Origin: Candidatus Latescibacterota bacterium
GTDB lineage: Bacteria > Latescibacterota > UBA2968
Assembly (NCBI GenBank): GCA_965204745.1
Contig: OZ242010.1
Location: 1,856,001 to 1,920,000, forward strand
Direction of reading: 5' to 3'
Length of the DNA: 64,000 nucleotides
In this document: one piece after another, positions 1 through 64,000 of the stretch
How positions within the stretch are numbered: position 1 is the stretch's first letter
Layout of the letters: every line of letters begins with the position of its first letter
The notes under the pieces: generated by a model
The model's input: the letters and a program-made list of their open reading frames with translations, nothing else
What the model was told of the DNA's origin: nothing
The model's database searches: none
Translations under genes and position numbers: made by a program

Positions 1-2
1 AT

Positions 3-359
3 ACCGCTGATTTTGAGCCGGTAGAACCGGGGTTGCACCGCATCACCCTGACCGCACGCGACGCCCAGGGCGAGGATGTGGCGCGGTTGCACGCGGCTGT
101 GCTGGCACGGGTCGATCAGCGCGAGTTTTTGGATGCGCGTTACAAGCCGGCGTTTTTGCAACGGTTGGCCGCACACACGGGCGGCGAATTTTTCGCGTTG
201 GATGACCTTGACCAGTTGCCCGAGCAAATTCCGTGGACCGATAACGCGCAGGCGCGGCTGGATCGTTTTCCATTGTGGCACCGCCCGCCATTTTATATCC
301 TACTCGCGGCATTGCTGTGCGCGGAGTGGTATTTGAGACGAAAGCGGGGCGAACCGTGA
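3..359 (+). CDS. C-terminal part of a membrane-anchored protein, probably VWA/glutamine-amidotransferase-like family; 5' end lies outside the window
   Basis: Frame open from the window edge; ends LWHRPPFYILLAALLCAEWYLRRKRGEP, a typical terminal TM helix with EW-RR motif; GTGA overlap with next gene. Confidence 0.6.
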   Translation, partial: TADFEPVEPGLHRITLTARDAQGEDVARLHAAVLARVDQREFLDARYKPAFLQRLAAHTGGEFFALDDLDQLPEQIPWTDNAQARLDRFPLWHRPPFYILLAALLCAEWYLRRKRGEP

Positions 360-1312
360 AGGCGATGGTATTTATTGCGATTGGCCTGAGTTGCGTCGGA
401 CAGGCGCGGGCCGCGGCTTTTGACGTGATCATCAGCGGCATCGGTGGCGAAGCGATATACGCAGAGCGGTTCGGCACTTGGGCACAGCGGTTGCGGCAGG
501 CACTCATCGACCGATGCGACCATCCCAAAGACCATGTGCGATTGCTCAATGAGACGGGCGAGAACGCCGATGGCGTCGCGTCCAAACAGGGCATTGGCAA
601 GGCCCTGCGCGAGTTGTCCGAGCGCGTCACCCCAAGCGACGACGCATTCGTTTTTCTCATCGGGCACGGCACGTATCGGCGGCGGGTTGCCAAGTTGAAT
701 CTCCCCGGCCCGGATTTGACCGCCGCAGAACTCGACGGCCTGTTGAAGCTCCTGCCCGCACGGCGCGTCGTCATTGTCAACAGCGCGTCTATGAGCGCGC
801 CCTTTGTCAACGCGCTCAGCCGCGCCGGGCGGATTGTGTGCGCGAGTACGCGCAGCGCGAATCAGCGCGACGCCACGCGCTTCATGGGCTTTTTCGTGCA
901 GGCATTGGAAGATGGCAACGCGGATCAAAACCGCGATGACCGCATTTCCATTTTGGAAATTTGCGCCCAAGCCGCGTCCCTGACCGATGCGTGGTTTTTG
1001 GGCGAGGGCCTGATCCCCACCGAGAACGCGATTTTGGACGACAATGGCGATGGCTTGGGCACGCGGCTGTCAGACCTGCGAGTTGACGCGGGCGACGGGG
1101 CCGTGGCTACCCGTTGTTTCCTCCGCGATTTCCGCGTTCCCAAAGGCGCGTCGCCCGAACTCGTCCGAGCTTATGGCGAGGCCATTGACGCGGTGCAAGC
1201 ACTGGTCGCCCAAAAAGCGATGATGGACTCGGTGGCCTATTACCACTTGTTGGAACGCGAGTTGGTGAAGGCGGCGCGGTTGAATCGGGCGATCAAGAGC
1301 AACCACAGATGA
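356..1312 (+). CDS. Exported caspase/peptidase C13-like fold protein
   Basis: GTG start overlapping the upstream stop; signal-like N-terminus ending ARA; FLIGHG motif; DQNRDDRIS EF-hand-like motif; the expected catalytic Cys region reads NSASMS. Confidence 0.55.
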   Translation: MKAMVFIAIGLSCVGQARAAAFDVIISGIGGEAIYAERFGTWAQRLRQALIDRCDHPKDHVRLLNETGENADGVASKQGIGKALRELSERVTPSDDAFVFLIGHGTYRRRVAKLNLPGPDLTAAELDGLLKLLPARRVVIVNSASMSAPFVNALSRAGRIVCASTRSANQRDATRFMGFFVQALEDGNADQNRDDRISILEICAQAASLTDAWFLGEGLIPTENAILDDNGDGLGTRLSDLRVDAGDGAVATRCFLRDFRVPKGASPELVRAYGEAIDAVQALVAQKAMMDSVAYYHLLERELVKAARLNRAIKSNHR

Positions 1313-1460
1313 ACGCGGGCGGTGTACAACTGCGATAGGAGTTCACGAGCGCGCAGAGCGGATTGGGATCGCAGGTAGGGCGCAGTGAGGGGGTGGGGTT
1401 AATCCGCGTAATCCCTGAATCCGCGACAATCCGCGATTCAGACAAATGGAGGAGGGTGTG

Positions 1461-2198
1461 ATGTTGACGGACGAACAGAGGCATCGGTTTCGCAATGAGG
1501 GGTACCTAATTTTTGAGGGCCTCATTCGCGGAGCGCGGTTGGCGTATTACAAAGGGGTGTTTGACGAATTGGTCGCCCAAGGCCGCGGGCTGACCGAGCA
1601 GATTCCGCATTGGACGCTCGAGTTGGACGAGCGCGGCGTGCCTCGCCCCGGGTTGTTGCACAAAGTTCAGGGCGTTTGCATGGTCGATCCCCGGGTGCTG
1701 GAACTGGCGCGTGAACCTGCGATTTTGGACCGCGTGGAAGCCCTGATCGGCGAGAATATCGACGTGTTTGGCACCAAGTTTTTTCCCAAATTGCCCAATG
1801 GCGGCACATCGACGCACTGGCATCAGGACAATTTCTATTTTGGCACCGAGACCGAGCGCATCATCAGTTGCGGCGTTTATCTGGAAGATTCGGATGTGGA
1901 GAACGGCTGTTTGCGCGTCGTGCCCGGTAGCCATCGCCTGGGCAAAATCGTCGAACACCGCAAGAACCCGGCCCTGCACGGCATGTGGACGGACGTCGAT
2001 GAGTCGCGGGCCGTGGATCTGGTCATTCCGGCCGGGACTGTGGTGCTGTTTTCCGCCAACATCCTCCACGGCGCATACGACAACCACAGCACCCGCACGC
2101 GCTACAGCACGGCTTGGCACTACTTGCCCGAGACGCTCAATCCGAAAAAATTCATAAAGGGCAAATACGAGGACCGACATGTGGCACGCAAACATTGA
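1461..2198 (+). CDS. Phytanoyl-CoA dioxygenase (PhyH) family Fe(II)/2OG dioxygenase
   Basis: WHQD motif, NGCLRVVPGSH, LHGAYDN..R; GGAGG RBS upstream. Confidence 0.9.
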   Translation: MLTDEQRHRFRNEGYLIFEGLIRGARLAYYKGVFDELVAQGRGLTEQIPHWTLELDERGVPRPGLLHKVQGVCMVDPRVLELAREPAILDRVEALIGENIDVFGTKFFPKLPNGGTSTHWHQDNFYFGTETERIISCGVYLEDSDVENGCLRVVPGSHRLGKIVEHRKNPALHGMWTDVDESRAVDLVIPAGTVVLFSANILHGAYDNHSTRTRYSTAWHYLPETLNPKKFIKGKYEDRHVARKH

Positions 2199-2224
2199 CC
2201 CCTCCCCGAGGCGGGGCGGACCGA

Positions 2225-2247
2225 CTACTGACCACTGACCACTGACA
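2225..2247. repeat. CTGACCA/CTGACTA heptamer tandem repeat (reverse complement of the GTCAGTN family)
   Basis: ctactgaccactgaccactgaca directly abuts an IS982 terminal IR. Confidence 0.7.
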
Positions 2248-2518
2248 ATGCGAATTAAGAGTAGAAAGCGAGTAAGAAGCAAGCCGCGGTCAATCGCCCA
2301 AAGACATGAACGAGTAAGCCATCCTCTGATCGTACCCGAGACGCCATCGAGAGGTTTGTCTTTTGTTCAATCCAACTGAACAAGGACGCTATCGGCTGTC
2401 GCATGCTCGAAACCGCCCGAGAAAAGTCTTTTTCGGCTTCGGTCAGGCTTTCTTGCCTCTTCTTTCGCTTCACCGGCGTCTCGAAGATCAGGTTCTGCTG
2501 TTTGCTAAGCGTATCTTT
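2248..2518 (-). pseudogene. Truncated IS982-family element (3' ~270 bp with one terminal IR)
   Basis: Near-identical to the 3' end of the copies at 20476 and 30036; IR ATGCGAATTAAGAGT starts at 2248. Confidence 0.9.
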
Positions 2519-2629
2519 GGTCAGTCCCCGCACCGCCCTCTTTTATTCGCGTAATCCGCGAGCTGTCTTTGAACGGGCTGTCGCCAGTTGTACCCCGCTT
2601 CATCCGCGTTTATCTGTGGTTGGTTTTTC

Positions 2630-3721
2630 ATGATCTCCTATATCATCAGACGCTTTTTGTTGTTTTTTCCCACCCTGTTCGGCGTGATGGTGGTCAATTT
2701 TTTGATCATTCAGGCCGCGCCCGGCGGGCCTGTGGAGCAGGCCATTGCGCGGATTCAAGGCCATGACGTGGATGCGACTGCGCGCGTGGGCGGGGACCGG
2801 GGAGAACTCTCTTTGGCGCAACGCGCGGCCGAGACGAGCACGTACCGGGGGGCGCAAGGGCTCGACCCCAACTTGATCGCGGAATTGGAGCGGATGTACG
2901 GCTTTGACAAACCGCCCCATGAACGCTTCTTTCAGATGGTAACGCGCTATGCGCGCTTTGATTTTGGCGAGAGTTTTTACCGCGATCAAACCGTCGTGGC
3001 TATGGTGCTGGACAAAATGCCCGTGTCGATTTCACTCGGCTTGTGGACGACCTTGCTCGTGTACCTGATTTCGATTCCCATGGGCATCCGCAAGGCCGTG
3101 CGCGATGGGTCCAAATTCGACATCTGGACCTCCGGCGTGATCGTGGTGGGCAATGCGGTGCCGGGGTTTATGTTCGCCATCTTGCTGATCGTGCTCTTTG
3201 CCGGCGGCAGTTATTTCGACTGGTTTCCCCTGCGCGGCCTCACCTCGGCCGAATGGGCGCAGTTCGGCTTGGTTCACAAGGTCGCGGATTATTTTTGGCA
3301 CCTCGCACTGCCTATCGCATCGATGGTGATCGGCGGCTTTGCCGGCCTGACCCTGTTGACGAAAAACTCCTTTTTGGACGAGATCAACAAGCAATACGTC
3401 ACGACCGCGCGGGCAAAGGGCTTGGCAGAACAGCGCGTGTTGTACGGGCACGTTTTTCGCAACGCGATGTTGATCGTCATCGCCGGGTTTCCAAGTGCGT
3501 TTGTCAACATTTTGTTCACCGGGTCCCTGCTGACCGAGATCATCTTTTCGCTGGATGGCTTGGGCCTGTTGGGCTATGAGGCCACGGTCAACCGCGATTA
3601 TCCCGTGATGTTCGCCACCCTCTACTTTTTTACCCTGCTCGGCTTGGCGATGCAACTGGTGAGCGATTTGACCTACACATTGGTAGATCCGAGGATTGAC
3701 TTTGAAAAGCGAGACGCATAG
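2630..3721 (+). CDS. yejB: Oligopeptide/microcin C ABC transporter permease
   Basis: YIIRRFLL start, [18 protein letters not shown] loop TARAKGL, DPRIDF end. Confidence 0.9.
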
Positions 3722-4781
3722 CAAAGACCGGTTTTGGGGCGTTGGGATTTCCCGCCTCACGCGCCGTCGGCTGGACAATTTTCGGGCGAATCAGCGCGGG
3801 TACTACAGCATGTGGATTTTCCTCGCCCTGTTTGGCCTGAGTTTGCCCGCGGAATTTATCGCCAATGACAAACCCCTTTTGGTTCGGCACAAAGGGGGGT
3901 TTTATTTTCCGGTCTTGCGGGCCTATCCGGAAACCGTCTTTGGCGGGGATTTTGAAACCGAAGCCGAGTACCGCGATCCGTTTGTCAAAGCCTTGATCGA
4001 AAAAAACGGGTGGATGATCTGGCCGCCCGTGCCCTTTCGATACGACACGATCAACTACGACCTCAAGCATCCGGCACCCGCGCCGCCTTCGGCCCAAAAC
4101 TGGCTGGGCACAGACGATCAGGCCCGCGACGTCGTGGCGCGGCTGATCTACGGCTTTCGCCTGTCGGTCTTGTTCGCGCTCGCGCTGACCGCATTTAGTT
4201 CGGTGGTGGGCATCGCAGCAGGCGCGGTGCAGGGGTATTTCGGCGGGTGGATCGATCTCATCTTCCAGCGGTTCATCGAAATTTGGAGCGGGTTGCCCAC
4301 CCTGTTCATAATCATTATCATCGCCAGCATGATCGCGCCGACTTTCTGGACGCTTTTGATGATTATGTCGCTGTTTTCGTGGATGCGACTCGTGGGCGTG
4401 GTGCGTGCAGAGTTTTTGCGGGCGCGCAATTTTGACTTTGTGCGCGCGGCCCGCGCCTTGGGCGTGGGCGACTTGACAATTATGTGGCGGCACGTCTTGC
4501 CCAATGCCATGGTGGCGACCCTGACCTTTTTGCCCTTTGTGCTCGTGGGGTCCGTCACCGTGCTGACCTCGCTGGACTTTTTGGGCTTTGGCCTGCCCCC
4601 GCCGTCGCCGTCGTTGGGCGAATTGCTCAATCAGGGCAAGCGCAATTTGCAGGCGCCATGGCTGGGCCTGTCCGGGTTTTTTGTGTTGGCGATCATGTTG
4701 TCGCTGCTCGTGTTCATCGGCGAGGCCGTACGCGACGCGTTCGACGTCCGCAAGACCCTGTCGCAACCGGGAGAGGCATGA
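3702..4781 (+). CDS. yejE: ABC transporter permease (start uncertain)
   Basis: [28 protein letters not shown] loop, GEAVRDAFD; possible GAGGA RBS before TTG 3702. Confidence 0.85.
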
Positions 4782-6400
4782 GTTTGCTCGACGTACAAAA
4801 TTTGGCCGTGCATTTTCGGCTCGAAGACCAGGTGGTTCAAGCCGTGCGCGGGGTGTCGTTTCGCATTGAAAAGGGCGAGACCGTGGCGCTGGTGGGCGAA
4901 TCGGGATCCGGCAAATCCGTATCCGCTCTCTCCGTCCTCCAACTGCTGCCCTATCCGCACGCCTTTCACCCGCACGGCATCGTGCAATTCGATGGCGAGG
5001 ACATGCTCAACGCCTCTCAAGCGCGCTTGCAAGAAGTGCGCGGCGACCGCATCGGGATGATTTTCCAAGAGCCGATGACCTCCCTCAACCCGCTGCACAC
5101 AGTCGAAAAACAAATCCGCGAAACCCTGATGCTGCACCGCAAAATGACGCGGGACCAAGCACGCGAACACACCCTCAATTTGCTGCACAAAGTGCAGATG
5201 CCCGATCCAGAGACGCGCCTCAAATCCTATCCGCACCAACTCTCGGGCGGGCAACGGCAGCGCGTGATGATCGCCATGGCCCTCGCCAATGCCCCGGACC
5301 TGCTCATCGCAGACGAGCCGACAACTGCGCTAGACGTGACCATTCAGGCGCGCATCCTCAACTTGCTACAGGCATTGCAAGACGAACTCGGCATGGCGAT
5401 TCTGCTGATCACGCACGACTTGACTATCGTGCGGCACGTGGCGGATCGGGTCTATGTGATGACGCGGGGCAAAATTGTGGAGGCAGGCGACGCAACGCGC
5501 ATCTTCGCGTACCCGCAACACGAGTACACGCGCGAGCTCTTGAACGCACAGCCAAAGGGCACGGCCCCAACGCGCAATGGCGCGGCACCCGTCGTGGTCG
5601 AGGCCGATGATCTGAAAGTGTGGTTCCCCATTCAGCGCGGGATCTTGCGCCGCACTATCGGGCACGTCAAAGCCGTCAATGGCCTGTCCGTCCGCGTTCG
5701 CGCCGGGCATACCACGGGCGTTGTGGGCGAGTCTGGTTCCGGCAAGACGACCCTGGGATTGGCCCTGTTGCGCTTGTTGGGTAGCAAAGGCCCCATCGCG
5801 TTTCAAGGGCAGGACATTCACACCTCGTCCGGCAAGGCCCTGCGGCCGTTGCGCCGCGAAATGCAAATTGTGTTTCAAGACCCGTTTGGGTCTTTAAGCC
5901 CGCGCCTGTCCGCGTTTCACATCATCGCAGAGGGCTTGCGCGTTCACAACATGGGGGAAAGCCACGAACAACGCCGTGAACGCGTCGCGCAAATTATGGA
6001 CGAGGTGGGCCTTGCACCCGAGATGATGGATCGGTTTCCACACGAGTTTTCGGGCGGGCAACGGCAGCGGATCGCCATTGCGCGTGCAATGGTCTTGCGC
6101 CCCCGGTTTGTGGTGCTAGACGAACCCACGAGCGCGTTGGACATGACCGTGCAAGCGCAGATCATCGCCTTGCTCCGCCGCTTGCAAAACGACCACGATT
6201 TGGCGTATTTGTTCATCAGCCACGACTTGCGGGTCGTCCGCGCCCTCGCCAATGAATTGATCGTCATGAAAGACGGCGTTGTGGTAGAACGCGGCCCGAC
6301 CGAGGCCATCTTCGCAAAGCCACAAACCGCCTATACCCGCGAACTCATCGCCGCTGCATTCGACATCGCAAAAGTGAAAGGCGGGAGAGGGGAGAGGTGA
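4778..6400 (+). CDS. yejF: Dual-NBD ABC transporter ATPase
   Basis: Two GESGSGK Walker A motifs, LSGGQ/FSGGQ signatures, DEPT Walker B; ATGA overlap with yejE. Confidence 0.9.
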
Positions 6401-6640
6401 AAGGCGGGAGACGAAAGGCGGAAGACGGGAGAAGCAAGACGGGAGAAGGCATCGCCCCTACACACTGCTCGCCTTTGAACTAGCTATCGCCAGTTGTACC
6501 CCGCTCGTGCCTTTTGTGCTTTTTGTGGCTGTCGCCTTTGAACTGGCTGTCGCCTTTGAACTAGCTGTCGCCTTTTGTGCTTTTTGTGGCTGTCGCCTTT
6601 GAACTGGCTGTCGCCTTTTGTGCCTTTTGTGCTTTTTGTG
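6399..6640. repeat. Composite intergenic repeat: GGGAGA/GAAAGGC heptamer-like units, then GTCGCCTTTGAACT(A/G)GCT ~18-mers and CTTTTGTG ~9-mers
   Basis: Multiple imperfect tandem units; related units at ~2567-2596 and inverted at ~27066-27197. Confidence 0.75.
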
Positions 6641-6669
6641 ACTAATCTTTCATCTTACAGGAGAATCCC

Positions 6670-9600
6670 ATGCCCCGCCGCGATGCGCTATGGATTATTG
6701 GTTTTCTGATCGCAGGTGCGTTCGGTCTCACCTGTTATATCCAGTTCTACGACCGCGCCTTTCCGGTCGCTTCGCTCAATTTTCGCGTGGACCGCGAACA
6801 GGCGTATCGCGCTGCCGAATCGTATTTGCACAACTTGGGGTACGACCTGACGGAATACGAAAGTGCCCAGGTCTTCTCGTCCTCTGGCATGCGGCAGGTC
6901 TTTCTCGAGCGCACCTTGGGGCTTGCAGAGGCCAACCGCCTCGTGCGCGACTGGGTCTCGGTGTGGTATTGGCACATCCGCTATTTCAAACCGCTGCAAA
7001 AAGAAGAACTGCGCGTCCGCATCGATCCCGGCGGCCGCGTCGTGGGGTTCACGCATAGCATCCTCGAATCCGACGCAGGCGCCAGCCTGTCGGAAGAAGA
7101 CGCCCGCGCCATCGCCGAAACCTTCCTCGCCGATACCCAAGGCTTTCAACTTCACGCCTATACCCCCATCGAAACCTCGAGCGAGAAACGCCCCAACCGC
7201 GTCGATCACAGCTTCGCGTACCGCAAAAAGGACTTTGTCATCGGCGACGATGGGCACTATCGCTTGACCGTCACAATCAAAGGCGACAAACCGGGTTACT
7301 TTTCCGAATCCCTCAAAGTGCCCGAAACCTTCTCGCGCAATTACCGGGAAATTCGCTCGCGTGCGGGCCTGCTCATCAACATCGCTTATGTTTTCTATTT
7401 CGCGCTGATCATTGCGGGGTTTGTCGTTCTCATCCACAACTATCGCCAGCGCGCGCTCGTATGGCGCGCGGCCCTCGCGCTGGGCATTCTCGTTTCCGTT
7501 GCCAATTTTCTCGGCTCCATGAACACCTATCCGATCATCCACTTTGGTTACAACACCACGCAGTCCTATCCCTCTTTTTTGATCTCTTTCCTTTTTTCTG
7601 GGCTGATGGGAGCTGTTATTTCTGGGGTGATGATCGCCTTGTGCGGCACGGCCGGGGGAGCTGCCGCGCGCGATGTGCCGGGCTGGACCAATCCCCTCGC
7701 CCGATTGTCGCTGCGAGGCTGGCGATCCGCGGGTTTTGCGCGTGCCACCTTGATCGGTTACGGGCTCGCATTTGCCCACTTGGGCTACGTCACCCTGTTT
7801 TACATTTTGGGCAACGACTATTTGGGCGTTTGGGCACCCGCTGCCATGACGCAATACGACAATGCGTATAGCACCTACCTGCCGTGGATTTATCCCCTGC
7901 TGGCCGGGCTTGTCGCCGCGACTATGGAAGAATTTCTCTTTCGCCTGCTCGCCATTTCCCTGCTCATTCGCTGGTTGAAAAAACCATGGCTGGCCGTTCT
8001 CATCCCCGCTGTGGTGTGGGCGTTTCTCCACGCCAATTATCCGCAGGAGCCCATCTACATTCGCGGCTTGGAACTCACGCTCGTGGGCGTCATTTTCGGG
8101 ATTGTTTTTTTGCGCTATGGAATTTGGGCCACCATCATTTCGCACTATGTGTACAATTGCTTCTACAGCATCTACCCCATGTTGCAATCCGACAGCCTCT
8201 ATTTTCAAGTCTCGGGCATTCTGGCCGTCTCTATCGTCTTCATCCCTGCCATTCCCGCTATTTTCGGCGCGATTACAGGTCGCTATCCAGAACGAGAGGA
8301 ACGGGTAGAAGAACCCGAAGCGGAGCCCGAACCGATCCCGCAGGCCGCAGAACCCGAAATCCCGCGGCCAGAACCCGACCACCCCGTCGACCGCAAAACC
8401 CCTTCGGATTACCTCATTTCCCAAAGGGGGATTCTCGTCTTTGGCATCCTCGGCCTCATCGGTTGGTCGATCTATTTCAGCTTTACCCCGCCAAAATTCG
8501 CCAAGTACACCCGCGAGAACATCGTCACGCGCGATCAGGCCATCCGTGCGGCAGAGGCCATTCGCCTAAAACTCGGCTTTGATCTCGAAGGCTATCGACG
8601 CACCGCCTCGTTTGTCAGCCACCTCAGGTCCGACCATTTTACGCATCTCATTCGCAACGTCGATCTCGCGCGTGCCGACACGCTCGTTGCCGACCACACG
8701 GCCTTGTGGCACTGGCATGTGCGCTGGTTCAAACCCCTGGAAAAAGAAGAACTCACCATCAGCATCGACGGGCGGGGCGCGTTCTCGCACCTCTCGCATG
8801 CCATTCCCGAAAACAGAGAAGGTGCGGAACTCAGCGTCGAAGACGCGCAGAAAATCGCCGAGGCTTTTTTGTCGGAACACCTAAAGCGCACGGTCGCAGA
8901 TACCGCGCTGTACAAACGCCTCGAGGCCCGGTCGCAAAAGCGCGAAAACCGGATGGACCACCGCTTTGTGTGGGAGCGCGCAGATATCAAAGTCGGCGAC
9001 GGGGAATTTCGCATCGTGGCTTCTGTGCAGGGCGATCAGGTCGGCCTGACAATCGCGACCTACAAAGCCCCCGAAGCATTTATGCGCGAATTGCGCGAAG
9101 GCACGGTCAAAGATACCGTCGTCTCGATCATCGGCACTATCGCGGTCATTGCCACCATCATTTTGGCGATTCTCTACTTGTTGCGCGCCTACCGCGAGGA
9201 ACAGACCAACTGGCGGTTGTCCATTCGCGCCGGCATTTTTATCGGGATATGTGGGGCAGTAGATACGCTCAACAAATTGCCCACGCTCTACGCGGGTTAC
9301 AACACCAGCGATGCCCTAAGCACGTTCCTCGGCAGTACCATCATCGGTTGGGTCGTCATGCTGACCGTTCTGCCCGCGATGATGTGTTTGGTTTTCGCGC
9401 TTGGCGACGCGATCTACCGCGGGGAACGCCCCAAAGAAATGCAAATTGCCAACTGGATCGACGTGCTCCGCCTCAAAACGCACAGCGCCGCGCTTTGGTG
9501 GCAGGTCGTCTTTCTGGTTCTCTGCTATTTCGGGATCAGCAGGGGCGCGGGCATTTTCTCCTCTTATATGCACCTCGCCTACCTCGGCGACTATCTCACG

Positions 9601-10062
9601 GCGGGCGGCAACGCGCCCCCGAGCATCAACGCGTACTTTCCCGCTCTCGGCGAATTTATCCAAGAAGCCATGGGGGTGCTCTTTATTTTGGTCTTTTTGG
9701 TCATCTTGCTCGTTTGGTGGCGCGTAATCGGCAACGCGAAGCTGATGATTCTCTGCGCGTTTCTCGTTCTCATTTTTCACTTCGTCGTCTCGCCTGCCCA
9801 AGACTTCTACCACGCGGGCATTCTCTTGGTCACACGTATTCCAATCTGGCTGATCACGGCCTTTCTCATTTTGAAGTACATCCGCTTCAACCTGCTCTTT
9901 TACGCGGTGATGGGGTGGTGCTCCATCGTTTTTGTGGGCATCCGCTACCTCGAATGCGATCCCACCGCCTTTCAGGCCAACGGCGTCCTCATGATCCTGT
10001 TCGGCCTCGCCCCCCTCATCCTCGCCCTCCTCGCATGGCACAAAGAACGCACCACCTCATAA
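6670..10062 (+). CDS. Large CPBP (CAAX/Abi) family intramembrane glutamic endopeptidase with duplicated extracytoplasmic modules
   Basis: EEFLFR, FLH and HYVYN motifs; many TM segments; internal repeat WHIRYFKPLQKEEL / WHVRWFKPLEKEEL; AGGAG RBS. Confidence 0.8.
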   Translation: MPRRDALWIIGFLIAGAFGLTCYIQFYDRAFPVASLNFRVDREQAYRAAESYLHNLGYDLTEYESAQVFSSSGMRQVFLERTLGLAEANRLVRDWVSVWYWHIRYFKPLQKEELRVRIDPGGRVVGFTHSILESDAGASLSEEDARAIAETFLADTQGFQLHAYTPIETSSEKRPNRVDHSFAYRKKDFVIGDDGHYRLTVTIKGDKPGYFSESLKVPETFSRNYREIRSRAGLLINIAYVFYFALIIAGFVVLIHNYRQRALVWRAALALGILVSVANFLGSMNTYPIIHFGYNTTQSYPSFLISFLFSGLMGAVISGVMIALCGTAGGAAARDVPGWTNPLARLSLRGWRSAGFARATLIGYGLAFAHLGYVTLFYILGNDYLGVWAPAAMTQYDNAYSTYLPWIYPLLAGLVAATMEEFLFRLLAISLLIRWLKKPWLAVLIPAVVWAFLHANYPQEPIYIRGLELTLVGVIFGIVFLRYGIWATIISHYVYNCFYSIYPMLQSDSLYFQVSGILAVSIVFIPAIPAIFGAITGRYPEREERVEEPEAEPEPIPQAAEPEIPRPEPDHPVDRKTPSDYLISQRGILVFGILGLIGWSIYFSFTPPKFAKYTRENIVTRDQAIRAAEAIRLKLGFDLEGYRRTASFVSHLRSDHFTHLIRNVDLARADTLVADHTALWHWHVRWFKPLEKEELTISIDGRGAFSHLSHAIPENREGAELSVEDAQKIAEAFLSEHLKRTVADTALYKRLEARSQKRENRMDHRFVWERADIKVGDGEFRIVASVQGDQVGLTIATYKAPEAFMRELREGTVKDTVVSIIGTIAVIATIILAILYLLRAYREEQTNWRLSIRAGIFIGICGAVDTLNKLPTLYAGYNTSDALSTFLGSTIIGWVVMLTVLPAMMCLVFALGDAIYRGERPKEMQIANWIDVLRLKTHSAALWWQVVFLVLCYFGISRGAGIFSSYMHLAYLGDYLTAGGNAPPSINAYFPALGEFIQEAMGVLFILVFLVILLVWWRVIGNAKLMILCAFLVLIFHFVVSPAQDFYHAGILLVTRIPIWLITAFLILKYIRFNLLFYAVMGWCSIVFVGIRYLECDPTAFQANGVLMILFGLAPLILALLAWHKERTTS

Positions 10063-10066
10063 AAAT

Positions 10067-10094
10067 AGCCCCTCCATTGGAGGGGCTTTGCTTT
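10067..10094. terminator. Intrinsic terminator between convergent genes
   Basis: AGCCCCTCCA-T-TGGAGGGGCT stem flanked by A-rich and T-rich tracts. Confidence 0.7.
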
Positions 10095-10111
10095 GCACAC
10101 CGTCGAAAATT

Positions 10112-10357
10112 TCATTCTACTATCGCCTGTACGCGCTTTACCTGACTCAATCTCGCGCCAAAAGCGAGGGCCGCCAAGATATCTTCTTTGTTCAAATCTT
10201 CATAATCGTCCAAAATGTCATCCATCGACATCTCCCCGCTCAACAGTTCCAAAATCATCTCGACCGGATACCGCAACCCCCGTATGCACGGTTTGCCATG
10301 ACAAATTTCAGGGTCTATGGTGATGCGTTCCAGCAATTTTTCTGTGGAATGAGCCAT
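10112..10357 (-). CDS. DUF433 family antitoxin-like protein
   Basis: RITIDPEICHGKPCIRGLRYPV...EDI motif; GAGGAG RBS. Confidence 0.9.
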   Translation of the reverse strand: MAHSTEKLLERITIDPEICHGKPCIRGLRYPVEMILELLSGEMSMDDILDDYEDLNKEDILAALAFGARLSQVKRVQAIVE

Positions 10358-10449
10358 GTATTTATTCTCCTCAACTCTTCGCAGAACCCATCGTTCACAC
10401 CAATGCGCGGAAATTTAGTTGCTTTTAAGCGAACACTTTTCTTTTTTAG

Positions 10450-10778
10450 TGACGTTACGCACAGAGTAGCAAATGTGTTGCTTGCTCATTTAATGCGTTT
10501 GGTCCTACAGCCTCGTTGGTTGCCTCCGATGCCTTCGGCGACCTACTTTTTTTCAACAGCAAAAAAAAGTAGGCAAAAAATGCCGCTCTCAAACGCCGAG
10601 GGGCTTGCACAGCGCAAATCGCTTTTGTAGCAGAACGACATGAGACAGCCTGCAAAGTGGGTTGCAAAATGGATGTGCGTTGCCAGATGGACTTGCGCGC
10701 TGTGCTTGATGGCTTTATCTGATGGGGTTTTGCGATGGTACTTTGTGCGCTGGTTTGTTTGACGTATGCGTAACGTCA
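10450..10778. mobile_element. MITE-like non-coding element
   Basis: Perfect 12-bp terminal IR TGACGTTACGCA (10450-10461) / TGCGTAACGTCA (10767-10778); TTTTTA on both flanks (possible TSD). Confidence 0.55.
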
Positions 10779-10968
10779 GTTTTTAATATAGCTTACTTTT
10801 TGCGATCTGAAAATCAAAAAGCTACGGGCGATACGCTACGCCCTTGTTGCCCCCGTCAGTGAGGGGCAGAGGGCTGACCCCTGACCACTTGATTCGGAAT
10901 AGCATAGTTGCCTTCTCCCCTCTTCCATCTCACGTCTTACCGAAGGGCGGTTGGGCGGGGTGGACTGA

Positions 10969-12477
<1,509 letters not shown>

Positions 12478-12494
12478 ATTCGGAGAACGAGAAG

Positions 12495-12845
12495 ATGAAC
12501 GATCCCATAACAGCCCCCGCAAAGAAACCGCGGCCGCTCTGCGATGCGGGGGCAGATGCACGCAGAAAGTTTGAGGCATTGACCAGCCAGTGGAAAGTCG
12601 AGAAGGTGTTTATCTCTTCGGTGCCCGATATGGCAATGCTTTCACCCTATCAGCAAATTATCGGCATGGGTGAACAGGCGATTCCCTTTATCCTCAAAGA
12701 ATTGGAACGGGAACCCGATCATTGGTTTTGGGCTTTGCGTGCGATATTGGGCGACATCGATCCCGTACCTCCTGCGAGCAAGGGAAAAGTCAAAGAAATG
12801 GCAGAGGCATGGATTTTTTGGGGGAAGAAAGAGGGATGGATATAA
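12495..12845 (+). CDS. Small hypothetical protein, first gene of a coupled pair
   Basis: PYQQIIGMG...LKELEREPDHWFWAL motif; GGAG RBS; overlaps next start. Confidence 0.7.
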   Translation: MNDPITAPAKKPRPLCDAGADARRKFEALTSQWKVEKVFISSVPDMAMLSPYQQIIGMGEQAIPFILKELEREPDHWFWALRAILGDIDPVPPASKGKVKEMAEAWIFWGKKEGWI

Positions 12846-13258
12846 ACATCGCATTTCCCGCGTTATCAAATTACGAAGTGACCAGTCCGCAGGCCGTCAA
12901 TTACAACTGTATTGCATGGGCAGCGGGCAAAGATGATGCATGGTGGTGGCCCCATCCCGATTACTACTGGCCCCAAGATGTGCCCTTAGACGCATCTTTA
13001 GAGGGCTTTGTCGAGCTTTTCCGCACGCTCGGCTATGAGGTGTGCGACAATGATTTTTTGGAATCCGGCTTTACGAAGGTTGCGATCTATGCCCGTGAAA
13101 AAAAATGCACCCATGCTGCTCGACAACTTCCCGATGGCACATGGACGAGTAAATTGGGATCAAATGTGGACATCACTCACGCCACTTTAGCAGAATTATC
13201 AGGCCCGATATACGGCGAGGTTGTGTGTGTTATGAAACGAGAAGCAGTCCATACGTAA
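12836..13258 (+). CDS. Hypothetical protein with papain-like Cys/His motifs
   Basis: YNCIAWA ... HAARQ ... WTSKLG; start overlaps upstream gene; GAGG RBS. Confidence 0.7.
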   Translation: MDINIAFPALSNYEVTSPQAVNYNCIAWAAGKDDAWWWPHPDYYWPQDVPLDASLEGFVELFRTLGYEVCDNDFLESGFTKVAIYAREKKCTHAARQLPDGTWTSKLGSNVDITHATLAELSGPIYGEVVCVMKREAVHT

Positions 13259-13283
13259 AAATACCAAGACCGTGACCGAATCA

Positions 13284-13319
13284 AAAAGCCCCGTTGGTCC
13301 AATGACCAGCGGGGCTTTT
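13284..13319. terminator. Bidirectional intrinsic terminator
   Basis: AAAAGCCCCGTTGGTC-CAAT-GACCAGCGGGGCTTTT between convergent genes. Confidence 0.85.
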
Positions 13320-13379
13320 GTATGGCAAATATCAAATTGATAGATTCGGGTGCGGGTGAGAACCGCTACATCGCATCCG

Positions 13380-14660
13380 TCAAGTACCCTCCTCGCGCAC
13401 ATCCACTTGGCCGGTGACCACGTCGGCGATCAGGCGCGTGCGGTATTCGCTCAACAAGTTGATCTCCCGCTGGGCACGCGCCATAGCGGCGTCAATGGCG
13501 GCGGTCTGTTTGTCCAAATACGCGGCGATAGCGGCTTGCTCGGCGAGGGGTGGGATGGGTAAAAGCGCGGATTTGATTGCACGCTGAGACAAGCCATAAC
13601 GAGTTACCCCGTTGGCCGCTATATGGAACTGATAAGCAATCGCCGAACTCTGTAAGGCATAAAAAAGATACGCACCATTGAGCACTGTTTTCAACGGACG
13701 GAGCAAGGCCAAATGGTACCCGCAAACCAAGTCTCTTGCCGAATACTCAACGAATGCAGGCACTCCGATGTCGTTCCATACTTCCGAATCTTTGGTAATC
13801 AGAACGTCGCCGACTTCTAACCGGAAGCGATCTATTTCGTCCGCCTTAGCAGTAGCCCGCATAAACGGCATATTCTCGGTAATGCGGTCGTTTTTGTACA
13901 CGTCAACATAATTGCAAAGTCGGACGGGAAGTTCGCCCTCTTTGCTATGTTTATCAACGTTACTCACCTTCATCTTGACAGCGTGTCGTAACCGCCGCAC
14001 CTCCCAATGCGTGGGCACATCGCCGAGCCACTCCACGCCAGAGGGCTTAAGGGGCACATCCGGGTCAAGTCCTTGCGTGACCGTCTCGTGGATAACGGCT
14101 TGCCGATATTCCTTGAGCAACTCGAGGAGTCGCTCCCTGCTACGGAGGTAGCGGCGGATGCGCCCATCGGTGTGATCGAGGTAGCGAACGATAGCGGCTT
14201 GCTCGGCGAGGGGTGGATAACAGCCTATATGCTGATAAGCATCCTCTCGGTTGAGTCCGGGTATCGCCGAATCTTTGGAAACCGCGTCCAATTTTAACCA
14301 ACCAAGCAAGTAGTAGAGCCAACGGATATTCGCGCCGGTGTGCCGCCTATCCACAAAAAACGTCGTGTCGATTGCAAATACCGGCTTCGCTGAATAATGC
14401 ACTTTTCCAAAGGACCCTTTGCGACCAACAATCAAACACTGACCGCTGGTATTGGGACTTGAATGCACGCCCACTTGACCGTTTGAGCCATAGACTGGAA
14501 CGGTGCCGGCGGCGCGGTTTTCAGCGGATAGAGAATTCCCATACGCCAAGCGACAGATATTCTTTAACCGCCGCACCTCCCAATGCGCGGGCACGTCGCC
14601 GAGCCACTCCACGCCCGAGGGCTTGTAATGGGGATAGGGTTTCAGGGCATTAGCGTTCAT
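13380..14660 (-). CDS. hsdS: Type I restriction-modification specificity subunit, solitary
   Basis: Two KPSGVEWLGDVPxHWEVRRL and two PPLAEQAAI conserved blocks bracketing two TRDs; ends LIADVVTGQVDV. Confidence 0.93.
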   Translation of the reverse strand: MNANALKPYPHYKPSGVEWLGDVPAHWEVRRLKNICRLAYGNSLSAENRAAGTVPVYGSNGQVGVHSSPNTSGQCLIVGRKGSFGKVHYSAKPVFAIDTTFFVDRRHTGANIRWLYYLLGWLKLDAVSKDSAIPGLNREDAYQHIGCYPPLAEQAAIVRYLDHTDGRIRRYLRSRERLLELLKEYRQAVIHETVTQGLDPDVPLKPSGVEWLGDVPTHWEVRRLRHAVKMKVSNVDKHSKEGELPVRLCNYVDVYKNDRITENMPFMRATAKADEIDRFRLEVGDVLITKDSEVWNDIGVPAFVEYSARDLVCGYHLALLRPLKTVLNGAYLFYALQSSAIAYQFHIAANGVTRYGLSQRAIKSALLPIPPLAEQAAIAAYLDKQTAAIDAAMARAQREINLLSEYRTRLIADVVTGQVDVREEGT

Positions 14661-14711
14661 AGTTAAGTCCAACCGATACTTAATACCAAATTGAATTGAT
14701 GTTAGCCTGAT

Positions 14712-15109
14712 ATGCGAATAAAGCGTTGAATCCATTTATTGGGACCTACCCCCCTGGCCCCCCTTCCTGTGAGGAAGGGGGGAATGGCGAGGGGTTGTGC
14801 GAGGGGTTTTCGCATTCGTTCGCCCTGCGGTATTCGCGGCAATCATGGGAATGGCGAGGGGTTGTGCGAGGGGTTTGGGTTTCCAGGGCGTGATCTATTC
14901 GCTCAAAGCCATCAGAACAGCCAGGGAGACAAACCTTCAAAAAGCCATGCGCTCCCCCTTTCCTTGTAGGAAAGGGGGCCGGGGGGATAGGTCCTACGAG
15001 GAAGGGGAAGAACATCTATCGTTGCGGAGAGGAGCCGGATGACTCGTCCATGTCTTTGGGCGATTGGGCGCGGCTTGCTTCCTACTCGCTTTCTACTCTT
15101 AATTCGCAT
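14712..15109 (+). mobile_element. IS982-derived MITE (both ends, no transposase) carrying REP-like palindromes
   Basis: Left end ATGCGAATAAAGCGTTGAATCCAT resembles the IS left end; right ~68 bp match the IS982 3' end; 5-bp direct repeat CTGAT at 14707-14711 and 15110-15114. Confidence 0.8.
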
Positions 15110-15136
15110 CTGATGTGATGCAGTACGTCAGCTAAG

Positions 15137-18100
15137 CTAAGCCATCCCTCGCACTTGTTCCAATTTATCGCACAATCGCTTGGGCGATACTTTTTGGGCC
15201 GTGCCGAGTTCTTGGGCGAAGACCGAGACGCGAAATTCTTCGACCATCCAGCGCAACGCCTCAACCGCCTCGCGCTTTTCGCCCGTCAGTTCCGAAGCCA
15301 GTAATTCCGCCACCGCGTCGCAAAAGGGCTGAACCTGCTCGGCTTTTTGGCGATCCTTTAGCGGATCGATGCGGGCGCGCTCGGCGCGGATCCGAATCGC
15401 CTTCAAGAATCGCCCCAGATTCAGCACTTGTTCATAAGGCGTATGGCGCAAAAAATCCGGGGGCATCAAGCGCGCGAGATCGGCGTCCATCTCGGGATAC
15501 GCGCTCGGCAACAGGCGAATTTCCCGGTGCGTTTCAAACAGGGATTCGAGCGCGTGGATCAGTTGCGGGCCGACGTGTTGCAAGTACAATCGCGCTTGTT
15601 GAATGCGCGCTTCAAAGCGTTGACGAGTGATGGGAAATGCCGGCTCCCGGTTAAATAAATGGGCCATCGCATTTTGGTATGCCCCCTCGCGCATGGCGGC
15701 ACTATTCGCCCCATGTTGCAACGCGCCCAATGACCGCCTCAACGCCCGCATCTCGTTTTGCATGGCGCGCTCGCACAGGCGCGTCCACCCCTCGCGCGTC
15801 TCGCGCTCGGCCTCGTCTGCTCGCTTGAACAAGCGCGCATCCACGCGCTCCCCATCGCGCATCAGCCCCACATAGCCAAATATCGGCACCCCGCCTGCGC
15901 GCATCACCTCTACGCGCTCGGGCAAATCCCCGAGCGTATCTCCGGTCACATCGCGCTGCGCCACGCGCTTTTCCGCCTTTTGCCACGCATCGGATTGCAC
16001 GTCTTCTGCGTGTGCGTCCAATTGCTCGCGCAAGGCGTGCAAATCCCGCGCCGCAACTATCGCTTCGTCATCCTCGCCTTGAACTTCCACGCGCATCTGA
16101 ATGTGGTCGGGCAAGTCGCACACCTTCCAATCGCTTTGCGAAATCTCGACGCCGTAAGCCCGCTGAATATGCGCGGACAGGGAATCCAAAAACGCGCCGT
16201 GTGTGGGTCGTAATGTTGCGGCGATTTCTCGCGCCTTGTCTGGCACCGGCACAAAGCGTTTGCGAACGCGCTTTGGCAACCCGCGCAATAAATGTGTGAT
16301 TTTCTCTTGCAACAGCCCCGGCACCAGCCAGTCTAGCACTTCGGGTTGCAAGAAATGCACCAGTTTGTAGGGCAACTTCAAGGTTATGCCATCGTGGTCG
16401 TGCCCGGGCCGATACGCATAAGAAAGCGGCACGGGTTCGCCATCCACCTCTAAAAACTCGGGAAACGCCTCTGCATCAAAATCCACTTGTTCGCCCGCCA
16501 AATCCTCCTCGCGCATCATCAAAAAATCCGCGCCCCGTTTTGTCAGGAAGCGGTTTAAGTCGTGCGTGGAAGACACGTCTGCCAACCGATCCGCGTAAAA
16601 CCGGTACGCGGCCTCGTCCAAATCGAGAAATTGCACGGCGCGTTGCTGCATCTGCCAGGTTTCCACGCGCGCACGCAACTCCCGGTTGTGGGCCACAAAC
16701 GGATAGGGCAGGGCGACCTCGTCATTGACCAGGGCCTCGCGGATAAAAACCTCGGTCGCGGCTTCTGCATTGACGCGCCCATAGCCCACGCGCTTTTGCC
16801 GAACCTGCAAGCCGTGCAGGGTCAGGGTCTCGGTCGCCAGCACCCTGCCAGAACGCGCGCTGTAAAACGGCTCTTTGTAAGACGCGCGGCACAAATGCGC
16901 CCCTAATTCCACCAGCCATGGCGCCTGCACCCCGGCCACTGTGCGCGCAAACAACCGCGAGGTTTCCACCACCTCTGCGGCGGCGATCCACTCGGGCGTG
17001 GTCTTCCCGCGCTCTGCTTTGCGTTGAAATAACCCGGACCCGGGAAATAACATCACATCTCGACCACGCGCTGCGCGATACAGATTGCCTTCCTTTTTTT
17101 GTGCCACATGGTCCAACGAGCCGCTGATGATGGCGCGGTGGATGGCGTCGTAGCTCGCGGCGTCCCGATTCATGCGGAACCCGCGCATCTCGCGCAAGGT
17201 GTGGCGAATTTGCGTGTAGATATCGCGCCATTCGCGCATGCGGTTGTAGGATAAGAAATGTCGGTTGCAAAATTTTCGCATCTGCCCTTGGGTTCTCAAT
17301 TTTTCAAACGTATCGTGGTACGCGCGCCAGATATTCAGCAGGGTCACAAAATCGGACGCGCTATCGACAAATCGCCGGTGCTCGCGGTCCGCTTCTCGCT
17401 CGTGGCCCAGGGGGCGCACGCGCGGGTCTTGGATGCTGATTGCCGATGCGATGATCAGCACTTCGCGCAGCGCGCCTTCTTTTCGCGCTTGCAAAATCAT
17501 CCGCGAGACTTTGGGCGCGAGGGGCAACCGCGCCATGTCTCGGCCGAGGGGCGTCAGGCGTTTGTCGTCATCTATCGCGCCCAGTGCTTTTAGCAACTGA
17601 AATCCCCCGCGGATCGCCTGCGCGCCGGGGGGATCGATAAAGGGAAAGGTCTCGACATCGCCCAAGCGCAGGGCGATCATCCGCAAAATGACCTCGGCCA
17701 GGTCCGACCGCTGGATCTCGGCTTGCGTGTATTCGGGCCGGGCAAGAAAATCCCGCTCGTCGTACAGGCGAATACACACGCCATTTTGCACGCGCCCGCA
17801 CCGGCCTGCGCGCTGCTGTGCGCTGCTTTGGGCAATCGCCTCCACCGGCAACCGATGCGTCTGATTGCGCGGATTGTACCGGCTGATGCGCGCCAAGCCC
17901 GTGTCGATCACATAGCGGATGCCCGGAATGGTGATCGAGGTTTCCGCGATATTCGTCGCTACCACCACGCGCCGATATCGCTGTTTGTGAAACACCTTTT
18001 GCTGGTCGGCCGAGGTCAACCTGCCGAACAAGGGCAGTATTTCCGTGAAGCGAAATTGCCGTCCTTCCAGACGCCTGCGCGTTTCGTGGATGTCCTTTTC

Positions 18101-19015
18101 CGTGGGCATGAAGACCAGCACGTCGCCCGGCCCGGCCATGACCACCTGCTCCACCGAGTCAACCGCCGCGTCGATGTACGTGTACGCGTCGCTTTGCCCA
18201 TCTCCCAAGGGCGCGTATTGCACGTCCACCGGGTACACGCGCCCGGACACTTCGATGATGGGGGCATTGTCAAATGCCTTGGAAAACGCCTCGGTGTCAA
18301 TCGTGGCCGAGGTGATGATCACGCGCAATTCCGGGCGGTGCTTTCGCAACACGCGCAAGTACCCGAGCAAGAAGTCGATGTTCAAACTGCGCTCGTGCGC
18401 TTCGTCGATGATCGCGGTGTCGTATTCGTACAAATTCGGATCGCCCTGAATCTCGGATAGCAGCATGCCATCCGTCATCATCTTGATCCGAGTTTCGGCC
18501 GTGGTCTCATCCGTGAACCGAATTTTGCAACCGACCTCGGCGCCCCATGCGACATTCAATTCTTCGGCAATGCGCCGGGACACGGATACGGCAGCCACGC
18601 GACGGGGTTGGGTACACGCGATTTTCGCCTCCATCCCGCGCCCGGCTTCCAAACACATCTTGGGCAACTGCGTGGTTTTTCCAGAGCCGGTCTCGCCGGC
18701 CACAATCACGACGGGATGTTCTCGAATCGCCGCGACGATTTCGTCTTTGCGCGCCGTGATCGGCAGGTCTTCGGGATAGGTGATATTCAGTGGATTCTCG
18801 CAACGGGCTTTCCGCAATGCCGCGGATCTTTCGGCCCGCGCTTTGAGTTTGTGCAATGCCGCTGCATCTCGCCGCTTGCGCCGCTGCATCTGCCGCAACT
18901 GTCGCGCTATCGCCACGCGGTCTTGTAACATACACGCGGGCAACAGTGACCACACCACCGATGGCAGGCTCGGCCGCCGCTTGCGCGATTTGGGTTTTCT
19001 TTTTTTTATTTGCAT
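15137..19015 (-). CDS. hrpA: ATP-dependent RNA helicase HrpA
   Basis: GETGSGKTTQLP, DEAH, SAT, QRAGRCGR, C-terminal RWMVEEFRVSVFAQELGT. Confidence 0.95.
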   Translation of the reverse strand: MQIKKRKPKSRKRRPSLPSVVWSLLPACMLQDRVAIARQLRQMQRRKRRDAAALHKLKARAERSAALRKARCENPLNITYPEDLPITARKDEIVAAIREHPVVIVAGETGSGKTTQLPKMCLEAGRGMEAKIACTQPRRVAAVSVSRRIAEELNVAWGAEVGCKIRFTDETTAETRIKMMTDGMLLSEIQGDPNLYEYDTAIIDEAHERSLNIDFLLGYLRVLRKHRPELRVIITSATIDTEAFSKAFDNAPIIEVSGRVYPVDVQYAPLGDGQSDAYTYIDAAVDSVEQVVMAGPGDVLVFMPTEKDIHETRRRLEGRQFRFTEILPLFGRLTSADQQKVFHKQRYRRVVVATNIAETSITIPGIRYVIDTGLARISRYNPRNQTHRLPVEAIAQSSAQQRAGRCGRVQNGVCIRLYDERDFLARPEYTQAEIQRSDLAEVILRMIALRLGDVETFPFIDPPGAQAIRGGFQLLKALGAIDDDKRLTPLGRDMARLPLAPKVSRMILQARKEGALREVLIIASAISIQDPRVRPLGHEREADREHRRFVDSASDFVTLLNIWRAYHDTFEKLRTQGQMRKFCNRHFLSYNRMREWRDIYTQIRHTLREMRGFRMNRDAASYDAIHRAIISGSLDHVAQKKEGNLYRAARGRDVMLFPGSGLFQRKAERGKTTPEWIAAAEVVETSRLFARTVAGVQAPWLVELGAHLCRASYKEPFYSARSGRVLATETLTLHGLQVRQKRVGYGRVNAEAATEVFIREALVNDEVALPYPFVAHNRELRARVETWQMQQRAVQFLDLDEAAYRFYADRLADVSSTHDLNRFLTKRGADFLMMREEDLAGEQVDFDAEAFPEFLEVDGEPVPLSYAYRPGHDHDGITLKLPYKLVHFLQPEVLDWLVPGLLQEKITHLLRGLPKRVRKRFVPVPDKAREIAATLRPTHGAFLDSLSAHIQRAYGVEISQSDWKVCDLPDHIQMRVEVQGEDDEAIVAARDLHALREQLDAHAEDVQSDAWQKAEKRVAQRDVTGDTLGDLPERVEVMRAGGVPIFGYVGLMRDGERVDARLFKRADEAERETREGWTRLCERAMQNEMRALRRSLGALQHGANSAAMREGAYQNAMAHLFNREPAFPITRQRFEARIQQARLYLQHVGPQLIHALESLFETHREIRLLPSAYPEMDADLARLMPPDFLRHTPYEQVLNLGRFLKAIRIRAERARIDPLKDRQKAEQVQPFCDAVAELLASELTGEKREAVEALRWMVEEFRVSVFAQELGTAQKVSPKRLCDKLEQVRGMA

Positions 19016-19018
19016 TTT

Positions 19019-19225
19019 TTATATCCGGTCTTCCTCACGAGGGATATCCGTTTCAATGCCCTGTATAAATCCGCGCATCTGCCGCATGGGACGCACGGGA
19101 ATCAATTCAATGCGGTTGTTATATGCGATGGCTTGAACTCGTTGCCCAGGTTCAAGGTTCAACTCGTCCCGAATATCTTTTGGGATGACAACCTGAAATT
19201 CTGATGAGATAGTCACGGTTGACAT
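19019..19225 (-). CDS. AbrB/MazE/SpoVT family antitoxin-like protein
   Basis: STVTISSEFQVVIPKDIRDELNLEPG; GGAGG RBS. Confidence 0.88.
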   Translation of the reverse strand: MSTVTISSEFQVVIPKDIRDELNLEPGQRVQAIAYNNRIELIPVRPMRQMRGFIQGIETDIPREEDRI

Positions 19226-19312
19226 GCAATCCTCCATTGATCATTTTCTCGTATGGCATACCCAATATACCAAAAGCCCTAATTTGTTCAAAACCTATCA
19301 GGAGCGACGAGG

Positions 19313-19555
19313 ATGAACAAAACCACCATTCGCATGAGCGCGTTTACGCAGAATCGCCTCAAAAAAATCGCACGCAGAAAAAGCGTGTCGGTTAGCCATC
19401 TCATCAACGAAATGGCCCTGAGGTATATCGGTGCAGAGGAAGGGGCGCGAATGATGCAGGAACGCGCACAGAATGGCTCCAAAATCAAAGCCAGGGGCGT
19501 GCTCGATGCCGTTCGCCAAGCGAATAAACCGCCCGTTCCCGGAGACGAAAAATAG
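19313..19555 (+). CDS. Small CopG/RHH-like DNA-binding protein (antitoxin-like)
   Basis: TTIRMS...LKKIARRKSVSVSHLINE pattern; AGGAG RBS. Confidence 0.65.
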   Translation: MNKTTIRMSAFTQNRLKKIARRKSVSVSHLINEMALRYIGAEEGARMMQERAQNGSKIKARGVLDAVRQANKPPVPGDEK

Positions 19556-19642
19556 CCCGATTTTTTTTACGCCCATTTCTTCCAAAAAAGGCCAGCGCAC
19601 GATGTGTGTCTGGCCTTTTGCATTTCAGATTTGGAAATTGTC

Positions 19643-20380
19643 CTACAAGCCCTCCCAATATTCCCACATATCGTCCGGCGTCTCGAAGCGCATCTCGTTG
19701 TTGTCCTTGCGCCGGAACCGGCTCACAAAGGCCATGCGAATATCGCGACCGCAATTCACGCCCGGGCTGTGCAACATCAGGTGGTGCCAGAACGTCACCG
19801 TGCCCGGCGGGCCCGTAATGTCGATGGGCGTGGGCAGGTCGCAATACGCGCCATGTTCATTGCGAAACGCATTCAGGCCATTCACCAAGCTGTGCGTCTT
19901 GAAATACTCATACGCCCGCTTGTGCGAGCCGGGCCAGACCGTGAACCCACCCGAGCGCGGTTTGATGTGGTTGATGTTCACAGTCACCGCAATCGCAAAG
20001 GTGTCCACCACGCCTTCACATGTATAGCCATCCATGTGCATCTGCGTCGCGGGCGTCCAATTGTCGTGGCCTTCGGGATACACCATCTTGGCAAAGGTGT
20101 AATTCGACACGGCCAACGTGTCTTTGCCCACCAATTCCTCGCACATGTCTTGAATCGGGGTGTCGGTCAAGGTCGCGCGCACAGCGGGATGGTTGCTGCA
20201 TTTCAAGTTGCCCCGAGGCCCGGCATCGATCCAAGTTTGGGGATCATCGCGGTCCGCGTCGATCTCATCCCACACCACATCCACGGCCTTGTCGATCAAG
20301 TGCAAGGGCACCACATCGCGCTTGACGACGTACCCCTGTTCCTTGAAGTGCTGCTTTTCTCGGTCGGTAAAATAAGCCAT
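19643..20380 (-). CDS. PhyH-family dioxygenase
   Basis: FKEQGYVV, HMDG, GFTVWPGSH, LMLHSPGVN; GGAG RBS. Confidence 0.85.
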   Translation of the reverse strand: MAYFTDREKQHFKEQGYVVKRDVVPLHLIDKAVDVVWDEIDADRDDPQTWIDAGPRGNLKCSNHPAVRATLTDTPIQDMCEELVGKDTLAVSNYTFAKMVYPEGHDNWTPATQMHMDGYTCEGVVDTFAIAVTVNINHIKPRSGGFTVWPGSHKRAYEYFKTHSLVNGLNAFRNEHGAYCDLPTPIDITGPPGTVTFWHHLMLHSPGVNCGRDIRMAFVSRFRRKDNNEMRFETPDDMWEYWEGL

Positions 20381-20475
20381 CGTTCGCTCCAAAGGTGAAA
20401 GGCGAGCCGTGTGTAGAGGCGATGCCCCCGTGCTCGCCCAAAGATACGAGAGGGAAAGGCAGTTGTCAGTTGTCA

Positions 20476-21459
20476 ATGCGAATTAAGAGTTGAATCCATC
20501 GCGTACTTGTCTTTTCTTGAGGGCTCAGTCATTTCACCCTTAAAGGAAGGAGCACGCGATGGATTGGCAAGATAAACTCATTCACTTGTATGTCTATATT
20601 TGTCAGCAGTATGACCAAAAGCATCTGTGGTTTTATACGGAACGCATGAGCAATAACGATACGCCGACCTTCACAGATGAAGAAGTGCTGACGATCTATT
20701 TGTTTGGGATCATGCAACAGCACACGCAGATCAAGGCGATTTATACCTATACCAAGGATCATCTTTCCGACTGGTTTCCCCATCTGCCCACTTATGCAGG
20801 CTATATCCAGCGGTTGAACCGCTTGTGTGTGGTCTTCGCGCCATTGATTGAACAAATCCAAAAGGACAGTCCCGCAACCGATCTCTCTGAACACACCTAC
20901 TTGGTGGATTCCATGCCGATTGTCATGGCACAATCGGCACGCAGCGGTCAGGCGTGTGTGGCCGAAGAACAACTGGCCAACAAAGGCCGCTGCGCTTCCA
21001 AAAAGATGTGGTATTACGGCACCAAACTGCACATTGTCGCACAAGACCGTGAGAACGGCCTCCCGAAAGCAGAGTACATCGGCTTGACAGGTGCAGCAGA
21101 GCATGACCTGACCGCTTTGCGACAAGTCTTACCCGTTTTGCGTGATGGACACCTCTACGGCGATAAAATCTACGCCGATCAGCCCTTAAAAGACACGCTT
21201 AGCAAACAGCAGAACCTGATCTTCGAGACGCCGGTGAAGCGCAAGAAGGGACAAGAAAGCCTGACCGAAGCCGAAAAAGACTATTCTCGGGCGGTTTCGA
21301 GCATACGACAGCCGATTGAGGCCTTGTTCAGTTGGATTGAACGAAAGACGAACATCTCGATGGCGTCTCGGGTACGATCCTATGAGGGCTTACTCGTTCA
21401 TGTCTTTGGGCGATTGACCGCGGCTTGCTTCTTACTCGCTTTCTACTCTTAATTCGCAT
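20476..21459 (+). mobile_element. IS982-family insertion sequence, intact
   Basis: 15-bp IRs ATGCGAATTAAGAGT / ACTCTTAATTCGCAT; 5-bp TSD TGTCA; inside a GTTGTCA tandem repeat. Confidence 0.9.
20559..21452 (+). CDS. IS982-family DDE transposase
   Basis: TDEEVLTI, VDSMPI, YYGTKLH, GDKIY, RQPIE motifs. Confidence 0.9.
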   Translation: MDWQDKLIHLYVYICQQYDQKHLWFYTERMSNNDTPTFTDEEVLTIYLFGIMQQHTQIKAIYTYTKDHLSDWFPHLPTYAGYIQRLNRLCVVFAPLIEQIQKDSPATDLSEHTYLVDSMPIVMAQSARSGQACVAEEQLANKGRCASKKMWYYGTKLHIVAQDRENGLPKAEYIGLTGAAEHDLTALRQVLPVLRDGHLYGDKIYADQPLKDTLSKQQNLIFETPVKRKKGQESLTEAEKDYSRAVSSIRQPIEALFSWIERKTNISMASRVRSYEGLLVHVFGRLTAACFLLAFYS

Positions 21460-21595
21460 TGTCAGTTGTCAGTTGTCAGTTGTCAGTTGACTAATTCTAA
21501 CGAACCATAGCGGTGGGGAGCGGGCGGGGACTGACCACTGACTACTTGGGCGGTAGGGGCAGGTGGGGGCTGACCACTGACTACTGTCAGTCCCC
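21460..21595. repeat. GTTGTCA tract followed by inverted CTGACCACTGACTACT units
   Basis: Direct reading; ~4 heptamer units, then two copies of CTGACCACTGACTACT. Confidence 0.7.
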
Positions 21596-21965
21596 GCCTA
21601 TGCCAAAATATCGGATATTTTTTTGCAGAAATCAACCATCTCATTAAGTTGCGCGAGCCAAGCCAGCGCGACTTCGGACGGGGAATAGTCCCGTCGCCAT
21701 CAATGGGCGGTTGTTGCCGCTCTCGTGAAATCGCGCCCACAATGCGTTCAAATCTTCGCGGTACCTGTGGACTTTTTGTTCTATGACGGGCGACAAATTG
21801 AGACACGTTGTTGTAGGGCATTGACCGCTTTGGAGGATAATAAACAAATTTTGGCGTGTAATATCAACAGGTTATCGAGAAACTGAGTTGGACGATGCGG
21901 TTGGCAAGTTATTTGCAAGTTGGGGATGCAAAGCGATTGGCAACCATTCACTGGGGAAAGGGGTT

Positions 21966-22811
21966 ATGATGAACGAGTGCCGTGCGGTTTTCGTCCGATT
22001 CCGCTTACTCGCATGCCGGTTGGCGTTTTTGTTTTGCGCGATCCACAGCGCTTATTTGTCCGCGCATGCGGCGTTTGAGTTTCAGCCCGTCGGCGCGCAT
22101 ACCGCAGGCGCGGGCGATGTGGGGGTCGCGCTGGCAACGGGTGCTGCAGGCGCGTTTTGGAATCCCGCGGCAGTGGCATGGGGCAAGCGGTTGAGCGCGT
22201 TCGCCGCGTATGACCGCCCTTATGGCATGGCCGAACTGACGACGCAGGCGTTGAGCGCGGGCATCCGGATCGGGCGTCACGGCTTGGGCATGCGATATAT
22301 GGGCTTTGGATTTTCGTTGTACAAAGAGCGGGTATTTGGCGCGGTTTGCGGATTGCGCGTATCCGGGCAAGCGAGTGTGGGCTTGGGCGTGCGCGTCTTG
22401 CAAATCAGCGCGGCGGGCATGCCCACAACGCAATGGACGGTCTTTGATCTGGGGCTACGCTGGCGGTTGCGCGAAGGCGTGTTTCTCGGCGCAGTGGCGC
22501 GGAATGCAGGCGGCAAGGACGCATCGGTTTTGGGACAAGGAGGGGCCGTTGGTGTTGGCGTTGACGTGATGCCGCAGGTGGTCGTGGTGGCAGATGTGCA
22601 AAAGGAGGCAAATTTTCCCGTGGGCGCGGGCATTGGGATGCTGTACCGCGTTCACCCGCAACTCGTGATCCGCACCGGGATGGGCACTCGCCCCGAGCGA
22701 TTGAGCGCGGGGTTTGGCGTGCGGCAAAACGGCCTTGCCGTGGATTACGCTGCTATGTGGCACACCGTGCTGGGCATAACGCATCGCGCATCCGTGATCG
22801 TGGCGTACTAA
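21966..22811 (+). CDS. Outer-membrane beta-barrel protein, PorV/PorQ/FadL-like (start uncertain)
   Basis: Signal-like N-terminus, FWNPA motif, alternating beta-strand pattern, VDYA..H..LG.TH end, terminal Tyr. Confidence 0.65.
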   Translation: MMNECRAVFVRFRLLACRLAFLFCAIHSAYLSAHAAFEFQPVGAHTAGAGDVGVALATGAAGAFWNPAAVAWGKRLSAFAAYDRPYGMAELTTQALSAGIRIGRHGLGMRYMGFGFSLYKERVFGAVCGLRVSGQASVGLGVRVLQISAAGMPTTQWTVFDLGLRWRLREGVFLGAVARNAGGKDASVLGQGGAVGVGVDVMPQVVVVADVQKEANFPVGAGIGMLYRVHPQLVIRTGMGTRPERLSAGFGVRQNGLAVDYAAMWHTVLGITHRASVIVAY

Positions 22812-22837
22812 CCCACTGATTTTCAAGGGATTCGCGC

Positions 22838-22866
22838 TTGACAGGGTTTGGGCCTTCGGCTATTTT
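22838..22866 (+). promoter_or_regulatory. Sigma70-type promoter for the PASTA gene
   Basis: TTGACA-17 bp-TATTTT upstream of a GGAGG RBS. Confidence 0.55.
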
Positions 22867-22892
22867 GACCGTTCAAAATTTCGGAGGCAGGC

Positions 22893-23633
22893 ATGGATTT
22901 GGTTCGCAAAATTTTGCGCGAAGCCGCCCTGTTTTGCGCGTGTGCCATCTTTGTGGCAGGCGTCGGGTTGATCCTCATGGATCAAATCGTCATGCCGCGC
23001 TACGTGCGCCAAGGCGTGGAAGTAACCGTGCCCGATCTCAAAGGACTGACACCCGAGCAGGCACGGGCGCGGTTGCAGGCAGAGGGCCTGCACATGAAAG
23101 AACGCGAACCGCGATGGGATGCGTCCATGCCCGCGGGGCAAATCGCGTGGCAAAACCCGGCCGCGCTGTCGCACGTCAAGCCCCATCGCACGGTCTATGT
23201 CGCGCCGAGTTTGGGCGAGCGTCTGTACGCCGTGCCGGATCTTCGCAACCGGCCCTTGCGACAGGCGCGGTTGTGGATCGCCCGAGCAGAATTGGCGGTC
23301 GGCGAGGTCATCGAGATGGCCTCGGCAGAGATCGAGGAAGGCAATATCATCGAGCAGACGCCCAAAGCCGGCGAGCAAGTCGTCCACGGGACGCCGGTCG
23401 CGCTCACAGTGAGCACCGGGCCACATCGCGCTTTTGTCGCCATGCCCGTGGTGGAGGAACTCAAATTGGACGACGCGCGGCGTTTGTTGTCCTCCCTCGG
23501 CCTGCGCGCAGACAATATCCGCTACGAATTTAGCACCGCGTACGAACCCGACGTCGTCATTCGCCAAGACCCCGAACCCGACACGCCGATCAAACGCGGG
23601 ACAAGCGTGCAACTTGTCGTGAGTAAGTTGTGA
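22893..23633 (+). CDS. PASTA domain-containing membrane protein (three PASTA repeats)
   Basis: N-terminal TM; VPDLKG, VPDLRN and MPVVEE repeats with Q.P..G motifs. Confidence 0.88.
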   Translation: MDLVRKILREAALFCACAIFVAGVGLILMDQIVMPRYVRQGVEVTVPDLKGLTPEQARARLQAEGLHMKEREPRWDASMPAGQIAWQNPAALSHVKPHRTVYVAPSLGERLYAVPDLRNRPLRQARLWIARAELAVGEVIEMASAEIEEGNIIEQTPKAGEQVVHGTPVALTVSTGPHRAFVAMPVVEELKLDDARRLLSSLGLRADNIRYEFSTAYEPDVVIRQDPEPDTPIKRGTSVQLVVSKL

Positions 23634-23696
23634 AAGGCGTAAAGGCGTAAAGGCGTAAAGGCGTAAAGGCGTAAAGGCGTAAAGGCGTAAAGGCGT
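23633..23696. repeat. (AAAGGCGT)8 perfect octamer tandem repeat
   Basis: Counted directly; starts at the PASTA gene stop. Confidence 0.95.
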
Positions 23697-23729
23697 GAGA
23701 GGTAAGAGGCAAGATACTCTCTTAAAAGG

Positions 23730-24737
23730 TCAAGGGGTTTTCGGGGTGATTCGATAGAATTTTTCGCCCTCAAAATCTTGGTCATGGCGCAACATGCCCC
23801 AGATCGAATGGAGCAACTTTCGCATCACCGCAACGATAGCCTGCAAAGGTTTCTTGCCGCGGGCGATGAGTTGGTCATAGAAGGCTTTGACATGGCCTTC
23901 GTGTCTGATGGCCACCCAGGCAGGCATATAGAGGGCATGGCGGAGGTACTTATTCCCGGTTTTCGAGATGCGTCTTTGTGGATTGGCGGTTCCGGATTGT
24001 TTGGGTTTGGGATCCAGGCCTGCATGTGCGACCCACTGGGGCGGTTGCATCTCCTCTGGCAAAAGGGTCAACTCGGCCAAGAGCCGCAAGGCACTCGTTT
24101 GCGCGATGCCAGGCGTCGAGCAGAGGCGTTGGTAGGCACGCTTGAGGGGCTCATCGTGCAAAACGAGATCGAGGGCTTGGCTTTCCAAGTATGCAATCCG
24201 GCGTTTGAAGTGTCGAATATTCACCTGAATATCGCGTGCGATGAGACGTGTGCTGCGGATGTGGTAGCTCTGCGCGTGGTTGCGGCTCTGTTCGCGGATG
24301 ATCTCCTGCTTGAGTTGGTCAATGCGTCTGGTGAGGGCTTGCAGTTGAAGCCGTTGCTCGCTCGGCGCTTGCCAAGGCACAAAAGGCATGCGCTCGGCAT
24401 AGTCGAGGATCAACAACGCATCCTTCGCATCCGTCTTCGCCCGTTGCATGCAGGCTTGGGCGTACTTGCTCATCGCTTTGGGATTGACGACCATGACCTT
24501 TGTGTGGCGATGCCGATGCAAGGCCAAGGCCACCCCCAAACTGTAAAGCCCGGTCGCTTCGAGGCACACAGAGACCATGTGCCCGCCCTTCGTGAGCCAC
24601 TTCAGCAACCGCTTATGCGCTTGGGGATCATTGGCAAAGGTCGCTTGCATGACAGCTTGTCCGGGTCTGGACAGGGCAACGGACAACGTGCGGGCACTGA
24701 CATCAATGCCGGCAAAAGCGGGGTGAGATTTCGACAT
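23730..24737 (-). CDS. IS110-family DEDD recombinase
   Basis: GIDVS, CLEATG, KTDAKDA, PGI, QSG, RISKTGN.YLR, AVMRKL; AGGAGG RBS. Confidence 0.95.
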   Translation of the reverse strand: MSKSHPAFAGIDVSARTLSVALSRPGQAVMQATFANDPQAHKRLLKWLTKGGHMVSVCLEATGLYSLGVALALHRHRHTKVMVVNPKAMSKYAQACMQRAKTDAKDALLILDYAERMPFVPWQAPSEQRLQLQALTRRIDQLKQEIIREQSRNHAQSYHIRSTRLIARDIQVNIRHFKRRIAYLESQALDLVLHDEPLKRAYQRLCSTPGIAQTSALRLLAELTLLPEEMQPPQWVAHAGLDPKPKQSGTANPQRRISKTGNKYLRHALYMPAWVAIRHEGHVKAFYDQLIARGKKPLQAIVAVMRKLLHSIWGMLRHDQDFEGEKFYRITPKTP

Positions 24738-24809
24738 GGGGGCCTCCTGTGATGAGGGGGTTGTAAGGGATCTGGTGCGCGCTCGGGGTCGCGTCCCGAC
24801 CATTGACGC

Positions 24810-24990
24810 CAAGTCTACCGGTCTTGTATATGCAGCCTCAAGGGGCTTAGATACTCTTCGGCATAGACCCGGCGGTCGGGGGGCCTATCTTACCTACAAG
24901 GTCATCGCCTTCAAGAGGGGCCGGCCTTCCCCGAGCCGGGCATCAAGATGGCTTATCTCGATACGAGGGCGCAACTCCTAATTAACCCTT
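24810..24990 (-). ncRNA. Predicted IS110 bridge RNA (ends approximate)
   Basis: Two stem-enclosed internal loops; guides match the target (24912-24920, 24888-24895) and the donor junction (24849-24857, 24822-24829). Confidence 0.8.
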
Positions 24991-25125
24991 ACTTCCAAGA
25001 TACAAGAGGGGAGAAGGCCAGCCGATTACCCCAAAATGCGAGGAGTGGATCGTAGGGACAGGCACAGGGCCTGTCCAAATCCGCGGTTAGCGAAACAAAT
25101 TAACCCTTTCGAGAAAGGAATGACG

Positions 25126-27096
25126 ATGTCGAAGAAAATCATTGCTTATGGCATGGACGGTTTTATCACGCCGATGATGAAGCATTTTGCCGATGAGGGA
25201 TCGTTGCCGACGTTTAAGCGGTTGATTGACGAGGGCGCGGTCAATGAGACGTTTCCGTCCTTTCCGGTGTGGACGCCCACGAATTGGGCCACCCTCTCCA
25301 CGGGCGCGCACACGGGTACGCACAGCGTCACGCGCTGGCGAGTCGAGGTCGCGCCGGGCGAGCGCGTCAATTCGTTTGACGGTCGCGCCAACAATGCCCA
25401 ACGCATCTGGAACGCCCTTGAGCGCGAGGGCCTGAAAGGCGTGGCCCTGCACTATCCGGCAGCGCATCCGTCCGGCGTGGAAACCGGGTATGTGATCGAC
25501 GGGTTCGGGCATCCTGGGCACGCGAGTACGGATTATGAAATCGCCGCGGCGCAGGCTTATACCACGGCGGCGCAGGGCGAGGAGACCGTGCAGATGGACC
25601 ACGACGGCACAGCCGTGCGCCGCAGGCAGCGCAGCATTGCATCCATCCCCGCGCTCGCGCCGGCCAAGGGCTGGACAAATCTTCCGCAAAGCGCGTTGCC
25701 GCCGCTCGCTTCTGCCATCGAGATCCACGCGCGCTTGGGCGGCGACATCAATCGCTTTTACCTGCTCGCATTTGCCCATACAGGCAATGGATACGACGCG
25801 CTACGGGTCTGCCGATCAAGAGATGGCAACGACCACATCGCGGAGGCCAAGACCGGTTCATGGAGCAATTGGGCCATTGAACCGTTCCACATCGCGGGCC
25901 GCACACAGCGCGCCGCAGTGCGTTTCAAACTCCTCGAACTCGAACCCGATGGCACGCACCTCAAGCTGTACCGCTCGCAGATCACGTACGCGGATGGCTT
26001 CACCTATCCAGACGATTTGGCCGCCGAACTCATCCACCGCTTTGGCCCCTATCAAGAACACGCCTCGATGACGCCCTATACCGCGGGCATGACCGATTTT
26101 GACACCGCGCTTGAAGAATGCGCGTATCAAGGCATGTGGTTTGCCGATGTCGCCAATTACATGCTCCAAGAAAAAGATGCCAATTTCTTCATCTGTCACT
26201 GGCATCTCTACGACTACCTCAACCACATCCACCTCGATGGCGTCGATCCGGTGTGCCCTGCATACCGTGCGGACAAGGCGAACGCGGTCATGGACTTGTT
26301 CCGCAAGGCGTACATCGTCGGGGACGAGGTCCTCAAACGCCTGTGGGATGCCGCGGATGAGACCACCTGTGTCGGCGTGCTGTCCGATCACGGCGCGTCG
26401 CCAGATGTGCGGATTGCCAACATCCGAAAATTCCTGCACGACAAGGGATTCACCGTGCTCAAAGCAGATGCCAGCGACGGGGTTGAACGAGACGAAGTCC
26501 TCGAAAGCGAAATCGACTTTGAAAAAACCCGTGCGTACCTCAAAGACGACAAGGGCTTCGATATATGGATCAACGCCGAACCCGGCCCCGAGTTTGACGC
26601 GATTGAACGCGATCTCCTCCTCGCCCTCCGCACTTGGGTCGATGAAGAGGTCGGGCGCAATGTCATCGCCATTGCCCTGCCCAAGCGCGACGCGTACATG
26701 CTCGGGCAATGGGGCGATCAGTGCGGCGATGTGGTTTTCGCATGGGATCACGGCTATGTCAGCGGGTACTACGGCCAATGGAAGGGCATTGTGGGCGGCG
26801 GGTGCGTGGGCGCGCCCGAGGTTTTCGGCGCGCATCACGGGGGCTTTATCCCCACGCGCAGCGAGATTTCTTCGAGTTTTGGATCGTTTCACTTGGCGGG
26901 CCCGGGCATCAAAAAGGGCTACGAACGCCCGACGGACAAACTCGGGTATATCCACGCGGTCGATGTGGTGCCCACGCTTTGCCACCTCTTCGGCATCGCC
27001 CCACCCGACCAAAGCCAAGGCGCGATTGCCTACGATATCCTGCAAGGTCACGAGATGGTGCGGAAAAGAGCCACAAAAGGCACGAGCGGGGTATAA
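25126..27096 (+). CDS. Alkaline phosphatase superfamily protein (phosphodiesterase/nucleotide pyrophosphatase-like)
   Basis: IIAYGMDG, TPTNWATLSTG, DYLNH, SDHG, GAHHG, DVVPTL. Confidence 0.85.
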   Translation: MSKKIIAYGMDGFITPMMKHFADEGSLPTFKRLIDEGAVNETFPSFPVWTPTNWATLSTGAHTGTHSVTRWRVEVAPGERVNSFDGRANNAQRIWNALEREGLKGVALHYPAAHPSGVETGYVIDGFGHPGHASTDYEIAAAQAYTTAAQGEETVQMDHDGTAVRRRQRSIASIPALAPAKGWTNLPQSALPPLASAIEIHARLGGDINRFYLLAFAHTGNGYDALRVCRSRDGNDHIAEAKTGSWSNWAIEPFHIAGRTQRAAVRFKLLELEPDGTHLKLYRSQITYADGFTYPDDLAAELIHRFGPYQEHASMTPYTAGMTDFDTALEECAYQGMWFADVANYMLQEKDANFFICHWHLYDYLNHIHLDGVDPVCPAYRADKANAVMDLFRKAYIVGDEVLKRLWDAADETTCVGVLSDHGASPDVRIANIRKFLHDKGFTVLKADASDGVERDEVLESEIDFEKTRAYLKDDKGFDIWINAEPGPEFDAIERDLLLALRTWVDEEVGRNVIAIALPKRDAYMLGQWGDQCGDVVFAWDHGYVSGYYGQWKGIVGGGCVGAPEVFGAHHGGFIPTRSEISSSFGSFHLAGPGIKKGYERPTDKLGYIHAVDVVPTLCHLFGIAPPDQSQGAIAYDILQGHEMVRKRATKGTSGV

Positions 27097-27232
27097 GAGA
27101 GCCACAAAAGGCACAAAAGGCACAAAAGGGGTACAACTGGCAACAGCCAGTTCAAAGGCACAAAAGGGGTACAACTGGCGATAGTCCGTTCAAAGGCGGG
27201 CCGTGTGTAGGGGCGATGCCCCCGTGCTCGTC
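27066..27232. repeat. CACAAAAGG / GGGGTACAACTGGC composite repeat plus GTAG-type REP-like palindrome
   Basis: Inverted relative to 6470-6640; GTGTAGGGGCGATGCCCCCGTGCTCG also present (one mismatch) at ~20410-20435. Confidence 0.7.
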
Positions 27233-27266
27233 CAAAGATACAAGGTATAAGGGTGGGGGAAGCTCG

Positions 27267-27506
27267 GTGATAGACTTTGAGATTCTTGGAGAAATTACAC
27301 AAATCGAACCCATTGCCAGAGGACCTGGCGTGCGTGACCGAGCGCGATTGCAAAAACAATACGGGCCAGGTAGATGGCGCAAATTGAAGGGCGTGGCGCG
27401 CGTGCGCCTACTTGACAACAGCATCAGGATCGCTGAAATTCATTGGTACGAAGCGCATGGTATTGGAAAAAAAGAATTTAAACTCAAACTCCCCTTTCTC
27501 GGCTGA
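27267..27506 (+). CDS. Small basic hypothetical protein, putative toxin
   Basis: GTG start; RWRKLKG...AEIHWYEAHGIGKKE motif; 2-bp gap to next gene. Confidence 0.65.
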   Translation: MIDFEILGEITQIEPIARGPGVRDRARLQKQYGPGRWRKLKGVARVRLLDNSIRIAEIHWYEAHGIGKKEFKLKLPFLG

Positions 27507-27508
27507 TT

Positions 27509-27757
27509 ATGACAAAAGAAAATCATTTTCCCCGACACTTTGCCCTCTGTATCGACAATGAGGGATACGAGGCTTCGCTCGAAGTGGGCAAGGTTTATCG
27601 CGTCATTCCCGATGAAGCCGCCGCCGATCATGGCTATATTCGCATCGTTGATGAAAGCGGTGAAGATTACGCTTTTGGCGACCACCGCTTTCATCGCATT
27701 GCCCTGCCCGCTGCCGTTGGTGAAGTGTTGATATCTGCCCAGCGAGTCGTAGATTGA
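27509..27757 (+). CDS. Small acidic hypothetical protein, putative antitoxin
   Basis: CIDNEGYEASLE..KVY..IPD...GYIRIVDESGEDY motif. Confidence 0.7.
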   Translation: MTKENHFPRHFALCIDNEGYEASLEVGKVYRVIPDEAAADHGYIRIVDESGEDYAFGDHRFHRIALPAAVGEVLISAQRVVD

Positions 27758-27770
27758 GGAGGCGAATCAC

Positions 27771-28046
27771 ATGTTCGATATTCACGGCGTTCTGAAGGAC
27801 TTGTCCAAGCATCGCCCGATCTTTTGTTCGGAGGCGGATTTCCAAGACGCTCTCGCATGGCAGATTCAGGAGGCGATGCCGGATTGTGAGATTGGATCTC
27901 TCCAAAAAAAGAAATACCGGACCTTTGTATTCCGTCTGAACGCATTGCAAAAGCAAAGGGCTTGCGAGATCGAATCGCAAGCCCTTCTGTCTCAAAATCA
28001 AACCGTCTTTTTGGGATCAAGATGCCCACTTGAGCTTTTTCTTTGA
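27771..28046 (+). pseudogene. Truncated hypothetical (nuclease-like N-terminus)
   Basis: Good GAGGAGG RBS; RPIFCSEADFQDALAW start, then degenerates and overlaps the convergent brnA. Confidence 0.45.
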
Positions 28047-28223
28047 CTGGACGCAGTCCAGCAGATACAGGTTGATCAAATTCTGGTATGGAATACCCGT
28101 TTCGTCCGCCAAGTCCTTAAAATACGCGATAACATCCGTCCCCAAGCGCAATGTGACTTGCTTTTTCAAATGCTTTGTATATGGGTTTTTGACGGATTTC
28201 GAGAAGTCGTATTCTTTTTTCAT
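28017..28223 (-). CDS. brnA: BrnA-family antitoxin
   Basis: MKKEYDFSKSVKNPY...VTLRL..DVIAYFK...GIPYQNLINLYL. Confidence 0.9.
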   Translation of the reverse strand: MKKEYDFSKSVKNPYTKHLKKQVTLRLGTDVIAYFKDLADETGIPYQNLINLYLLDCVQSKKKLKWAS

Positions 28224-28331
28224 CGCAAATACCTTTCGTATTGTCGTTGTTCGTTGTTGTTGGCCTTTCGCGCAGAAATAATTCTGATCACTGTATCCTC
28301 CTCTCGATGACAGTGGCTGACAACCAAAATT
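28220..28331 (-). pseudogene. 5'-truncated BrnT toxin remnant
   Basis: ILVVSHCHREEDTVIRIISARKA C-terminus with ATGA coupling to brnA; N-terminal half absent. Confidence 0.8.
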
Positions 28332-28342
28332 AGGAGAAAACC

Positions 28343-29077
28343 ATGAGATTGCAAAACAAAAACATCGTCGTCACCGGGGGGGCGTCGGGGATTGGGCGGG
28401 CCGCGGCGCGATGCTGTGCGCGGGAAGGCGCGCGCGTGGCGGTTGTGGATTTGGATGGGGAGGGCGTTGAACGCACGGTGCGGGAAATCGAACGGGCAGG
28501 TGGATGTGCAAATGGGTTTCGGGCAGATGTGAAAGACGAGGCGCAGGTGCGCGACTTGTTTGACGATATCGGCGGAGCCTTTGGGCACATCGACGGCTTG
28601 ATCCACGCCGCGGGCATCCTCGAAGGCGCGCTCGTTCCCGTGGATGACTTTGACGAAGTGACGTGGGACAGGGTCATCGACATCAATTTGAAAGGGAGTT
28701 TTCTCGCGGCAAAGTACGCGGTGCCGTGGATGGAAAACGCGGGCAAAGGCGTCATCGCGCTCATCGCGTCTGGCGCGGGGGTCAAAGGCGGGAGTTCATC
28801 TGTGGCGTATGGATCGAGCAAGGGCGGCGTTCACGGCTTGTCCTTGGTGCTGGCAGCGCAACTGGGCAACCGCAAGATCCGCGTTCACGGCGTTTGCCCG
28901 GGCGGGATTGAGACCCCGTTGAAAATGCGCGTCGTCCAAAAACAAGCCGATGCCTCGAGGCGCGATGTGGCGCACTTGGCTGCCGGGCTTGGCGACCCCG
29001 AGGGCGTGGGCAAAATTTTGTCCTTTCTCGTATCTGACGACGCGGATTACGTGCGCGGCACGATTTTCACGCGATAG
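28343..29077 (+). CDS. Short-chain dehydrogenase/reductase
   Basis: TGGASGIG, YGSSK, PGGIET; AGGAG RBS. Confidence 0.92.
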   Translation: MRLQNKNIVVTGGASGIGRAAARCCAREGARVAVVDLDGEGVERTVREIERAGGCANGFRADVKDEAQVRDLFDDIGGAFGHIDGLIHAAGILEGALVPVDDFDEVTWDRVIDINLKGSFLAAKYAVPWMENAGKGVIALIASGAGVKGGSSSVAYGSSKGGVHGLSLVLAAQLGNRKIRVHGVCPGGIETPLKMRVVQKQADASRRDVAHLAAGLGDPEGVGKILSFLVSDDADYVRGTIFTR

Positions 29078-29086
29078 GAGGCGACC

Positions 29087-29956
29087 ATGCGCTTGGGTGT
29101 TGTTGGCCTGTTGCCCCGGGATTTTCGCACTTTAGAACCGGCCCATCTGCAAGCCGTGCAAAACCTCGGCTTCACGGGTTGCGCGTTTCACTTTCCCGGA
29201 GAACTGTGCGGGGAAATCACCACTGTGGACACGGCGCGGTGCCGCGCGCTTTTTGCTGACCACGAGCTCGACCTCGCGCAATTTTCCATCACTTATTCGG
29301 AATGCCTGTTTGACCCGGATGCAGACGTGCGAAATGCCATTGTCGCCAAAATCAAACGGGGCGCGGAAATCGCCGCGGGCCTGTCTGCCCAGACCTACTT
29401 GTTGCGCCCGGGCAGCCGCAATCCCGCGGGCAGTTGGACGCCCCATCGCCACAACCACACGCGAGCGGCCTGGGACTGCCTCATCCAAACCCTGCGCGAC
29501 ATCGCGCCCACGCTCGAACAACGCGGCGTCACAGGGGTCATGGAAACCCACCTCGTCTCCATCCTCAAAAACCCGCACACCTGCCGCGCTATGGTCGAAA
29601 GCGTGGGGTCTGCCAACCTGCGCTTGGTGATGGACTACGTGAATCACTTCGAGACCCTGAGCCAAGTCTATGACAGCGCAGAACGGTTGGATCACATCTT
29701 CGCCGAGATGGGCGCGTACGCGCCGATTATGCACATCAAGGATATCGCTATCGGCAAGGGACTCGTGCTCCACCTCGATGAAACCGTGCCAGGCCATGGC
29801 GAACTCGACCTCGCGCATTGCTTGCGGCACTTCCAACGCCTCTTTCCCGACAACTACGGCCTCATCGAACACCTTCCCCCCGACCGCATTCCCGAAGCCG
29901 CGACCAACACGCACGATATTGCGGAGCGGGCGGGCGTTCCGATAGGCGAAAAGTAG
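29087..29956 (+). CDS. Sugar phosphate isomerase/epimerase (xylose-isomerase-like TIM barrel)
   Basis: MET, MDYVN, HIKD, PGHG.LD, IEH metal ligands; GGAGG RBS. Confidence 0.85.
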   Translation: MRLGVVGLLPRDFRTLEPAHLQAVQNLGFTGCAFHFPGELCGEITTVDTARCRALFADHELDLAQFSITYSECLFDPDADVRNAIVAKIKRGAEIAAGLSAQTYLLRPGSRNPAGSWTPHRHNHTRAAWDCLIQTLRDIAPTLEQRGVTGVMETHLVSILKNPHTCRAMVESVGSANLRLVMDYVNHFETLSQVYDSAERLDHIFAEMGAYAPIMHIKDIAIGKGLVLHLDETVPGHGELDLAHCLRHFQRLFPDNYGLIEHLPPDRIPEAATNTHDIAERAGVPIGEK

Positions 29957-30035
29957 CCACCCCCAAATTCCAGTTGTCAGTTGTCAGTTGTCAGTTGTCA
30001 GTTGTCAGTTGTCAGTTGTCAGTTGTCAGTTGTCA

Positions 30036-31017
30036 ATGCGAATCAAGAGTAGAAAGCGAGTAAGAAGCAAGCCGCGGTCAATCGCCCAAAGACATGAACG
30101 AGTAAGCCCTCATAGGATCGTACCCGAGACGCCATCGAGATGTTCGTCTTTCGTTCAATCCAACTGAACAAGGCCTCTATAGGCTGTCGCATGCTCGAAA
30201 CCGCCCGAGAAAAGTCTTTTTCGGCCTCGGTCAGGCTTTCTTGTCCCTTCTTTCGCTTCACCGGCGTCTCGAAGATCAGGTTCTGCTGCTTGCTAAGCGT
30301 ATCTTTTAAGGGCTGATCGGCGTAGAGTTTATCGCCGTAGAGGTGTCCATCACGCAAAACGGGTAAGACTTGTCGCAAAGCGGTCAGGTCATGCTCTGCT
30401 GCGCCTGTCAAGCCGAAGTACTCTGCTTTGGGCAGGCCATTCGCTCGGTCTTGTGCGACAATGTGCAGTTTAGTGCCGTAATACCACATCTTTTTGGAAG
30501 CGCAGCGGCCTTTGTTGGCCCGTTGTTCTTCAGCCACACATGCCTTTCCGCTACGTGCCGATTGTGCCATGACAATCGGCATGGAATCCACCAAGTAGGT
30601 GTGTTCACAGACATCGGTTGCGGGACTGTCCTTTTGGATCTGTTCAATCAATGGCGCGAAGACCACACACAAGCGGTTCAACCGCTGGATATAGCCTGCA
30701 TAAGTGGGCAGATTGGGAAACCAGTCGAACAGATGATCCTTGGTATAGGTATAAATCGCCTTGATCTGCGTGTGCTGTTGCATGATCCCAAACAAATAGA
30801 TCGTCAGCACTTCTTCATCTGTGAAGGTCGGCGTGTCGTTGTTACTCATGCGTTCCGTATAAAACCACAGATGCTTTTGGTCATACTGCTGACAAATATA
30901 GACATACAAGTGAAAGTTTATCTTGCCAATCCATCGCGTGCTCCTTCCTTTAAGGGTGAAATGACTGAGCCCTCAAGAAAAGACAAGTACGCGATGGATT
31001 CAACTCTTAATTCGCAT
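30036..31017 (-). mobile_element. IS982-family element, second copy
   Basis: Same IRs (one mismatch), TSD TGTCA, opposite orientation to the 20476 copy. Confidence 0.9.
30043..30934 (-). pseudogene. IS982 transposase frameshifted near the N-terminus
   Basis: AAACTTTCAC versus AAACTCATTCAC in the intact copy (2-bp deletion near 30914); a downstream TTG at 30909 could restart. Confidence 0.8.
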
Positions 31018-31290
31018 TGTCAGTTGTCAGTTGTCAGTTGTCAGTTGTCAGTTGTCAGTTGTCAGTTGTCAGTTGTCAGTTGTCAGTTGTCAGTTGTCAG
31101 TTGTCAGTTGTCAGTTGTCAGTTGTCAGTTGTCAGTTGTCAGTTGTCAGTTGTCAGTTGTCAGTTGTCAGTTGTCAGTTGTCAGTTGTCAGTTGTCAGTT
31201 GTCAGTTGTCAGTTGTCAGTTGTCAGTTGTCAGTTGTCAGTTGTCAGTTGTCAGTTGTCAGTTGTCAGTTGTCAGTTGTCAGTTGTCAGT

Positions 31291-32466
31291 GGCGTTGTTG
31301 CATAAATGTTGTCGTGGCGAAGTTCGTCCCTTTCCCGCGAGATTTAAGCCCTTCTTTCTATGGGATAGGACACGGGTTTCGCGATCCTCATCATGCGATT
31401 GAGCACCGCACATCCCAACAGTGCTTCCGTTTCTTGGTTCTTCTGATTTCGTGCGCGCAACTGCCGCCCAATGAGTTGCTTATAGCGGCCTATGTGGGTT
31501 TCAACGACCGAGCGACGATGATAGCCACTGGTGCGTTTCCACTTTCGGCGGCCTTGACGCCGGATGGCTCGGATGATTTCATCGCGGGCGAGGGGGGGCG
31601 CCTTCCTGTTTCCGTGTTGTTCAATTTTCGCGTCATGGCGCGGGGGAATCAGAGGTCGGATGGGGGCTCCTTGTTTGGGGGCGGCGCATGTGTTGAAGAC
31701 CTTGCGTTTGTCATAGCCGCCATCTGCGCCCAGCGTATGGACAGGGGCCGGGACTTGATCGAGCAAGGGGTTGACCTGCGAAGCGTCATCAACGCTTGCC
31801 GAAGTCAGGGTCTGTGCGACAAGCTCCCCGGTGGCCGCATTGACGCCGATGTGCAATTTGCGCCAAGTCCTGCGCTTGCAAAAGCCGTGTTGACGCACCT
31901 TCCATTCCCCTTCGCCATACCCTTTCAGGCCGGTAGAATCCACCACTAAGTGGATCGGCGCGTGACGGGATTGGACAGGTAAATCCACATTCAAATCGCC
32001 CTGGCGCCGGCAGAGGGTCGTGTGATCGGGCACGCGCAAAGCCACCCCCATCAACGCCAGGATGGACTTGAGAAACCCCTCGGTTTGACGCAGGGGCAAG
32101 GCATAGACCAAGCGCAACATCAATGCCGTTTGAATAGCCAAATCTGAAAAGGTGTTTTGCCTCCCCCGTTGCGTTGGCCCTTGATGGTACCACCCCCGAA
32201 GGGCTTGCGGCGTAATCCAAAACGTCAGACTGCCCCGTTGCTTGAGACCGGCCTCATAGGCCGCCCAGTTCCTAACCCGATAGACAGGCGCACAGCGCGG
32301 GCGACGCGGGGACTTGACGGCGGTCTTGGAAGCGGCTATCTTGGGCATGACAGGTTCCTGGTGAGAAAGGGTGAGTGGTTTTGGTGATCTATATGCCCAA
32401 TCTACGAAGGAGCCTGTCTTTTTGCAATCCCAACTTGGAGGCAATAGCTATTTATGCAACAACGCC
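31291..32466 (-). mobile_element. IS5-family (IS903 group) element
   Basis: 17-bp IR GGCGTTGTTGCATAAAT; 9-bp TSD GTTGTCAGT. Confidence 0.92.
31344..32348 (-). CDS. IS5/IS903-group transposase
   Basis: YRVRNWAAYEAGLKQRGSLTFW, VDSTGLK, WRKLH, ADGGYD, GYHRRSVVET. Confidence 0.93.
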   Translation of the reverse strand: MPKIAASKTAVKSPRRPRCAPVYRVRNWAAYEAGLKQRGSLTFWITPQALRGWYHQGPTQRGRQNTFSDLAIQTALMLRLVYALPLRQTEGFLKSILALMGVALRVPDHTTLCRRQGDLNVDLPVQSRHAPIHLVVDSTGLKGYGEGEWKVRQHGFCKRRTWRKLHIGVNAATGELVAQTLTSASVDDASQVNPLLDQVPAPVHTLGADGGYDKRKVFNTCAAPKQGAPIRPLIPPRHDAKIEQHGNRKAPPLARDEIIRAIRRQGRRKWKRTSGYHRRSVVETHIGRYKQLIGRQLRARNQKNQETEALLGCAVLNRMMRIAKPVSYPIERRA

Positions 32467-32525
32467 GTTGTCAGTAGTCAGTTGTCAGTTGTCAGTTGTC
32501 AGTCCCCACCCAACCGCCCAACCAC

Positions 32526-32654
32526 TTAGTTGGGATAAATCCAGCGGTCTTTCCATTGCCGCAGGCGGTGGAACTGCTGTTGTACTTTGCAGTAGCGGCT
32601 CAGGATTTCGATGACCCGCAAGCGCAACATGAATTTGTGAAATTCCTCTTGCAT
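32526..32654 (-). CDS. Unannotated 42-aa small protein MQEEFHKFMLRLRVIEILSRYCKVQQQFHRLRQWKDRWIYPN
   Basis: TAAGGAGG RBS just upstream of the ATG; lies in otherwise non-coding space; below the ORF-track cutoff. Confidence 0.55.
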   Translation of the reverse strand: MQEEFHKFMLRLRVIEILSRYCKVQQQFHRLRQWKDRWIYPN

Positions 32655-32860
32655 GACGCCTCCTTATGTCCCCTTCCCGATCTGGGGAGGGGAGATTTTT
32701 TTAGAAAAAAGAAAGTCTTTATTCCCCCAACCGCCCGTGCGTGCCCGTCCTCTCCACCTCTCCACCCGTGCGTGCCCAACACGGCCCCGCCCGTGCGTTC
32801 TCTTTTTGTCTTCGGTGTTTATCTATTGGGGCCTACAACGAAGCGGAGCGAGTAACGAGG

Positions 32861-34273
32861 TTAGGGGGATAGGTCCCTTTTGCTCCGGTCCGATTCTCGG
32901 TACCGATTCAGGAGATCGAGCAATTCTGCGGCGATCTCCGGTTTTTCGCGGTACAGGTTGTGCTGTTCCTCTGCGTCGCGGGCCATGTCGTAGAGTTGCA
33001 TGGGGGGCGCGTCTGCGGGCACATCTGCTTCTTTCAAACTCCAGCCGCCGGAACCGCGGCAGGCCACCAATTTCCACTGATCCTTGCGAATCGCAAATTC
33101 CCCGCTGATCGAATGATGTACAGTTGCCTCCCGAATCGTCTCGTCCTGCGCGCCCCGCATATACGGCGAGATGTCGTAGCTGTCTTCCCCTGCATCCCGC
33201 GGCAGATCGACGTTGCAAATCCCTGCGGCAGTTGCCAGCAAGTCCGTCAAGCACACGGTCTTGTCGCATTTTGACCCCGGCGCGATCACCCCCGGCCATG
33301 ACGCGATAAACGGGATGCGATGCCCGCCATCCCACGCATCGGATTTTTGCCCGCGGTAGATGTAATTTCCCAAGTGATCGTACTTCTCTTCCAGCCCTAT
33401 CGGCTCGGTGTGGCAACCGTTGTCGCTCGTCACAATAATCAGCGTATTCTCCGCCAAGCCATTGCGCCTTATCGCCGACACAATGCGCCCGATGCTCCAG
33501 TCGTGCTCGGTGACGTAATCGCCGTATTCGCCCGCCCGACTGCGCCCGGCAAACCGGTCGCGTGCAAAATGCGGCGTGTGTGGCGATGGCGCGGGAAAGT
33601 ACAAGAAGAACGGCTCGCCACCATTTTCCCTCGCGTGCTGATGGATAAACCCCTCGGCGCGAATCGTCAGTTCCAGCAAACACGTCTCGTGCGAAAACCC
33701 GGGCGCGCACGCACCCCCGCGCCAAAATGCGGGCCGGGGCGATCCCGCGATCTCCTCAACCGGTTGCTCCACCACCACTCCGTCTTCGATATAACAATAC
33801 GGCGGCATATCTAGAGACGCGGGAATGATGAACGAATAATCAAAGCCCACCTCGCGCGGGCCATGCGCCAAGGGCGCGGAAAAATCCACTGTTTCCCCGT
33901 TCACGGCCTCGGCCCCAACTTTCACCTGCCAGCCCAATCCCAAATGCCACTTGCCCACGCACGCCGTCGTATAGCCCTGCTCGCGCAACAGGGATGGCAC
34001 GGTCATGCGTCCAGCTTCGATCAGGGGTTCGGAATAGCCATTCAAAACCCCGCGCTTCAACCGCGACCGCCAGCAATAACGCCCGGTCAAAACGCCGTAG
34101 CGCGTGGGCGTACACACCGCCGAGTTGCTGTGTGCATCCGTAAAAATCATCCCTTCGGACGCCAGTTGGTCCGCGTGTGGCGTTGGAATTTTCGACTCGG
34201 GATTCAAATAACTCACATCGCCATAGCCCCAGTCATCGGCCAACAAATAGATAATATTTGGCTTGCGTGCCAT
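32861..34273 (-). CDS. Arylsulfatase (FGly-dependent, Cys-type)
   Basis: PNIIYLLADD, CTPTR, GKWHLG, SDNG; GGAGG RBS. Confidence 0.93.
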   Translation of the reverse strand: MARKPNIIYLLADDWGYGDVSYLNPESKIPTPHADQLASEGMIFTDAHSNSAVCTPTRYGVLTGRYCWRSRLKRGVLNGYSEPLIEAGRMTVPSLLREQGYTTACVGKWHLGLGWQVKVGAEAVNGETVDFSAPLAHGPREVGFDYSFIIPASLDMPPYCYIEDGVVVEQPVEEIAGSPRPAFWRGGACAPGFSHETCLLELTIRAEGFIHQHARENGGEPFFLYFPAPSPHTPHFARDRFAGRSRAGEYGDYVTEHDWSIGRIVSAIRRNGLAENTLIIVTSDNGCHTEPIGLEEKYDHLGNYIYRGQKSDAWDGGHRIPFIASWPGVIAPGSKCDKTVCLTDLLATAAGICNVDLPRDAGEDSYDISPYMRGAQDETIREATVHHSISGEFAIRKDQWKLVACRGSGGWSLKEADVPADAPPMQLYDMARDAEEQHNLYREKPEIAAELLDLLNRYRESDRSKRDLSP

Positions 34274-34314
34274 GCCAATTTCCTCCATGATATTTTGTTC
34301 ACTGCGCTTGTATC

Positions 34315-34343
34315 ATAATACATTCATCGCTTGCTGTTCACAA
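34315..34343 (-). promoter_or_regulatory. Possible sigma70 promoter for the sulfatase
   Basis: TTGTGA-17 bp-TATTAT on the minus strand. Confidence 0.4.
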
Positions 34344-34384
34344 GTTTCATTCCAATCGCCCCGTCCATTTCAGAGGCTTATGCC

Positions 34385-36823
34385 ATGGTTCTCACAGATG
34401 CCAGCGTTAGGCGGTCAGTCGCGGGAAAATGTCCCGTCCTGCTCGCTTGCTTACCGCTGCTCCTCGCGCTGTCAACGGTCTTTGTTTTTGGCCATGACCT
34501 GCGAAGCCACATAGAGCGTTCTTATAGTCACTCTGCCTTTACGCAGCATAAAATGACGATAGCCGCCAATCTGTCTTTGGATCACAACTTTCTGATGTTC
34601 TATGCCCAAACGCTCGAGGCAGATGGCACGGTTTCTTACGAACCGTATAATCGCCATCCCATAGGTGGTTATGTGCTCATCGTGCTGGCTATCCTGCCCT
34701 TTGGCGATGACTTGGCAGCCCAACTCTATGCGGCAAGGACGCTGATGTTGCTGTGCTTTGTTGCCACAGCACTGCTGGCGTATCTCTGCCTTTGCCGGCT
34801 GACACATCATCCATGGATCGCCGCAACCGCGACGCTCTTGGCATTTTCATCGTTCTATTGCTTGTTCTACAGCGATATGGTGGATAATGTATTGGGGATC
34901 GATCTGCTCGGGGTGATGCTGACTTTTCACGGGATGGTCATTTTCATTCGTGAGGGTCGCTTTCGGCAACTGCTGGTCAAGACGTGCATCGCGCTGTTTT
35001 TGGGCTGGCATGTCTATGCGTTGCTGTTGCCCTTTATCACACTCGGAGTGGCGCGAGAATGCCGAGGCAAGAGGCAAGAGGCAAGAGGCAAGAGGCAAGA
35101 GGCAAGAGGCAAGAGGCAAGAGGCGCGTTTAGCCCCTTGCAAGTTGAAATGCTACTTCCTGCTTCGCAGTCGCTATGTGTTGCTCGGCATTGTCGCATTG
35201 CTTTTGGGGTTGTCCTTGTTGACCTTTAATTTTGTCAATGAATACGTCGCGCTGAAAGGTGAGAAATCCCTGACGGAATTACCGTCTTTCCGGTCTATGA
35301 TATATCGCACGGGAATGGGTACCCAAGAAAATAGACCCCAGAACCCCTTGAAGTTGGGATTTTTCCTGCTAGGTCAATTTTCTCGCATTGGTGGGATGTC
35401 AACGCCGTATTTCATCCTGCCCTACCTCGGCGTGCCTAAGCCACCGAACTCTTACGTGCCGTTGTCCGTTGGTGTAGGCATTGGGGTGTTTGTTTCATGT
35501 CTGTTTGGGGTGTATTTCACGCGCCCGCGAATCCTTTGGGCGACCTTGGGTCTGTTTGGCTTCTGTTGGGCATTGCCCATGCGCCATCAAGTTAAACCGA
35601 ATGGGCATGAATTCGAGAGCGTATTTTACATCGGCCTGCCCCTGGTCTTCTTCTCGCTTATTCTGCTGTGCCTATCCCGCCGCTTCAAGACCCCGCCTTT
35701 GATGGTCGGCTTTGCGGGTGCTGCCCTGATCGTCTTTGTGCTTTCCAGTTTTCAGATGAGCCATTTCTATGCCCCCGATGCGACGCAACGCCAAAAGGTC
35801 GAACTGGCAGACGCGACAGCCATCCGCCGGTTAACGGCAGATGGCGACCTCATTTTTGTGCCGTTCTATGACTCACTTGATTCCATGCTATTATGGCAGA
35901 AGTTACGTTACTATTTGACGCGGAGGATCATTCATCCTCATTCTCTCACCGCAGAGGGCTTCACGGTGATGTTTGATCGCCTGGACACTGTACCCCCCTC
36001 GAGAGGGGCAAAACTTCCCGTGAAGACAGACGCGTTGCTCACGCCGAAAAACGAGCAGATATTCCTCTATGACTCCAAGAAATTGCTCGAGGAGTATCGG
36101 TATAAATATCAATGGGTCGTATCTGGCGAGTTGGTGGCGCGGTCAACCTTTGATGTGTATCGCGACGAGCATGTGTTGCATTACGTCAAAACGCCCTGTT
36201 CTGACGCGGACATGCAGACCGAATTCTTCTTGCACCTCTTTCCGGCAGACGAGAGATCTATTGCCTTCCACCGCAGGTGGCTTGGATATGACAACGAGGG
36301 CTTTAAGTTTTATGACCGCGGTTTGCGATTCGACGATAAATGCTTGGCGAGCATCGCGCTTCCGCACTACGATATCGCCCGGATTGAAACCGGGCCACTT
36401 CCCCCGGTCAAAGCAAGCAAAGAACGCGCTGATCATCCCGGGAGGCTCAAAGCGTATCGACAGGCATATCAACGGGCCGTGTCTGGTGAGCCTGTGGCGC
36501 GGTCAATTTTCGATGTGTATCGCGATGAGCGCACGTTGTATTACGTCAAAAGTCCCTGTTCTGATGCGGACGTGAAATTTCGATTCTTCTTACACCTCTT
36601 TCCCGCAGACGCGAAGGAGCTTCCCAGCCACCGCAGGCAGTATGGATATGACAACTACGACTTTGATTTTTCTTCGTACGGCCTGCGGTTCGATGACAAA
36701 TGCTTGGCGGGCATCGCGCTTCCGCACTATGCCATCGCTCGTATTGAAACGGGGCGGGTCCACTGGAACAGCGGCGGCAACCACTGGGAGGCTAAAATTT
36801 TTCTCGACGAACAGTCAAAGTAG
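34385..36823 (+). CDS. Array paralog 1: polytopic GT-C-like membrane protein with 2 C-terminal repeat domains
   Basis: About 10-12 hydrophobic segments; YNRHP loop; ATG 34385 with GAGG RBS; contains a GAGGCAA tract and a 39-bp insertion. Confidence 0.75.
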   Translation: MVLTDASVRRSVAGKCPVLLACLPLLLALSTVFVFGHDLRSHIERSYSHSAFTQHKMTIAANLSLDHNFLMFYAQTLEADGTVSYEPYNRHPIGGYVLIVLAILPFGDDLAAQLYAARTLMLLCFVATALLAYLCLCRLTHHPWIAATATLLAFSSFYCLFYSDMVDNVLGIDLLGVMLTFHGMVIFIREGRFRQLLVKTCIALFLGWHVYALLLPFITLGVARECRGKRQEARGKRQEARGKRQEARLAPCKLKCYFLLRSRYVLLGIVALLLGLSLLTFNFVNEYVALKGEKSLTELPSFRSMIYRTGMGTQENRPQNPLKLGFFLLGQFSRIGGMSTPYFILPYLGVPKPPNSYVPLSVGVGIGVFVSCLFGVYFTRPRILWATLGLFGFCWALPMRHQVKPNGHEFESVFYIGLPLVFFSLILLCLSRRFKTPPLMVGFAGAALIVFVLSSFQMSHFYAPDATQRQKVELADATAIRRLTADGDLIFVPFYDSLDSMLLWQKLRYYLTRRIIHPHSLTAEGFTVMFDRLDTVPPSRGAKLPVKTDALLTPKNEQIFLYDSKKLLEEYRYKYQWVVSGELVARSTFDVYRDEHVLHYVKTPCSDADMQTEFFLHLFPADERSIAFHRRWLGYDNEGFKFYDRGLRFDDKCLASIALPHYDIARIETGPLPPVKASKERADHPGRLKAYRQAYQRAVSGEPVARSIFDVYRDERTLYYVKSPCSDADVKFRFFLHLFPADAKELPSHRRQYGYDNYDFDFSSYGLRFDDKCLAGIALPHYAIARIETGRVHWNSGGNHWEAKIFLDEQSK
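35064..35124. repeat. (GAGGCAA)8 + GAGGC intragenic heptamer tract
   Basis: Counted directly; translates GKRQEAR repeats; absent from the other 11 copies. Confidence 0.95.
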
Positions 36824-36852
36824 ATCCCCTATCCATTTCAGAGGCTTAGGCC

Positions 36853-39546
36853 ATGATTCTCATTCCATCGGAAGCAAGCGTTAGGCGGTCAGTGGTGGGC
36901 AAACGTCCCGTTTTGCTCGCATGCTTACCACTTCTCCTCGCGCTGTCAACGGTCTTTGTTTTTGGGCATGACCTGCGAAGTCACATAGAGCGTTCTCATA
37001 CTCACTCTATCCCTACGCATCATAGAATGGCGATAGCCGCCAATCTGTCTTTGGATCACAACTTCTTGCAGTTCTATCTCCAAACGCTCGAGGCAGATGG
37101 CACGGTTTCTTACGAACCGTATAATCGCTTTCCCATAGGTGGGCATGGGCTCATTGCGCTGGCTATCCTGCCCTTTGGCGATGACTTGGCAAGCCAACTC
37201 TATGCGGCCAGGACCCTGATGTTGCTGTGCTTTGTTGCCACAGCACTGCTGGCGTATCTCTGCCTTTGCCGGCTGACACATCATCCATGGATCGCCGCAA
37301 CCGCGACGCTCTTGGCGTTCTCATCGTTCTATTGCTTGTTCTATAGCGATATGGTGCATAATGAAGCGGGGATCGATCTGCTCGGGGTGATGCTGACCTT
37401 CCACGGGATGGTCATTTTCTTATGTGAGGGGCGTTTTCGGCAACTGCTGGTCAAGACGTGCATCGCGCTGTTTTTGGGCTGGCATGTCTATGCGTTGCTG
37501 TTGCCCTTTATCGCGCTCGGAGTGGTGCGCGAATGCCTCCACATGCGTTCAGTCCCTTTCAAGTTGAAGTGCTCCTGCCTGCTTCGCAGTCGCTATGTGT
37601 TGCTCGGCATTGTCGCATTGCTGTTTGGTTTGTCCTTATTGGCCTTTAATTTTGTCAATGAATACGTCGCGCTGAAAGGTGAGAAATCCCTGACGGAATT
37701 ACCGTCTTTCCGGTCTATGATATATCGCACGGGAATGGGTACCCCAGAAGATCGCCCTTCGCGCCCCTTGAAGTGGGATTCCTTCCTGCGAGGTCAATTC
37801 TCTCGCATTGGTGGGATGTCAACGCCGTATTTTATTTTTCCCTGCTTTGGCGTGCTTAGGCCACCGCAATCTTACGTGCCCTTGTCCGTTGGTGTGGGCA
37901 TTGGGGTGTCTATTGCGTGTCTGTTTGGGGTGTATTTCACGCGCCCGAGAATCCTTTGGGCGACCTTGATTCTGTTTGGCTTCTGTTGGACATTGCCCAT
38001 ACGCCATAACGTTAAAATGCTTGGCCATGAATTCGAGAGCGTGTTTTACATCGGCCTGCCCCTGGTCTTCTTCTCGCTTATTCTGCTGTGTCTATCCCGA
38101 CGCTTCAAGACCCCTCCCTTGATGGTCGGCTTTGCGGGTGTTGCGCTGATCATCTTTGTGCTTTCCAGTTTTCAGATGAGCCATTTCTATGCCCCCGATG
38201 CGACGCAACGCCAAAAGGTCGAGCTATCGGACATTGCAGCCATCCGCCGGTTAACGGCAGATGGCGACCTCATTTTTGTGCCGTTCTATGACCCACCTGA
38301 TTTAAATCGGACGTCGCGAGCTTACGAGAGGGCGAAGAGAAATTACTATTGGTCGCGGAGGATCATTCACACTCATTCTCTCCCCGCAGAGGGCTTCACG
38401 ATGATGTACGATCGTCTGGAGACAGACGCACTGCTCACGCCGAAAAACGAGCGGATATTTCTTTATGACTCCAAGAAATTGCTCAAAGCGTATCGGCAGG
38501 CAGTCGTGTCTGGCGAGCTCGTGGCGCGGTCAACCTTTGATGTGTATCGCGATGAGCGTGCGGTGCATTACGTCAAAAGTCCCTGTTCTGACGCGGACAT
38601 GCAGACCAAATTCTTCTTGCACATCTTTCCGACAGACGCGAGATCGATTCCCGTCCGCTGCAGGTGGCTTGGATATGACAACGAGGTCTTTAAGTTTCAG
38701 GATCGCGGTCTGCGGTTCGATGACAAATGCTTGGCGAGCATCGCGCTTCCGCACTACGATATCGCCCGGATTGAAACCGGGTCACTTTCCCGCGATTCCG
38801 ATCCAGAGCGGCTCGAGGTGTATCGGCAGGCATATCAGCGGGTCGTGTCTGGCGAGGTGGTGGCGCGGTCAACCTTCGATGTGTATCGCGATGAGCGCAC
38901 GTTGTATTACGTCAAAAGTCCCTGTTCTGATGCGGACGTGAAATTTCGATTCTTCTTGCACATCTTTCCCGCAGACGCGAAGGAGCTTCCCGTCCATCGC
39001 AGGCCGTATGGATATGACAACTACGACTTTGATTTTTCTTCGCAAGGTCAGCGGTTCGATGACAAATGCTTGGCGGGCATCGCGCTTCCGCATTACGATA
39101 TCGCCCGGATTGAAACCGGGCCACTTTCCCCCGGTCAAAGCAATGAACGCGCTGATGATCCCGGCAGGCTCGAGGTGTATCGGCAGGTTTATCAACGGGT
39201 CGTGTCTGGCGTGCCTGTGGCGCGGTCAATTTTCGATGTGTATCGCGATGAGCGCACATTGTATTACGTCAAAAGTCCCTGTTCTGATGCGGATGTGAAA
39301 TTACAATTCTTCTTACACCTCTTTCCGGCAGACGCGAAGGAGCTTCCCAGCCGTCGCTGGCAGTGGGGGTATAACAACGACAACTTTTCTTTTGTTGATC
39401 AAGGTCAGCGGTTCGATGACAAATGCTTGGCGAGCATCGCGCTTCCGCACTATGCCATCGCTCGTATTGAAACGGGTCAGTTCCATTGGAACAGCGGTGG
39501 CAAACACTGGGAGGCTAAAATTTTTTTCGACGAACAATCAAAGTAG
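36853..39546 (+). CDS. Array paralog 2 (3 C-terminal domains)
   Basis: 897 aa; three FDVYRD..PCS..FFLH..KCL..LPHY units. Confidence 0.75.
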   Translation: MILIPSEASVRRSVVGKRPVLLACLPLLLALSTVFVFGHDLRSHIERSHTHSIPTHHRMAIAANLSLDHNFLQFYLQTLEADGTVSYEPYNRFPIGGHGLIALAILPFGDDLASQLYAARTLMLLCFVATALLAYLCLCRLTHHPWIAATATLLAFSSFYCLFYSDMVHNEAGIDLLGVMLTFHGMVIFLCEGRFRQLLVKTCIALFLGWHVYALLLPFIALGVVRECLHMRSVPFKLKCSCLLRSRYVLLGIVALLFGLSLLAFNFVNEYVALKGEKSLTELPSFRSMIYRTGMGTPEDRPSRPLKWDSFLRGQFSRIGGMSTPYFIFPCFGVLRPPQSYVPLSVGVGIGVSIACLFGVYFTRPRILWATLILFGFCWTLPIRHNVKMLGHEFESVFYIGLPLVFFSLILLCLSRRFKTPPLMVGFAGVALIIFVLSSFQMSHFYAPDATQRQKVELSDIAAIRRLTADGDLIFVPFYDPPDLNRTSRAYERAKRNYYWSRRIIHTHSLPAEGFTMMYDRLETDALLTPKNERIFLYDSKKLLKAYRQAVVSGELVARSTFDVYRDERAVHYVKSPCSDADMQTKFFLHIFPTDARSIPVRCRWLGYDNEVFKFQDRGLRFDDKCLASIALPHYDIARIETGSLSRDSDPERLEVYRQAYQRVVSGEVVARSTFDVYRDERTLYYVKSPCSDADVKFRFFLHIFPADAKELPVHRRPYGYDNYDFDFSSQGQRFDDKCLAGIALPHYDIARIETGPLSPGQSNERADDPGRLEVYRQVYQRVVSGVPVARSIFDVYRDERTLYYVKSPCSDADVKLQFFLHLFPADAKELPSRRWQWGYNNDNFSFVDQGQRFDDKCLASIALPHYAIARIETGQFHWNSGGKHWEAKIFFDEQSK

Positions 39547-39575
39547 ATCCCCTATCCATTTGGGAGGCTTAGGCC

Positions 39576-42281
39576 ATGATTCTCATTTTATCGGAGGCAA
39601 GCGTTAGGCGGTCAGTGGCGGGCAAATGTCCCGTTCTGCTCGCTTGCTTACCGCTGCTCCTCGCGCTGTCAACGGTCTTTGTTTTTGGGCATGACCTGCG
39701 AAGTCACATAGAGCGTTCTCATAGTCACTCTGTCCTTACGCATCATAGAATGTCGATAGCCGCCAATCTGTCTTTGGATCACAACTTCTTGCAGTTCTAT
39801 CTCCAAACGCTCGGGGCAGATGGCACGGTTTTTTACGACTGGCTGTACAATCGCTTTCCCATAGGTGGGCATGGGCTCATTGCGCTGGCTATCCTGCCCT
39901 TTGGCGATGACTTGGCAAGCCAACTCTATGCGGCCAGGACCCTGATGTTGCTGTGCTTTGTTGCCACAGCACTGCTGGCGTATCTCTGCCTTTGTCGGCT
40001 GACACATCATCCATGGATCGCCGCAACCGCGACGCTCTTGGCGTTCTCATCGTTCTATTGCTTGTACTACGCCGATATGGTCATGAATGAAACGGGGATC
40101 GACCTGCTTGGGGTAATGTTGACCTTTCACGGGATGGTCATTTTCTTATGTGAGGGTCGCTTTCGGCAACTGCTGGTCAAGACGTGCATCGCGCTGTTTT
40201 TGGGCTGGCATGTCTATGCGTTGCTGTTGCCCTTTATCGCGCTCGGATTGGTGCGCGAATGCCTCCACATGCGTTCAGCTCCTTTCAAACTGAAGTGCTC
40301 CCGCCTGCTTCGCAGTCGCTATGTGTTGCTCGGCATTGTCGCATTGCTTTTGGGGTTGTCCTTGTTGACCTTTAATTTTGTCAATGAGTACGTCGCGCTG
40401 AAAGGTGAGAAATCCCTGACGGAATTACCGTCTTTCCGGTCTATGATATATCGCATGGGAATAGGTACCCCAGAAAATCGCCCTTCGCGCCCCTTGAAGT
40501 GGGATTTCTTCCTGCTAGATCAATTCTCTCGCATTGGTGGGATGTCAACGCCGTATTTCATCCTGCCCTCTCTCGGCGCACTTAGGCCCCCAGAGTCTTA
40601 CGTGCCTTTGTCCGTTGGCGTGGGCATTGGGGTGTTTGTTGCGTGTCTGTTTGGGGTGTATTTCACGCGCCCGCGAATCCTTTGGGCGACCTTGGTTCTA
40701 TTTGGCTTCTGTTGGGCATTGCCCATGCGCTATAACGTTGAAGCACCTAACCATAGTTTCGAGAGCGTGTTTTACATCGGCCTGCCTCTGGTCTTCTTCT
40801 CGCTTATTCTGCTGTGCCTATCCCGCCGCTTCAAGACCCCGCTTTTGATGGTCGGCTTTGCGGGTGCTGCACTGATCATCTTTGTGCTTTCCAGTTTTCA
40901 GATGAGCCGCTTCTATGCCCCCGATGCGACGCAACGCCAAAAGGTCGAGCTATCGGACGTTACAGCCATCCGCCGGTTAACGGCAGATGGCGACCTCATT
41001 TTTATACCGTTCTCTGACCCACCTGATTTAAATCGGACGTCGCGACCTTACGAGAAGGCGAAGCAAAATTACTATTGGTCGCGGAGGATCATTCACTTTC
41101 ATTCTCTCCCCGCAGAGGGCTTCACAGTGATGTACGATCGCCTGGAGACAGACGCACTGCTCACGCCGAAAAACGATCGGATATTCCTTTATGACTCCAA
41201 GAAATTGCTCAAAGCGTATCGGCAGGCATATCAGCGGGTCGTGTCTGGCGAGTTCGTGGCGCGGTCAACCTTTGATGTTTATCGCGACGAGCATGCGTTG
41301 CATTACGTCAAAAGTCCCTGTTCTGATGCGGACATGCAGACCAAATTCTTCTTGCACCTCTTTCCGACAGACGCGAGATCGATTCCCGTCCGCCGCAGGT
41401 GGCTTGGATATAACGACAAAATTTTTAATTTTCAGGATCGCGGTCTGCGGTTCGATGACAAATGCTTGGCGAGCATCGCGCTTCCGCACTACGACATCGC
41501 CCGGATTGAAACCGGGTCACTTTCCCGCGATTCCGATCCAGAGCGGCTCGAGGTGTATCGGCAGGCATATCAGCGGGTCGTGTCTGGCGCGCCTGTGGCG
41601 CGGTCAATTTTCGATGTGTATCGCGATGAGCACATGTTGTATTACGTCAAAAGTCCCTGTTCTGATGCGGACGTAAAATTACGATTCTTCTTGCACATCT
41701 TTCCCTCAGACGCGAAGGAGCTTCCCGTCCACCGCAGGCAGTATGGATATGACAACTACGACTTTGATTTTTCTTTTCAAGGTCAGCGGTTCGATGACAA
41801 ATGCTTGGCGGGCATCGCGCTTCCGCCTTACGATATCGCCCGGATTGAAACCGGATCACTTTCCCCCGGTCAAAGCAAAGAACGCGCTGATGATCCCGGC
41901 AGGCTCGAGGTGTATCGGCAGGTATATCAGCGGGTCGTATCTGGCGCGCCTGTGGCGCGGTCAACCTTCGATGTGTATCGCGATGATCGCACGTTGTATT
42001 ACGTCAAAAGTCCCTGTTCTGATGCGGATGTGAAATTACAATTCTTCTTGCACATCTTTCCTGCAGACGCGAAGGAGCTTCCCAGCCGTCGCTGGCAGTG
42101 GGGGTATAACAACGACAACTTTTCTTTTGTTGATCAAGGTCAGCGGTTCGATGACAAATGCTTGGCGAGCATCGCGCTTCCGCACTATGCCATCGCTCGT
42201 ATTGAAACGGGTCAGTTCCATTGGAACAGCGGTGGCAAACACTGGGAGGCTAAAATTTTTTTCGACGAACAATCAAAGTAG
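39576..42281 (+). CDS. Array paralog 3 (3 C-terminal domains)
   Basis: 901 aa; same scaffold. Confidence 0.75.
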   Translation: MILILSEASVRRSVAGKCPVLLACLPLLLALSTVFVFGHDLRSHIERSHSHSVLTHHRMSIAANLSLDHNFLQFYLQTLGADGTVFYDWLYNRFPIGGHGLIALAILPFGDDLASQLYAARTLMLLCFVATALLAYLCLCRLTHHPWIAATATLLAFSSFYCLYYADMVMNETGIDLLGVMLTFHGMVIFLCEGRFRQLLVKTCIALFLGWHVYALLLPFIALGLVRECLHMRSAPFKLKCSRLLRSRYVLLGIVALLLGLSLLTFNFVNEYVALKGEKSLTELPSFRSMIYRMGIGTPENRPSRPLKWDFFLLDQFSRIGGMSTPYFILPSLGALRPPESYVPLSVGVGIGVFVACLFGVYFTRPRILWATLVLFGFCWALPMRYNVEAPNHSFESVFYIGLPLVFFSLILLCLSRRFKTPLLMVGFAGAALIIFVLSSFQMSRFYAPDATQRQKVELSDVTAIRRLTADGDLIFIPFSDPPDLNRTSRPYEKAKQNYYWSRRIIHFHSLPAEGFTVMYDRLETDALLTPKNDRIFLYDSKKLLKAYRQAYQRVVSGEFVARSTFDVYRDEHALHYVKSPCSDADMQTKFFLHLFPTDARSIPVRRRWLGYNDKIFNFQDRGLRFDDKCLASIALPHYDIARIETGSLSRDSDPERLEVYRQAYQRVVSGAPVARSIFDVYRDEHMLYYVKSPCSDADVKLRFFLHIFPSDAKELPVHRRQYGYDNYDFDFSFQGQRFDDKCLAGIALPPYDIARIETGSLSPGQSKERADDPGRLEVYRQVYQRVVSGAPVARSTFDVYRDDRTLYYVKSPCSDADVKLQFFLHIFPADAKELPSRRWQWGYNNDNFSFVDQGQRFDDKCLASIALPHYAIARIETGQFHWNSGGKHWEAKIFFDEQSK

Positions 42282-42310
42282 ATCCCCTATCCATTTGGGA
42301 GGCTTAGGCC

Positions 42311-44662
42311 ATGGTTCTCATTCCATCAGAGGCAAGCGTTAGGCGGTCAGTGGCGGGCAAACGTCCCGTTCTGCTCGCCTGCTTATCGCTGCTCCTCGCG
42401 CTGTCAACGGTCTTTGTTTTTGGGCATGACCTGCGAAGTCACATAGAGCGTTCTCCTAGTCACTCTGTCCCTACGCATCATGCAATGTCGATAGCCGCCA
42501 ACCTTTCTCCAGATCACCACTTCTTGATGTTCTATCGCCAAACGCTCAATGCCGATGGCGCGGTTTCTTACATACCGTATAATCGTTTTCCCATAGGTGG
42601 GTATGTGCTCATTGCACTGGCTATCCTGCCCTTTGGCGATGACTTGGCAGCCCAACTCTATGCGGCCAGGACCCTGATGTTGCTGTGCTTTGCCGCAACC
42701 GCACTGCTGGCGTATCTCTGCCTTTGCCGGCTGACACATCATCCTTGGATCGCTGCAACCGCGACGCTCTTGGCGTTCTCATCGTTCTATTGCTTGTTCT
42801 ACAGCGATATGGTCTATAATGATACGGGGATCGACCTGCTTGGGGTAATGCTGACTTTTCACGGGATGGTCATTTTCTTATGTGAGGGTCGTTTTCGGCA
42901 ACTGCTGGTCAAGATGTGCATCGCGCTGTTGGTAGGCAGGCATGTCTATGCGTTGCTGTTGCCCTTTATCGCGCTCGGATTGGTGCGCGAATGCCTCCAC
43001 ATGCGTTCAGTCCCTTTCAGGCTGAAGTGCTCCCGCCTGCTTCGCAGTCGCTATGTGTTGCTCGGCATTGTCGCATTGCTTTTGGGGTTGTCCGTCTTGA
43101 CCTTTAATTTTGTCAATGAATACGTCGCGCTGAAAGGTGAAAAAGCACTGACGGAATTACCGTCTTTCCAGTCTATGATATATCGCACGGGAATAGACAC
43201 GGGAGCATATACAGATAGATATGACGAGCCAGCCCTGAAAGGGTGGGATTCCTTCCTGCTGGGTCAATTTTCTCGTATCGGTGGGATGTTCACGCCGTAT
43301 TTTATTTTTTTCTTTCTCGGCGTGCTTAGGCCCCCGCAGTCTTACGTGCCCTTGTCCGTTGGCGTGGGCATTGGGGGGTTTGTTGCGTGTCTGGTGGGGG
43401 TGTATTTCACGCGCCCGCGAATCCTTTGGACGCCCTTGATTCTGTTTGGCCTCTGTTGGGCATTGCCCATGCGCCATACCGTTAAAGTGTATGCCCATGA
43501 CTTCGAGAGCGTATTTTACATCGGCCTGCCTCTGGTCTTCTTCTCGCTTATTCTGCTGTGCCTATCCCGCCGCTTCAAGACCCCTCCTTTGACGGTCGGC
43601 TTTGCGGGTATTGCGCTGATCGTCTTTGTGCTTTCCAGTTTTCAGATGAGCCGCTTCTATGCCCCCGATGCGACGCAACGCCAAAAGGTCGCGCTGGCAG
43701 ACGCGACAGCCATCCGCCGATTAACAGCAACTGGCGACCTCATTTTTAAGCCGTTCCCGTTCTATGACTCACCTGATTTAAATCCGCCGACGCTACATTA
43801 CTATTTTGCGCGAAGGATCATTCACTCTCATGCTCTCACCGCAGAGGGCTTCACAGTGATGAATGATCGCCTGGAGACAGACGCGCTGCTCACGCCGAAA
43901 AACGAGCGGATATTCCTCTATGACTCTAAGAAATTGCTCAAAGCGTATCGGCAGGCAGTCGTGTCTGGTGAATTGGTGGCGCGGTCAACCTTCGATGTGT
44001 ATCGCGACGAGCATGTGTTGCATTACGTCAAAAGTCCCTGTTCTGATGCGGACATGCAGACCAAATTCTTCTTACACCTCTTTCCGACAGACGAGAGATC
44101 TATTCCCGTCCACCGCAGGTGGTTTGGATATGATACCGATGTCCTTAAGTTTTGGCACTACGGTTTGCGCTTCGACGATAAATGCTTGGCGAGCGTCGCG
44201 CTTCCGCATTACGATATCGCCCGGATTGAAACCGGGCCACTTTCCCCCGGCCAAAGCGATGAACGCGCTGATGATCCCGACAGGCTCGAGGTGTATCGGC
44301 AGGTATATCAACGGGTCGTGTCTGGCGAATTGGTGGCGCGGTCAACCTTCGATGTGTATCGCGATGAGCGCACGTTGTATTACGTCAAAAGTCCCTGTTC
44401 TAATGAGGATGTGAAAACCAAATTCTTCTTGCATATCTTTCCGACCAATAGGCAGGAACTGGACTCCCGTCGTTGGCAGTGGGGGTATGACAACGACGGC
44501 TTTGATTTTTCTGAGCAAGGTCTGCGGTTCGATGACAAATGCTTGGCGAGCGTCGCGCTTCCGCACTACGACATCGCCCGGATTGAAACGGGTCAGTTCC
44601 ACTTTGACAGTAGAGGCAAACAATGGAAGGCTAAAATTTTTCTCGACGAACAGTCAAAGTAG
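42311..44662 (+). CDS. Array paralog 4 (2 C-terminal domains)
   Basis: 783 aa; same scaffold. Confidence 0.75.
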   Translation: MVLIPSEASVRRSVAGKRPVLLACLSLLLALSTVFVFGHDLRSHIERSPSHSVPTHHAMSIAANLSPDHHFLMFYRQTLNADGAVSYIPYNRFPIGGYVLIALAILPFGDDLAAQLYAARTLMLLCFAATALLAYLCLCRLTHHPWIAATATLLAFSSFYCLFYSDMVYNDTGIDLLGVMLTFHGMVIFLCEGRFRQLLVKMCIALLVGRHVYALLLPFIALGLVRECLHMRSVPFRLKCSRLLRSRYVLLGIVALLLGLSVLTFNFVNEYVALKGEKALTELPSFQSMIYRTGIDTGAYTDRYDEPALKGWDSFLLGQFSRIGGMFTPYFIFFFLGVLRPPQSYVPLSVGVGIGGFVACLVGVYFTRPRILWTPLILFGLCWALPMRHTVKVYAHDFESVFYIGLPLVFFSLILLCLSRRFKTPPLTVGFAGIALIVFVLSSFQMSRFYAPDATQRQKVALADATAIRRLTATGDLIFKPFPFYDSPDLNPPTLHYYFARRIIHSHALTAEGFTVMNDRLETDALLTPKNERIFLYDSKKLLKAYRQAVVSGELVARSTFDVYRDEHVLHYVKSPCSDADMQTKFFLHLFPTDERSIPVHRRWFGYDTDVLKFWHYGLRFDDKCLASVALPHYDIARIETGPLSPGQSDERADDPDRLEVYRQVYQRVVSGELVARSTFDVYRDERTLYYVKSPCSNEDVKTKFFLHIFPTNRQELDSRRWQWGYDNDGFDFSEQGLRFDDKCLASVALPHYDIARIETGQFHFDSRGKQWKAKIFLDEQSK

Positions 44663-44691
44663 ATCCCCTATCCATTTCAGAGGCTTAGGCC

Positions 44692-47031
44692 ATGATTCTC
44701 ATTCCATCGGAGGCAAGCGTTAGGCGGTCAGTGGCGGGCAAACGTCCCGTTCTGCTCGCATGCTTACCGTTGCTCCTCGCGCTGTCAACGGTCTTTGTTT
44801 TTCGCCATGACCTGCGAAGTCACACAGAGTATTCTCGTGGTTACTCTGTCCTTACACATCATAAAATGTCGATAGCCGCCAACCTTTCTCCAGATCACAA
44901 CTTCTTGATGTTCTATCGCCAAACGCTCAATGCCGATGGCGCGGTTTTTTACGTACTGCATAATCGCTTTCCCATAGGTGGTTATGTGCTCATTGCGCTG
45001 GCCATCCTGCCCTTTGGCGATGACTTGGCAGCCCAACTCTATGCGGCAAGGACCCTGATGTTGCTGTGCTTTGTCGCAACAGCACTGCTGGCGTATCTCT
45101 GCCTTTGCCGGCTGACACATCATCCATGGATCGCCGCAACCGCGACGCTCTTGGCGTTCTCATCGTTCTATTGCTTGTTCTACGCCGATCTGGTCATGAA
45201 TGAAGCGGGGATCGATCTGCTCGGGGTAATGCTGACCTTTCACGGGATGGTCATTTTCTTGTGTGAGGGTCGTTTTCGGCAATTGTTGGTCAAGACGTGC
45301 GTCGCGCTGTTTTTAGGCTGGCATGTCTATGCGCTGCTGTTGCCCTTTATCGCGCTCGGATTGGTGCGCGAATGGTGCCGTGCGCGTTCAACCCCTTTCA
45401 AGTTGAAGTGCTCCCTCCTGCTTCGCAGTCGCTATGTGTTGCTCGGCATGGTCGCATTGCTGTTTGGGTTGTCCTTATTGACCTTTAATTTTGTCAATGA
45501 ATACGTCGCGCTGAAAGGTGAGAAATCCCTGACGGAATTACCGTCTTTCCAGTCTATGATTTATCGCACGGGAATAGGTAACCCAGAAAATATATCCCGG
45601 TACCCCTTGAGGTGGGATTCCTTTCTGCTGGGTCAATTCTCTCGTATCGGTGGGATGTTCACGCCGTATTTTATTTTGCAGTACCTCGACGTGCTTAGGC
45701 CCTCATTGAAGTTTGACGTGTCTTTGTCCGTTGGCGTGGGCCTTGGGATGTTTGTTTCGTGTCTATTTGGGGTGTATTTTACGCGCCCGCGAATCCTTTG
45801 GGCGACCTTGATTCTGTTTGGCTTCTGTTGGGCATTGCCCATGCGCCTTCAAGTCAAAGAGCCTAACCATAGTTTCGAGAGCGTGTTTTACATCGGCCTG
45901 CCCCTGGTCTTCTTCTCGCTTATTCTGCTGTGCCTATCCCGCCGCTTCAAGACCCCGCCTTTGATGGTCGGCTTTGCGGGTGTTGCCCTGATCGTCTTTG
46001 TGCTTTCCAGTTTTCAGATGAGCCATTTCTATGCCCCCGATGCGACGCAACGCCAAAAGGTCGAGCTATCGGACGCGACAGCCATCCGCCGGTTAACGGC
46101 AGATGGCGACCTCATTTTTGTGCCGTTCTATGACCCACCTGATTTCAATCTGGCGAAGCTACGTTACTATTTGGCGCGGAGGATCATTCACTCTCATGCT
46201 CTCACCGCAGAGGGCTTCACAGTGATGTACGATCGCCTGGAGACAGACGCGCTACTCACGCCGAAAAACGAGCGGATATTCCTTTATGACTCCAAGAAAT
46301 TGCTCAAAGCGTATCGGCAGGCAGGCGTGTCTGGCGCGGTGGTGGCGCGCTCAACCTTTGATGTATATCGCGATGATCGCACGTTGTATTACGTCAAAAG
46401 TCCCTGTTCTGATGCGGACATGCAGACCAAATTCTCCTTGCACATCTTTCCGACAGACACGCAGGAACTGCCCTCTCATCGCTGGCAGTGGGGGTATGAC
46501 AACGACGACTTTTCTTTTTATACGCGAGGCCTGCGGTTCGATGACAAATGCTTGGCGAGCATCGCGCTTCCGCATTACGACATCGCCCGGATTGAAACCG
46601 GGCCACTTTCCCCCGGCCAAAGCAATGAACGCGCTGATCCCGGGAGGCTCAAAGCGCATCGGCAGGCATATCAACGGGTCGTGTCTGGCGCGCCTGTGGC
46701 GCGGTCAACCTTCGATGTGTATCGCGATGATCGCACGTTGTATTACGTCAAAAGTCCCTGTTCTGATGCGGACGTGAAATTACGATTCTTCTTACACATC
46801 TTTCCCGCAGACGCGAAGGAGCTTCTCAGCGGCTTGCACCGCTGGCAGTATGGATATGACAACGACGACTTTGATTTTTCTTCGCAAGGTCTGCGGTTCG
46901 ATGACAAATGCTTGGCGAGCATCGCGCTTCCGCACTACGACATCGCCCGGATTGAAACGGGTCAGTACCACTGGAACAGCGGTAGCAAACAATGGAAGGC
47001 TAAAATTTTTCTCGACGAACAGTCAAAGTAG
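44692..47031 (+). CDS. Array paralog 5 (2 C-terminal domains)
   Basis: 779 aa; same scaffold. Confidence 0.75.
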   Translation: MILIPSEASVRRSVAGKRPVLLACLPLLLALSTVFVFRHDLRSHTEYSRGYSVLTHHKMSIAANLSPDHNFLMFYRQTLNADGAVFYVLHNRFPIGGYVLIALAILPFGDDLAAQLYAARTLMLLCFVATALLAYLCLCRLTHHPWIAATATLLAFSSFYCLFYADLVMNEAGIDLLGVMLTFHGMVIFLCEGRFRQLLVKTCVALFLGWHVYALLLPFIALGLVREWCRARSTPFKLKCSLLLRSRYVLLGMVALLFGLSLLTFNFVNEYVALKGEKSLTELPSFQSMIYRTGIGNPENISRYPLRWDSFLLGQFSRIGGMFTPYFILQYLDVLRPSLKFDVSLSVGVGLGMFVSCLFGVYFTRPRILWATLILFGFCWALPMRLQVKEPNHSFESVFYIGLPLVFFSLILLCLSRRFKTPPLMVGFAGVALIVFVLSSFQMSHFYAPDATQRQKVELSDATAIRRLTADGDLIFVPFYDPPDFNLAKLRYYLARRIIHSHALTAEGFTVMYDRLETDALLTPKNERIFLYDSKKLLKAYRQAGVSGAVVARSTFDVYRDDRTLYYVKSPCSDADMQTKFSLHIFPTDTQELPSHRWQWGYDNDDFSFYTRGLRFDDKCLASIALPHYDIARIETGPLSPGQSNERADPGRLKAHRQAYQRVVSGAPVARSTFDVYRDDRTLYYVKSPCSDADVKLRFFLHIFPADAKELLSGLHRWQYGYDNDDFDFSSQGLRFDDKCLASIALPHYDIARIETGQYHWNSGSKQWKAKIFLDEQSK

Positions 47032-47060
47032 ATCCCCTATCCATTTCAGAGGCTTAGGCC

Positions 47061-49739
47061 ATGGTTCTCATTCCATCGGAGGCAAGCGTTAGGCGGTCAG
47101 TGGTGGGCAAACGTCCCGTTCTGCTCGCATGCTTACCGTTGCTCCTCGCGCTTTCAACGGTCTTTATTTTTGGACATGACCTGCGAAGTCACCTCGAGCG
47201 TTCTAATTACTCTATCTCTACGTATAATAAAATGGCGATATCAGCCAATCTGTCTTTGAATCACAACTTCTTGATGTTCTTTTCCCAAACGCTCAATGCC
47301 GATGGCACGGTTTCTTACGTACCTTATAATCGCTTTCCCATAGGTGGGCATGTGCTCATCGCGCTGGCTATCCTGCCCTTTGGCGATGACTTGGCAAGCC
47401 AACTCTATGCGGCAAGGACGCTGATGTTGCTGTGCTTTGCCGCAACCGCACTACTTGCGTATCTCTGCCTTTGCCGGCTGACACATCATCCATGGATCGC
47501 CGCAACCGCGACGCTCTTGGCGTTCTCATCGTTCTATTGCTTGTACTACAACGATATGGTCTTTAATGAATTGGGGATCGATCTGCTCGGGGTGATGCTG
47601 ACCTTTCACGGGATGGTCATTTTCTTATGTGAGGGGCGTTTTCGGCAACTGCTGGTCAAGACGTGCATCGCGCTGTTTTTAGGTTGGCATGTCTATGCGT
47701 TGCTGTTGCCCTTTATCGCGCTCGGAGTGGTGCGCGAATGCCGCCGTGCGCGTTCAGATCCTTTCAAGCTGAAGTGCTCCCGCCTGCTTCGCAGTCGCTA
47801 TGTGTTGCTCGGCATTGTCGCATTGCTGTTTGGTTTGTCCTTGTTGACCTTTAATTTTATCAATGAATACGTCGCGCTGAAGGGTGAGAAATCCCTGACG
47901 GAATTACCGTCTTTCCAGTCTATGATTTATCGCATGGGAATAGATCAAAGCAAATGGCGCCACTTTTGGGGTCCCTTCCTGCAAGGTCAATTCTCTCGCA
48001 TTGGTGGGATGTTCACGCCGTATTTCATCCTGCCCTCTCTCGGCGTGCTTAGGCCCCCAGAGTCTTACGTGCCCTTGTCCGTTGGCGTGGGCATTGGGGG
48101 GGCTATTGCGTGTCTGGTGGGGGTGTATTTCACGCGCCCGCGAATCCTTTGGGCGACCTTGGGTCTGTTTGGCTTCTGTTGGGCATTGCCCATGCGCTAT
48201 AACGTTAAAATGCTTGGCCATGACTTCGAGAGCGTGTTTTACATCGGCCTGCCTCTGGTCTTCTTCTCGCTTGTTCTGCTGTGCCTATCCCGACGCTTCA
48301 AGACCCCTCCCTTGATGGTCGGCTTTGCGGGTATTGCACTGATCGTCTTTGTGCTTTCCAGTTTTCAGATGAGCCGCTTCTATGCCCCCGATGCGACGCA
48401 ACGCCAAAAGGCTGAGTTGGCAGACGCGACAGCCATCCGCCGATTAACGGCAGATGGCGACCTCATTTTTGTGCCGTTCTATGACCCATCTGACTTAAAG
48501 CGGATAAAGCACACTTACGAGAGGTCAAAGCAAAATTACTATTTGGCGCGGAGGATCATTCACGCTCATTCTCTCACCGCAGAGGGCTTCACGCTGATGG
48601 ATGATCGCCTGGAGACAGACGCGTTGCTCACGCCGAAAAACGAACGGATATTTCTTTATGACTCCAAGAAATTGCTCAAAGCGTATCGGCAGGCATATCA
48701 GCGGGTCGTGTCTGGCGAGTTCGTGGCGCGGTCAACCTTCGATGTGTATCGCGATGAGCGCACGTTGTATTACGTCAAAAGTCCCTGTTCTGACGCGGAC
48801 ATGCAGACCAAATTCTTCTTACACCTCTTTCCGACAGACGCGAGATCGATTCCCGTCCGCCGCAGGTGGCTTGGATATGACGACAAAATTTTTAATTTTC
48901 AGGATCGCGGTCTGCGGTTCGATGATAAATGCTTGGCGAGCATCGCGCTTCCGCATTACGATATCGCCCGGATTGAAACCGGGTCACTTTCCCGCGATTC
49001 CGATCCAGAGCGGCTCGAGGTGTATCGGCAGGCAGTCGTGTCTGGCGAGTTGATGGCGCGGTCAATTTTCGATGTGTATCGCGATGAGCACACATTGTAT
49101 TACGTCAAAAGTCCCTGTTCTGATGCGGACGTGAAATTTCGATTCTTCTTGCACATCTTTCCCGCAGACGCGAAGGAGCTTCCCAGCCACCGCAGGCCGT
49201 ATGGATATGACAACTACGACTTTGATTTTTCTTCGCAAGGTCAGCGGTTCGATGACAAATGCTTGGCGAGCATCGCGCTTCCGCATTACGATATCGCCCG
49301 GATTGAAACCGGGCCACTTCCCCTCGGCCAAAGCAAAGAACGCGCTGATGATCCCGGCAGGCTCGAGGTGTATCGGCAGGTATATCAACGGGTCGTGTCT
49401 GGCGCGCCTGTGGCGCAGTCAACCTTCGATGTGTATCGCGATGATCGCACGTTGTATTACGTCAAAAGTCCCTGTTCTGATGCGGATGTGAAATTACAAT
49501 TCTTCTTACACCTCTTTCCTGCAGACGCGAAGGAGCTTCCCAGCCGTCGCTGGCAGTGGGGGTATAACAACGACAACTTTTCTTTTGTTGATCAAGGTCA
49601 GCGGTTCGATGACAAATGCTTGGCGAGCATCGCGCTTCCGCACTATGCCATCGCTCGTATTGAAACGGGTCAGTTCCATTGGAGTAGCGGCGGCAAACAC
49701 TGGGAGGCTAAAATTTTTTTTGACGAACAATCAAAGTAG
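47061..49739 (+). CDS. Array paralog 6 (3 C-terminal domains)
   Basis: 892 aa; same scaffold. Confidence 0.75.
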   Translation: MVLIPSEASVRRSVVGKRPVLLACLPLLLALSTVFIFGHDLRSHLERSNYSISTYNKMAISANLSLNHNFLMFFSQTLNADGTVSYVPYNRFPIGGHVLIALAILPFGDDLASQLYAARTLMLLCFAATALLAYLCLCRLTHHPWIAATATLLAFSSFYCLYYNDMVFNELGIDLLGVMLTFHGMVIFLCEGRFRQLLVKTCIALFLGWHVYALLLPFIALGVVRECRRARSDPFKLKCSRLLRSRYVLLGIVALLFGLSLLTFNFINEYVALKGEKSLTELPSFQSMIYRMGIDQSKWRHFWGPFLQGQFSRIGGMFTPYFILPSLGVLRPPESYVPLSVGVGIGGAIACLVGVYFTRPRILWATLGLFGFCWALPMRYNVKMLGHDFESVFYIGLPLVFFSLVLLCLSRRFKTPPLMVGFAGIALIVFVLSSFQMSRFYAPDATQRQKAELADATAIRRLTADGDLIFVPFYDPSDLKRIKHTYERSKQNYYLARRIIHAHSLTAEGFTLMDDRLETDALLTPKNERIFLYDSKKLLKAYRQAYQRVVSGEFVARSTFDVYRDERTLYYVKSPCSDADMQTKFFLHLFPTDARSIPVRRRWLGYDDKIFNFQDRGLRFDDKCLASIALPHYDIARIETGSLSRDSDPERLEVYRQAVVSGELMARSIFDVYRDEHTLYYVKSPCSDADVKFRFFLHIFPADAKELPSHRRPYGYDNYDFDFSSQGQRFDDKCLASIALPHYDIARIETGPLPLGQSKERADDPGRLEVYRQVYQRVVSGAPVAQSTFDVYRDDRTLYYVKSPCSDADVKLQFFLHLFPADAKELPSRRWQWGYNNDNFSFVDQGQRFDDKCLASIALPHYAIARIETGQFHWSSGGKHWEAKIFFDEQSK

Positions 49740-49768
49740 ATCCCCTATCCATTTCAGAGGCTTAGGCC

Positions 49769-52072
49769 ATGGTTCTCATTTTATCGGAGGCAAGCGTTAG
49801 GCGGTCAGTGGCGGGCAAACGTCCCGTTCTGCTCGCTTGCTTACCGCTTCTCCTCGCGCTGTCAACGGTCTTTGTTTTTGGGCATGACCTGCGAAGTCAC
49901 ATAGAGCGTTCTCATAGTCACTCTGTCCTTACGCATCATAAAATGGCGATAGCGGCCAATCTGTCTTTGGATCACAACTTCTTGATGTTCTGGCGTCAAA
50001 CACTCGAGGCAGATGGCACGGTTTCTTACGAACCGTATAATCGCCATCCCATAGGTGGGCAGGTGCTCATCGCGCTGGCTATCCTGCCCTTTGGCGATGA
50101 CTTGGCAAGCCAACTCTATGCGGCCAGGACCCTGATGTTGCTGTGCTTTGTTGCCACCGCACTGCTGGCGTATCTCTGCCTTTGCCGGCTGACACATCAT
50201 CCATGGATCGCCGCAACCGCGACGCTCTTGGCGTTCTCATCGTTCTATTGCTTGTTCTTCAGCGATATGGTGCATAATGAAACGGGGATCGATCTGATCG
50301 GGGTGATGCTGACTTTTCACGGCATGGTCATTTTCATTCGTGAGGGGCGCTTTCGGCAATTGTTGGTCAAGACGTGCATCGCGCTGTTTTTAGGCTGGCA
50401 TGTCTATGCGCTGCTGTTGCCCTTTATCGCGCTCGGATTGGTGCGCGAATGGTGCCGTGCGCGTTCAGTCCCTTTCAAGCTGAAGTGCGCCCGCCTGCTT
50501 CGCAGTCGCTATGTGTTGCTCGGCATTGTCGCATTGCTTTTGGGGTTGTCCTTGTTGACCTTTAATTTTGTCAATGAATACGTCGCGCTGAAAGGTGAAA
50601 AAGCATTGACGGAATTACCGTCTTTCCAGTCTATGATGTATCGCACGGGAATAGGTCCCATATCAATATATATGTCTTACGAGTACCTCCTGAAGTGGGA
50701 TTCCCTTCTGCTGGGTCAATTTTCTCGCATTGGTGGGATGTCAACGCCGTATTTCATCCTGCCCTCTCTCGGCGTGCTTAGGCCACCGCAGTCTTACGTG
50801 CCCTTGTCCGTTGGTGTGGGCATTGGGATGTTTGTTGCGTGTCTGGTGGGGGTATATTTCACGCGCCCGAGAATCCTTTGGGCGACCTTGATTCTGGTTG
50901 GCTTCTGTTGGGCATTGCCCATGCGCCATAACGTTATAGACCTTGACCATGACTTCGAGAGCGTGTTTTACATCGGCCTGCCCCTGGTCTTCTTCTCGCT
51001 TATTCTGATGTGCCTATCCCGACGCTTCAAGACCCCTCTTTTGATGGTCGGCTTTGCGGGTGTTGCCCTGATCGTCTTTGTGCTTTCCAGTTTCCAGATG
51101 AGCCGCTTCTATGCCCCCGATGCGACGCAACGCCAAAAGGTCGAGCTATCGGACATTACAGCCATCCGCCGGTTAACGGCAGATGGCGACCTCATTTTTG
51201 TGCCGTTCTACGCCTCCCTCAAGAAATGGCGGATAAGATACTATCTGAACCGGAGGATCATTCACGCTCATTCTCTCACCGCAGAGGGCTTCACGATGAT
51301 GTATGATCGCCTGGAGACAGACGCACTGCTCACGCCGAAAAACGAGCGGCTATTCCTTTATGACTCCAAGAAATTGCTCAAAGCGTATCGGCAGGCAGTC
51401 GTGTCTGGCGAGTTGGTGGCGCGGTCAACCTTTGATGTGTACCGAGACGAGCGTGCGTTGCATTACGTCAAAAGTCCCTGTTCTGATGCGGACATGCAGA
51501 CCGAATTCTTCTTGCACATCTTTCCCACGGACGAGAGATCTATTCCTGTCCACCGCAGGTGGCTTGGATATGATACCGAAGGCTTTAAGTTTTGGAAGCA
51601 CGGTTTGCGATTCGACGATAAATGCTTGGCGAGCATCGCGCTTCCGAACTACGACATCGCCCGGATTGAAACCGGGCCACTTTCCCCCGGCCAAAGCAAT
51701 GAACGCGCTTATGATCCCGACAGGCTCGAGGTGTATCGGCAGGTATATCAACGGGTCGTGTCTGGCGAGTTGGTGGCGCGGTCAACCTTCGACGTGTATC
51801 GCGACGAGCGTGCGTTGCATTACGTCAAAAGTCCCTGTTCTGACGCGGACATGAAGACCAAATTCTTCTTACACATCTTTCCGACCGACAGAAAGGAACT
51901 GGACTCCCGTCGCTGGCAGTGGGGGTATGACAACGACAGCTTTGATTTTTCTGAGCAAGGTCTGCGGTTCGATGACAAATGCTTGGCGAGCGTCGCGCTT
52001 CCGCACTACGACATCGCTCGGATTAAAACGGGTCAGTGGAAGCCTAAAATTTTTCTCAGAATGAATAGGTAA
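49769..52072 (+). CDS. Array paralog 7 (2 domains, shortened and altered C-terminus)
   Basis: 767 aa; ends TGQWKPKIFLRMNR instead of ...EQSK. Confidence 0.72.
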   Translation: MVLILSEASVRRSVAGKRPVLLACLPLLLALSTVFVFGHDLRSHIERSHSHSVLTHHKMAIAANLSLDHNFLMFWRQTLEADGTVSYEPYNRHPIGGQVLIALAILPFGDDLASQLYAARTLMLLCFVATALLAYLCLCRLTHHPWIAATATLLAFSSFYCLFFSDMVHNETGIDLIGVMLTFHGMVIFIREGRFRQLLVKTCIALFLGWHVYALLLPFIALGLVREWCRARSVPFKLKCARLLRSRYVLLGIVALLLGLSLLTFNFVNEYVALKGEKALTELPSFQSMMYRTGIGPISIYMSYEYLLKWDSLLLGQFSRIGGMSTPYFILPSLGVLRPPQSYVPLSVGVGIGMFVACLVGVYFTRPRILWATLILVGFCWALPMRHNVIDLDHDFESVFYIGLPLVFFSLILMCLSRRFKTPLLMVGFAGVALIVFVLSSFQMSRFYAPDATQRQKVELSDITAIRRLTADGDLIFVPFYASLKKWRIRYYLNRRIIHAHSLTAEGFTMMYDRLETDALLTPKNERLFLYDSKKLLKAYRQAVVSGELVARSTFDVYRDERALHYVKSPCSDADMQTEFFLHIFPTDERSIPVHRRWLGYDTEGFKFWKHGLRFDDKCLASIALPNYDIARIETGPLSPGQSNERAYDPDRLEVYRQVYQRVVSGELVARSTFDVYRDERALHYVKSPCSDADMKTKFFLHIFPTDRKELDSRRWQWGYDNDSFDFSEQGLRFDDKCLASVALPHYDIARIKTGQWKPKIFLRMNR

Positions 52073-52137
52073 AGTAGGTGATACATCTGAGCGTTACGCA
52101 CAACTGCTCTTTCAAATCAACTTAGGAGGCTTAGGCC

Positions 52138-54468
52138 ATGATTCTCATTCCATCAGAAGCAAGCGTTAGGCGGTCAGTGGCGGGCAAACGTCCCGTTTTG
52201 CTCGCTTGCTTACCACTTCTCCTCGCGCTTTCAACGGTCTTTATTTTTGGTCATGACCTGCGAAGTCACTTTGTGCGTTATCGTCACTCTGCCCTTACGC
52301 ATCATAAAATGTCGATATCCGCCAACCTTTCTCCAGATCACAACTTTCTGACGTTCTATGCCCAACCGCTCAATGCCGATGGCACGGTTTCTTACGTAAT
52401 GCATAATCGCTTTCCCATAGGTGGGTATGTGCTCATCGCGCTGGTCATCCTGCCTTTTGGCGACGACTTGGCAGCCCAACTCTATGCGGCAAGGACGCTG
52501 ATGTTGCTGTGCTTTGTTGCCACAGCACTGCTGGCGTATCTCTGCCTTTGCCGGCTAATACATCATCCCTGGATCGCCGCAACCGCGACGCTCTTGGCGT
52601 TCTCATCGTTCCATTGCTTGTTCTTCAGCGATATGGTGCAAAATGAAGCGGGGATCGATCTGCTCGGGGTAATGCTGACCTTTCACGGGATGGTCATTTT
52701 CTTCTGTGAGGGTCGCTTTCGGCAACTGCTGGTCAAGACGTGCATCGCGCTGTTTTTGGGCTGGCATGTCTATGCGTTGCTGTTGCCCTTTATCGCGCTC
52801 GGATTGGTGCGCGAATGGTGCCGTGCGCGTTCAGTCCCTTTCAAGCTGAAGTGCTCCCGCCTGCTTCGCAGTCGCTATGTGTTGCTCGGCATTGTCGCAT
52901 TGCTGTTTGGGTTGTCCTTGTTGACCTTTAATTTTTTCAATGAGTACGTCGCGCTGAAAGGTGAGAAATCCCTGACGGAATTACCGGCTTTCCGGTCTAT
53001 GATATATCGCACGGGAATAGATACCCCATGGGATAGACTCCAGAACCCCTTGAGGTGGGATTCCTTTCTGCGAGGTCAATTCTCTCGCATTGGTGGGATG
53101 TTCACGCCGTATTTTATTTTGCCCTACCTTAGCGCACTTCCCCCGGAGTTTTATGTGCCCTTGTCTGTTGGCGCGGGCATTGGGGTGTTTGTTTTTTGTC
53201 TGTTTGGGGTATATTTCACGCGCCCGAGAATCCTTTGGGCGACCTTGGGTCTGTTTGGCTTCTGTTGGACATTGCCCATGCGCCATCAAGTTAAAGAGAT
53301 TTACCATGCCTACGAAAGCGTGTTTTACATCGGCCTGCCTCTGGTCTTTTTCTCGCTTATTCTGCTGTGTCTATCCCGCCGCTTCAAGACTCCTCTTTTG
53401 ATGGTCGGCTTTGCGGGTGTTGCGCTGATCGTCTTTGTGCTTTCCAGTTTTCAGATGAGCCACTTCTATATCCCCGATGAGACGCAACGCCAAAAGGTCG
53501 AACTGGCAGACGCGACAGCCATCCGCCGGTTAACGGCAGATGGCGACCTCATTTTTGTGCCCTTCTACACCTCCTTCAAGAGACATCGGCTAAGATACTA
53601 TCTGAACCGGAGAATTATTCACTCTTATTTTTTTCCCGCAGAGGGCTTCACGATGATGAAAGATCGCCTGGAGACAGACGCACTGCTCACGCCGAAAAAC
53701 GAGCGGATATTCCTCTATGACTCCAAGAAATTGCTCAAAGCGTATCGGCAGGCATATCAACGGGTCGTGTCTGGCGAGCCTGTGGCGCGGTCAACCTTTG
53801 ATGTGTATCGCGATGAGCGCACGTTGCATTACGTCAAAAGTCCCTGTTCTGACGCGGACAGGAAGACCAAATTCTTCTTGCACATCTTTCCGACCGACAG
53901 AAAGGAACTGGACGCCCAGCGCTGGGTGTGGGGGTATGACAACGACAACTTTTCTTTTCATACGCGAGGCCTGCGGTTTGATGACAAATGCTTGGCGAGC
54001 GTCGCGCTTCCACACTACGACATCGCCCGGATTGAAACCGGTCCACTTTCCCCCGGCCAAAGCAATGAACGCACTGATGATCCCGGGATGCTCAAAGCGT
54101 ATCGGCAGGCATATCAACGGGTCGTGTCTGGCGAACCTGTGGCGCGGTCAACCTTTGATGTGTATCGCGATGAGCACATGTTGCATTACGTCAAAAGTCC
54201 CTGTTCTGATGCGGACGTGAAGACCAAATTCTTCTTGCACATCTTTCCGACCGACAGAAAGGAATTGGACGCCCATCGCTATCTGTGGGGGTATAACAGC
54301 GGCGACTTTAGTTTTTTGAGGCGAGGCGGTCTGCGGTTCGATGACAAATGCTTGGCGAGCATCGCGCTTCCGCACTACGACATCGCTCGTATTAAAACAG
54401 GTCAGTTCTACATTGATAAAGTTAGAGTGTGGGAGGCAGAAATTTTTCTCAACGAGCAGTCAAAGTAG
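52138..54468 (+). CDS. Array paralog 8 (2 C-terminal domains)
   Basis: 776 aa; AGGAGG RBS. Confidence 0.75.
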   Translation: MILIPSEASVRRSVAGKRPVLLACLPLLLALSTVFIFGHDLRSHFVRYRHSALTHHKMSISANLSPDHNFLTFYAQPLNADGTVSYVMHNRFPIGGYVLIALVILPFGDDLAAQLYAARTLMLLCFVATALLAYLCLCRLIHHPWIAATATLLAFSSFHCLFFSDMVQNEAGIDLLGVMLTFHGMVIFFCEGRFRQLLVKTCIALFLGWHVYALLLPFIALGLVREWCRARSVPFKLKCSRLLRSRYVLLGIVALLFGLSLLTFNFFNEYVALKGEKSLTELPAFRSMIYRTGIDTPWDRLQNPLRWDSFLRGQFSRIGGMFTPYFILPYLSALPPEFYVPLSVGAGIGVFVFCLFGVYFTRPRILWATLGLFGFCWTLPMRHQVKEIYHAYESVFYIGLPLVFFSLILLCLSRRFKTPLLMVGFAGVALIVFVLSSFQMSHFYIPDETQRQKVELADATAIRRLTADGDLIFVPFYTSFKRHRLRYYLNRRIIHSYFFPAEGFTMMKDRLETDALLTPKNERIFLYDSKKLLKAYRQAYQRVVSGEPVARSTFDVYRDERTLHYVKSPCSDADRKTKFFLHIFPTDRKELDAQRWVWGYDNDNFSFHTRGLRFDDKCLASVALPHYDIARIETGPLSPGQSNERTDDPGMLKAYRQAYQRVVSGEPVARSTFDVYRDEHMLHYVKSPCSDADVKTKFFLHIFPTDRKELDAHRYLWGYNSGDFSFLRRGGLRFDDKCLASIALPHYDIARIKTGQFYIDKVRVWEAEIFLNEQSK

Positions 54469-54497
54469 ATACCCTATCCATTTCAGAGACTTAGGCC

Positions 54498-56888
54498 ATG
54501 ATTCTCATTCCATCAGAGGCAAGCGTTAGGCGGTCAGTGGCGGGCAAACGTCCCGTCCTGCTCGCTTGCTTACCGCTTCTCCTCGCGCTGTCAACGGTCT
54601 TTGTTTTTGGGCATGACCTGCGAAGTCACATAGCGCGTTCTAAGAGTCACTCTTTCCATACGCATCATAAAATGGCGATATCAGCCAATCTGTCTTTGGA
54701 TCACCACTTTCTGATGTTCTATCGCCAAACGCTCAATGCCGATGGCGCGGTTTCTTACGTACCGAATAATCGCTTTCCCATAGGTGGGCATGTGCTCATC
54801 GCGCTGGCTATCCTGCCCTTTGGCGATGACTTGGCAACCCAACTCTATGCGGCAAGGACCCTGATGTTGCTGTGCTTTGCCGCCACAGCACTGCTGGCCT
54901 ATCTCTGCCTTTGCCGGCTGACACATCATCCCTGGATCGCCACAACCGCGACGCTCTTGGCGTTCTCATCGTTCTATTGCTTGTTCTACAGCGATATGGT
55001 GTTCAATGAAGCGGGGATCGATCTGCTCGGGGTGATGCTGACCTTTCACGGCATGGTCATTTTCATTTATGAGGGTCGTTTTCGGCAACTGCTGGTCAAG
55101 ACGTGCATCGCGCTGTTTTTGGGCTGGCATGTCTATGCGTTGCTGTTGCCCTTTATCGCGCTCGGAATGGTGCGGGAATGGTGCCGTGCGCGTTCAGTCC
55201 CTTTCAAGTTGAAATGCTCCCGCCTGCTTCGCAGTCGCTATGTGTTGCTCGGCATTGTCGCGTTGCTCGTTGGGTTGTCCTTATTGACCTTTAATTTTTT
55301 CATTGAATACGTCGCGCTGAAGGGTGAGAAATCCCTGACGGAATTACCGTCTTTCCAGTCTATGATCTATCGCACGGGAATAGGTACCCCAGAAAATCGC
55401 TCCTCGCACCCCTTGAAGTGGGATTCCTTCCTGCGAGGTCAATGCTCTCGTATCGGTGGGATGTTCACGCCGTATTTCATCCTGCCCTCCCTCAATGCAC
55501 TTCTCCCGGAGTTTTATGTGCCCTTGTCCGTTGGCGTGGGCATTGGGGGGGTTATTTTGTGTCTGTCTGGGGTGTATTTCACGCGCCCAAGAATCCTTTG
55601 GGCGACCTTGATTCTGGTTGGCTTCTGTTGGGCATTGCCCATGCGCCATAATGTTAAAGAGCTTTCCCATAGCTTCGAGAGCGTGTTTTACATCGGCCTG
55701 CCTCTGGTCTTCTTCGCACTTGTTCTGCTGTGCCTATCCCGTCGCTTCAAGACCCCTCTTTTGATGGTCGGCTTTGCGGGTGCTGCCCTGATCGTCTTTG
55801 TGCTTTCCAGTCTTCAGATGAGCCATTTCTATGACCCCGATGCGACGCAACGCCAAAAGGTCGAGCTATCGGACGCGACAGCCATCCGCCGGTTAACGGC
55901 AGAGGACGACCTCATTTTTATCTCGCCCCATCCACATTTAAATTGGCCGGACTTTGGGGGCCTACGTTACGGGACAAGAATAGATTACTATTTGGCGCAG
56001 AGGATCATTCACTCTCATTCTCTCACCGCAGAGGGCTTCACGGTGAGGTATGATCGCCCTCTCACCGCAGAGGGCTTCACGGTGATAAATGATCGCCTGG
56101 AGACAGACGCGCTGCTCACGCCGAAAAACGAGCGGATATTCCTCTATGACTCCAAGAAATTGCTCAAAGCGTATCGGCAGGCAGTCGTGTCTGGCGAGTT
56201 AGTGGCGCGATCAACCTTTGATGTGTATCGCGACGAGCGTGCGTTGCATTACGTCAAAACGCCCTGTTCTGATGAGGACTTGAAGACCAAATTCTTCTTG
56301 CACATCTTTCCGACCAACAGGAAGGAACTGGACTCTCATCGCTTGCTGTGGGGGTATAACAACTACTCCTTTTCTTTTGATAAGCAAGGCCTGCGGTTCG
56401 ATGACAAATGCTTGGTGAGCATCGCGCTTCCGCATTACGATATCGCCCGTGTTGAAACAGGTCCACTTTCCTCCGACCAAAGCAAAGAACGCGCTAATGA
56501 CCCCGACAGGCTCGAGGTGTATCGGCAAGCATATCAACGGGTCATGTCTGGCGAGTTAGTGACGCGATCAACTTTCGACGTATATCGCGTATCGCGGGCA
56601 TTGTATTACGTCAAAAGTCCCTGTTCTGATGCGGACGTAAAGACCAAATTCTTCTTGCACATCTTTCCGACCAACAGGAAGGAACTGGACTCCTTGCGCT
56701 GGCAGTGGGGGTATAACAACTACGACTTTTTTTTTGATAAGCAAGGCCTGCGGTTCGATGACAAATGCTTGGCGAGCATCGCGCTTCCGCACTATGCCAT
56801 CGCCCGGATTGAAACGGGTCAGTTCTACTTTGATAGTAGAGGCAAACAATGGAAGGCAAAAATTTTTCTCAACGAGCAGGCAAAGTAG
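54498..56888 (+). CDS. Array paralog 9 (2 domains, 39-bp internal duplication)
   Basis: 796 aa; LTAEGFTV occurs twice. Confidence 0.75.
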   Translation: MILIPSEASVRRSVAGKRPVLLACLPLLLALSTVFVFGHDLRSHIARSKSHSFHTHHKMAISANLSLDHHFLMFYRQTLNADGAVSYVPNNRFPIGGHVLIALAILPFGDDLATQLYAARTLMLLCFAATALLAYLCLCRLTHHPWIATTATLLAFSSFYCLFYSDMVFNEAGIDLLGVMLTFHGMVIFIYEGRFRQLLVKTCIALFLGWHVYALLLPFIALGMVREWCRARSVPFKLKCSRLLRSRYVLLGIVALLVGLSLLTFNFFIEYVALKGEKSLTELPSFQSMIYRTGIGTPENRSSHPLKWDSFLRGQCSRIGGMFTPYFILPSLNALLPEFYVPLSVGVGIGGVILCLSGVYFTRPRILWATLILVGFCWALPMRHNVKELSHSFESVFYIGLPLVFFALVLLCLSRRFKTPLLMVGFAGAALIVFVLSSLQMSHFYDPDATQRQKVELSDATAIRRLTAEDDLIFISPHPHLNWPDFGGLRYGTRIDYYLAQRIIHSHSLTAEGFTVRYDRPLTAEGFTVINDRLETDALLTPKNERIFLYDSKKLLKAYRQAVVSGELVARSTFDVYRDERALHYVKTPCSDEDLKTKFFLHIFPTNRKELDSHRLLWGYNNYSFSFDKQGLRFDDKCLVSIALPHYDIARVETGPLSSDQSKERANDPDRLEVYRQAYQRVMSGELVTRSTFDVYRVSRALYYVKSPCSDADVKTKFFLHIFPTNRKELDSLRWQWGYNNYDFFFDKQGLRFDDKCLASIALPHYAIARIETGQFYFDSRGKQWKAKIFLNEQAK

Positions 56889-56917
56889 ATACCATATCGT
56901 TTTAGGAGGCTTAGGCC

Positions 56918-59209
56918 ATGGTTCTAACAGATGCCAGCGTTAGGCGGTCAGTCGCGGGCAAACGTCCCGTTCTGCTCGCTTGCTTACCGTTGCTCCTCGC
57001 GCTGTCAACGGTCTTTATTTTTTGCCACGACCTGCGAAGCCACTGTGTACGTTCTTATAGTCACTCTGTCCTTACGCATCATAAAATGGCGATAGCCGCC
57101 AATCTGTCTTTGGATCACCACTTCCTGATGTTCTATCGCCAAACGCTCAATGCCGATGGCGCGGTTTCTTACGAACTGTATAATCGCTTTCCCATAGGTG
57201 GGTATGTGCTCATCGCGCTGGCTATCCTGCCCTTTGGCGATGACTTGGCAACCCAACTCTATGCGGCAAGGACCCTGATGTTGCTGTGCTTTGTTGCAAC
57301 AGCACTGCTGGCCTATCTCTGCCTTTGCCGGCTGACACATCATCCCTGGATCGCCGCAACCGCGACGCTCTTGGCGTTCTCATCATTCTATTGCTTGTTC
57401 TACAGCGATATGGTGCATAATGAAACGGGGATCGACCTGCTCGGGGTGATGCTGACTTTTCACGGGATGGTCATTTTCTTATGTGAGGGTCGTTTTCGGC
57501 AACTGCTGGTCAAGATGTGCATCGCGCTGTTTTTGGGCTGGCATGTCTATGCGTTGCTGTTGCCCTTTATCGCGCTCGGATTGGTGCGAGAATGCCGTCG
57601 TGCGCGTTCAGTCCCTTTCAAGTTGAAGTGCTCCCGCCTACTTCGCAGTCGCTATGTGTTGCTCGGCATTGTCGCGTTGCTCGTTGGGTTGTCCTTGTTG
57701 ACCTTTAATTTTGTCAATGAATACGTCGCGCTGAAAGGTGAGAAATCCCTGACGGAATTACCGTCTTTCCAGTCTATGATGTATCGCACGGGAATAGATA
57801 CCCCATGGTATAGACTACAGAACCCCTTGAGGTGGGATTCCTTTCTGCTGGGTCAATTCTCTCGCATTGGTGGGATGTTCACGCCGTATTTTATTTTCCC
57901 CTACCTTAGCGCACTTCCCCCGGAGTTTTATGTGCCCTTGTCTGTTGGCGCGGGCATTGGGGTGTTTGTTTTTTATCTATTTGGGGTATATTTCACGCGC
58001 CCGAGAATCCTTTGGGCGACCTTGGGTCTGGTTGGCTTCTGTTGGGCATTGCCCATGCGCCATAATGTTAAAGAGCTTTCCCATAGCTTCGAGAGCGTGT
58101 TTTACATCGGCCTGCCTCTGGTCTTCTTCTCGCTTCTTCTGCTGTGCCTATCCCGCCGCTTCAAGGCCCCTCCTTTAATGGTCGGCTTTGCGGGTGTTGC
58201 CCTGATCGTCTTTGTGCTTTCCAGTTTTCAGATGAGCCACTTCTATGACCTCGATGCGACGCAACGCCAAAAGGTCGAACTGTCCGACGTTACAGCCATC
58301 CGCCGGTTAACGGCAGAGGACGACCTCATTTTTCTACCGTTCTATAGCTCATCTGATTTAAATCCGCCGAAGCTACATTACTATTTGGCGCGGAGGATCA
58401 TTCACGCTCATTCTCTCACCGCAGAGGGCTTCACGCTGATGGATGATCGCCTGGAGACAGACGCGTTGCTCACGCCGAAAAACGAGCGGATATTTCTTTA
58501 TGACTCCAAGAAATTGCTCAAAGCGTATCGGCAGGCAGTCGTGTCTGGCGAGTTGGTGGCGCGGTCAACCTTTGATGTGTATCGGGATGAGCGCACGTTG
58601 CATTACGTCAAAAGTCCCTGTTCTGACGCGGACATGAAGACCAAATTCTTCTTGTACATCTTTCCGACAGATGAGAGATCTATTCCCTTTGGATATGACA
58701 ACGAAGTCTTTAAGTTTCAGGATCGCGGTTTGCGCTTCGACGATAAATGCTTGGCGAGCGTCGCGCTTCCGAACTACGATATCGCCCGGATTGAAACCGG
58801 GCCACTTTCCCCGGCCCAAAGCAAAGAACGCGGAAGGCGCGAGGTGTATCGGCAATATCAACGGGTCGTGTCTGGCGAGTTGGTGGCGCGGTCAACCTTC
58901 GATGTGTATCGCGACGAGCGTGTGTTGCATTACGTCAAAACGCCCTGTTTTGATGAAGACATAAAAACCAAATTCTTCTTGCACATCTTTCCGACCGACA
59001 GAAAGGAACTGCCCTCCCATCGCTGGCTGTGGGGGTATGACAACGACGACTTTTCTTGGCGTAAGCGAGGCCTGCGGTTCGATGACAAATGCTTGGCGAG
59101 CATCGCGCTTCCACACTACGACATCGCCCGGATTAAAACGGGTCAGTTCTACGATGATGGGGTTAGAGTGTGGGAGGTAGAAATTTCTCTCAACGAGCAG
59201 TCAAAGTAG
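56918..59209 (+). CDS. Array paralog 10 (2 C-terminal domains)
   Basis: 763 aa; MVLTDASV start as in copy 1. Confidence 0.75.
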   Translation: MVLTDASVRRSVAGKRPVLLACLPLLLALSTVFIFCHDLRSHCVRSYSHSVLTHHKMAIAANLSLDHHFLMFYRQTLNADGAVSYELYNRFPIGGYVLIALAILPFGDDLATQLYAARTLMLLCFVATALLAYLCLCRLTHHPWIAATATLLAFSSFYCLFYSDMVHNETGIDLLGVMLTFHGMVIFLCEGRFRQLLVKMCIALFLGWHVYALLLPFIALGLVRECRRARSVPFKLKCSRLLRSRYVLLGIVALLVGLSLLTFNFVNEYVALKGEKSLTELPSFQSMMYRTGIDTPWYRLQNPLRWDSFLLGQFSRIGGMFTPYFIFPYLSALPPEFYVPLSVGAGIGVFVFYLFGVYFTRPRILWATLGLVGFCWALPMRHNVKELSHSFESVFYIGLPLVFFSLLLLCLSRRFKAPPLMVGFAGVALIVFVLSSFQMSHFYDLDATQRQKVELSDVTAIRRLTAEDDLIFLPFYSSSDLNPPKLHYYLARRIIHAHSLTAEGFTLMDDRLETDALLTPKNERIFLYDSKKLLKAYRQAVVSGELVARSTFDVYRDERTLHYVKSPCSDADMKTKFFLYIFPTDERSIPFGYDNEVFKFQDRGLRFDDKCLASVALPNYDIARIETGPLSPAQSKERGRREVYRQYQRVVSGELVARSTFDVYRDERVLHYVKTPCFDEDIKTKFFLHIFPTDRKELPSHRWLWGYDNDDFSWRKRGLRFDDKCLASIALPHYDIARIKTGQFYDDGVRVWEVEISLNEQSK

Positions 59210-59238
59210 ATCCCCTATCCATTTGGGAGGCTTAGGCC

Positions 59239-61560
59239 ATGATTCTCATTCCATCAGAGGCAAGCGTTAGGCGGTCAGTCGCGGGAAAATGTCCCGTTCT
59301 GCTCGCATGCTTACCGCTACTCCTCGCGCTGTCAACGGTCTTTGTTTTTGGGCATGACCTGCGAAGTCACATAGAGCGTTCTCCTGGTTACTCTAACCTT
59401 ACGCATCATAAAATGTCGATAGCCGCCAACCTTTCTCCAGATCACAACTTTCTGATGTTCTATCGCCAAACGCTCAATGCCGATGGCGCGGTTTATTACG
59501 AAATGTATAATCGCCATCCCATAGGTGAGTTTGTGCTCATTGCGCTGGCTATCCTGCCCTTTGGCGATGACTTGGCAAGCCAACTCTATGCGGCAAGGAC
59601 CCTGATGTTGCTGTGCTTTGTTGCAACAGCACTGCTGGCGTATCTCTGCCTTTGCCGGCTAATACATCATCCCTGGATCGCCGCAACCGCGACGCTCTTG
59701 GCGTTCTCATCGTTCCATTGCTTGTTCTACAGCGATATGGTGTTCAATGATACGTGGATCGACCTGCTTGGGGTAATGCTGACTTTTCACGGGATGATCA
59801 TTTTCTTCTGTGAGGGTCGCTTTCGGCAACTGCTGGTCAAGACGTGCATCGCGCTGTTTTTGGGCTGGCATGTCTATGCGCTGCTGTTGTCCTTTATCGC
59901 GCTCGGAGTGGTGCGGGAATGCCGCCGTGCGCGTTCAGTCCCTTTCAAGTTGAAGTGCTCCCGCCTGCTTCGCAGTCGCTATGTGTTGCTCGGCATTGTC
60001 GCATTGCTGTTTGGGTTGTCCTTGTTGACCTTTAATTTCGCTAATGAATACGTCGCGCTGAAAGGTGAGAAATCCCTGACGGAATTACCGTCTTTCCAGT
60101 CTATGACGTATCGCACGGGAATAGACCCAGGAAATAGACCAGGTCGCCCCTTGAGGTGGAATTCCTTTCTGCGAGATCAATTCTCTCGCATTGGTGGGGT
60201 GTCAACGCCGTATTTTATTTTTTTCTATCTTAGCGCACTTCCCCCGCAGTCTTACGTGCCCTTGTCCGTTGGTGTGGGCATTGGGGTGTCTATTGCGTGT
60301 CTGGTGGGGGTGTATTTCACGCGCCCGAGAATCCTTTGGGCGCCCTTGATTCTGCTTGGCTTCTGTTGGGCATTGCCCATGCGCTATCAAGTTAAAACGC
60401 CTGGTCATGCTTATGAGAGCATGTTTTACATCGGCCTGCCACTGGTCTTCTTCTCGCTTATTCTGCTGTGCCTATCCCGACGCTTCAATGCCCCGCTTTT
60501 GATGGTCGGCTTTGCGGGTATTGCCCTGATCGTCTTTGTGCTTTCCAGTTTTCAGATGAGCCATTTCTATGCCCCCGATGCGACGCAACGCCAAAAGGCT
60601 GAGTTGGCAGACGCGACAGCCATCCGCCGGTTAACGGCAGAGGACGACCTCATTTTCTTTACCCCTGGTTTCAATCTGGCGAAGCTACGTTACTATTTGG
60701 CGCGGAGGATCATTCACTCTCATTCTCTCACCGCAGAGGGCTTCACGCTGATGGATGATCGCCTGGAGACAGACGCGTTGCTCACGCCGAAAAACGAGCG
60801 GATATTCCTTTATGACTCCAAGAAATTGCTCAAAGCGTATCGGCAGGCAGGCGTGTCTGGCGAGGTGGTGGCGCGGTCAACCTTCGATGTATATCGCGAT
60901 GAGCACACGTTGTATTACGTCAAAAGTCCCTGTTCTGACGCGGACATGCAGACCGAATTCTTCTTGCACATCTTTCCGACAGACACGCAGGAACTGCTCT
61001 CTCATCGCTGGCAGTGGGGGTATGACAACGACGACTTTTCTTTTCATACGCGAGGCCTGCGGTTCGATGACAAATGCTTGGCGAGCATCGCGCTTCCACA
61101 CTACGACATCGCCCGGATTGAAACCGGGCCACTTTCCCCCGGCCAAAGCAATGAACGCACTGATGATCCCGGGATGCTCAAAGCGCATCGGCAGGTATAT
61201 CAACGGGTCGTGTCTGGCGCGCCTGTGGCGCGGTCAACTTTCGATGTGTATCGCGATGATCGCACGTTGTATTACGTCAAAAGTCCCTGTTCTGATGCGG
61301 ACGTGAAATTACGATTCTTCTTACACCTCTTTCCCGCAGACGCGAAGGAGCTTCTCAGCGGCTTTCACCGCTGGCAGTATGGATATAACAACGACGACTT
61401 TAATTTTTCTGATCAGGGCCTGCGGTTCGATGACAAATGCTTGGCGAGCGTCGCGCTTCCGCACTACGACATCGCTCGTATTGAAACGGGTCAGTTCCAC
61501 TGGAACAGCGGTAGCAAACAATGGAAGGCTAAAATTTTTCTTGACGAACAGTCAAAGTAG
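59239..61560 (+). CDS. Array paralog 11 (2 C-terminal domains)
   Basis: 773 aa; same scaffold. Confidence 0.75.
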   Translation: MILIPSEASVRRSVAGKCPVLLACLPLLLALSTVFVFGHDLRSHIERSPGYSNLTHHKMSIAANLSPDHNFLMFYRQTLNADGAVYYEMYNRHPIGEFVLIALAILPFGDDLASQLYAARTLMLLCFVATALLAYLCLCRLIHHPWIAATATLLAFSSFHCLFYSDMVFNDTWIDLLGVMLTFHGMIIFFCEGRFRQLLVKTCIALFLGWHVYALLLSFIALGVVRECRRARSVPFKLKCSRLLRSRYVLLGIVALLFGLSLLTFNFANEYVALKGEKSLTELPSFQSMTYRTGIDPGNRPGRPLRWNSFLRDQFSRIGGVSTPYFIFFYLSALPPQSYVPLSVGVGIGVSIACLVGVYFTRPRILWAPLILLGFCWALPMRYQVKTPGHAYESMFYIGLPLVFFSLILLCLSRRFNAPLLMVGFAGIALIVFVLSSFQMSHFYAPDATQRQKAELADATAIRRLTAEDDLIFFTPGFNLAKLRYYLARRIIHSHSLTAEGFTLMDDRLETDALLTPKNERIFLYDSKKLLKAYRQAGVSGEVVARSTFDVYRDEHTLYYVKSPCSDADMQTEFFLHIFPTDTQELLSHRWQWGYDNDDFSFHTRGLRFDDKCLASIALPHYDIARIETGPLSPGQSNERTDDPGMLKAHRQVYQRVVSGAPVARSTFDVYRDDRTLYYVKSPCSDADVKLRFFLHLFPADAKELLSGFHRWQYGYNNDDFNFSDQGLRFDDKCLASVALPHYDIARIETGQFHWNSGSKQWKAKIFLDEQSK

Positions 61561-61589
61561 ATACCTTATCCATTTCAGAGGCTTAGGCC

Positions 61590-63929
61590 ATGATTCTCAT
61601 TCCATCGGATGCCGGGGTTAGGCGGTCAGTGGCGGGAAAACGTCCCGTTCTGCTCGCTTGCTTGCCGCTTCTCCTCGCGCTTTCAACGGTCTTTGTTTTT
61701 GGCCATGACCTGCGAAGTCACCTTGTGCGTTCTGTGGGTCACTCTGACTTTACGTATCATAAAATGGCGATAGCCGCCAACCTTTCTCCAGATCACCACT
61801 TTCTGATGTTCTATCGCCAAACGCTCAATGCCGATGGCGCGGTTTCTTACGTACCGAATAATCGCTTTCCCATAGGTGGGCATGTGCTCATCGCGCTGGC
61901 TATCCTGCCCTTTGGCGATGACTTGGCAACCCAACTCTATGCGGCAAGGACCCTGATGTTGCTGTGCTTTGCCGCCACAGCACTGCTGGCGTATCTCTGC
62001 CTTTGCCGGCTGACACATCATCCCTGGATCGCCGCAACCGCGACGCTCTTGGCGTTCTCATCGTTCTATTGCTTGTTCTTCAGCGATATGGTGTTCAATG
62101 AAACGGGGATCGATCTGCTCGGCGTGATGCTGACTTTTCACGGGATGGTCATTTTCATTTTTGAGGGTCGCTTTCGGCAACTGCTGGTCAAGATGTGCGT
62201 CGCGCTGTTTTTGGGCTGGCATGTCTATGCGTTGCTGTTGCCCTTTATCGCGCTCGGAGTGGTGCGGGAATGTTGCCGTGCGCGTTCAGTCCCTTTCAAG
62301 TTGAAATGCTCCCGCCTGCTTCGCAGTCGCTATGTGTTGCTCGGCATTGTCGCGTTGCTCGTTGGGTTGTCCTTATTGACCTTTAATTTTGTCAATGAAT
62401 ACGTCGCGCTGAAAGGTGAAAAATCACTGACGGAATTACCGTCTTTCCGGTCTATGATATATCGCACGGGAATGGGTACCCCAGAAAATCGCCCCTTGAA
62501 CTCCTTGAAGTGGGATTTCTTCCTGATAGAACAATTCTTTCGTATTGATTTGATGTGCATGCCGCAATTCATCCTGTCCTGCCTCGATGCACTTCCCCGG
62601 AGTTATTATGTGCCCTTGTCTGTTGGCGCGGGCATTGGGGTGTCTATTGCGTGTCTGTTTGGGGTGTATTTCACGCGCCCGAGAATCCTTTGGGCGACCT
62701 TGGTTCTGTTCGGCTTCTGTTGGGCATTGCCCATGCGCCATAACGTTAAAGTGTATGCCCATGACTTCGAGAGCGTGTTTTACATCGGTCTGCCCCTGGT
62801 CTTCTTCTCGCTAATTCTGCTGTGCCTATCCCGCCGCTTCAAGACCGCGCCTTTGATGGTCGGCTTTGCGGGTATTGCGCTGATCGTCTTTGTGCTTTCC
62901 AGTTTTCAGATGAGCCATTTCTATGCCCTCGATGCGACGCAACGCCAAAAGGTCGAGCTATCGGACATTGTAGCCATCCGCCGGTTAACGACAGAGAACG
63001 ACCTCATTTTTATTTTTTTTAACTCGTCCAACCTCTACATCGAGACAAATCGGATAAGATACTATCTGAACCGGAGAATTATTCACGCTCATGCTCTCAC
63101 CGCAGAGGGCTTCACAGTGATGTTTGATCGCCTGGAGACAGACGCGTTGCTCACGCCGAAAAACGAGCGGATATTCCTTTATGACTCCAAGAAATTGCTC
63201 GAGGAGTATCGGCAGGTATATCAACGGGTCGTGTCTGGCGAGTTGGTGGCGCGCTCGACCTTCGATGTGTATCGCGATGAGCGTGCATTGCATTACGTCA
63301 AAAGTCCCTGTTCTGATGCGGACATGCAGACCAAATTCTTCTTCCACATCTTTCCGGCAGACGAGAGATCTATTCCCTTCCACCGCAGGTGGTTTGGATA
63401 TGATACCGCCGTCTTTGCGTTTTGGAAACACGGTTTGCAATTCGACGATAAATGCTTGGCGAGTATCGCGCTTCCACACTACGATATCGCCCGGATTGAA
63501 ACCGGGCCACTTTCCCCCGGCCAAAGCAATGAACGCGCTTATGATCCCGACAGGCTCGAGGTGTATCGGCAGGCATATCGACAGGTCGTGTCTGGCGAGT
63601 TGGTGGCGCGGTCAACCTTTGATGTGTATCGCGACGAGCGTGTGTTGCATTACGTCAAAACGCCCTGTTCTGACGCGGACGTGAAGACCAGATTCTTCTT
63701 GCACATCTTCCCGACTAACAGGAAGGAACCATCCTCCCTGTACTATCGGTGGAGGTATGAAAACATCGACTTTGATTTTTCTTCGTACGGCCTGCGGTTC
63801 GATGGCAAATGCTTGGCGAGCATCGCGCTTCCGCACTACGACATCGCCCGGATTAAAACGGGTCAGTTCTACGACGATGGGGTTAGAGTGTGGGAGGCAG
63901 AAATTTTTCTCAACGAGCAGTCAAAGTAG
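61590..63929 (+). CDS. Array paralog 12 (2 C-terminal domains)
   Basis: 779 aa; same scaffold; downstream sequence does not restart a unit within the window. Confidence 0.75.
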   Translation: MILIPSDAGVRRSVAGKRPVLLACLPLLLALSTVFVFGHDLRSHLVRSVGHSDFTYHKMAIAANLSPDHHFLMFYRQTLNADGAVSYVPNNRFPIGGHVLIALAILPFGDDLATQLYAARTLMLLCFAATALLAYLCLCRLTHHPWIAATATLLAFSSFYCLFFSDMVFNETGIDLLGVMLTFHGMVIFIFEGRFRQLLVKMCVALFLGWHVYALLLPFIALGVVRECCRARSVPFKLKCSRLLRSRYVLLGIVALLVGLSLLTFNFVNEYVALKGEKSLTELPSFRSMIYRTGMGTPENRPLNSLKWDFFLIEQFFRIDLMCMPQFILSCLDALPRSYYVPLSVGAGIGVSIACLFGVYFTRPRILWATLVLFGFCWALPMRHNVKVYAHDFESVFYIGLPLVFFSLILLCLSRRFKTAPLMVGFAGIALIVFVLSSFQMSHFYALDATQRQKVELSDIVAIRRLTTENDLIFIFFNSSNLYIETNRIRYYLNRRIIHAHALTAEGFTVMFDRLETDALLTPKNERIFLYDSKKLLEEYRQVYQRVVSGELVARSTFDVYRDERALHYVKSPCSDADMQTKFFFHIFPADERSIPFHRRWFGYDTAVFAFWKHGLQFDDKCLASIALPHYDIARIETGPLSPGQSNERAYDPDRLEVYRQAYRQVVSGELVARSTFDVYRDERVLHYVKTPCSDADVKTRFFLHIFPTNRKEPSSLYYRWRYENIDFDFSSYGLRFDGKCLASIALPHYDIARIKTGQFYDDGVRVWEAEIFLNEQSK

Positions 63930-64000
63930 GTGATACATCTAAGCGTTACGCCACAACCGCTCTTTCAAATCAACGAGTATCTCATCAAATCTCGCATCTT

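Follow-up and report, generated by a model that had tools for sequence, protein, structure and literature searches.

Within the window, the whole 64,000-nt stretch of Candidatus Latescibacterota DNA that was analysed, a 1.3-kb segment of the minus strand is, with a probability of about 0.9, a canonical insertion sequence of the IS110 group that moves by bridge-RNA-guided, conservative recombination. The element is of a known type (Durrant 2024; Hiraizumi 2024), and the mechanism itself has been textbook knowledge since 2024. The inserted segment comprises 23712-25004 (1293 bp) and has a CT core at both junctions (25006-25005 and 23713-23712). Read on the minus strand, the left junction is CCCC-TCTTG-TAT (25011-25000) and the right junction is AGAGTA-TCTTG-CCT (23720-23707). 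An earlier note on this DNA had placed the element at 23697-25011, which is correct as to location but not as to the exact ends, since it took in some flanking sequence (4 nt on the left and 15 nt on the right). The guide, loop and junction strings that it quoted are all present on the minus strand. The coordinates of the features are collected in Table 1.

The reading frame encodes a transposase (335 aa from its conserved ATG, or 357 aa from an alternative in-frame ATG upstream) with two domains: (i) an N-terminal, RuvC-like DEDD domain (PF01548, residues 9-154, 1.2e-24); and (ii) a C-terminal Tnp domain (PF02371, residues 203-287, 4.8e-20). The protein scores 213.8 bits against the model NF033542, "IS110 family RNA-guided transposase" (cut-off 140), and its matches in the PDB include ISCro4 (7.6e-40) and IS621 (5.8e-36). 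When aligned to the IS621 chain, residues D12, E60, D103, D106 and S248 fall within GID, EATG, KTDxxDA and SG motifs, and would be equivalent to D11, E60, D102, D105 and S241, which are named as the catalytic residues of IS621 in the available text of its structural report (PMC11208158). The noncoding left end is long (267 nt from core to ATG) and the right end short (18 nt from stop codon to core), and the element is therefore placed in the IS110 group and not in the IS1111 group.

The genome of the window (G000, hereafter the home genome) contains 52 full-length copies among 77 BLAST segments, together with about 20 fragments. The copies are spread across the entire 5.5-Mb chromosome on both strands, and two of them (1121576 and 1122873) stand in tandem. 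The reading frame is intact in 51 of the 52 and truncated in one; 37 copies reach an identity of at least 98.9%, and five show no difference over 1307-1315 nt.

Table 1. Features of the element and its surroundings (window coordinates; minus-strand parts of the loops are given 5′ to 3′).
Feature	Position	Strand	Remarks
Tandem 8-mer array, AAAGGCGT x 8	23633..23696	plus	abuts heptamer units; outside the element
Right flank: right target TGCCT (23711-23707), then units (G)CCTCTT + ACCTCTC	23697..23711	minus	
IS110-group insertion sequence	23712..25006	minus	span common to 52 full-length copies; flanks diverge beyond ~14 nt
Candidate -35 box TTGACC	23728..23733	minus	read by eye in right end; overlaps stop codon
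Transposase / bridge recombinase, 335 aa	23730..24737	minus	conserved ATG, GGAGG upstream
Donor-binding loop	24813..24868	minus	sequence reading and consensus fold
Donor-loop segment GTCTA..CCG	24868-24859	minus	followed by a
Left donor guide AGAGTATCT (as RNA AGAGUAUCU)	24857-24849	minus	followed by hairpin AGCC/GGCT
Donor-loop 3′ side ATACAAGA	24829-24822	minus	followed by c
Right donor guide AUACA	24829-24825	minus	
Donor-loop core complement AG	24824-24823	minus	
Donor-loop candidate handshake position A	24822	minus	
Donor-loop end CGGTAGAC	24820-24813	minus	
Target-binding loop	24882..24926	minus	single and consensus folds; guides match flanks
Target-loop outer stem GGCC/GGCC	24926-24923 and 24885-24882	minus	closing stem
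Left target guide, gg then CCCCTCTTG (as RNA CCCCUCUUG)	24920-24912	minus	
Target-loop inner hairpin AAGG-cgauga-CCUU	24911-24898	minus	
Target-loop 3′ side, gt then AGGTAAGA then ta	24895-24888 (AGGTAAGA)	minus	
Right target guide AGGUA	24895-24891	minus	
Target-loop core complement AG	24890-24889	minus	
Target-loop candidate handshake AU	24888-24887	minus	
Candidate -10 box TATCTT	24997..25002	minus	read by eye, left-end start
Left flank: heptamer units CCTTCTC + CCCTCT	25005..25017	minus	left target CCCCT 25011-25007, core CT 25006-25005

Predicted bridge RNA of the left end

The 267-nt left end folds into two units of stem, internal loop and hairpin, both as a single sequence (z = -3.1) and in a consensus computed from 24 distinct left ends of homologous elements in three genomes. 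The free-RNA fold closes part of the target loop, because the left and right target guides are mutually complementary across the core. In Rfam, no match in 23500-25200 reached the gathering score; the best E-values (0.5-5) were at chance level and belonged to unrelated families, and Rfam 15 may hold no bridge-RNA model. [quoted passage not shown] Here, both loops show guide matches of 9 and 7(+1) nt. In the donor loop, the left guide is identical to the final 9 nt of the right end, and the right guide is the complement of CT+TGTAT in the left end.

The variable columns of the left-end alignment are concentrated at the target-loop guides, with hardly any variation in the donor guides. In 23 of the 24 distinct left ends, the left donor guide is unchanged (the exception, L058 of the home genome, has one change), and the right donor guide shows one fixed difference between genomes. 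The same pattern of variable target guides and conserved donor guides is described by Durrant et al. in the available part of their report (PMC11208160). In the handshake model, as far as the source text at hand describes it, donor positions 6-7 are complementary to the dinucleotide that follows the right target guide on its 3′ side, and cognate handshake pairing is inhibitory in IS621 (PMC11208158). In each of the four genomes, the AU of the target loop is the complement of donor A6-T7. The candidate handshake A of the donor loop could pair with T7 of either the target or its own donor, and its equivalent in G016 is a G that fits C7 of the target.

Target sites and guide covariation

When the flanks are rejoined, they read CCTTCTC CCCTCTT GCCTCTT ACCTCTC, which are the four degenerate plus-strand heptamers that the earlier note had named as the target. 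Its expectation that other copies would be flanked by AGG(C/T)AAGAGGGG is borne out exactly in 37 of the 45 copies with these guides, and the agreement goes well beyond chance. More broadly, 42 of the 52 copies agree with their own guides at all ten non-core positions, with perfect or wobble pairs only, as the proposal that other insertion sites match the guides had foreseen. The notion of an element aimed at a heptamer repeat needs narrowing: the repeats do hold the target, but it is not the repeat in general that is matched, rather a single 12-bp junction, CCCCT-CT-T[A/G]CCT (also written CCCCTCTT[A/G]CCT). As judged from these flanks, the element is targeted to the point where two specific variants of a 7-bp repeat unit meet; such tandem repeats are abundant in the genome, and nearly all of the 52 copies lie inside them.

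Among 709 heptamer-type sites, 37 of the 107 that read CCCC-TCTT-RCCT are occupied, as against 4 of the 602 other NNCC-TCTT-RCCT sites (Fisher p = 6e-29), and sites with A at position 11 are filled in 20 of 25 cases, compared with 17 of 82 for G (p = 1e-7); since related copies are not independent events, the Fisher p-values overstate the evidence. The commonest unit pair, TGCC-TCTT-GCCT, offers 241 free sites and has no insertion. Position 11 is read by a G of the left guide and a U of the right guide, so that the A and G variants each pair with exactly one wobble; to judge from the occupied sites, the A variant, which the right guide matches perfectly, is strongly favoured. Of the 52 copies, 10 have one or more non-wobble mismatches, and one of these 10 is an artefact of scoring that arises from a 1-nt insertion at its junction; four mismatched copies have TACC for CCCC on the left, and two have TCTC-CCGT on the right.

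A shared core of up to 5 bp had also been inferred, and is narrowed when junctions are compared across genomes. The junctions of G018 have only TCT in common, those of G016 only CTT and those of the home genome TCTT(G); the core is therefore CT, which alone is common to all of them, and the further identity around this 2-bp core is coincidental; beyond the core there is no target-site duplication. In the home-genome copy at 1297029, the two junctions disagree at the fourth base. The core in G042 is AT in two of three left junctions and CT in the right junctions.

Guides and sites also change together. A diverged subfamily (89% identity) has the guides CGCC/TGCC and a right guide that reads ACTT; ACTT occurs in the flanks of 4/5 of its copies and in 1/45 for the main guides (p = 1e-4), and CGCC in 3/5 as against 0/45 (p = 5e-4). 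The copy at 1297029 has the guides TCCC/TCTC-ACCT and flanks that match them. Outside the home genome, G018 has the guides CGCCU-CU / GGG+AG and the sites C[G/A]CCT-CT-CCCGT (only 3/5 positions of the right target pair), and G016 has the guides UCC[U/C]C-CU / AGAAA+AG and the sites ..CC-CT-TTTCT. The right guide of G042, ACGUU, stands opposite the right target AACGT in 3/3 copies. In a matrix of guide classes against flank sets, the diagonal mean is 8.8/10 and the off-diagonal mean 6.0, and 0 of 20,000 class permutations were as good. Guide differences separate subfamilies, species within one genus, and a relative that belongs to the same order but to another genus. Subfamilies and relatives with changed guides occupy sites that are changed likewise, which, as far as aligned guides and flanks can tell, is natural retargeting among repeat-unit variants. 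Because the protein family, the RNA architecture and the agreement of guides and flanks (52 copies, four genomes) coincide, the earlier reading of an IS110 element with a two-loop bridge RNA programmed against the heptamers is retained.

Proposed movement, repeats and rival explanations

By analogy with IS621, the element would excise as a circle whose right-end/left-end junction would read AGAGTAT-CT-TGTAT, and this junction may assemble a promoter (TTGACC, an 18-nt spacer and TATCTT) that drives a left-end bridge RNA of ~190 nt. The donor loop would hold the circle junction, with its 5′ side (AGAGUAUCU) paired to the bottom strand and its 3′ side (AUACA+AG) to the top strand; the target loop would hold the chromosomal CCCCT-CT-T[A/G]CCT, with CCCCUCUUG on the bottom strand and AGGUA+AG on the top strand. 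The DEDD/Ser recombinase would then exchange strands at the CT core. The part of the IS621 report at hand describes a split sigma-70 promoter whose -35 box is located in the right end (PMC11208160). A promoter scan of the integrated element returned no promoter-like site in the left end, and it misses the TTGACC/TATCTT candidate because the integrated form separates the two boxes. The candidate pair would come together only in the circular junction, where the spacer would be 18 nt (17 nt in a 96% subfamily, G016, G018 and G042). The only promoter-like site nearby, TGGACA-17-TACGAT, lies in the flank (25077-25049).

Among contigs from four sequencing runs of four studies, none spans the element. 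One contig (X4) appears to connect 23689 with 25014 across 11 other letters, but only ~11 letters follow the joint, which is too little to count. In this contig, 56 nt of the 8-mer array are also skipped, a weak hint of variation in array length. The contig depth, when summed, is much greater across the element than in its flanks, a figure that is not equal to copy number.

The heptamer arrays (606) are lineage-specific and belong to sponge-associated Latescibacterota; the literature search returned nothing relevant on tandem repeats of Latescibacter. It likewise returned no report of an IS110 element with heptamer or tandem-repeat targets; the published supplementary tables of predicted bridge RNAs (Durrant) could list this element or its relatives. 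A Geobacter genome paper treats heptanucleotide repeats, in the part available, as putative regulatory sites and not as IS targets. The genome also contains a REP-like hairpin module, the first 10 nt of which, CT-TGTATCTT, equal the IS core plus the right-donor half-site. A hairpin module with the IS left-end motif co-occurs with the IS110 family in G000, G016 and G018, and heptamer arrays are found in two of these three.

The idea that the 165 hairpin modules are non-autonomous IS110 derivatives found no support: 81 right-end-like GAGTATCT sites lie outside full copies, compared with ~167 expected by chance. Insertion of modules guided by the resident target loop is unsupported, because the left guide is matched by 0/29 module flanks in G016 (29 of 160 matches, plus-strand and non-random) and by 2/11 in G018 (11 of 265 matches). 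A solo left end joined to a module head (2089472 of the home genome) has no IS continuation within 6 kb. It is decidedly doubtful that the co-occurrence of IS lineage, module and array reflects a functional link beyond shared ancestry, in which the recombinase would treat module heads as half-sites resembling the donor, mobilise or recombine modules that lack a transposase and remodel the arrays, and in which guide shifts would be an escape from the saturation of perfect sites.

Site choice could in principle lie with the protein or with the structure of the repeat DNA, the complementarity of the left end being incidental or a captured, non-guiding piece of target. A conserved spacer motif (..GCGCGGTGGCCTTCT) does adjoin many insertions, and in ISPpu10 a target-encoded stem-loop is described, in the available portion of the source, as adding specificity beyond base pairing (10.64898/2026.03.19.712850). 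Against this stands the covariation of guides and flanks in three guide classes here and in three other genomes, in two of which the protein is still 76-84% identical; moreover, the sequence upstream of position 3 is heterogeneous among the 52 copies and a common stem-loop was not seen beside their insertion sites, which leaves this explanation very improbable. The arrays are recombinogenic repeats and two copies stand in tandem, so copies might instead have multiplied as larger units that include their flanks, through duplication or homologous recombination between arrays rather than site-specific transposition, and similar flanks would then be inherited and not selected. The flanks of the 52 copies, however, are unrelated past ~14 nt at places chromosome-wide and on both strands, and their conservation stops where the guides stop; this origin is scarcely to be entertained.

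A true bridge-RNA IS110 family could by now be a fossil in this genome, its perfect sites nearly exhausted and its movement ceased: the A-type sites are mostly filled, about 20 fragments and one truncated frame are present, and no circle or polymorphism was shown in the contigs of the four runs. Yet nearly all frames are intact, the majority of copies are almost identical and 65 wobble-type sites are still free, and extinction of the family is considered rather unlikely.

The value of the locus lies in a natural data set, in which 52 insertions and a census of free and occupied sites in one genome yield a specificity profile without experiment. The off-target profile comprises near-saturation of perfect sites, about five-fold lower use of single-wobble sites and about six apparent half-matched insertions, and retargeting is visible in that each guide set matches a different repeat-unit junction. 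The element may serve as a compact candidate orthologue for bridge-recombinase engineering (5+2+5 target), and the repeat landscape, with its 606 heptamer arrays and >100 hairpin modules, may merit a description of its own.

Comparison with known systems

Among solved structures, the transposase of ISCro4 (PDB 9t56) is the best match (E = 7.6e-40, residues 7-326), a comparison made by protein only. The IS1111 group shares the DEDD recombinase and the RNA-guided design, according to the text available (PMC11208160), but differs in its short left end, long right end and subterminal inverted repeats of 7-17 bp. ISPpu9 and ISPpu10 of Pseudomonas putida also land in multi-copy intergenic repeats (REP or other), and in the accessible parts of these reports their targets are palindromic or contain a stem-loop (PMC12288879; 10.64898/2026.03.19.712850). 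In contrast, the target here is a non-palindromic simple repeat with no conserved stem-loop alongside.

The closest comparison is with IS621 of Escherichia coli, as described in the portions of its two reports at hand (PMC11208160; PMC11208158). Both protein domains are shared, and the catalytic motifs align over residues 8-326. Both elements have a long left end that codes for a two-loop RNA (predicted here) and a CT core, and a candidate for the handshake dinucleotide of IS621 follows the right target guide here; in both, the 5′ sides of the loops read 9 nt of the bottom strand and the 3′ sides 5 nt plus the core of the top strand, and the right end provides the -35 box (here a candidate read by eye). 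On the other hand, IS621 targets REP elements, whereas the target here is a 12-mer inside pyrimidine-rich heptamer tandem repeats. The donor sequences of the two elements are presumably nearly the same. Donor and target share CT alone in IS621 and T-CT-T here. Unlike in IS621, position 11 is covered here by two wobble-capable guide bases, and 52 copies reside in one genome together with a retargeted, diverged subfamily.

The element and its bridge RNA

Features of the window copy and of repeats discussed here, as read from the sequence (window coordinates unless prefixed G000, the genome that holds the window)
Feature	Position	Strand	Remark
IS110 element, 1.3 kb	23712-25006	-	
Left end, 267 nt	left part of element	-	non-coding
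Transposase reading frame, 335 aa	24737-23730	-	GGAGG upstream
Right end, 18 nt	after reading frame	-	
Upstream in-frame ATG, 22 codons	24738-24803	-	lengthens frame to 357 aa
TTGACC, candidate promoter box	23733-23728	-	in right end, overlaps stop codon
TATCTT, candidate promoter box	25002-24997	-	opens left end
8-mer array, AAAGGCGT x 8	23633-23696		perfect; adjoins heptamer units
Hairpin module, example	27224-27244 (G000:1883224-1883244)	-	CTTGTATCTT[T/C]GGGCGAGCACGGGGGCATCGCCCCTAC
19-copy element, two copies	about 20585 and about 30910 (G000:1876585, G000:1886910)		
Tandem pair	G000:1121576-1124187		
Mini-element, about 190 bp	G000:2972654-2972850		no transposase
Composite repeat, examples	G000:3685660, G000:3951297		

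The IS110 identity proposed in the earlier note is upheld by the transposase, which contains both IS110 domains (PF01548 and PF02371; Pfam search), scores 213.8 bits against the NCBIfam model NF033542 'IS110 family RNA-guided transposase' (cut-off 140), and aligns over its full length with the recombinase structures of ISCro4 (E = 7.6e-40) and IS621 (E = 5.8e-36). Residues D12, E60, D103, D106, and S248 fall within the aligned catalytic motifs. An upstream ATG, listed for 34 main-family copies, would carry the frame into the 3' portion of the stretch that encodes the bridge RNA. Because it is absent from the relatives and from the 96% and 89% subfamilies, the 335-aa start is likely the real one.

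Every string quoted in the earlier note was found in place by a sequence check, and its two-loop bridge RNA design reappears in the consensus fold. The left end (275 nt) folds more stably than its shuffles (z = -3.1), and a joint fold of 24 distinct left ends, homologues drawn from three genomes, gives two stem/internal loop/hairpin units, whose stems and hairpins are invariant or covarying (e.g., GC to AU at columns 131:197). The alignment columns that vary are the guide positions of the first (target) loop, while the guides of the second (donor) loop are nearly invariant, a contrast between target-binding and donor-binding loops also reported by Durrant et al. (PMC11208160).

Guide pairing and choice of site

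The genome is a single contig of 5.48 Mb, in which a BLAST search with the element returned 77 segments; 52 are full-length copies, and 51 of these have an intact frame. By identity to the window copy, 37 copies stand at 98.9% or more, 8 at about 96%, 2 at about 95%, and 5 at 88-89%. They are spread all round the chromosome (34 minus strand, 18 plus strand), and their flanks show no relation past about 14 nt. Two arrangements were observed among them and their fragments. In a tandem pair, one heptamer unit lies between a 99.9%-family and a 96%-family copy, and the upstream member used the CCCCTCTTACCT site made beside the older one. The mini-element, inside a heptamer array, consists of a left end that retains the two bridge-RNA loops and runs straight into the final 7 nt of the right end, which leaves the donor arms complete; its variant right target guide is CGGGAGA, reading TCTCCCG, and other fragments carry further guide variants.

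The guide layout follows published bridge-RNA rules (PMC11208160; PMC11208158), with positions numbered after IS621 (1-7 for the left arm, 8-9 for the core, 10-14 for the right arm). The donor of the window copy, formed where right and left ends would meet in a circle, is AGAGTAT-CT-TGTAT, with (CT)CCCCT-CT-T[A/G]CCT as the main target. Bottom-strand positions 3-11 are read by the left target guide, CCCCUCUUG, and top-strand positions 14-8 by the right guide, AGGUA plus AG; the AU that comes next can pair with donor positions 7-6, which fits the expectation of the handshake model (PMC11208158). Among the 45 copies with these main guides, the left flank is CCCC in 41 (one with a 1-nt junction insertion) and TACC in 4, and the right flank is TCTT-ACCT in 24, TCTT-GCCT in 17, TCTC-CCGT in 2, and ACTT and GCCC in 1 each. 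In 42 of all 52 copies, the copy's own guides pair with its flanks across the ten non-core positions with no departure other than wobble. Six main-guide copies (G000:1927353, 5150701, 1599352, 2655483, 5076831, and 1121576) match on one arm only, two with a correct left arm and CCCGT on the right and four with a correct right arm and TACC on the left; they resemble the 'half-match' insertions named in 10.64898/2026.08.31.748434.

Heptamer repeats are abundant in this genome, and abundance alone might be held to account for where the copies lie. Tandem Repeats Finder detects 606 period-7 arrays (30.4 kb in total) in two super-families, CTGAC[A/C/T]A (about 320) and the AAGAGGC/AAGAGGT/GAGAGGT group (about 270). 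Such arrays are contacted by 29 of the 52 copies, and at least one flank exceeds the genome's 99th percentile of period-7 autocorrelation in 38, the window copy itself having only four degenerate units around it. A census of every NNCC-TCTT-RCCT site (668 free, 41 occupied) showed main-guide copies in 37 of 107 CCCC sites vs. 4 of 602 others (Fisher p = 6e-29, a generous value as the copies are related), and no insertion at all in the commonest word, TGCC-TCTT-GCCT, with 241 free sites. At position 11, A pairs perfectly with the right guide (U:A) and by G:T wobble with the left, and 20 of 25 such sites are occupied; G wobbles with the right guide (U:G) and pairs perfectly with the left (G:C), and 17 of 82 are occupied (p = 1e-7, likewise generous given kinship). 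Occupancy exceeds what repeat abundance alone gives, the effect sizes being large despite the kinship of the copies, and the proposed guide-directed aim at a heptamer-repeat site is supported by the preference for guide-matching CCCC sites.

Natural retargeting and the surrounding repeats

Thirteen sequence types can be told apart in the 5' regions of the 52 copies, and where guides differ the flanks differ with them. In the five 88-89% copies the left guide contains CGCC (or TGCC) and the right guide contains AAGUA; their left flanks are CGCC in three, CACC in one (G:T wobble), and TACC in one. CGCC is found in 3/5 of them vs. 0/45 in the main family (p = 5e-4), and a right flank of ACTT in 4/5 vs. 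1/45 (p = 1e-4). Copy 1297029, with guides UCCCUCUCG and AGGUGAGA, lies at TCCC-TCT..TCTC-ACCT. Relatives at 76-84% protein identity occur in two complete Latescibacterota MAG chromosomes, G016 and G018, and a more distant one in G042, of the same order. In G018 (18 copies examined), guides UCGCCUCU and GGG+AG accompany junctions C[G/A]CC-TCT-TGTAT and AGAGTA-TCT-CCCGT, within heptamer arrays at another unit junction than in G000. In G016 (7 copies), UCC[U/C]CCUUG and AGAAA+AG accompany ..CC-CT-TGTAT and AGAGTAT-CT-TTTCT, outside heptamer arrays. In G042, the right guide ACGUU faces the right target AACGT in 3/3 copies. When nine guide classes were set against nine flank sets, the diagonal averaged 8.8 of 10 matched positions and the off-diagonal 6.0; permuting the classes 20,000 times never gave a diagonal as high.

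A three-unit pattern of the AAGAGGC-group super-family occurs 551 times in G000, 252 times in G018, and at most 6 times per genome in the other 59 relatives searched, among them 18 congeners and G016, where it is absent. Heptamer-directed guides are thus found exactly in G000 and G018, the genomes having the arrays; the guides of G016, the closer relative, aim at non-heptamer sites. Several sequencing runs containing the window sequence are labelled sponge metagenome, and one, X4, has contigs nearly identical to the element's flanks. An X4 contig skips 56 nt of the 8-mer array (side 26), a weak hint that array length differs between strains. A composite intergenic repeat, [CTGACNA]n followed by a conserved 26-nt spacer (CTTGAGAGGAACAGCGCGGTGGCCTTCT) and [CCCCTCT/TGCCTCT ...]n, has 13 matches at up to 5 substitutions in G000, and the CCCC unit that the element needs is often the first past the spacer. 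GAACTGGCTATCGCCAGTTGTACCCC and GCCTTTTGT repeats are further recurring modules.

The first 10 nt of a REP-like hairpin module, CT-TGTATCTT, equal the core plus the right-donor half-site at the start of the element's left end. G000 has 165 copies at up to 3 substitutions; by pattern, it has 114, G016 160, and G018 265, and within the genus this IS lineage is carried by these three genomes. The remaining 18 congeners have 0-3 modules each, and a search of 40 more distant relatives gave none. The modules as simple passengers of the element are unsupported, since a search of G000 found no right-end partner and none of 29 module flanks compared in G016 (of 160 modules, not a random sample) matched the resident left guide; the co-occurrence may reflect shared ancestry of the three genomes. 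A further repeated element, present in 19 near-identical genome copies, contains ..TTCA-CTTGTAT-GTCTATATTTGTCAGCAG.., but this motif is internal and no junction, because the upstream sequence is identical between copies.

Core, circle junction, and comparison with IS621

The earlier note allowed a core of up to 5 bp because donor and target of the window copy share TCTTG. The sharing is real, but the 5-bp core does not survive junction comparison: G018 excludes position 10 and G016 position 7 (target C, donor T in both), and copy 1297029 has the donor's T at position 10 of its left junction and the target's C at the right. The core is CT, the canonical one of the IS110 group (PMC11208160; PMC11208158). 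At the G042 loci L068, L074, and L078, it reads AT at 2/3 left and CT at 3/3 right junctions, and the left guide also has AU at the core position, as would be expected if the top-strand cut follows the core and the target's core stays at the left junction.

In a circle, TTGACC and TATCTT would lie 18 nt apart as a candidate promoter (17 nt in the 96% subfamily, G016, G018, and G042); a promoter scan of the integrated element gave no such site. The arrangement is consistent with the split promoter known from IS621 (PMC11208160).

No literature that connects IS110 with heptamer or tandem-repeat targets was found, supplementary tables of large surveys aside. The element has every defining IS110-group feature on which its sequence gives a clear answer, and it is predicted to work like IS621, to whose family it is assigned. 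Within that family, it stands out by aiming at one particular junction between simple-repeat units, by the double wobble at position 11, by its copy number, and by visible retargeting.

Follow-up and report, generated by a model that had tools for sequence, protein, structure and literature searches.

What a host, a phage, or an immune system sees of a bacterium is decided by GT-C enzymes, which add their decorations to the envelope outside the cytoplasm. ArnT, the lipid A aminoarabinose transferase, is encoded as a single gene in the arn operon, and the mycobacterial Emb arabinosyltransferases are tandem-encoded and differ in their acceptors. The Gtr modules of Salmonella and Shigella (GtrA/GtrB plus a serotype-specific GtrC) deploy polytopic periplasmic transferases, each variant placing another decoration on the same glycan, and several modules per genome generate surface heterogeneity. 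Such modules are dispersed, often carried on prophages, and each comes with a GtrAB of its own; promoter methylation makes them phase-variable. According to the sections of PMC7801869 drawn on here, an Asp opens the first external loop (EL1) of every GT-C homologue and an Arg located before TM10 binds the phosphate of the donor, and in the solved enzymes the acceptor site is made of EL1, EL2, and EL4 and the donor site of EL1 and EL4. The corresponding sections of PMC11127046 describe ORF12, a pentofuranosyltransferase of CAZy family GT136 from the three-component O-antigen system of Citrobacter youngae, as a protein of 11 TM helices with a catalytic Asp next to TM1, a small helical periplasmic domain following that helix, and a beta-rich, Ig-like carbohydrate-binding module (CBM) after TM11. 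The enzyme works in the periplasm, where it decorates the finished O antigen, and the CBM binds the acceptor, as do the C-terminal carbohydrate-binding modules of the Emb proteins (as cited in PMC11127046).

The locus described here lies in a window of 64,000 nucleotides of Latescibacterota DNA (the whole stretch that was analyzed). Taken together, the evidence makes it probable that its proteins are GT-C-fold membrane glycosyltransferases of the ArnT/PMT/STT3 type whose sequence family is uncatalogued, and that the array is a repertoire of such periplasmic enzymes, of differing acceptor or donor specificity, which diversify surface glycans. The array comprises 12 co-oriented intact ORFs of 763-901 aa on the plus strand (34385-63929), all without internal stops. 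Copy 1 (34385..36823) encodes 812 aa from its ATG, an alternative in-frame TTG start upstream at 34331 being less likely. Three C-terminal beta-sandwich repeats are found in copy 2 (36853..39546, 897 aa), copy 3 (39576..42281, 901 aa), and copy 6 (47061..49739, 892 aa), and two in copy 4 (42311..44662, 783 aa), which is followed by copy 5 (44692..47031, 779 aa). The C-terminal end of copy 7 (49769..52072, 767 aa) is shortened and divergent. Copy 8 (52138..54468) encodes 776 aa, and copy 9 (54498..56888, 796 aa) carries an internal 39-nt tandem duplication at 56020-56097. Copies 10 (56918..59209, 763 aa), 11 (59239..61560, 773 aa), and 12 (61590..63929, 779 aa), the last of which was used for the structure model, complete the series. 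Identity to copy 1 ranges from 77 to 83%, and a 13th copy of the gene resides elsewhere in the same genome. Ten of the 11 spacers measure 29 nt, the exception being the 65-nt spacer before copy 8, and nearly all end in ...CCATTTCAGAGGCTTAGGCC-ATG, which places GAGG 8 nt before the ATG (e.g., 36824..36852 on the plus strand). The preliminary description of 12 open frames, each with its own ribosome-binding spacer, is thus borne out. Promoter scans returned 18 and 7 promoter-like sites where 15.0 and 9.9 were expected, and a terminator scan found terminator-like sites at or below expectation, with none on the plus strand within spacers.

A divergent sulfatase gene (32861..34288, minus strand) is the syntenic upstream neighbor of the array. 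Its counterpart upstream of the 4-copy array of a congeneric MAG is 91% identical, compared with only 72-74% for the array genes themselves. An IS110-family transposase (23730..24812, minus strand) recurs, identical and equally oriented, about 8.5 kb past the array, and the two copies therefore bracket a segment of about 49 kb. Neither the flanks of the array nor those of 13 related loci hold a polyprenyl-phosphate sugar synthase or flippase, and no conserved partner gene was found among the 104 ORFs flanking those 13 loci. The genome also has 19 further ORFs whose PMT_2 scores pass the cut-off and, in addition to these, one GtrA-like flippase, which indicates that it runs lipid-linked periplasmic glycosylation.

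The AlphaFold (AF2) model of copy 12 (pLDDT 83.7, pTM 0.80) predicts what is clearly a GT-C fold. Its best match in VIA-align was ArnT (5f15_A; Z 22.0, rmsd 4.4 A, 424 aa), with Pmt1/2 (Z 20.3), AglB (Z 19.5), STT3, and PglB spanning 18-20. The top 20 matches were all GT-C (Z at least 11.1) and the next match had Z 6.3. In Foldseek, GT-C enzymes made up all 27 rows down to E 1.5e-3. The matched enzymes were ArnT, PMT, STT3/PglB, ALG, and Emb/Aft, with nothing else at similar scores, and the ESM Atlas neighbors were RgtA/B/C/D-like and PMT_2 clusters. The ArnT/PMT-like fold that had been guessed from the letters was therefore the right one. Sidedness in copy 12 was inferred from DSSP of the model and the positive-inside rule (the distribution of charged residues), and the resulting layout of 11 TM helices runs through TM1 (residues 19-42), EL1 (43-111), TM2-TM3, EL2 (165-172), TM4-TM7, EL4 (274-341), TM8-TM9, EL5 (380-388), TM10-TM11, a periplasmic linker (443-535), and beta-sandwich repeats (536-650 and 651-779). 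Two juxtamembrane helices (49-64 and 96-108) lie in EL1. The inferred topology, with its cytoplasmic N-terminus, long EL1 and EL4, short EL2, EL3, and EL5, and periplasmic C-terminus, fits the scheme given in the consulted sections of PMC7801869. Beyond the membrane domain, a periplasmic alpha/beta linker leads into two or three Ig-like beta-sandwich repeats. When the periplasmic domain was searched alone, matches were generic (Ig/FN3/CBM, Z at most 7.3), with no specific family among them, and the linker (residues 1-230 of the model of that domain) was barely covered. The C-terminal repeat also ends 5 other polytopic membrane proteins of the same genome.

Twenty-two residues are kept in 12/12 copies and are 89-100% conserved across 56 distant relatives: D40, R42, N64, D82, G83, N91, R92, P94, D166, H184, R194, K201, E270, Y271, R292, Q315, P325, W378, P381, R383, H391, and E394. 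Two of them stand out by position. D40, the Asp of the HDLRSH motif at the C-terminal end of TM1, is shared by 89% of the distant relatives, and R383, which lies in EL5 directly before the helix spanning 389-417 (TM10), by 93%. Judged by topological position rather than superposition, they are candidate counterparts of the Asp of ArnT (D55) and PglB (D56) and of the Arg that binds the donor phosphate. The preliminary description had seen no clear DE catalytic motif in loop 1; this needs correcting, since by topology D40 falls where GT-C enzymes have their catalytic Asp. An hhalign comparison of the family profile with a DE-motif GT-C-like protein of the same genome aligned the C-terminal repeat alone, and consequently gives no residue-level link for the TM domain.

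Variation and selection along the copies were measured with NG86 windows and a tree-free minimum-change count. Variation was strongly non-uniform, with pN ranging from 0.014 to 0.45 in 15-codon windows, and mean pairwise amino acid difference was 0.089 in TM helices versus 0.22-0.32 in external loops, with 0.54 for residues 294-307 of copy 12, which form the hottest loop. The near-fixed TM scaffold with variable inter-helix loops that had been noticed earlier was thus recovered, and the motifs reported with it (HDLRSH, NR(F/H)P, DMVxNxxG, YR(T/M)G, MRxxVxxxxH, and DLIF) are all present, each with variable residues after it or inside it. The variable external segments are EL1, EL2, EL4, EL5, and the periplasmic domain. 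To the sites listed at the time we add the periplasmic linker at 471-491, the loops of the C-terminal repeats, and the cytoplasmic loop 226-236, which bears an 18-aa insert in copy 1. With dS between copies of about 0.22, TM helices had a dN/dS of 0.33 and external loops had one of 0.67 (0.75 in EL1, 0.88 in EL2, 0.56 in EL4, and 1.66 in EL5), and the non-synonymous to synonymous odds ratio of external loops against TM helices was 2.9 (Fisher P = 4e-7). No segment had dN/dS significantly above 1: omega came to about 2.1 (P = 0.097) at best, for residues 43-60, and to 0.66-1.34 for the remaining hot segments.

These patterns bear on the alternative that the genes are redundant duplicates under relaxed constraint, kept for dosage or left as a neutral by-product of unequal crossing-over, with a single specificity and loops that merely tolerate change. 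We consider this unlikely. It accords with the fact that no loop has dN/dS significantly above 1 and with the active unequal recombination that the tandem structure and gene conversion reveal. Furthermore, positions variable in the array tend to vary across the family too (Spearman -0.35), and the hot loops are also the most variable ones in the wider family, so that part of the pattern reflects ordinary low constraint. Note however that all 12 copies are intact, that their TM dN/dS is 0.33, that none has lost a conserved external residue, and that other assemblies retain 1:1 orthologues of individual copies. Across the family, cytoplasmic loops (0.37) vary as much as external loops do, but they differ little within the array (0.11). 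The ratio of array to family diversity is accordingly 0.30 in cytoplasmic loops and 0.35 in TM helices, as against 0.59-0.86 in external loops and 0.75-0.86 in hot segments. In addition, EL1 positions 45, 46, 51, 90, and 98 differ within the array although they are more than 90% conserved in distant relatives. The word "diversifying", used in the preliminary description, consequently holds for the enrichment of non-synonymous change on the external face beyond what family constraint would lead one to expect; it does not extend to positive selection on any single loop, where dN/dS is not significantly above 1, nor to rapid turnover, the copies being stably inherited between related assemblies.

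The reading of the array as a repertoire of glycosyltransferases of differing specificity accommodates both the fixed and the variable parts of the proteins. If the copies work like the solved GT-C enzymes, the sugar would come from a polyprenyl-phosphate-linked donor on the outer face of the inner membrane, and each copy would pass it to an envelope acceptor, which may be a glycan, a lipid, or a protein. In this scheme Asp40 would catalyze the transfer or activate the acceptor, Arg383 would bind the phosphate of the donor, and a polymeric acceptor may be held by the beta-sandwich repeats. The variable loops probably converge on one pocket, as their position in the topology, rather than a superposition, suggests. 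Since the TM scaffold and the catalytic candidates are fixed and the loops that would build the pocket differ, the copies most likely differ in specificity, and together they would diversify the glycan coat of the cell surface.

Nine of the 12 window copies pair 1:1 with proteins of other assemblies at 92-99.7% identity. Copy 3 has a 98% orthologue (P0002) in another assembly, and copy 5 differs from its orthologue (P0017) at 2 of 779 residues. Shared tracts exceeded the global 95% null in 5 of 66 copy pairs, which indicates gene conversion, and significant tracts join non-adjacent copies (e.g., codons 68-134 of copies 9 and 12 and codons 353-379 of copies 8 and 10). Differences between orthologues fall in runs, and the alternative sequence is found in other paralogues. 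The array probably grew by tandem duplication in this lineage, with gene conversion reshuffling the copies, and is inherited as a stable set that no dedicated mutator rewrites.

A heptanucleotide tandem repeat, GAGGCAA x8.7 at 100% identity (35064..35124, plus strand), lies inside copy 1 and encodes a (GKRQEAR)x3 insert in the TM6-TM7 cytoplasmic loop. In the one comparison made, the orthologue of copy 1 has one 7-aa unit (three heptamers) fewer and keeps the frame. Such a perfect repeat in the first gene, its length difference of three units, the tracts joining non-adjacent copies, and the match of orthologue difference runs to other paralogues would all be expected of a contingency locus, in which heptamer slippage and gene conversion of loop cassettes switch the array at high frequency. 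We nevertheless judge programmed variation of this kind improbable. All copies are intact with their own RBS and none therefore resembles a silent cassette, orthologue identities of 92-99.7% imply slow turnover, the sole length difference observed preserves the reading frame, and no inverted repeats of the invertible-promoter type were found. Around the array start, four inverted-repeat pairs with 12-14-nt arms were of chance quality and bore no invertible-promoter signature; three had arms 611-1062 nt apart, and the arms of the fourth were 116 nt apart inside copy 1. A diversity-generating or dedicated hypermutation system was also considered. No reverse transcriptase was found among 32 ORFs scanned upstream in the window (E up to 1e-5), and this result, together with the dS of 0.22 and the orthologue identities, speaks against it; the array is not a hypermutation system.

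Searches of Pfam, NCBIfam, and PDB profiles found no sequence-level link to a characterized glycosyltransferase family. Array proteins had no significant match in Pfam or NCBIfam. Scans for PMT_2 (PF13231), to which the CAZy families GT39 and GT83 are related, at E up to 1 in 3 copies and of NCBIfam with 2 copies gave none, and the Wzy_C_2 match of one copy (E 0.052) was weak and below cut-off. The PDB profile search was uninformative, as it returned a match of about 100 aa to the TM segment of an RND transporter (E 7.6e-4) and two others at E above 0.9. It is the lack of a Pfam glycosyltransferase match, along with the Wzy_C_2 and RND matches, that might point away from glycosyltransferases and toward a GT-C-like scaffold used as a non-catalytic receptor or transporter, or toward a polymerase or ligase of the Wzy/O-antigen-ligase type. 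This is very improbable, given that every fold match down to Z 11 is a GT-C protein, that the nearest SEDS-type match (the FtsW complex) has Z 6.0, and that the family conserves the acidic and basic residues that an active GT-C enzyme should have on its external side; the receptor option of the preliminary description finds no support.

That strain variants of one or a few genes had been joined into a false array, a concern raised at the outset, is hardly credible even though the contigs built from short reads of four public runs are interrupted within the array and leave its order unconfirmed, since the copies differ in repeat number and by a dS of about 0.22, distinct orthologues of each paired copy occur in independent assemblies, several per contig (five on a contig of 5.28 Mb and two each on contigs of 22.9 kb and 132.5 kb), a congeneric MAG also holds tandem arrays (4 copies at the syntenic site and 3 elsewhere), and three runs from three studies cover every one of the 30 bins across the first 20 kb at 95% identity or better. 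Contig pieces within the array measured 115-200 nt in the four runs, too short to re-check copy order. Two runs showed odd joints in their contigs (37412>52762 and 51311>43833, with sides of 20-45 nt), which do not exceed what is expected of paralogous repeats in de Bruijn contigs.

The family comprises 2892 clusters at 50% identity (E up to 0.001), 1219 of which reach 1e-30. It is patchy within the phylum, occurs also in MAGs of other phyla, and is often found in tandem. A pattern search for related loci with a single protein gave 47 matches and 0 confirmed loci; the related loci were found by an alignment-based scan. The host of the array is a sponge-associated bacterium, and the matching runs are labelled sponge metagenome. 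A literature search, with supplements outside its scope, found no description of this family or array, and the consulted portion of a paper on sponge Latescibacterota (PMC12993501) gives glycosyltransferase counts without mention of the family. The locus defines a sizeable protein family that has no name in Pfam or NCBIfam, and its occurrence in several phyla and in sponge metagenome runs makes it a candidate marker of symbiont surface tailoring. As a natural mutagenesis series, it offers 13 near-identical scaffolds whose differences concentrate in the loops thought to choose the substrate, so that the relation of loop sequence to acceptor or donor specificity in GT-C enzymes becomes directly testable. 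More speculatively, the array could be one part of a symbiosis-linked "glycan-code" toolkit, from a family that spread horizontally among unrelated sponge symbionts (Latescibacterota, Dehalococcoidia, Binatia, Nitrospirales, Gammaproteobacteria, and Vicinamibacterales) and repeatedly expanded in tandem, with gene conversion of acceptor-site loop cassettes and heptamer gating of the operon varying the glycans. We hold this to be doubtful; if true, populations would vary their envelope glycans and escape host phagocytosis or phage adsorption.

In contrast to the dispersed Gtr modules, the locus is a single array with no GtrAB partners. EmbC-EmbA-EmbB (PDB 7BVF and 7BVH) are likewise GT-C paralogues with C-terminal modules and appear among the fold matches, but they are three genes rather than 12, the proteins are larger and match much more weakly (Z 11.1), and no loop-focused variation between near-identical copies is known in them. 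GT136 ORF12, compared by architecture, shares the layout of the array proteins. Its neighbors are a polyprenyl-phosphoribose synthase and a MATE flippase, whereas the array has no adjoining synthase or flippase and 12 copies instead of one. ArnT (GT83; PDB 5F15/5EZM) resembles the array proteins in its cytoplasmic N-terminus, its long EL1 with two juxtamembrane helices, and its periplasmic C-terminal domain, and its EL1 Asp and basic donor-phosphate residue have candidate counterparts in D40 and R383. Identity in the structural alignment is 11%, however, the array proteins have no PMT_2 Pfam match, and, unlike ArnT, the array family combines 11 inferred TM helices with two or three C-terminal Ig-like repeats in 12 tandem copies.

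The array (34385-63929, + strand) consists of 12 head-to-tail ORFs of 763-901 aa with no internal stops, and a GAGG sits 8 nt upstream of each ATG, so the preliminary description of open frames with their own ribosome-binding spacers holds. The intergenic spacers are near-identical in sequence and measure 29 nt in 10 of 11 cases, with 65 nt before copy 8. This conserved spacer argues for ATG 34385, rather than TTG 34331, as the probable start of copy 1. Identity to copy 1 is 77-83% (between-copy mean pairwise dN 0.11, dS 0.22), and a third C-terminal repeat of ~119 aa is present in copies 2, 3 and 6. Copy 7 ends (52000-52137) in a shortened, divergent C-terminus (…IKTGQWKPKIFLRMNR) followed by the sole 65-nt spacer, as though a small deletion or a frame change had affected its 3' end. 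Copy 9 carries a 39-nt tandem duplication (56020-56097; 2.0 copies, 92% matches) that doubles LTAEGFTV..DR, a segment within the periplasmic linker. The host genome, a single contig of 5.48 Mb, holds a 13th full copy at ~3.93 Mb that adjoins an IstB-like gene and a sulfatase.

No significant family was found in Pfam (three copies tested) or NCBIfam (two copies tested), and a profile search of PDB sequences matched nothing meaningful. We modelled copy 12 (61590-63929, +; its residue numbering is used throughout) with AlphaFold2 from a 68-sequence alignment (mean pLDDT 83.7, pTM 0.80). When VIA-align compared the model with 48,161 PDB representatives, the top match was ArnT (5f15_A; Z 22.0, rmsd 4.4 A over 424 residues), ahead of Pmt1/2, AglB, Pmt4, STT3, ALG12 and PglB; all of the best 20 matches were membrane glycosyltransferases of the GT-C class with Z of at least 11.1, and the following match had a Z of 6.3. 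Foldseek concurred, bearing out the ArnT/PMT-like fold proposed earlier, and the ESM-Atlas neighbours were RgtA-D-like and PMT_2 clusters (score 0.98).

DSSP and the distribution of charged residues define 11 TM helices, the external loops EL1 (43-111, with helices 49-64 and 96-108 and a hairpin 74-89), EL2 (165-172), EL3 (209-211), EL4 (274-341) and EL5 (380-388), and a periplasmic C-terminal part from residue 443 onward. This layout is that of the GT-C/PMT clan as set out in PMC7801869, according to which all homologues share two residues, an Asp opening EL1 and a donor-phosphate-binding Arg ahead of TM10, the acceptor site being built from EL1, EL2 and EL4 and the donor site from EL1 and EL4. 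In the model, D40 (in the HDLRSH motif), D166 (EL2) and R383 (EL5) would occupy the places of these key residues, an equivalence by position alone. The three candidates are retained in 12/12 copies and in 89%, 100% and 93%, respectively, of 56 distant relatives, and 19 more external or interface residues are invariant across the array.

Variation among the copies is strongly localized, with pN spanning 0.014 to 0.45 across 15-codon windows. Structural classes were assigned without regard to variability, over the 779 of 957 alignment columns with a copy-12 residue. The dN/dS was 0.33 in TM helices and 0.40 in cytoplasmic loops, 0.75 in EL1, 0.88 in EL2, 0.56 in EL4 and 1.66 in EL5, 0.52 in the periplasmic linker and 0.46-0.50 in the beta-sandwich repeats. 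By a tree-free count of minimum changes, external loops had 180 non-synonymous against 61 synonymous changes, and TM helices 90 against 88 (odds ratio 2.9 by Fisher test, P=4e-7). The loop-focused diversification of the preliminary description therefore stands as a contrast between external loops (0.67 overall) and TM helices, but not as selection above neutrality, since none of the hot segments tested had an omega significantly above 1: in the best, 43-60, 33 changes were non-synonymous and 4 synonymous (omega ~2.1, P=0.097), segment 294-307 reached 1.34, and the remainder ranged from 0.66 to 1.14.

The best-supported reading of these patterns is that the array is a predicted repertoire of active periplasmic GT-C glycosyltransferases with differing acceptor or donor pockets, which would decorate envelope glycans or proteins in varied ways. 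Its main rival, that the copies are redundant duplicates under relaxed constraint, draws on the fact that a dN/dS above 1 was not demonstrated. However, every copy is intact, all copies keep each catalytic candidate residue, and the excess variation is limited to one membrane face. Positions variable in the array do tend to vary among the distant relatives as well (Spearman -0.35 over 765 positions). The ratio of array to family diversity was 0.30 for cytoplasmic loops, 0.35 for TM helices, 0.59-0.86 for external loops and 0.75-0.86 for hot segments, family conservation being somewhat overstated because the 56 distant rows average 63% identity to one another. Since this ratio separates the membrane faces, the extra variation belongs specifically to the periplasmic side and does not simply reflect loops that are free to vary.

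The persistence of single copies as orthologues also speaks against relaxed constraint. A quick IQ-TREE analysis with SH-aLRT support only (58 rows: 13 own copies, 43 close database proteins, including 3 that match window copies exactly, and 2 outgroups) placed the own-genome copies and those of the closest assemblies in one clade (support 100), with copies of a congeneric MAG in clades apart from it. Nine window copies pair 1:1 with proteins of other assemblies (99.7-92% identical, differing at 2/779 up to 62/796 residues), as does the 13th copy; a single 5.28-Mb contig carries five of the partners, contigs of 22.9 kb and 132.5 kb carry two each, and among the matches listed there was no separate orthologue for copies 2, 4 and 7. 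Orthologue and paralogue differences share columns (rate 0.102 in 145 hot versus 0.0063 in 540 cold columns), and orthologue differences are often run-like, the alternative sequence being found in another paralogue. In a GENECONV-like permutation (729 ungapped polymorphic sites of 2871 columns), 5 of 66 pairs exceeded the global 95% null, and significant shared tracts include codons 68-134 of copies 9 and 12 and codons 353-379 of copies 8 and 10. Thus, the array is a stable inherited set that exchanges segments via gene conversion. At the syntenic site of the congeneric MAG, identity is 91% for the divergent upstream sulfatase but only 72-74% (to copy 12) for the array genes, of which there are four.

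A programmed switch of the array is a minority possibility, suggested by a perfect GAGGCAA tandem repeat (x8.7; 35064-35124) within copy 1. The repeat encodes (GKRQEAR)x3 in the TM6-TM7 cytoplasmic loop, and gain or loss of one or two units would put this first array gene out of frame; P0021, the 99% orthologue of copy 1, is without exactly one 7-aa unit (three heptamers). A hypermutation device is disfavoured, given that the array looks stably inherited and that none of 32 scanned upstream ORFs encodes a reverse transcriptase.

Sulfatases and transposases flank the array on both sides, and a GH2 gene lies downstream. The sulfatases flanking the array and the 13th copy are at 32861-34288 (-), at 1067-2512 (+) and 9868-11289 (-) of L058, a locus on the same contig, and at 1023-2342 (+) of locus L053. 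Two IS110-family transposases in the same orientation (23730-24812 (-) and L058:8386-9468 (-), contig positions 1927386-1928468; 100% identical, 360/360 aa) bracket a ~49-kb segment containing the array, sulfatases and GH2 gene, and recombination between this pair could remove or relocate the entire block. Three DDE transposase genes lie within 14 kb upstream, an inverted pair (20559-21452 (+) and 30043-30909 (-); 96% identical) and a third at 31344-32444 (-); this stretch is a region of genome plasticity. A DUF7689 protein (12722-13258, +) adjoins an HsdS-like type I restriction-modification specificity gene (13380-14735, -); neither is related to the array. Genome-wide, 19 ORFs exceed the Pfam PMT_2 cut-off (21 at E <= 0.001; e.g., at 1411321-1424121 and 17 other places), several of them clustered near 1.41-1.42 Mb, and there is one GtrA-like flippase. 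GT-C enzymes overall are strongly expanded in this organism.

Matches occurred in 2 of 20 other genomes of the genus (E <= 1e-20), and a TM-domain match in 5 of 167 other genomes of the phylum (E <= 1e-30). Relatives were encoded in 380 of 430 candidate stretches from a species-representative genome collection, and 1.84 billion 50%-identity clusters yielded 2892 matches at E <= 0.001 and 1219 at <= 1e-30. The MAGs that supplied the 52 loci kept bear the titles Latescibacterota, Dehalococcoidia/Chloroflexota, Binatia, Nitrospirales, Gammaproteobacteria and Vicinamibacterales; outside the genus, identity is 37-47%. Runs of 2 to at least 4 tandem copies recur among these loci (e.g., L001, L002, L004, L042, L046). 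A scan of 104 ORFs at 13 related loci revealed no conserved neighbour gene; the neighbours are Wzy_C, GT2 and GT1 genes at one locus, and a PMT_2 gene plus a sulfotransferase at another. For the first 10 kb, 26-45% of sampled words occur in runs labelled sponge metagenome, one of which covers all 30 bins of the first 20 kb at >= 95% identity. A literature search found no description of the family or array.

The periplasmic part, modelled separately (pLDDT 84.3), comprises an alpha/beta linker and then two beta-sandwiches that match generic Ig, FN3 and CBM folds only (Z <= 7.3). Its repeat signature, FDVY...PC...FFLH..P...C...LP.Y.I..I.TGQ, also ends five other proteins of the genome (L054:2973-6293, L055:3129-4739, L055:5439-7268, L056:3229-5343 and L057:3202-4353, all on the - strand). 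These have 1-2 repeat copies each and no significant Pfam family; the majority are polytopic membrane proteins, an RYDEA motif follows TM1 in one, and one includes fn3 domains. The repeat therefore behaves as a general periplasmic module, and looks like an uncatalogued one common to several membrane-transferase families. The layout of the array proteins is also that of ORF12, an experimentally studied GT136 enzyme: PMC11127046 describes 11 TM helices, a helical domain following TM1 and, at the C-terminus, an Ig-like CBM to which the O-antigen acceptor binds.

Follow-up and report, generated by a model that had tools for sequence, protein, structure and literature searches.

A 64,000-nt stretch of DNA from a Candidatus Latescibacterota bacterium, hereafter the window, carries a tandem array of genes that are mosaics of one another. 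Our analysis indicates that, very probably, short-tract gene conversion shuffles sequence cassettes among these co-oriented paralogs, which have a predicted GT-C fold, while unequal or illegitimate recombination alters their copy number. The first-pass annotation of this DNA had attributed the shuffling of loop cassettes to gene conversion or unequal crossover, and the AU and PHI tests, the simulations and the shared tracts described below agree in supporting it.

The array comprises 12 intact, co-oriented ORFs of 763-901 aa in tandem on the + strand (34385-63929), all with ATG starts (Table 1). The units are 2.3-2.7 kb long and ~88% identical, and their products share 76-91% amino acid identity. 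The array has at least 12 copies of an unannotated membrane protein family, whose members have two or three internal C-terminal repeats depending on the copy. It had been described as spanning 37990 to 63929; the copy numbering used there agrees with the ORFs, but the array begins earlier, with c1. The N-terminus of c1, MVLTD, is common to c10 only, and the sequence 5′ of its ATG is similar to the spacer between copies. Copy c9 has a 13-aa internal duplication (LTAEGFTV...).

Ten of the 11 copy junctions carry a conserved 29-nt spacer with a ribosome-binding-like motif, GGAGG or AGAGG, 8 nt 5′ of the ATG. The intergenic region upstream of c1 is the likely promoter region of the array; part of it is also conserved 5′ of the first copy at a related locus (L001), and a weak sigma-70-like match (9/12) lies at 34287-34316. 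Within the array, neither sigma-70-like matches (16 found, 16.1 expected) nor terminators (17 compared with 26.5) were enriched, and the copies are probably co-transcribed.

Table 1. Features of the array and of its surroundings, with positions counted from the first nucleotide of the window (c1-c12, array copies in order)
Feature	Position	Strand	Details
Intergenic region upstream of c1	34289..34384	+	
c1	34385..36823	+	812 aa from ATG 34385; ORF listing extends to TTG 34331
GAGGCAA tandem repeat in c1	35064..35124	+	Heptanucleotide, x8.7, perfect
29-nt spacer, example c1/c2	36824..36852	+	
c2	36853..39546	+	897 aa; 3 C-terminal repeats
c3	39576..42281	+	901 aa; 3 C-terminal repeats
c4	42311..44662	+	783 aa
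c5	44692..47031	+	779 aa; copy used for structure model
c6	47061..49739	+	892 aa; 3 C-terminal repeats
c7	49769..52072	+	767 aa
c7/c8 spacer	52073..52137	+	Odd; 65 nt
c8	52138..54468	+	776 aa
c9	54498..56888	+	796 aa
c10	56918..59209	+	763 aa
c11	59239..61560	+	773 aa
c12	61590..63929	+	779 aa; last copy within the window
Flank downstream of c12	63930..64000	+	First ~44 nt recur in c7/c8 spacer; window end
198-nt tract c9=c12	c9 54699..54896; c12 61791-61988	+	Identical at all 53 polymorphic sites; 0/2000 permutations
75-nt tract c10=c8	c10 57899..57973; c8 53122-53196	+	39 polymorphic sites; 0/2000
97-nt tract c10=c9	c10 58030..58126; c9 55616-55712	+	33 polymorphic sites; 0/2000
92-nt tract c10=c6	c10 58377..58468; c6 48535-48626	+	32 polymorphic sites; 0/2000
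3′ tract c2/c3/c6	c2 39328..39542; c3 42063-42277; c6 49521-49719	+	0/2000 for each of 3 pairs
Motif KMLGH			c2, c6
Motif KVYAHD			c4, c12
Motif KELSHS			c9, c10
Motif IDTPW.RLQNP			c8, c10
Motif FNLAKLRYY			c5, c11
Motif KELLSG.HRWQY			c5, c11
Motif SRGKQWK			c4, c9
Motif FYDDGVRVWE			c10, c12
Motif RYYLNRR			c7, c8, c12

Some 14 short hypervariable patches interrupt a highly conserved scaffold. The nine motifs that had been reported as shared by particular copies are each present in exactly those copies and absent from every other (Table 1). Where the motifs agree in amino acid, the codon is also identical at 81 of 85 positions, whereas the codon usage of these genes predicts 36.1. Hence the motifs are shared DNA, identical by descent, rather than the outcome of convergence. 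Copies c4, c10 and c12 had been singled out as changing partner along their length. These switches are real but not special, as all 12 copies switch: a nearest-partner scan (120-nt windows, step 40 nt) gave 26-40 partner changes in each, and a table of cassette types over the 14 variable patches likewise found switching to be general. The partners of c4 along its length include c5, c10, c7, c12, c6, c9 and c3, and c10 pairs with c1 at the N-terminus, c8 at patches P6/P7, c9 at P9 and c12 at the C-tail.

The PHI, incompatibility and AU tests all depart from a single tree, bearing out the earlier view that no one duplication history explains the copies. With 451 informative sites, PHI gave z of about −22, −20 and −15 at w = 10, 20 and 50 (0/2000 permutations each). 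The signal persisted outside the hypervariable patches (z = −8.4, 0/2000) and after thinning to sites at least 9 nt apart (z = −4.1, 0/2000), and was found in both the N-terminal (z = −6.6) and C-terminal (z = −17.1) parts. Strictly silent sites in amino acid-invariant codons (n = 90) gave a null result at w = 20 (z = 0.06) and a signal at short range only (5/5000 at w = 1, 8/5000 at w = 5 and 91/5000 at w = 10), from which it appears that most of the PHI signal rides on or next to selected sites.

Incompatibility between sites rises with their separation, from 0.22 at 1-2 nt to 0.44 at 20-29 nt, 0.58 at 50-99 nt and ~0.63 at 200 nt or more, so that linkage is lost within about 50 nt. Simulations on a single tree gave 0.465 (range 0.43-0.51) that was flat with distance in 30 of 30 runs (0.477 near, 0.465 far), compared with 0.376 near and 0.627 far in the data. 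Furthermore, 219 sites of intermediate frequency were observed against 97 (82-119) in these simulations. The four-gamete Rmin was dropped as evidence: the observed value is 136, but simulations without recombination already reach 104 (77-119) and exceed the data when counted per informative site (0.53 simulated, 0.43 observed).

The maximum likelihood tree of the copies has weak deep support, with internal branches making up 16% of its length. Trees of six segments, a check proposed in the first-pass annotation, are mutually incongruent; with the data of one segment, the AU test rejects the maximum likelihood tree of another in 30 of 30 cross-comparisons (p ≤ 0.012), and the full-length tree is rejected by five of the six segments. 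Identical tracts of 64-198 nt are significant after Bonferroni correction in 8 of 66 pairs, and 42 of the 66 are nominally significant. Silent sites within individual tracts are thin (2-13 each) and match by construction; this matching was dropped as evidence, being circular and based on too few sites. A tree of repeat units mixes the C-terminal repeat positions, and in it the first C-terminal repeat of c8 is the sister of c8's own second repeat. Exchange between C-terminal repeats occurs as well.

Other assemblies hold counterparts of 10 of the 12 copies at 92-99.8% protein identity, and the contigs concerned range from 18.5 kb to 5.28 Mb. In a protein-level comparison using cluster representatives, the differences between strains are clustered and include whole-cassette swaps to the variant of another paralog; 185 of 252 substitutions (73%) match the state of another paralog, compared with 23.2 expected, and judged from these sequences the exchange looks recent. 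The same data bear on whether the mosaics stem mainly from DNA of other strains, through allelic or misaligned recombination after uptake, rather than from conversion within the chromosome. Close strains do have variant arrays and extra family members at most 86% identical to any window copy, their differences are cassette-sized, and the occurrence of the family in several phyla, as tandem sets, implies that it moves. We nevertheless consider this source unlikely to be the main one, since nearly three quarters of the strain differences are states already present in paralogs of the same array and identity declines, if weakly, with distance inside the array (rho −0.30, P = 0.014). In addition, the window copies group together to the exclusion of the next species, with which they have only 3 of 109 cassettes in common, all 5-mers; on the same count, long-lived trans-species cassettes were rejected. 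The two routes are not exclusive, both being recombination among paralogs.

Mis-joined tandem units, or strain haplotypes merged in a metagenome bin, could in principle produce chimeric copies that do not exist. The related records are metagenome-assembled genomes, so the window may be one too, and mixed-strain mis-assembly could mimic the very short linkage blocks. Such an artefact is nonetheless very improbable: the recurrence of 10 copies means that the same mosaics were assembled repeatedly, the window's proteins map to a 5.48-Mb contig, and the 29-nt spacers are regular, with none of the 12 ORFs disrupted. Moreover, at the orthologous locus in a 73%-identical species lies an independent array of four copies that is mosaic in like manner (77 adjacent same-split pairs compared with 44.5 expected, 0/10000). 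A search of genome contigs for related arrays found none closer than this 73%. Other arrays show 50-84% amino acid identity in a partial survey, where a motif filter recovered at least two full-length copies in four of nine loci, and the family as a whole comprises 2904 clusters at 50% identity.

A dedicated diversifier of the loops, such as a diversity-generating retroelement or a shufflon with a site-specific recombinase, would fit patches that are short, discrete and clustered and that show twofold higher dS, and transposase genes do lie upstream of the array. We regard it as extremely unlikely, given that no reverse transcriptase or invertase domain was present in the 19 upstream ORFs scanned (of 81 ORFs of at least 150 aa), every copy has the same orientation, the numerous patches include indels and recur in different copies as identical DNA, and the conserved scaffold is exchanged too. 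Least credible, and largely refuted, is a single duplication tree without exchange in which convergent or parallel substitutions at a few fast, selected loop sites would have produced the motifs: the star-like tree, the high incompatibility and Rmin that homoplasy generates by itself in simulations and the null result for silent sites at w = 20 speak for it, but it is opposed by the codon identity of the motifs, an effect of distance on incompatibility seen in 0 of 30 simulations, the excess of intermediate-frequency sites, the 30 AU rejections and a PHI signal that survives outside the patches and after thinning.

Gene conversion, then, fits the short internal tracts, which have different partners on either side, better than single unequal crossovers do. 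In the model we propose, identical stretches of scaffold would provide the homology for recombination between misaligned copies, and gene conversion would copy tens to ~200 nt from one paralog into another, moving loop cassettes into new combinations. The transfer would be non-reciprocal and probably carried out by the recombination machinery of the host. Relaxed or diversifying selection on the loops, exerted by some putative selective agent, would maintain distinct variants over a scaffold that remains constrained. Separately, unequal or illegitimate recombination would alter how many genes and internal repeats there are; this is supported by the change in copy number relative to the four-copy orthologous locus, by the variation between two and three repeats and by the c7/c8 junction. 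Some 44 nt of the odd spacer there share homology with the downstream flank of c12, the scar of a block duplication. Copy c7 was once the array-terminal copy and has an altered C-terminus, with a 24-nt deletion and a 2-nt insertion relative to c12.

An AF2 model of c5 (pLDDT 84.5, pTM 0.79) was compared with the PDB using Foldseek. Of 27 matches at E ≤ 1e-3, 26 were to a GT-C enzyme, alone or within a complex, at probability 1.00 and TM-scores (by target) of 0.25-0.49; the N-terminal multi-pass membrane domain is accordingly modelled as a GT-C glycosyltransferase fold, and Atlas leads were RgtA/B/C/D-like and PMT_2. A weak PDB sequence-profile match to an RND transporter over 79 residues was read as membrane-helix noise. 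The C-terminal part consists of two to three beta-sandwich repeats, with a pair of conserved cysteines in every one; assignment to a specific family was dropped, as the matches were to generic FN3/Ig-like tandem beta-sandwiches (TM 0.15-0.30). Pfam gave no family above cut-off for three copies (best E 0.022-0.054, unrelated or marginal models), NCBIfam none for two copies, and the precomputed Pfam annotation was empty in 118 of 120 homologs among the matches listed.

At least 90% of 68 family members retain D82 (c5 numbering; D-x-D-G in the family consensus), a residue in the predicted first outside loop, between TM1 and the next membrane helix. The GDD at 109-111 is invariant in the 12 copies but not conserved across the family. 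Neither a polyprenyl-phosphate sugar synthase (GT2), nor a GtrA-like flippase, nor any conserved partner gene occurs among 62 neighbour ORFs at 12 related loci. A sulfatase adjoins the array in the window, L001 and a single Bryobacterales locus and in no other locus compared. With no curated family match and no synthase or flippase neighbours, it is the modelled fold that suggests a glycosyltransferase function for the family.

On the predicted membrane topology, most variable patches map to loops, either extracytoplasmic or within the C-terminal repeats. The dN/dS ratio is 0.33 in the scaffold and 1.05 in the membrane-domain patches, with dN exceeding dS in 41 of 66 pairs, although the patches were defined by amino acid variability, so that their raised dN is partly circular, and the alignment is least certain there. 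The dS is 0.39 in patches and 0.19 in the scaffold.

Antigenic variation by segmental gene conversion is known from Neisseria pilE/pilS, Borrelia vlsE, Anaplasma msp2 and Treponema tprK, in which one expressed gene draws on silent, truncated donor cassettes. The present array resembles these systems in its conserved framework with short hypervariable regions, in the outward-facing position predicted for the latter and in the exchange of short segments between neighbouring paralogous cassettes. A system of expression site and silent cassettes was nevertheless rejected, since all 12 copies are intact at 763-901 aa, with an ATG and the GGAGG-like spacer motif. The protein also looks like an enzyme rather than an adhesin or antigen. 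Among GT-C enzymes, small tandem sets of paralogs such as embCAB are known. The modelled membrane-domain fold is that of ArnT, PglB/STT3/AglB, ALG9/ALG12, PMT, DPY19, EmbA/B/C and AftA/D, and likenesses extend to a long extracytoplasmic loop and a C-terminal extracytoplasmic domain, both as predicted, with the nearly invariant D82 as a candidate for the acidic catalytic residue; unlike these enzymes, the family matched none of the curated GT-C sequence families.

A close parallel in organization is the lpl cluster of Staphylococcus aureus, whose tandem paralogs were diversified by homologous recombination at conserved regions, according to the portions of the report available to us (Tsuru & Kobayashi 2008, PMC2568036). 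As described in those portions, both have co-oriented tandem paralogs, variable regions of a single ORF whose phylogenies disagree, conserved stretches inside ORFs as recombination sites and strains that differ by rearrangements, whereas lpl has two variable regions around one central conserved region in place of the ~14 patches here (PMC2568036). Large GT-C-fold membrane proteins also differ from the lpl lipoproteins. The MHC, plant NLR clusters such as RPP8 and Plasmodium surface antigens, as covered by the partial accounts available to us, resemble the array in having tandem paralogs that diverge as mosaics and a dN/dS that is raised at ligand-facing patches of an otherwise conserved scaffold; those eukaryotic families evolve by birth-and-death with interlocus gene conversion, unlike a bacterial operon-like array without meiosis.

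Gene conversion among tandem paralogs is well known for surface antigens and lipoproteins. In the literature searched, available in part as extracts, we found neither GT-C-type membrane enzymes diversified in this way nor a 12-copy GT-C array with hypervariable loops. For families of this kind, a gene tree has no meaning once it spans more than about 50-200 nt. Were the loops to determine substrate or acceptor specificity, the array would amount to a natural experiment on the diversification of enzyme specificity by cassette exchange, and it would point to envelope glycosylation that evolves rapidly in uncultured lineages. We tentatively put forward a wider reading, which is possible though rather doubtful as a whole. 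Here the array would be a combinatorial diversity generator for a new family of GT-C-fold envelope glycosyltransferases, its substrate-facing loop cassettes reshuffled by gene conversion among a dozen or more co-expressed paralogs. Phage or host recognition would be the driver, and transfer would have carried the family to uncultured bacteria in at least five phyla. If true, each lineage would have a surface glycosylation repertoire of its own that turns over fast, the analogue at the level of glycans of antigenic variation in proteins.

Within c1, the heptanucleotide repeat codes for three copies of RGKRQEA in a predicted cytoplasmic loop. The counterpart of c1 in another assembly is shorter by 7 aa, equivalent to three GAGGCAA units.

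The array consists of twelve intact paralogs, c1-c12 in array order, and its coordinates are listed in the table together with those of the repeats and transposase genes. Of the 11 junctions, ten share a conserved 29-nt spacer in which a GGAGG/AGAGG motif lies 8 nt ahead of the ATG; only c7/c8 departs from this, at 65 nt. The sequence preceding the ATG at 34385 resembles the 29-nt spacer, making that codon most likely the start of c1, and since the window stops 71 nt past the end of c12 the array may be longer than 12 copies. The tight spacers, together with an array scan that found no enrichment of sigma-70-like promoters or terminators inside the array, suggest a single transcription unit. 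Pairwise nucleotide identity is 0.856-0.937 (2223 ungapped columns), and the proteins align along a strongly conserved scaffold that is broken up by around 14 short hypervariable patches (prefixed P below). The C-terminal repeat of about 115 aa is present twice or, in c2, c3 and c6, three times. Ten of the copies also have, each at the same relative position, a second open frame (150-186 aa) that overlaps the C-terminal repeat region out of frame and is possibly a mere by-product of composition.

Coordinates of the array and of other features in the window
Feature	Position	Strand	Remarks
Tandem array c1-c12	34385-63929	+	12 intact co-oriented paralogs, 763-901 aa
Second open frame in ten copies	36069-36575, 38465-38941, 41191-41676, 43863-44414, 46286-46777, 48601-49053, 51303-51854, 53717-54220, 60755-61306, 63124-63684	+	from ORF list
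IS copies with DDE transposase	~20474-21464 and ~30031-31019		inverted to each other; 96.4% identical over 991 nt; ~9.5 kb apart
IS110-family transposase gene	23730-24812		between the two IS copies
Perfect heptamer tandem repeats, TTGTCAG and rotations	29971-30035, 31017-31290, 32467-32503, 21459-21489		flank transposase genes
Perfect repeat AAAGGCGT x8	23633-23696
Perfect heptanucleotide repeat GAGGCAA x8.7	35064-35124		in c1; encodes RGKRQEA x3, predicted cytoplasmic loop

The first-pass annotation listed nine motifs shared by named copies, and all nine statements proved exact. It also described c4, c10 and c12 as changing partner along their length, which is correct for these copies but not limited to them: in 120-nt windows the nearest partner changes 26-40 times per copy in all 12. 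Patch typing by nucleotide identity likewise gives partners that differ from patch to patch; c10, for instance, pairs with c8 at P6 and P7, c9 at P9, c12 at the C-tail and c1 at the N-terminus. The shared motifs are the same DNA, with an identical codon at 81 of 85 amino-acid-identical positions compared to 36.1 expected from codon usage.

PHI over 451 informative sites is far lower than in permutations (0/2000 at each of w=10, 20 and 50), and the signal persists without the hypervariable patches (z=-8.4), when sites are thinned to a spacing of ≥9 nt (z=-4.1), and in the N-terminal and C-terminal parts taken separately. For silent sites in amino-acid-invariant codons (n=90) there is no signal at w=20 (z=0.06); short-range values are significant (5/5000 at w=1, 8/5000 at w=5 and 91/5000 at w=10). 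The fraction of incompatible site pairs is 0.22 at 1-2 nt, 0.44 at 20-29 nt, 0.58 at 50-99 nt and around 0.63 beyond 200 nt, and linkage is gone within roughly 50 nt.

Internal branches make up 16% of the length of the best single ML tree, which is star-like and weakly supported in its deep nodes. Thirty alignments simulated on this tree (GTR+F+I+G4) gave an incompatibility of 0.465 (0.43-0.51) that was flat over distance, whereas the observed values were 0.376 near and 0.627 far; intermediate-frequency sites numbered 219 versus 97 (82-119) in the simulations. Segment-wise trees, earlier proposed as a check on recombination, are incongruent: six segments with equal informative-site numbers gave differing trees, each locally well supported, with rejection in all 30 cross-segment AU comparisons (p≤0.012) and of the full-length tree by five of the six segments. 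A GENECONV-style run test was nominally significant for 42 of 66 pairs; in 8 pairs, identical tracts of 64-198 nt also passed Bonferroni correction. Rmin (136) was dropped as evidence of recombination, as simulations without it give 104 (77-119), which is higher per informative site.

The original observation is confirmed, and its reading as gene conversion or unequal crossover is supported and can be sharpened. Short-tract gene conversion would act on all copies and between internal repeats, with copy-number-changing events separate from it.

Evidence on copy number comes from L001, the orthologous locus in the nearest genome found (Candidatus Latescibacterota MAG OZ251458.1, 73% identity), which shares its SDR, TIM-barrel and sulfatase neighbours with the window and has only four family copies. 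These are also mosaic, the three possible 2+2 splits coming in runs (77 adjacent same-split pairs versus 44.5 expected; 0/10000). In the window, about 44 nt of the c7/c8 spacer match the flank downstream of c12, and the 3′ ends of c7 and c12 align except for two indels in c7, a 24-nt deletion and a 2-nt insertion, which alter its last residues. It follows that c7 was formerly a terminal copy and that a block, along with some of the flank, was added behind it. Positions are mixed in the repeat-unit tree, where the first repeats of c8, c9, c5 and c11 nest among last repeats; the two c8 repeats are sisters and three genes have an extra unit. Exchange and unequal recombination thus act between the C-terminal repeats as well. 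Identity declines weakly with array distance (rho -0.30, Mantel P=0.014). Some family members of 1264-1851 aa (P0130, P0133, P0154, P0156, P0214 and P0237) have 4-7 stretches matching the repeat module, hence repeat number varies widely family-wide, beyond the two versus three of the window.

Counterparts to ten of the 12 copies occur in other assemblies at 92-99.8% protein identity, so these mosaics were assembled independently. The differences are clustered, and several are swaps to a cassette (patch variant) carried by another paralog: the c10 counterpart bears the DPPDFNLAKL of c5, the c8 counterpart the IDTPWYRLQ of c10, and the c6 counterpart the c8/c11 linker. Among 252 substitutions in the ten pairs, 224 fall in paralog-variable and 28 in invariant columns, and 185 give the state of another window paralog at the same column (23.2 expected for random residues). 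The 12 copies form one clade relative to those of the L001 species; 83 of 109 distinct cassettes recur in close-strain proteins and only three, all 5-mers, are common to the two species. The cassette repertoire is thus lineage-specific and young.

No Pfam or NCBIfam model matches the array proteins tested. Homologs are numerous and unnamed (at least 1315 among 8000 scored candidates), and an exhaustive profile search reached 2904 clusters (50% identity) at E≤1e-3, 1197 of them at E≤1e-30. The AlphaFold2 model of c5 (68 family members) is confident (pLDDT 84.5, pTM 0.79), and of the 27 structures it matches in the PDB (E≤1e-3), 26 are GT-C glycosyltransferases or complexes holding one, including ALG12, ALG9, STT3/OST, ArnT, AglB, PglB, EmbC, AftA and DPY19. 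An independent Atlas feature search pointed to RgtA/B/C/D-like and PMT_2 clusters, which serve as no more than a lead. As modelled, the membrane domain has a GT-C fold in a protein outside all curated GT-C sequence families, and the array proteins look enzyme-like. The C-terminal region (pLDDT 80.2) gave generic tandem FN3/Ig-like beta-sandwich matches only, and each repeat has a family-invariant cysteine pair.

From the model helices and the positive-inside rule we infer 11 membrane passes, with the N-terminus in and the C-terminal domain out; every predicted inside loop has Arg or Lys bar a two-residue HH turn (143-144). On this topology P2 and P3 (first outside loop), P4, P6 and P7 (long loop 274-342), P9 and P10-P14 would face outward, P5 would be cytoplasmic and P8 would lie inside a membrane helix. 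D82, nearly invariant family-wide and in the first predicted outside loop, is a candidate catalytic residue. dN/dS is 0.33 in the scaffold versus 1.05 in membrane-domain patches, with dN>dS in 41 of 66 pairs, the dN part being partly circular by patch definition; dS is itself twofold up in patches (0.39 versus 0.19).

Tandem sets of 2-6 same-strand copies occur in 15 of 38 related loci and are a habit of the family; taxa in the titles are Dehalococcoidia, Latescibacterota, Nitrospirales, Vicinamibacterales, Bryobacterales, Gammaproteobacteria and Rhodothermales. No conserved partner gene was found among neighbours at the related loci examined. A MAG titled Dehalococcoidia (OZ251484.1) holds 24 of the 47 loci found (within L002-L040), chromosome-wide and some in tandem sets of 2-4, a very large expansion for a 3.48-Mb genome. 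A sulfatase gene directly adjoins the family in the window (32861-34288, -), L001 (6219-7676, -) and a Bryobacterales locus, L019 (5924-7384, -), a weak hint of a sulfated-glycan link.

Antigenic-variation systems use segmental gene conversion and are defined by one expressed gene with silent truncated cassettes. The array has a looser likeness to them in its segmental conversion and fails this hallmark, because all its copies are intact. Its process matches that of the S. aureus lpl cluster, bacterial tandem paralogs diversified by recombination as outlined in PMC2568036. No description of a hypervariable-loop GT-C array was found in the literature searched at listing level; the process is of a known kind and the protein family is new and unannotated.

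The genes upstream of the array are ordinary chromosomal ones plus three for transposases. Roughly 2.9 kb of window sequence between the TIM-barrel and sulfatase genes, holding the second IS copy, has no equivalent in L001. The TTGTCAG repeat reaches 39 copies at its longest, and a 310-aa ORF starting within that tract (31017-31949) has no Pfam match and may be spurious. At 13380-14735 (-) is a gene for the specificity (S) subunit of a type I restriction-modification system; a scan of the large ORFs around it revealed neither a methylase nor a restriction subunit. The c1 counterpart in another assembly is 7 aa shorter, equal to three GAGGCAA units; adding or losing units in anything but multiples of 3 would put c1 out of frame, and slipped-strand changes in the repeat could turn this first array gene on and off.
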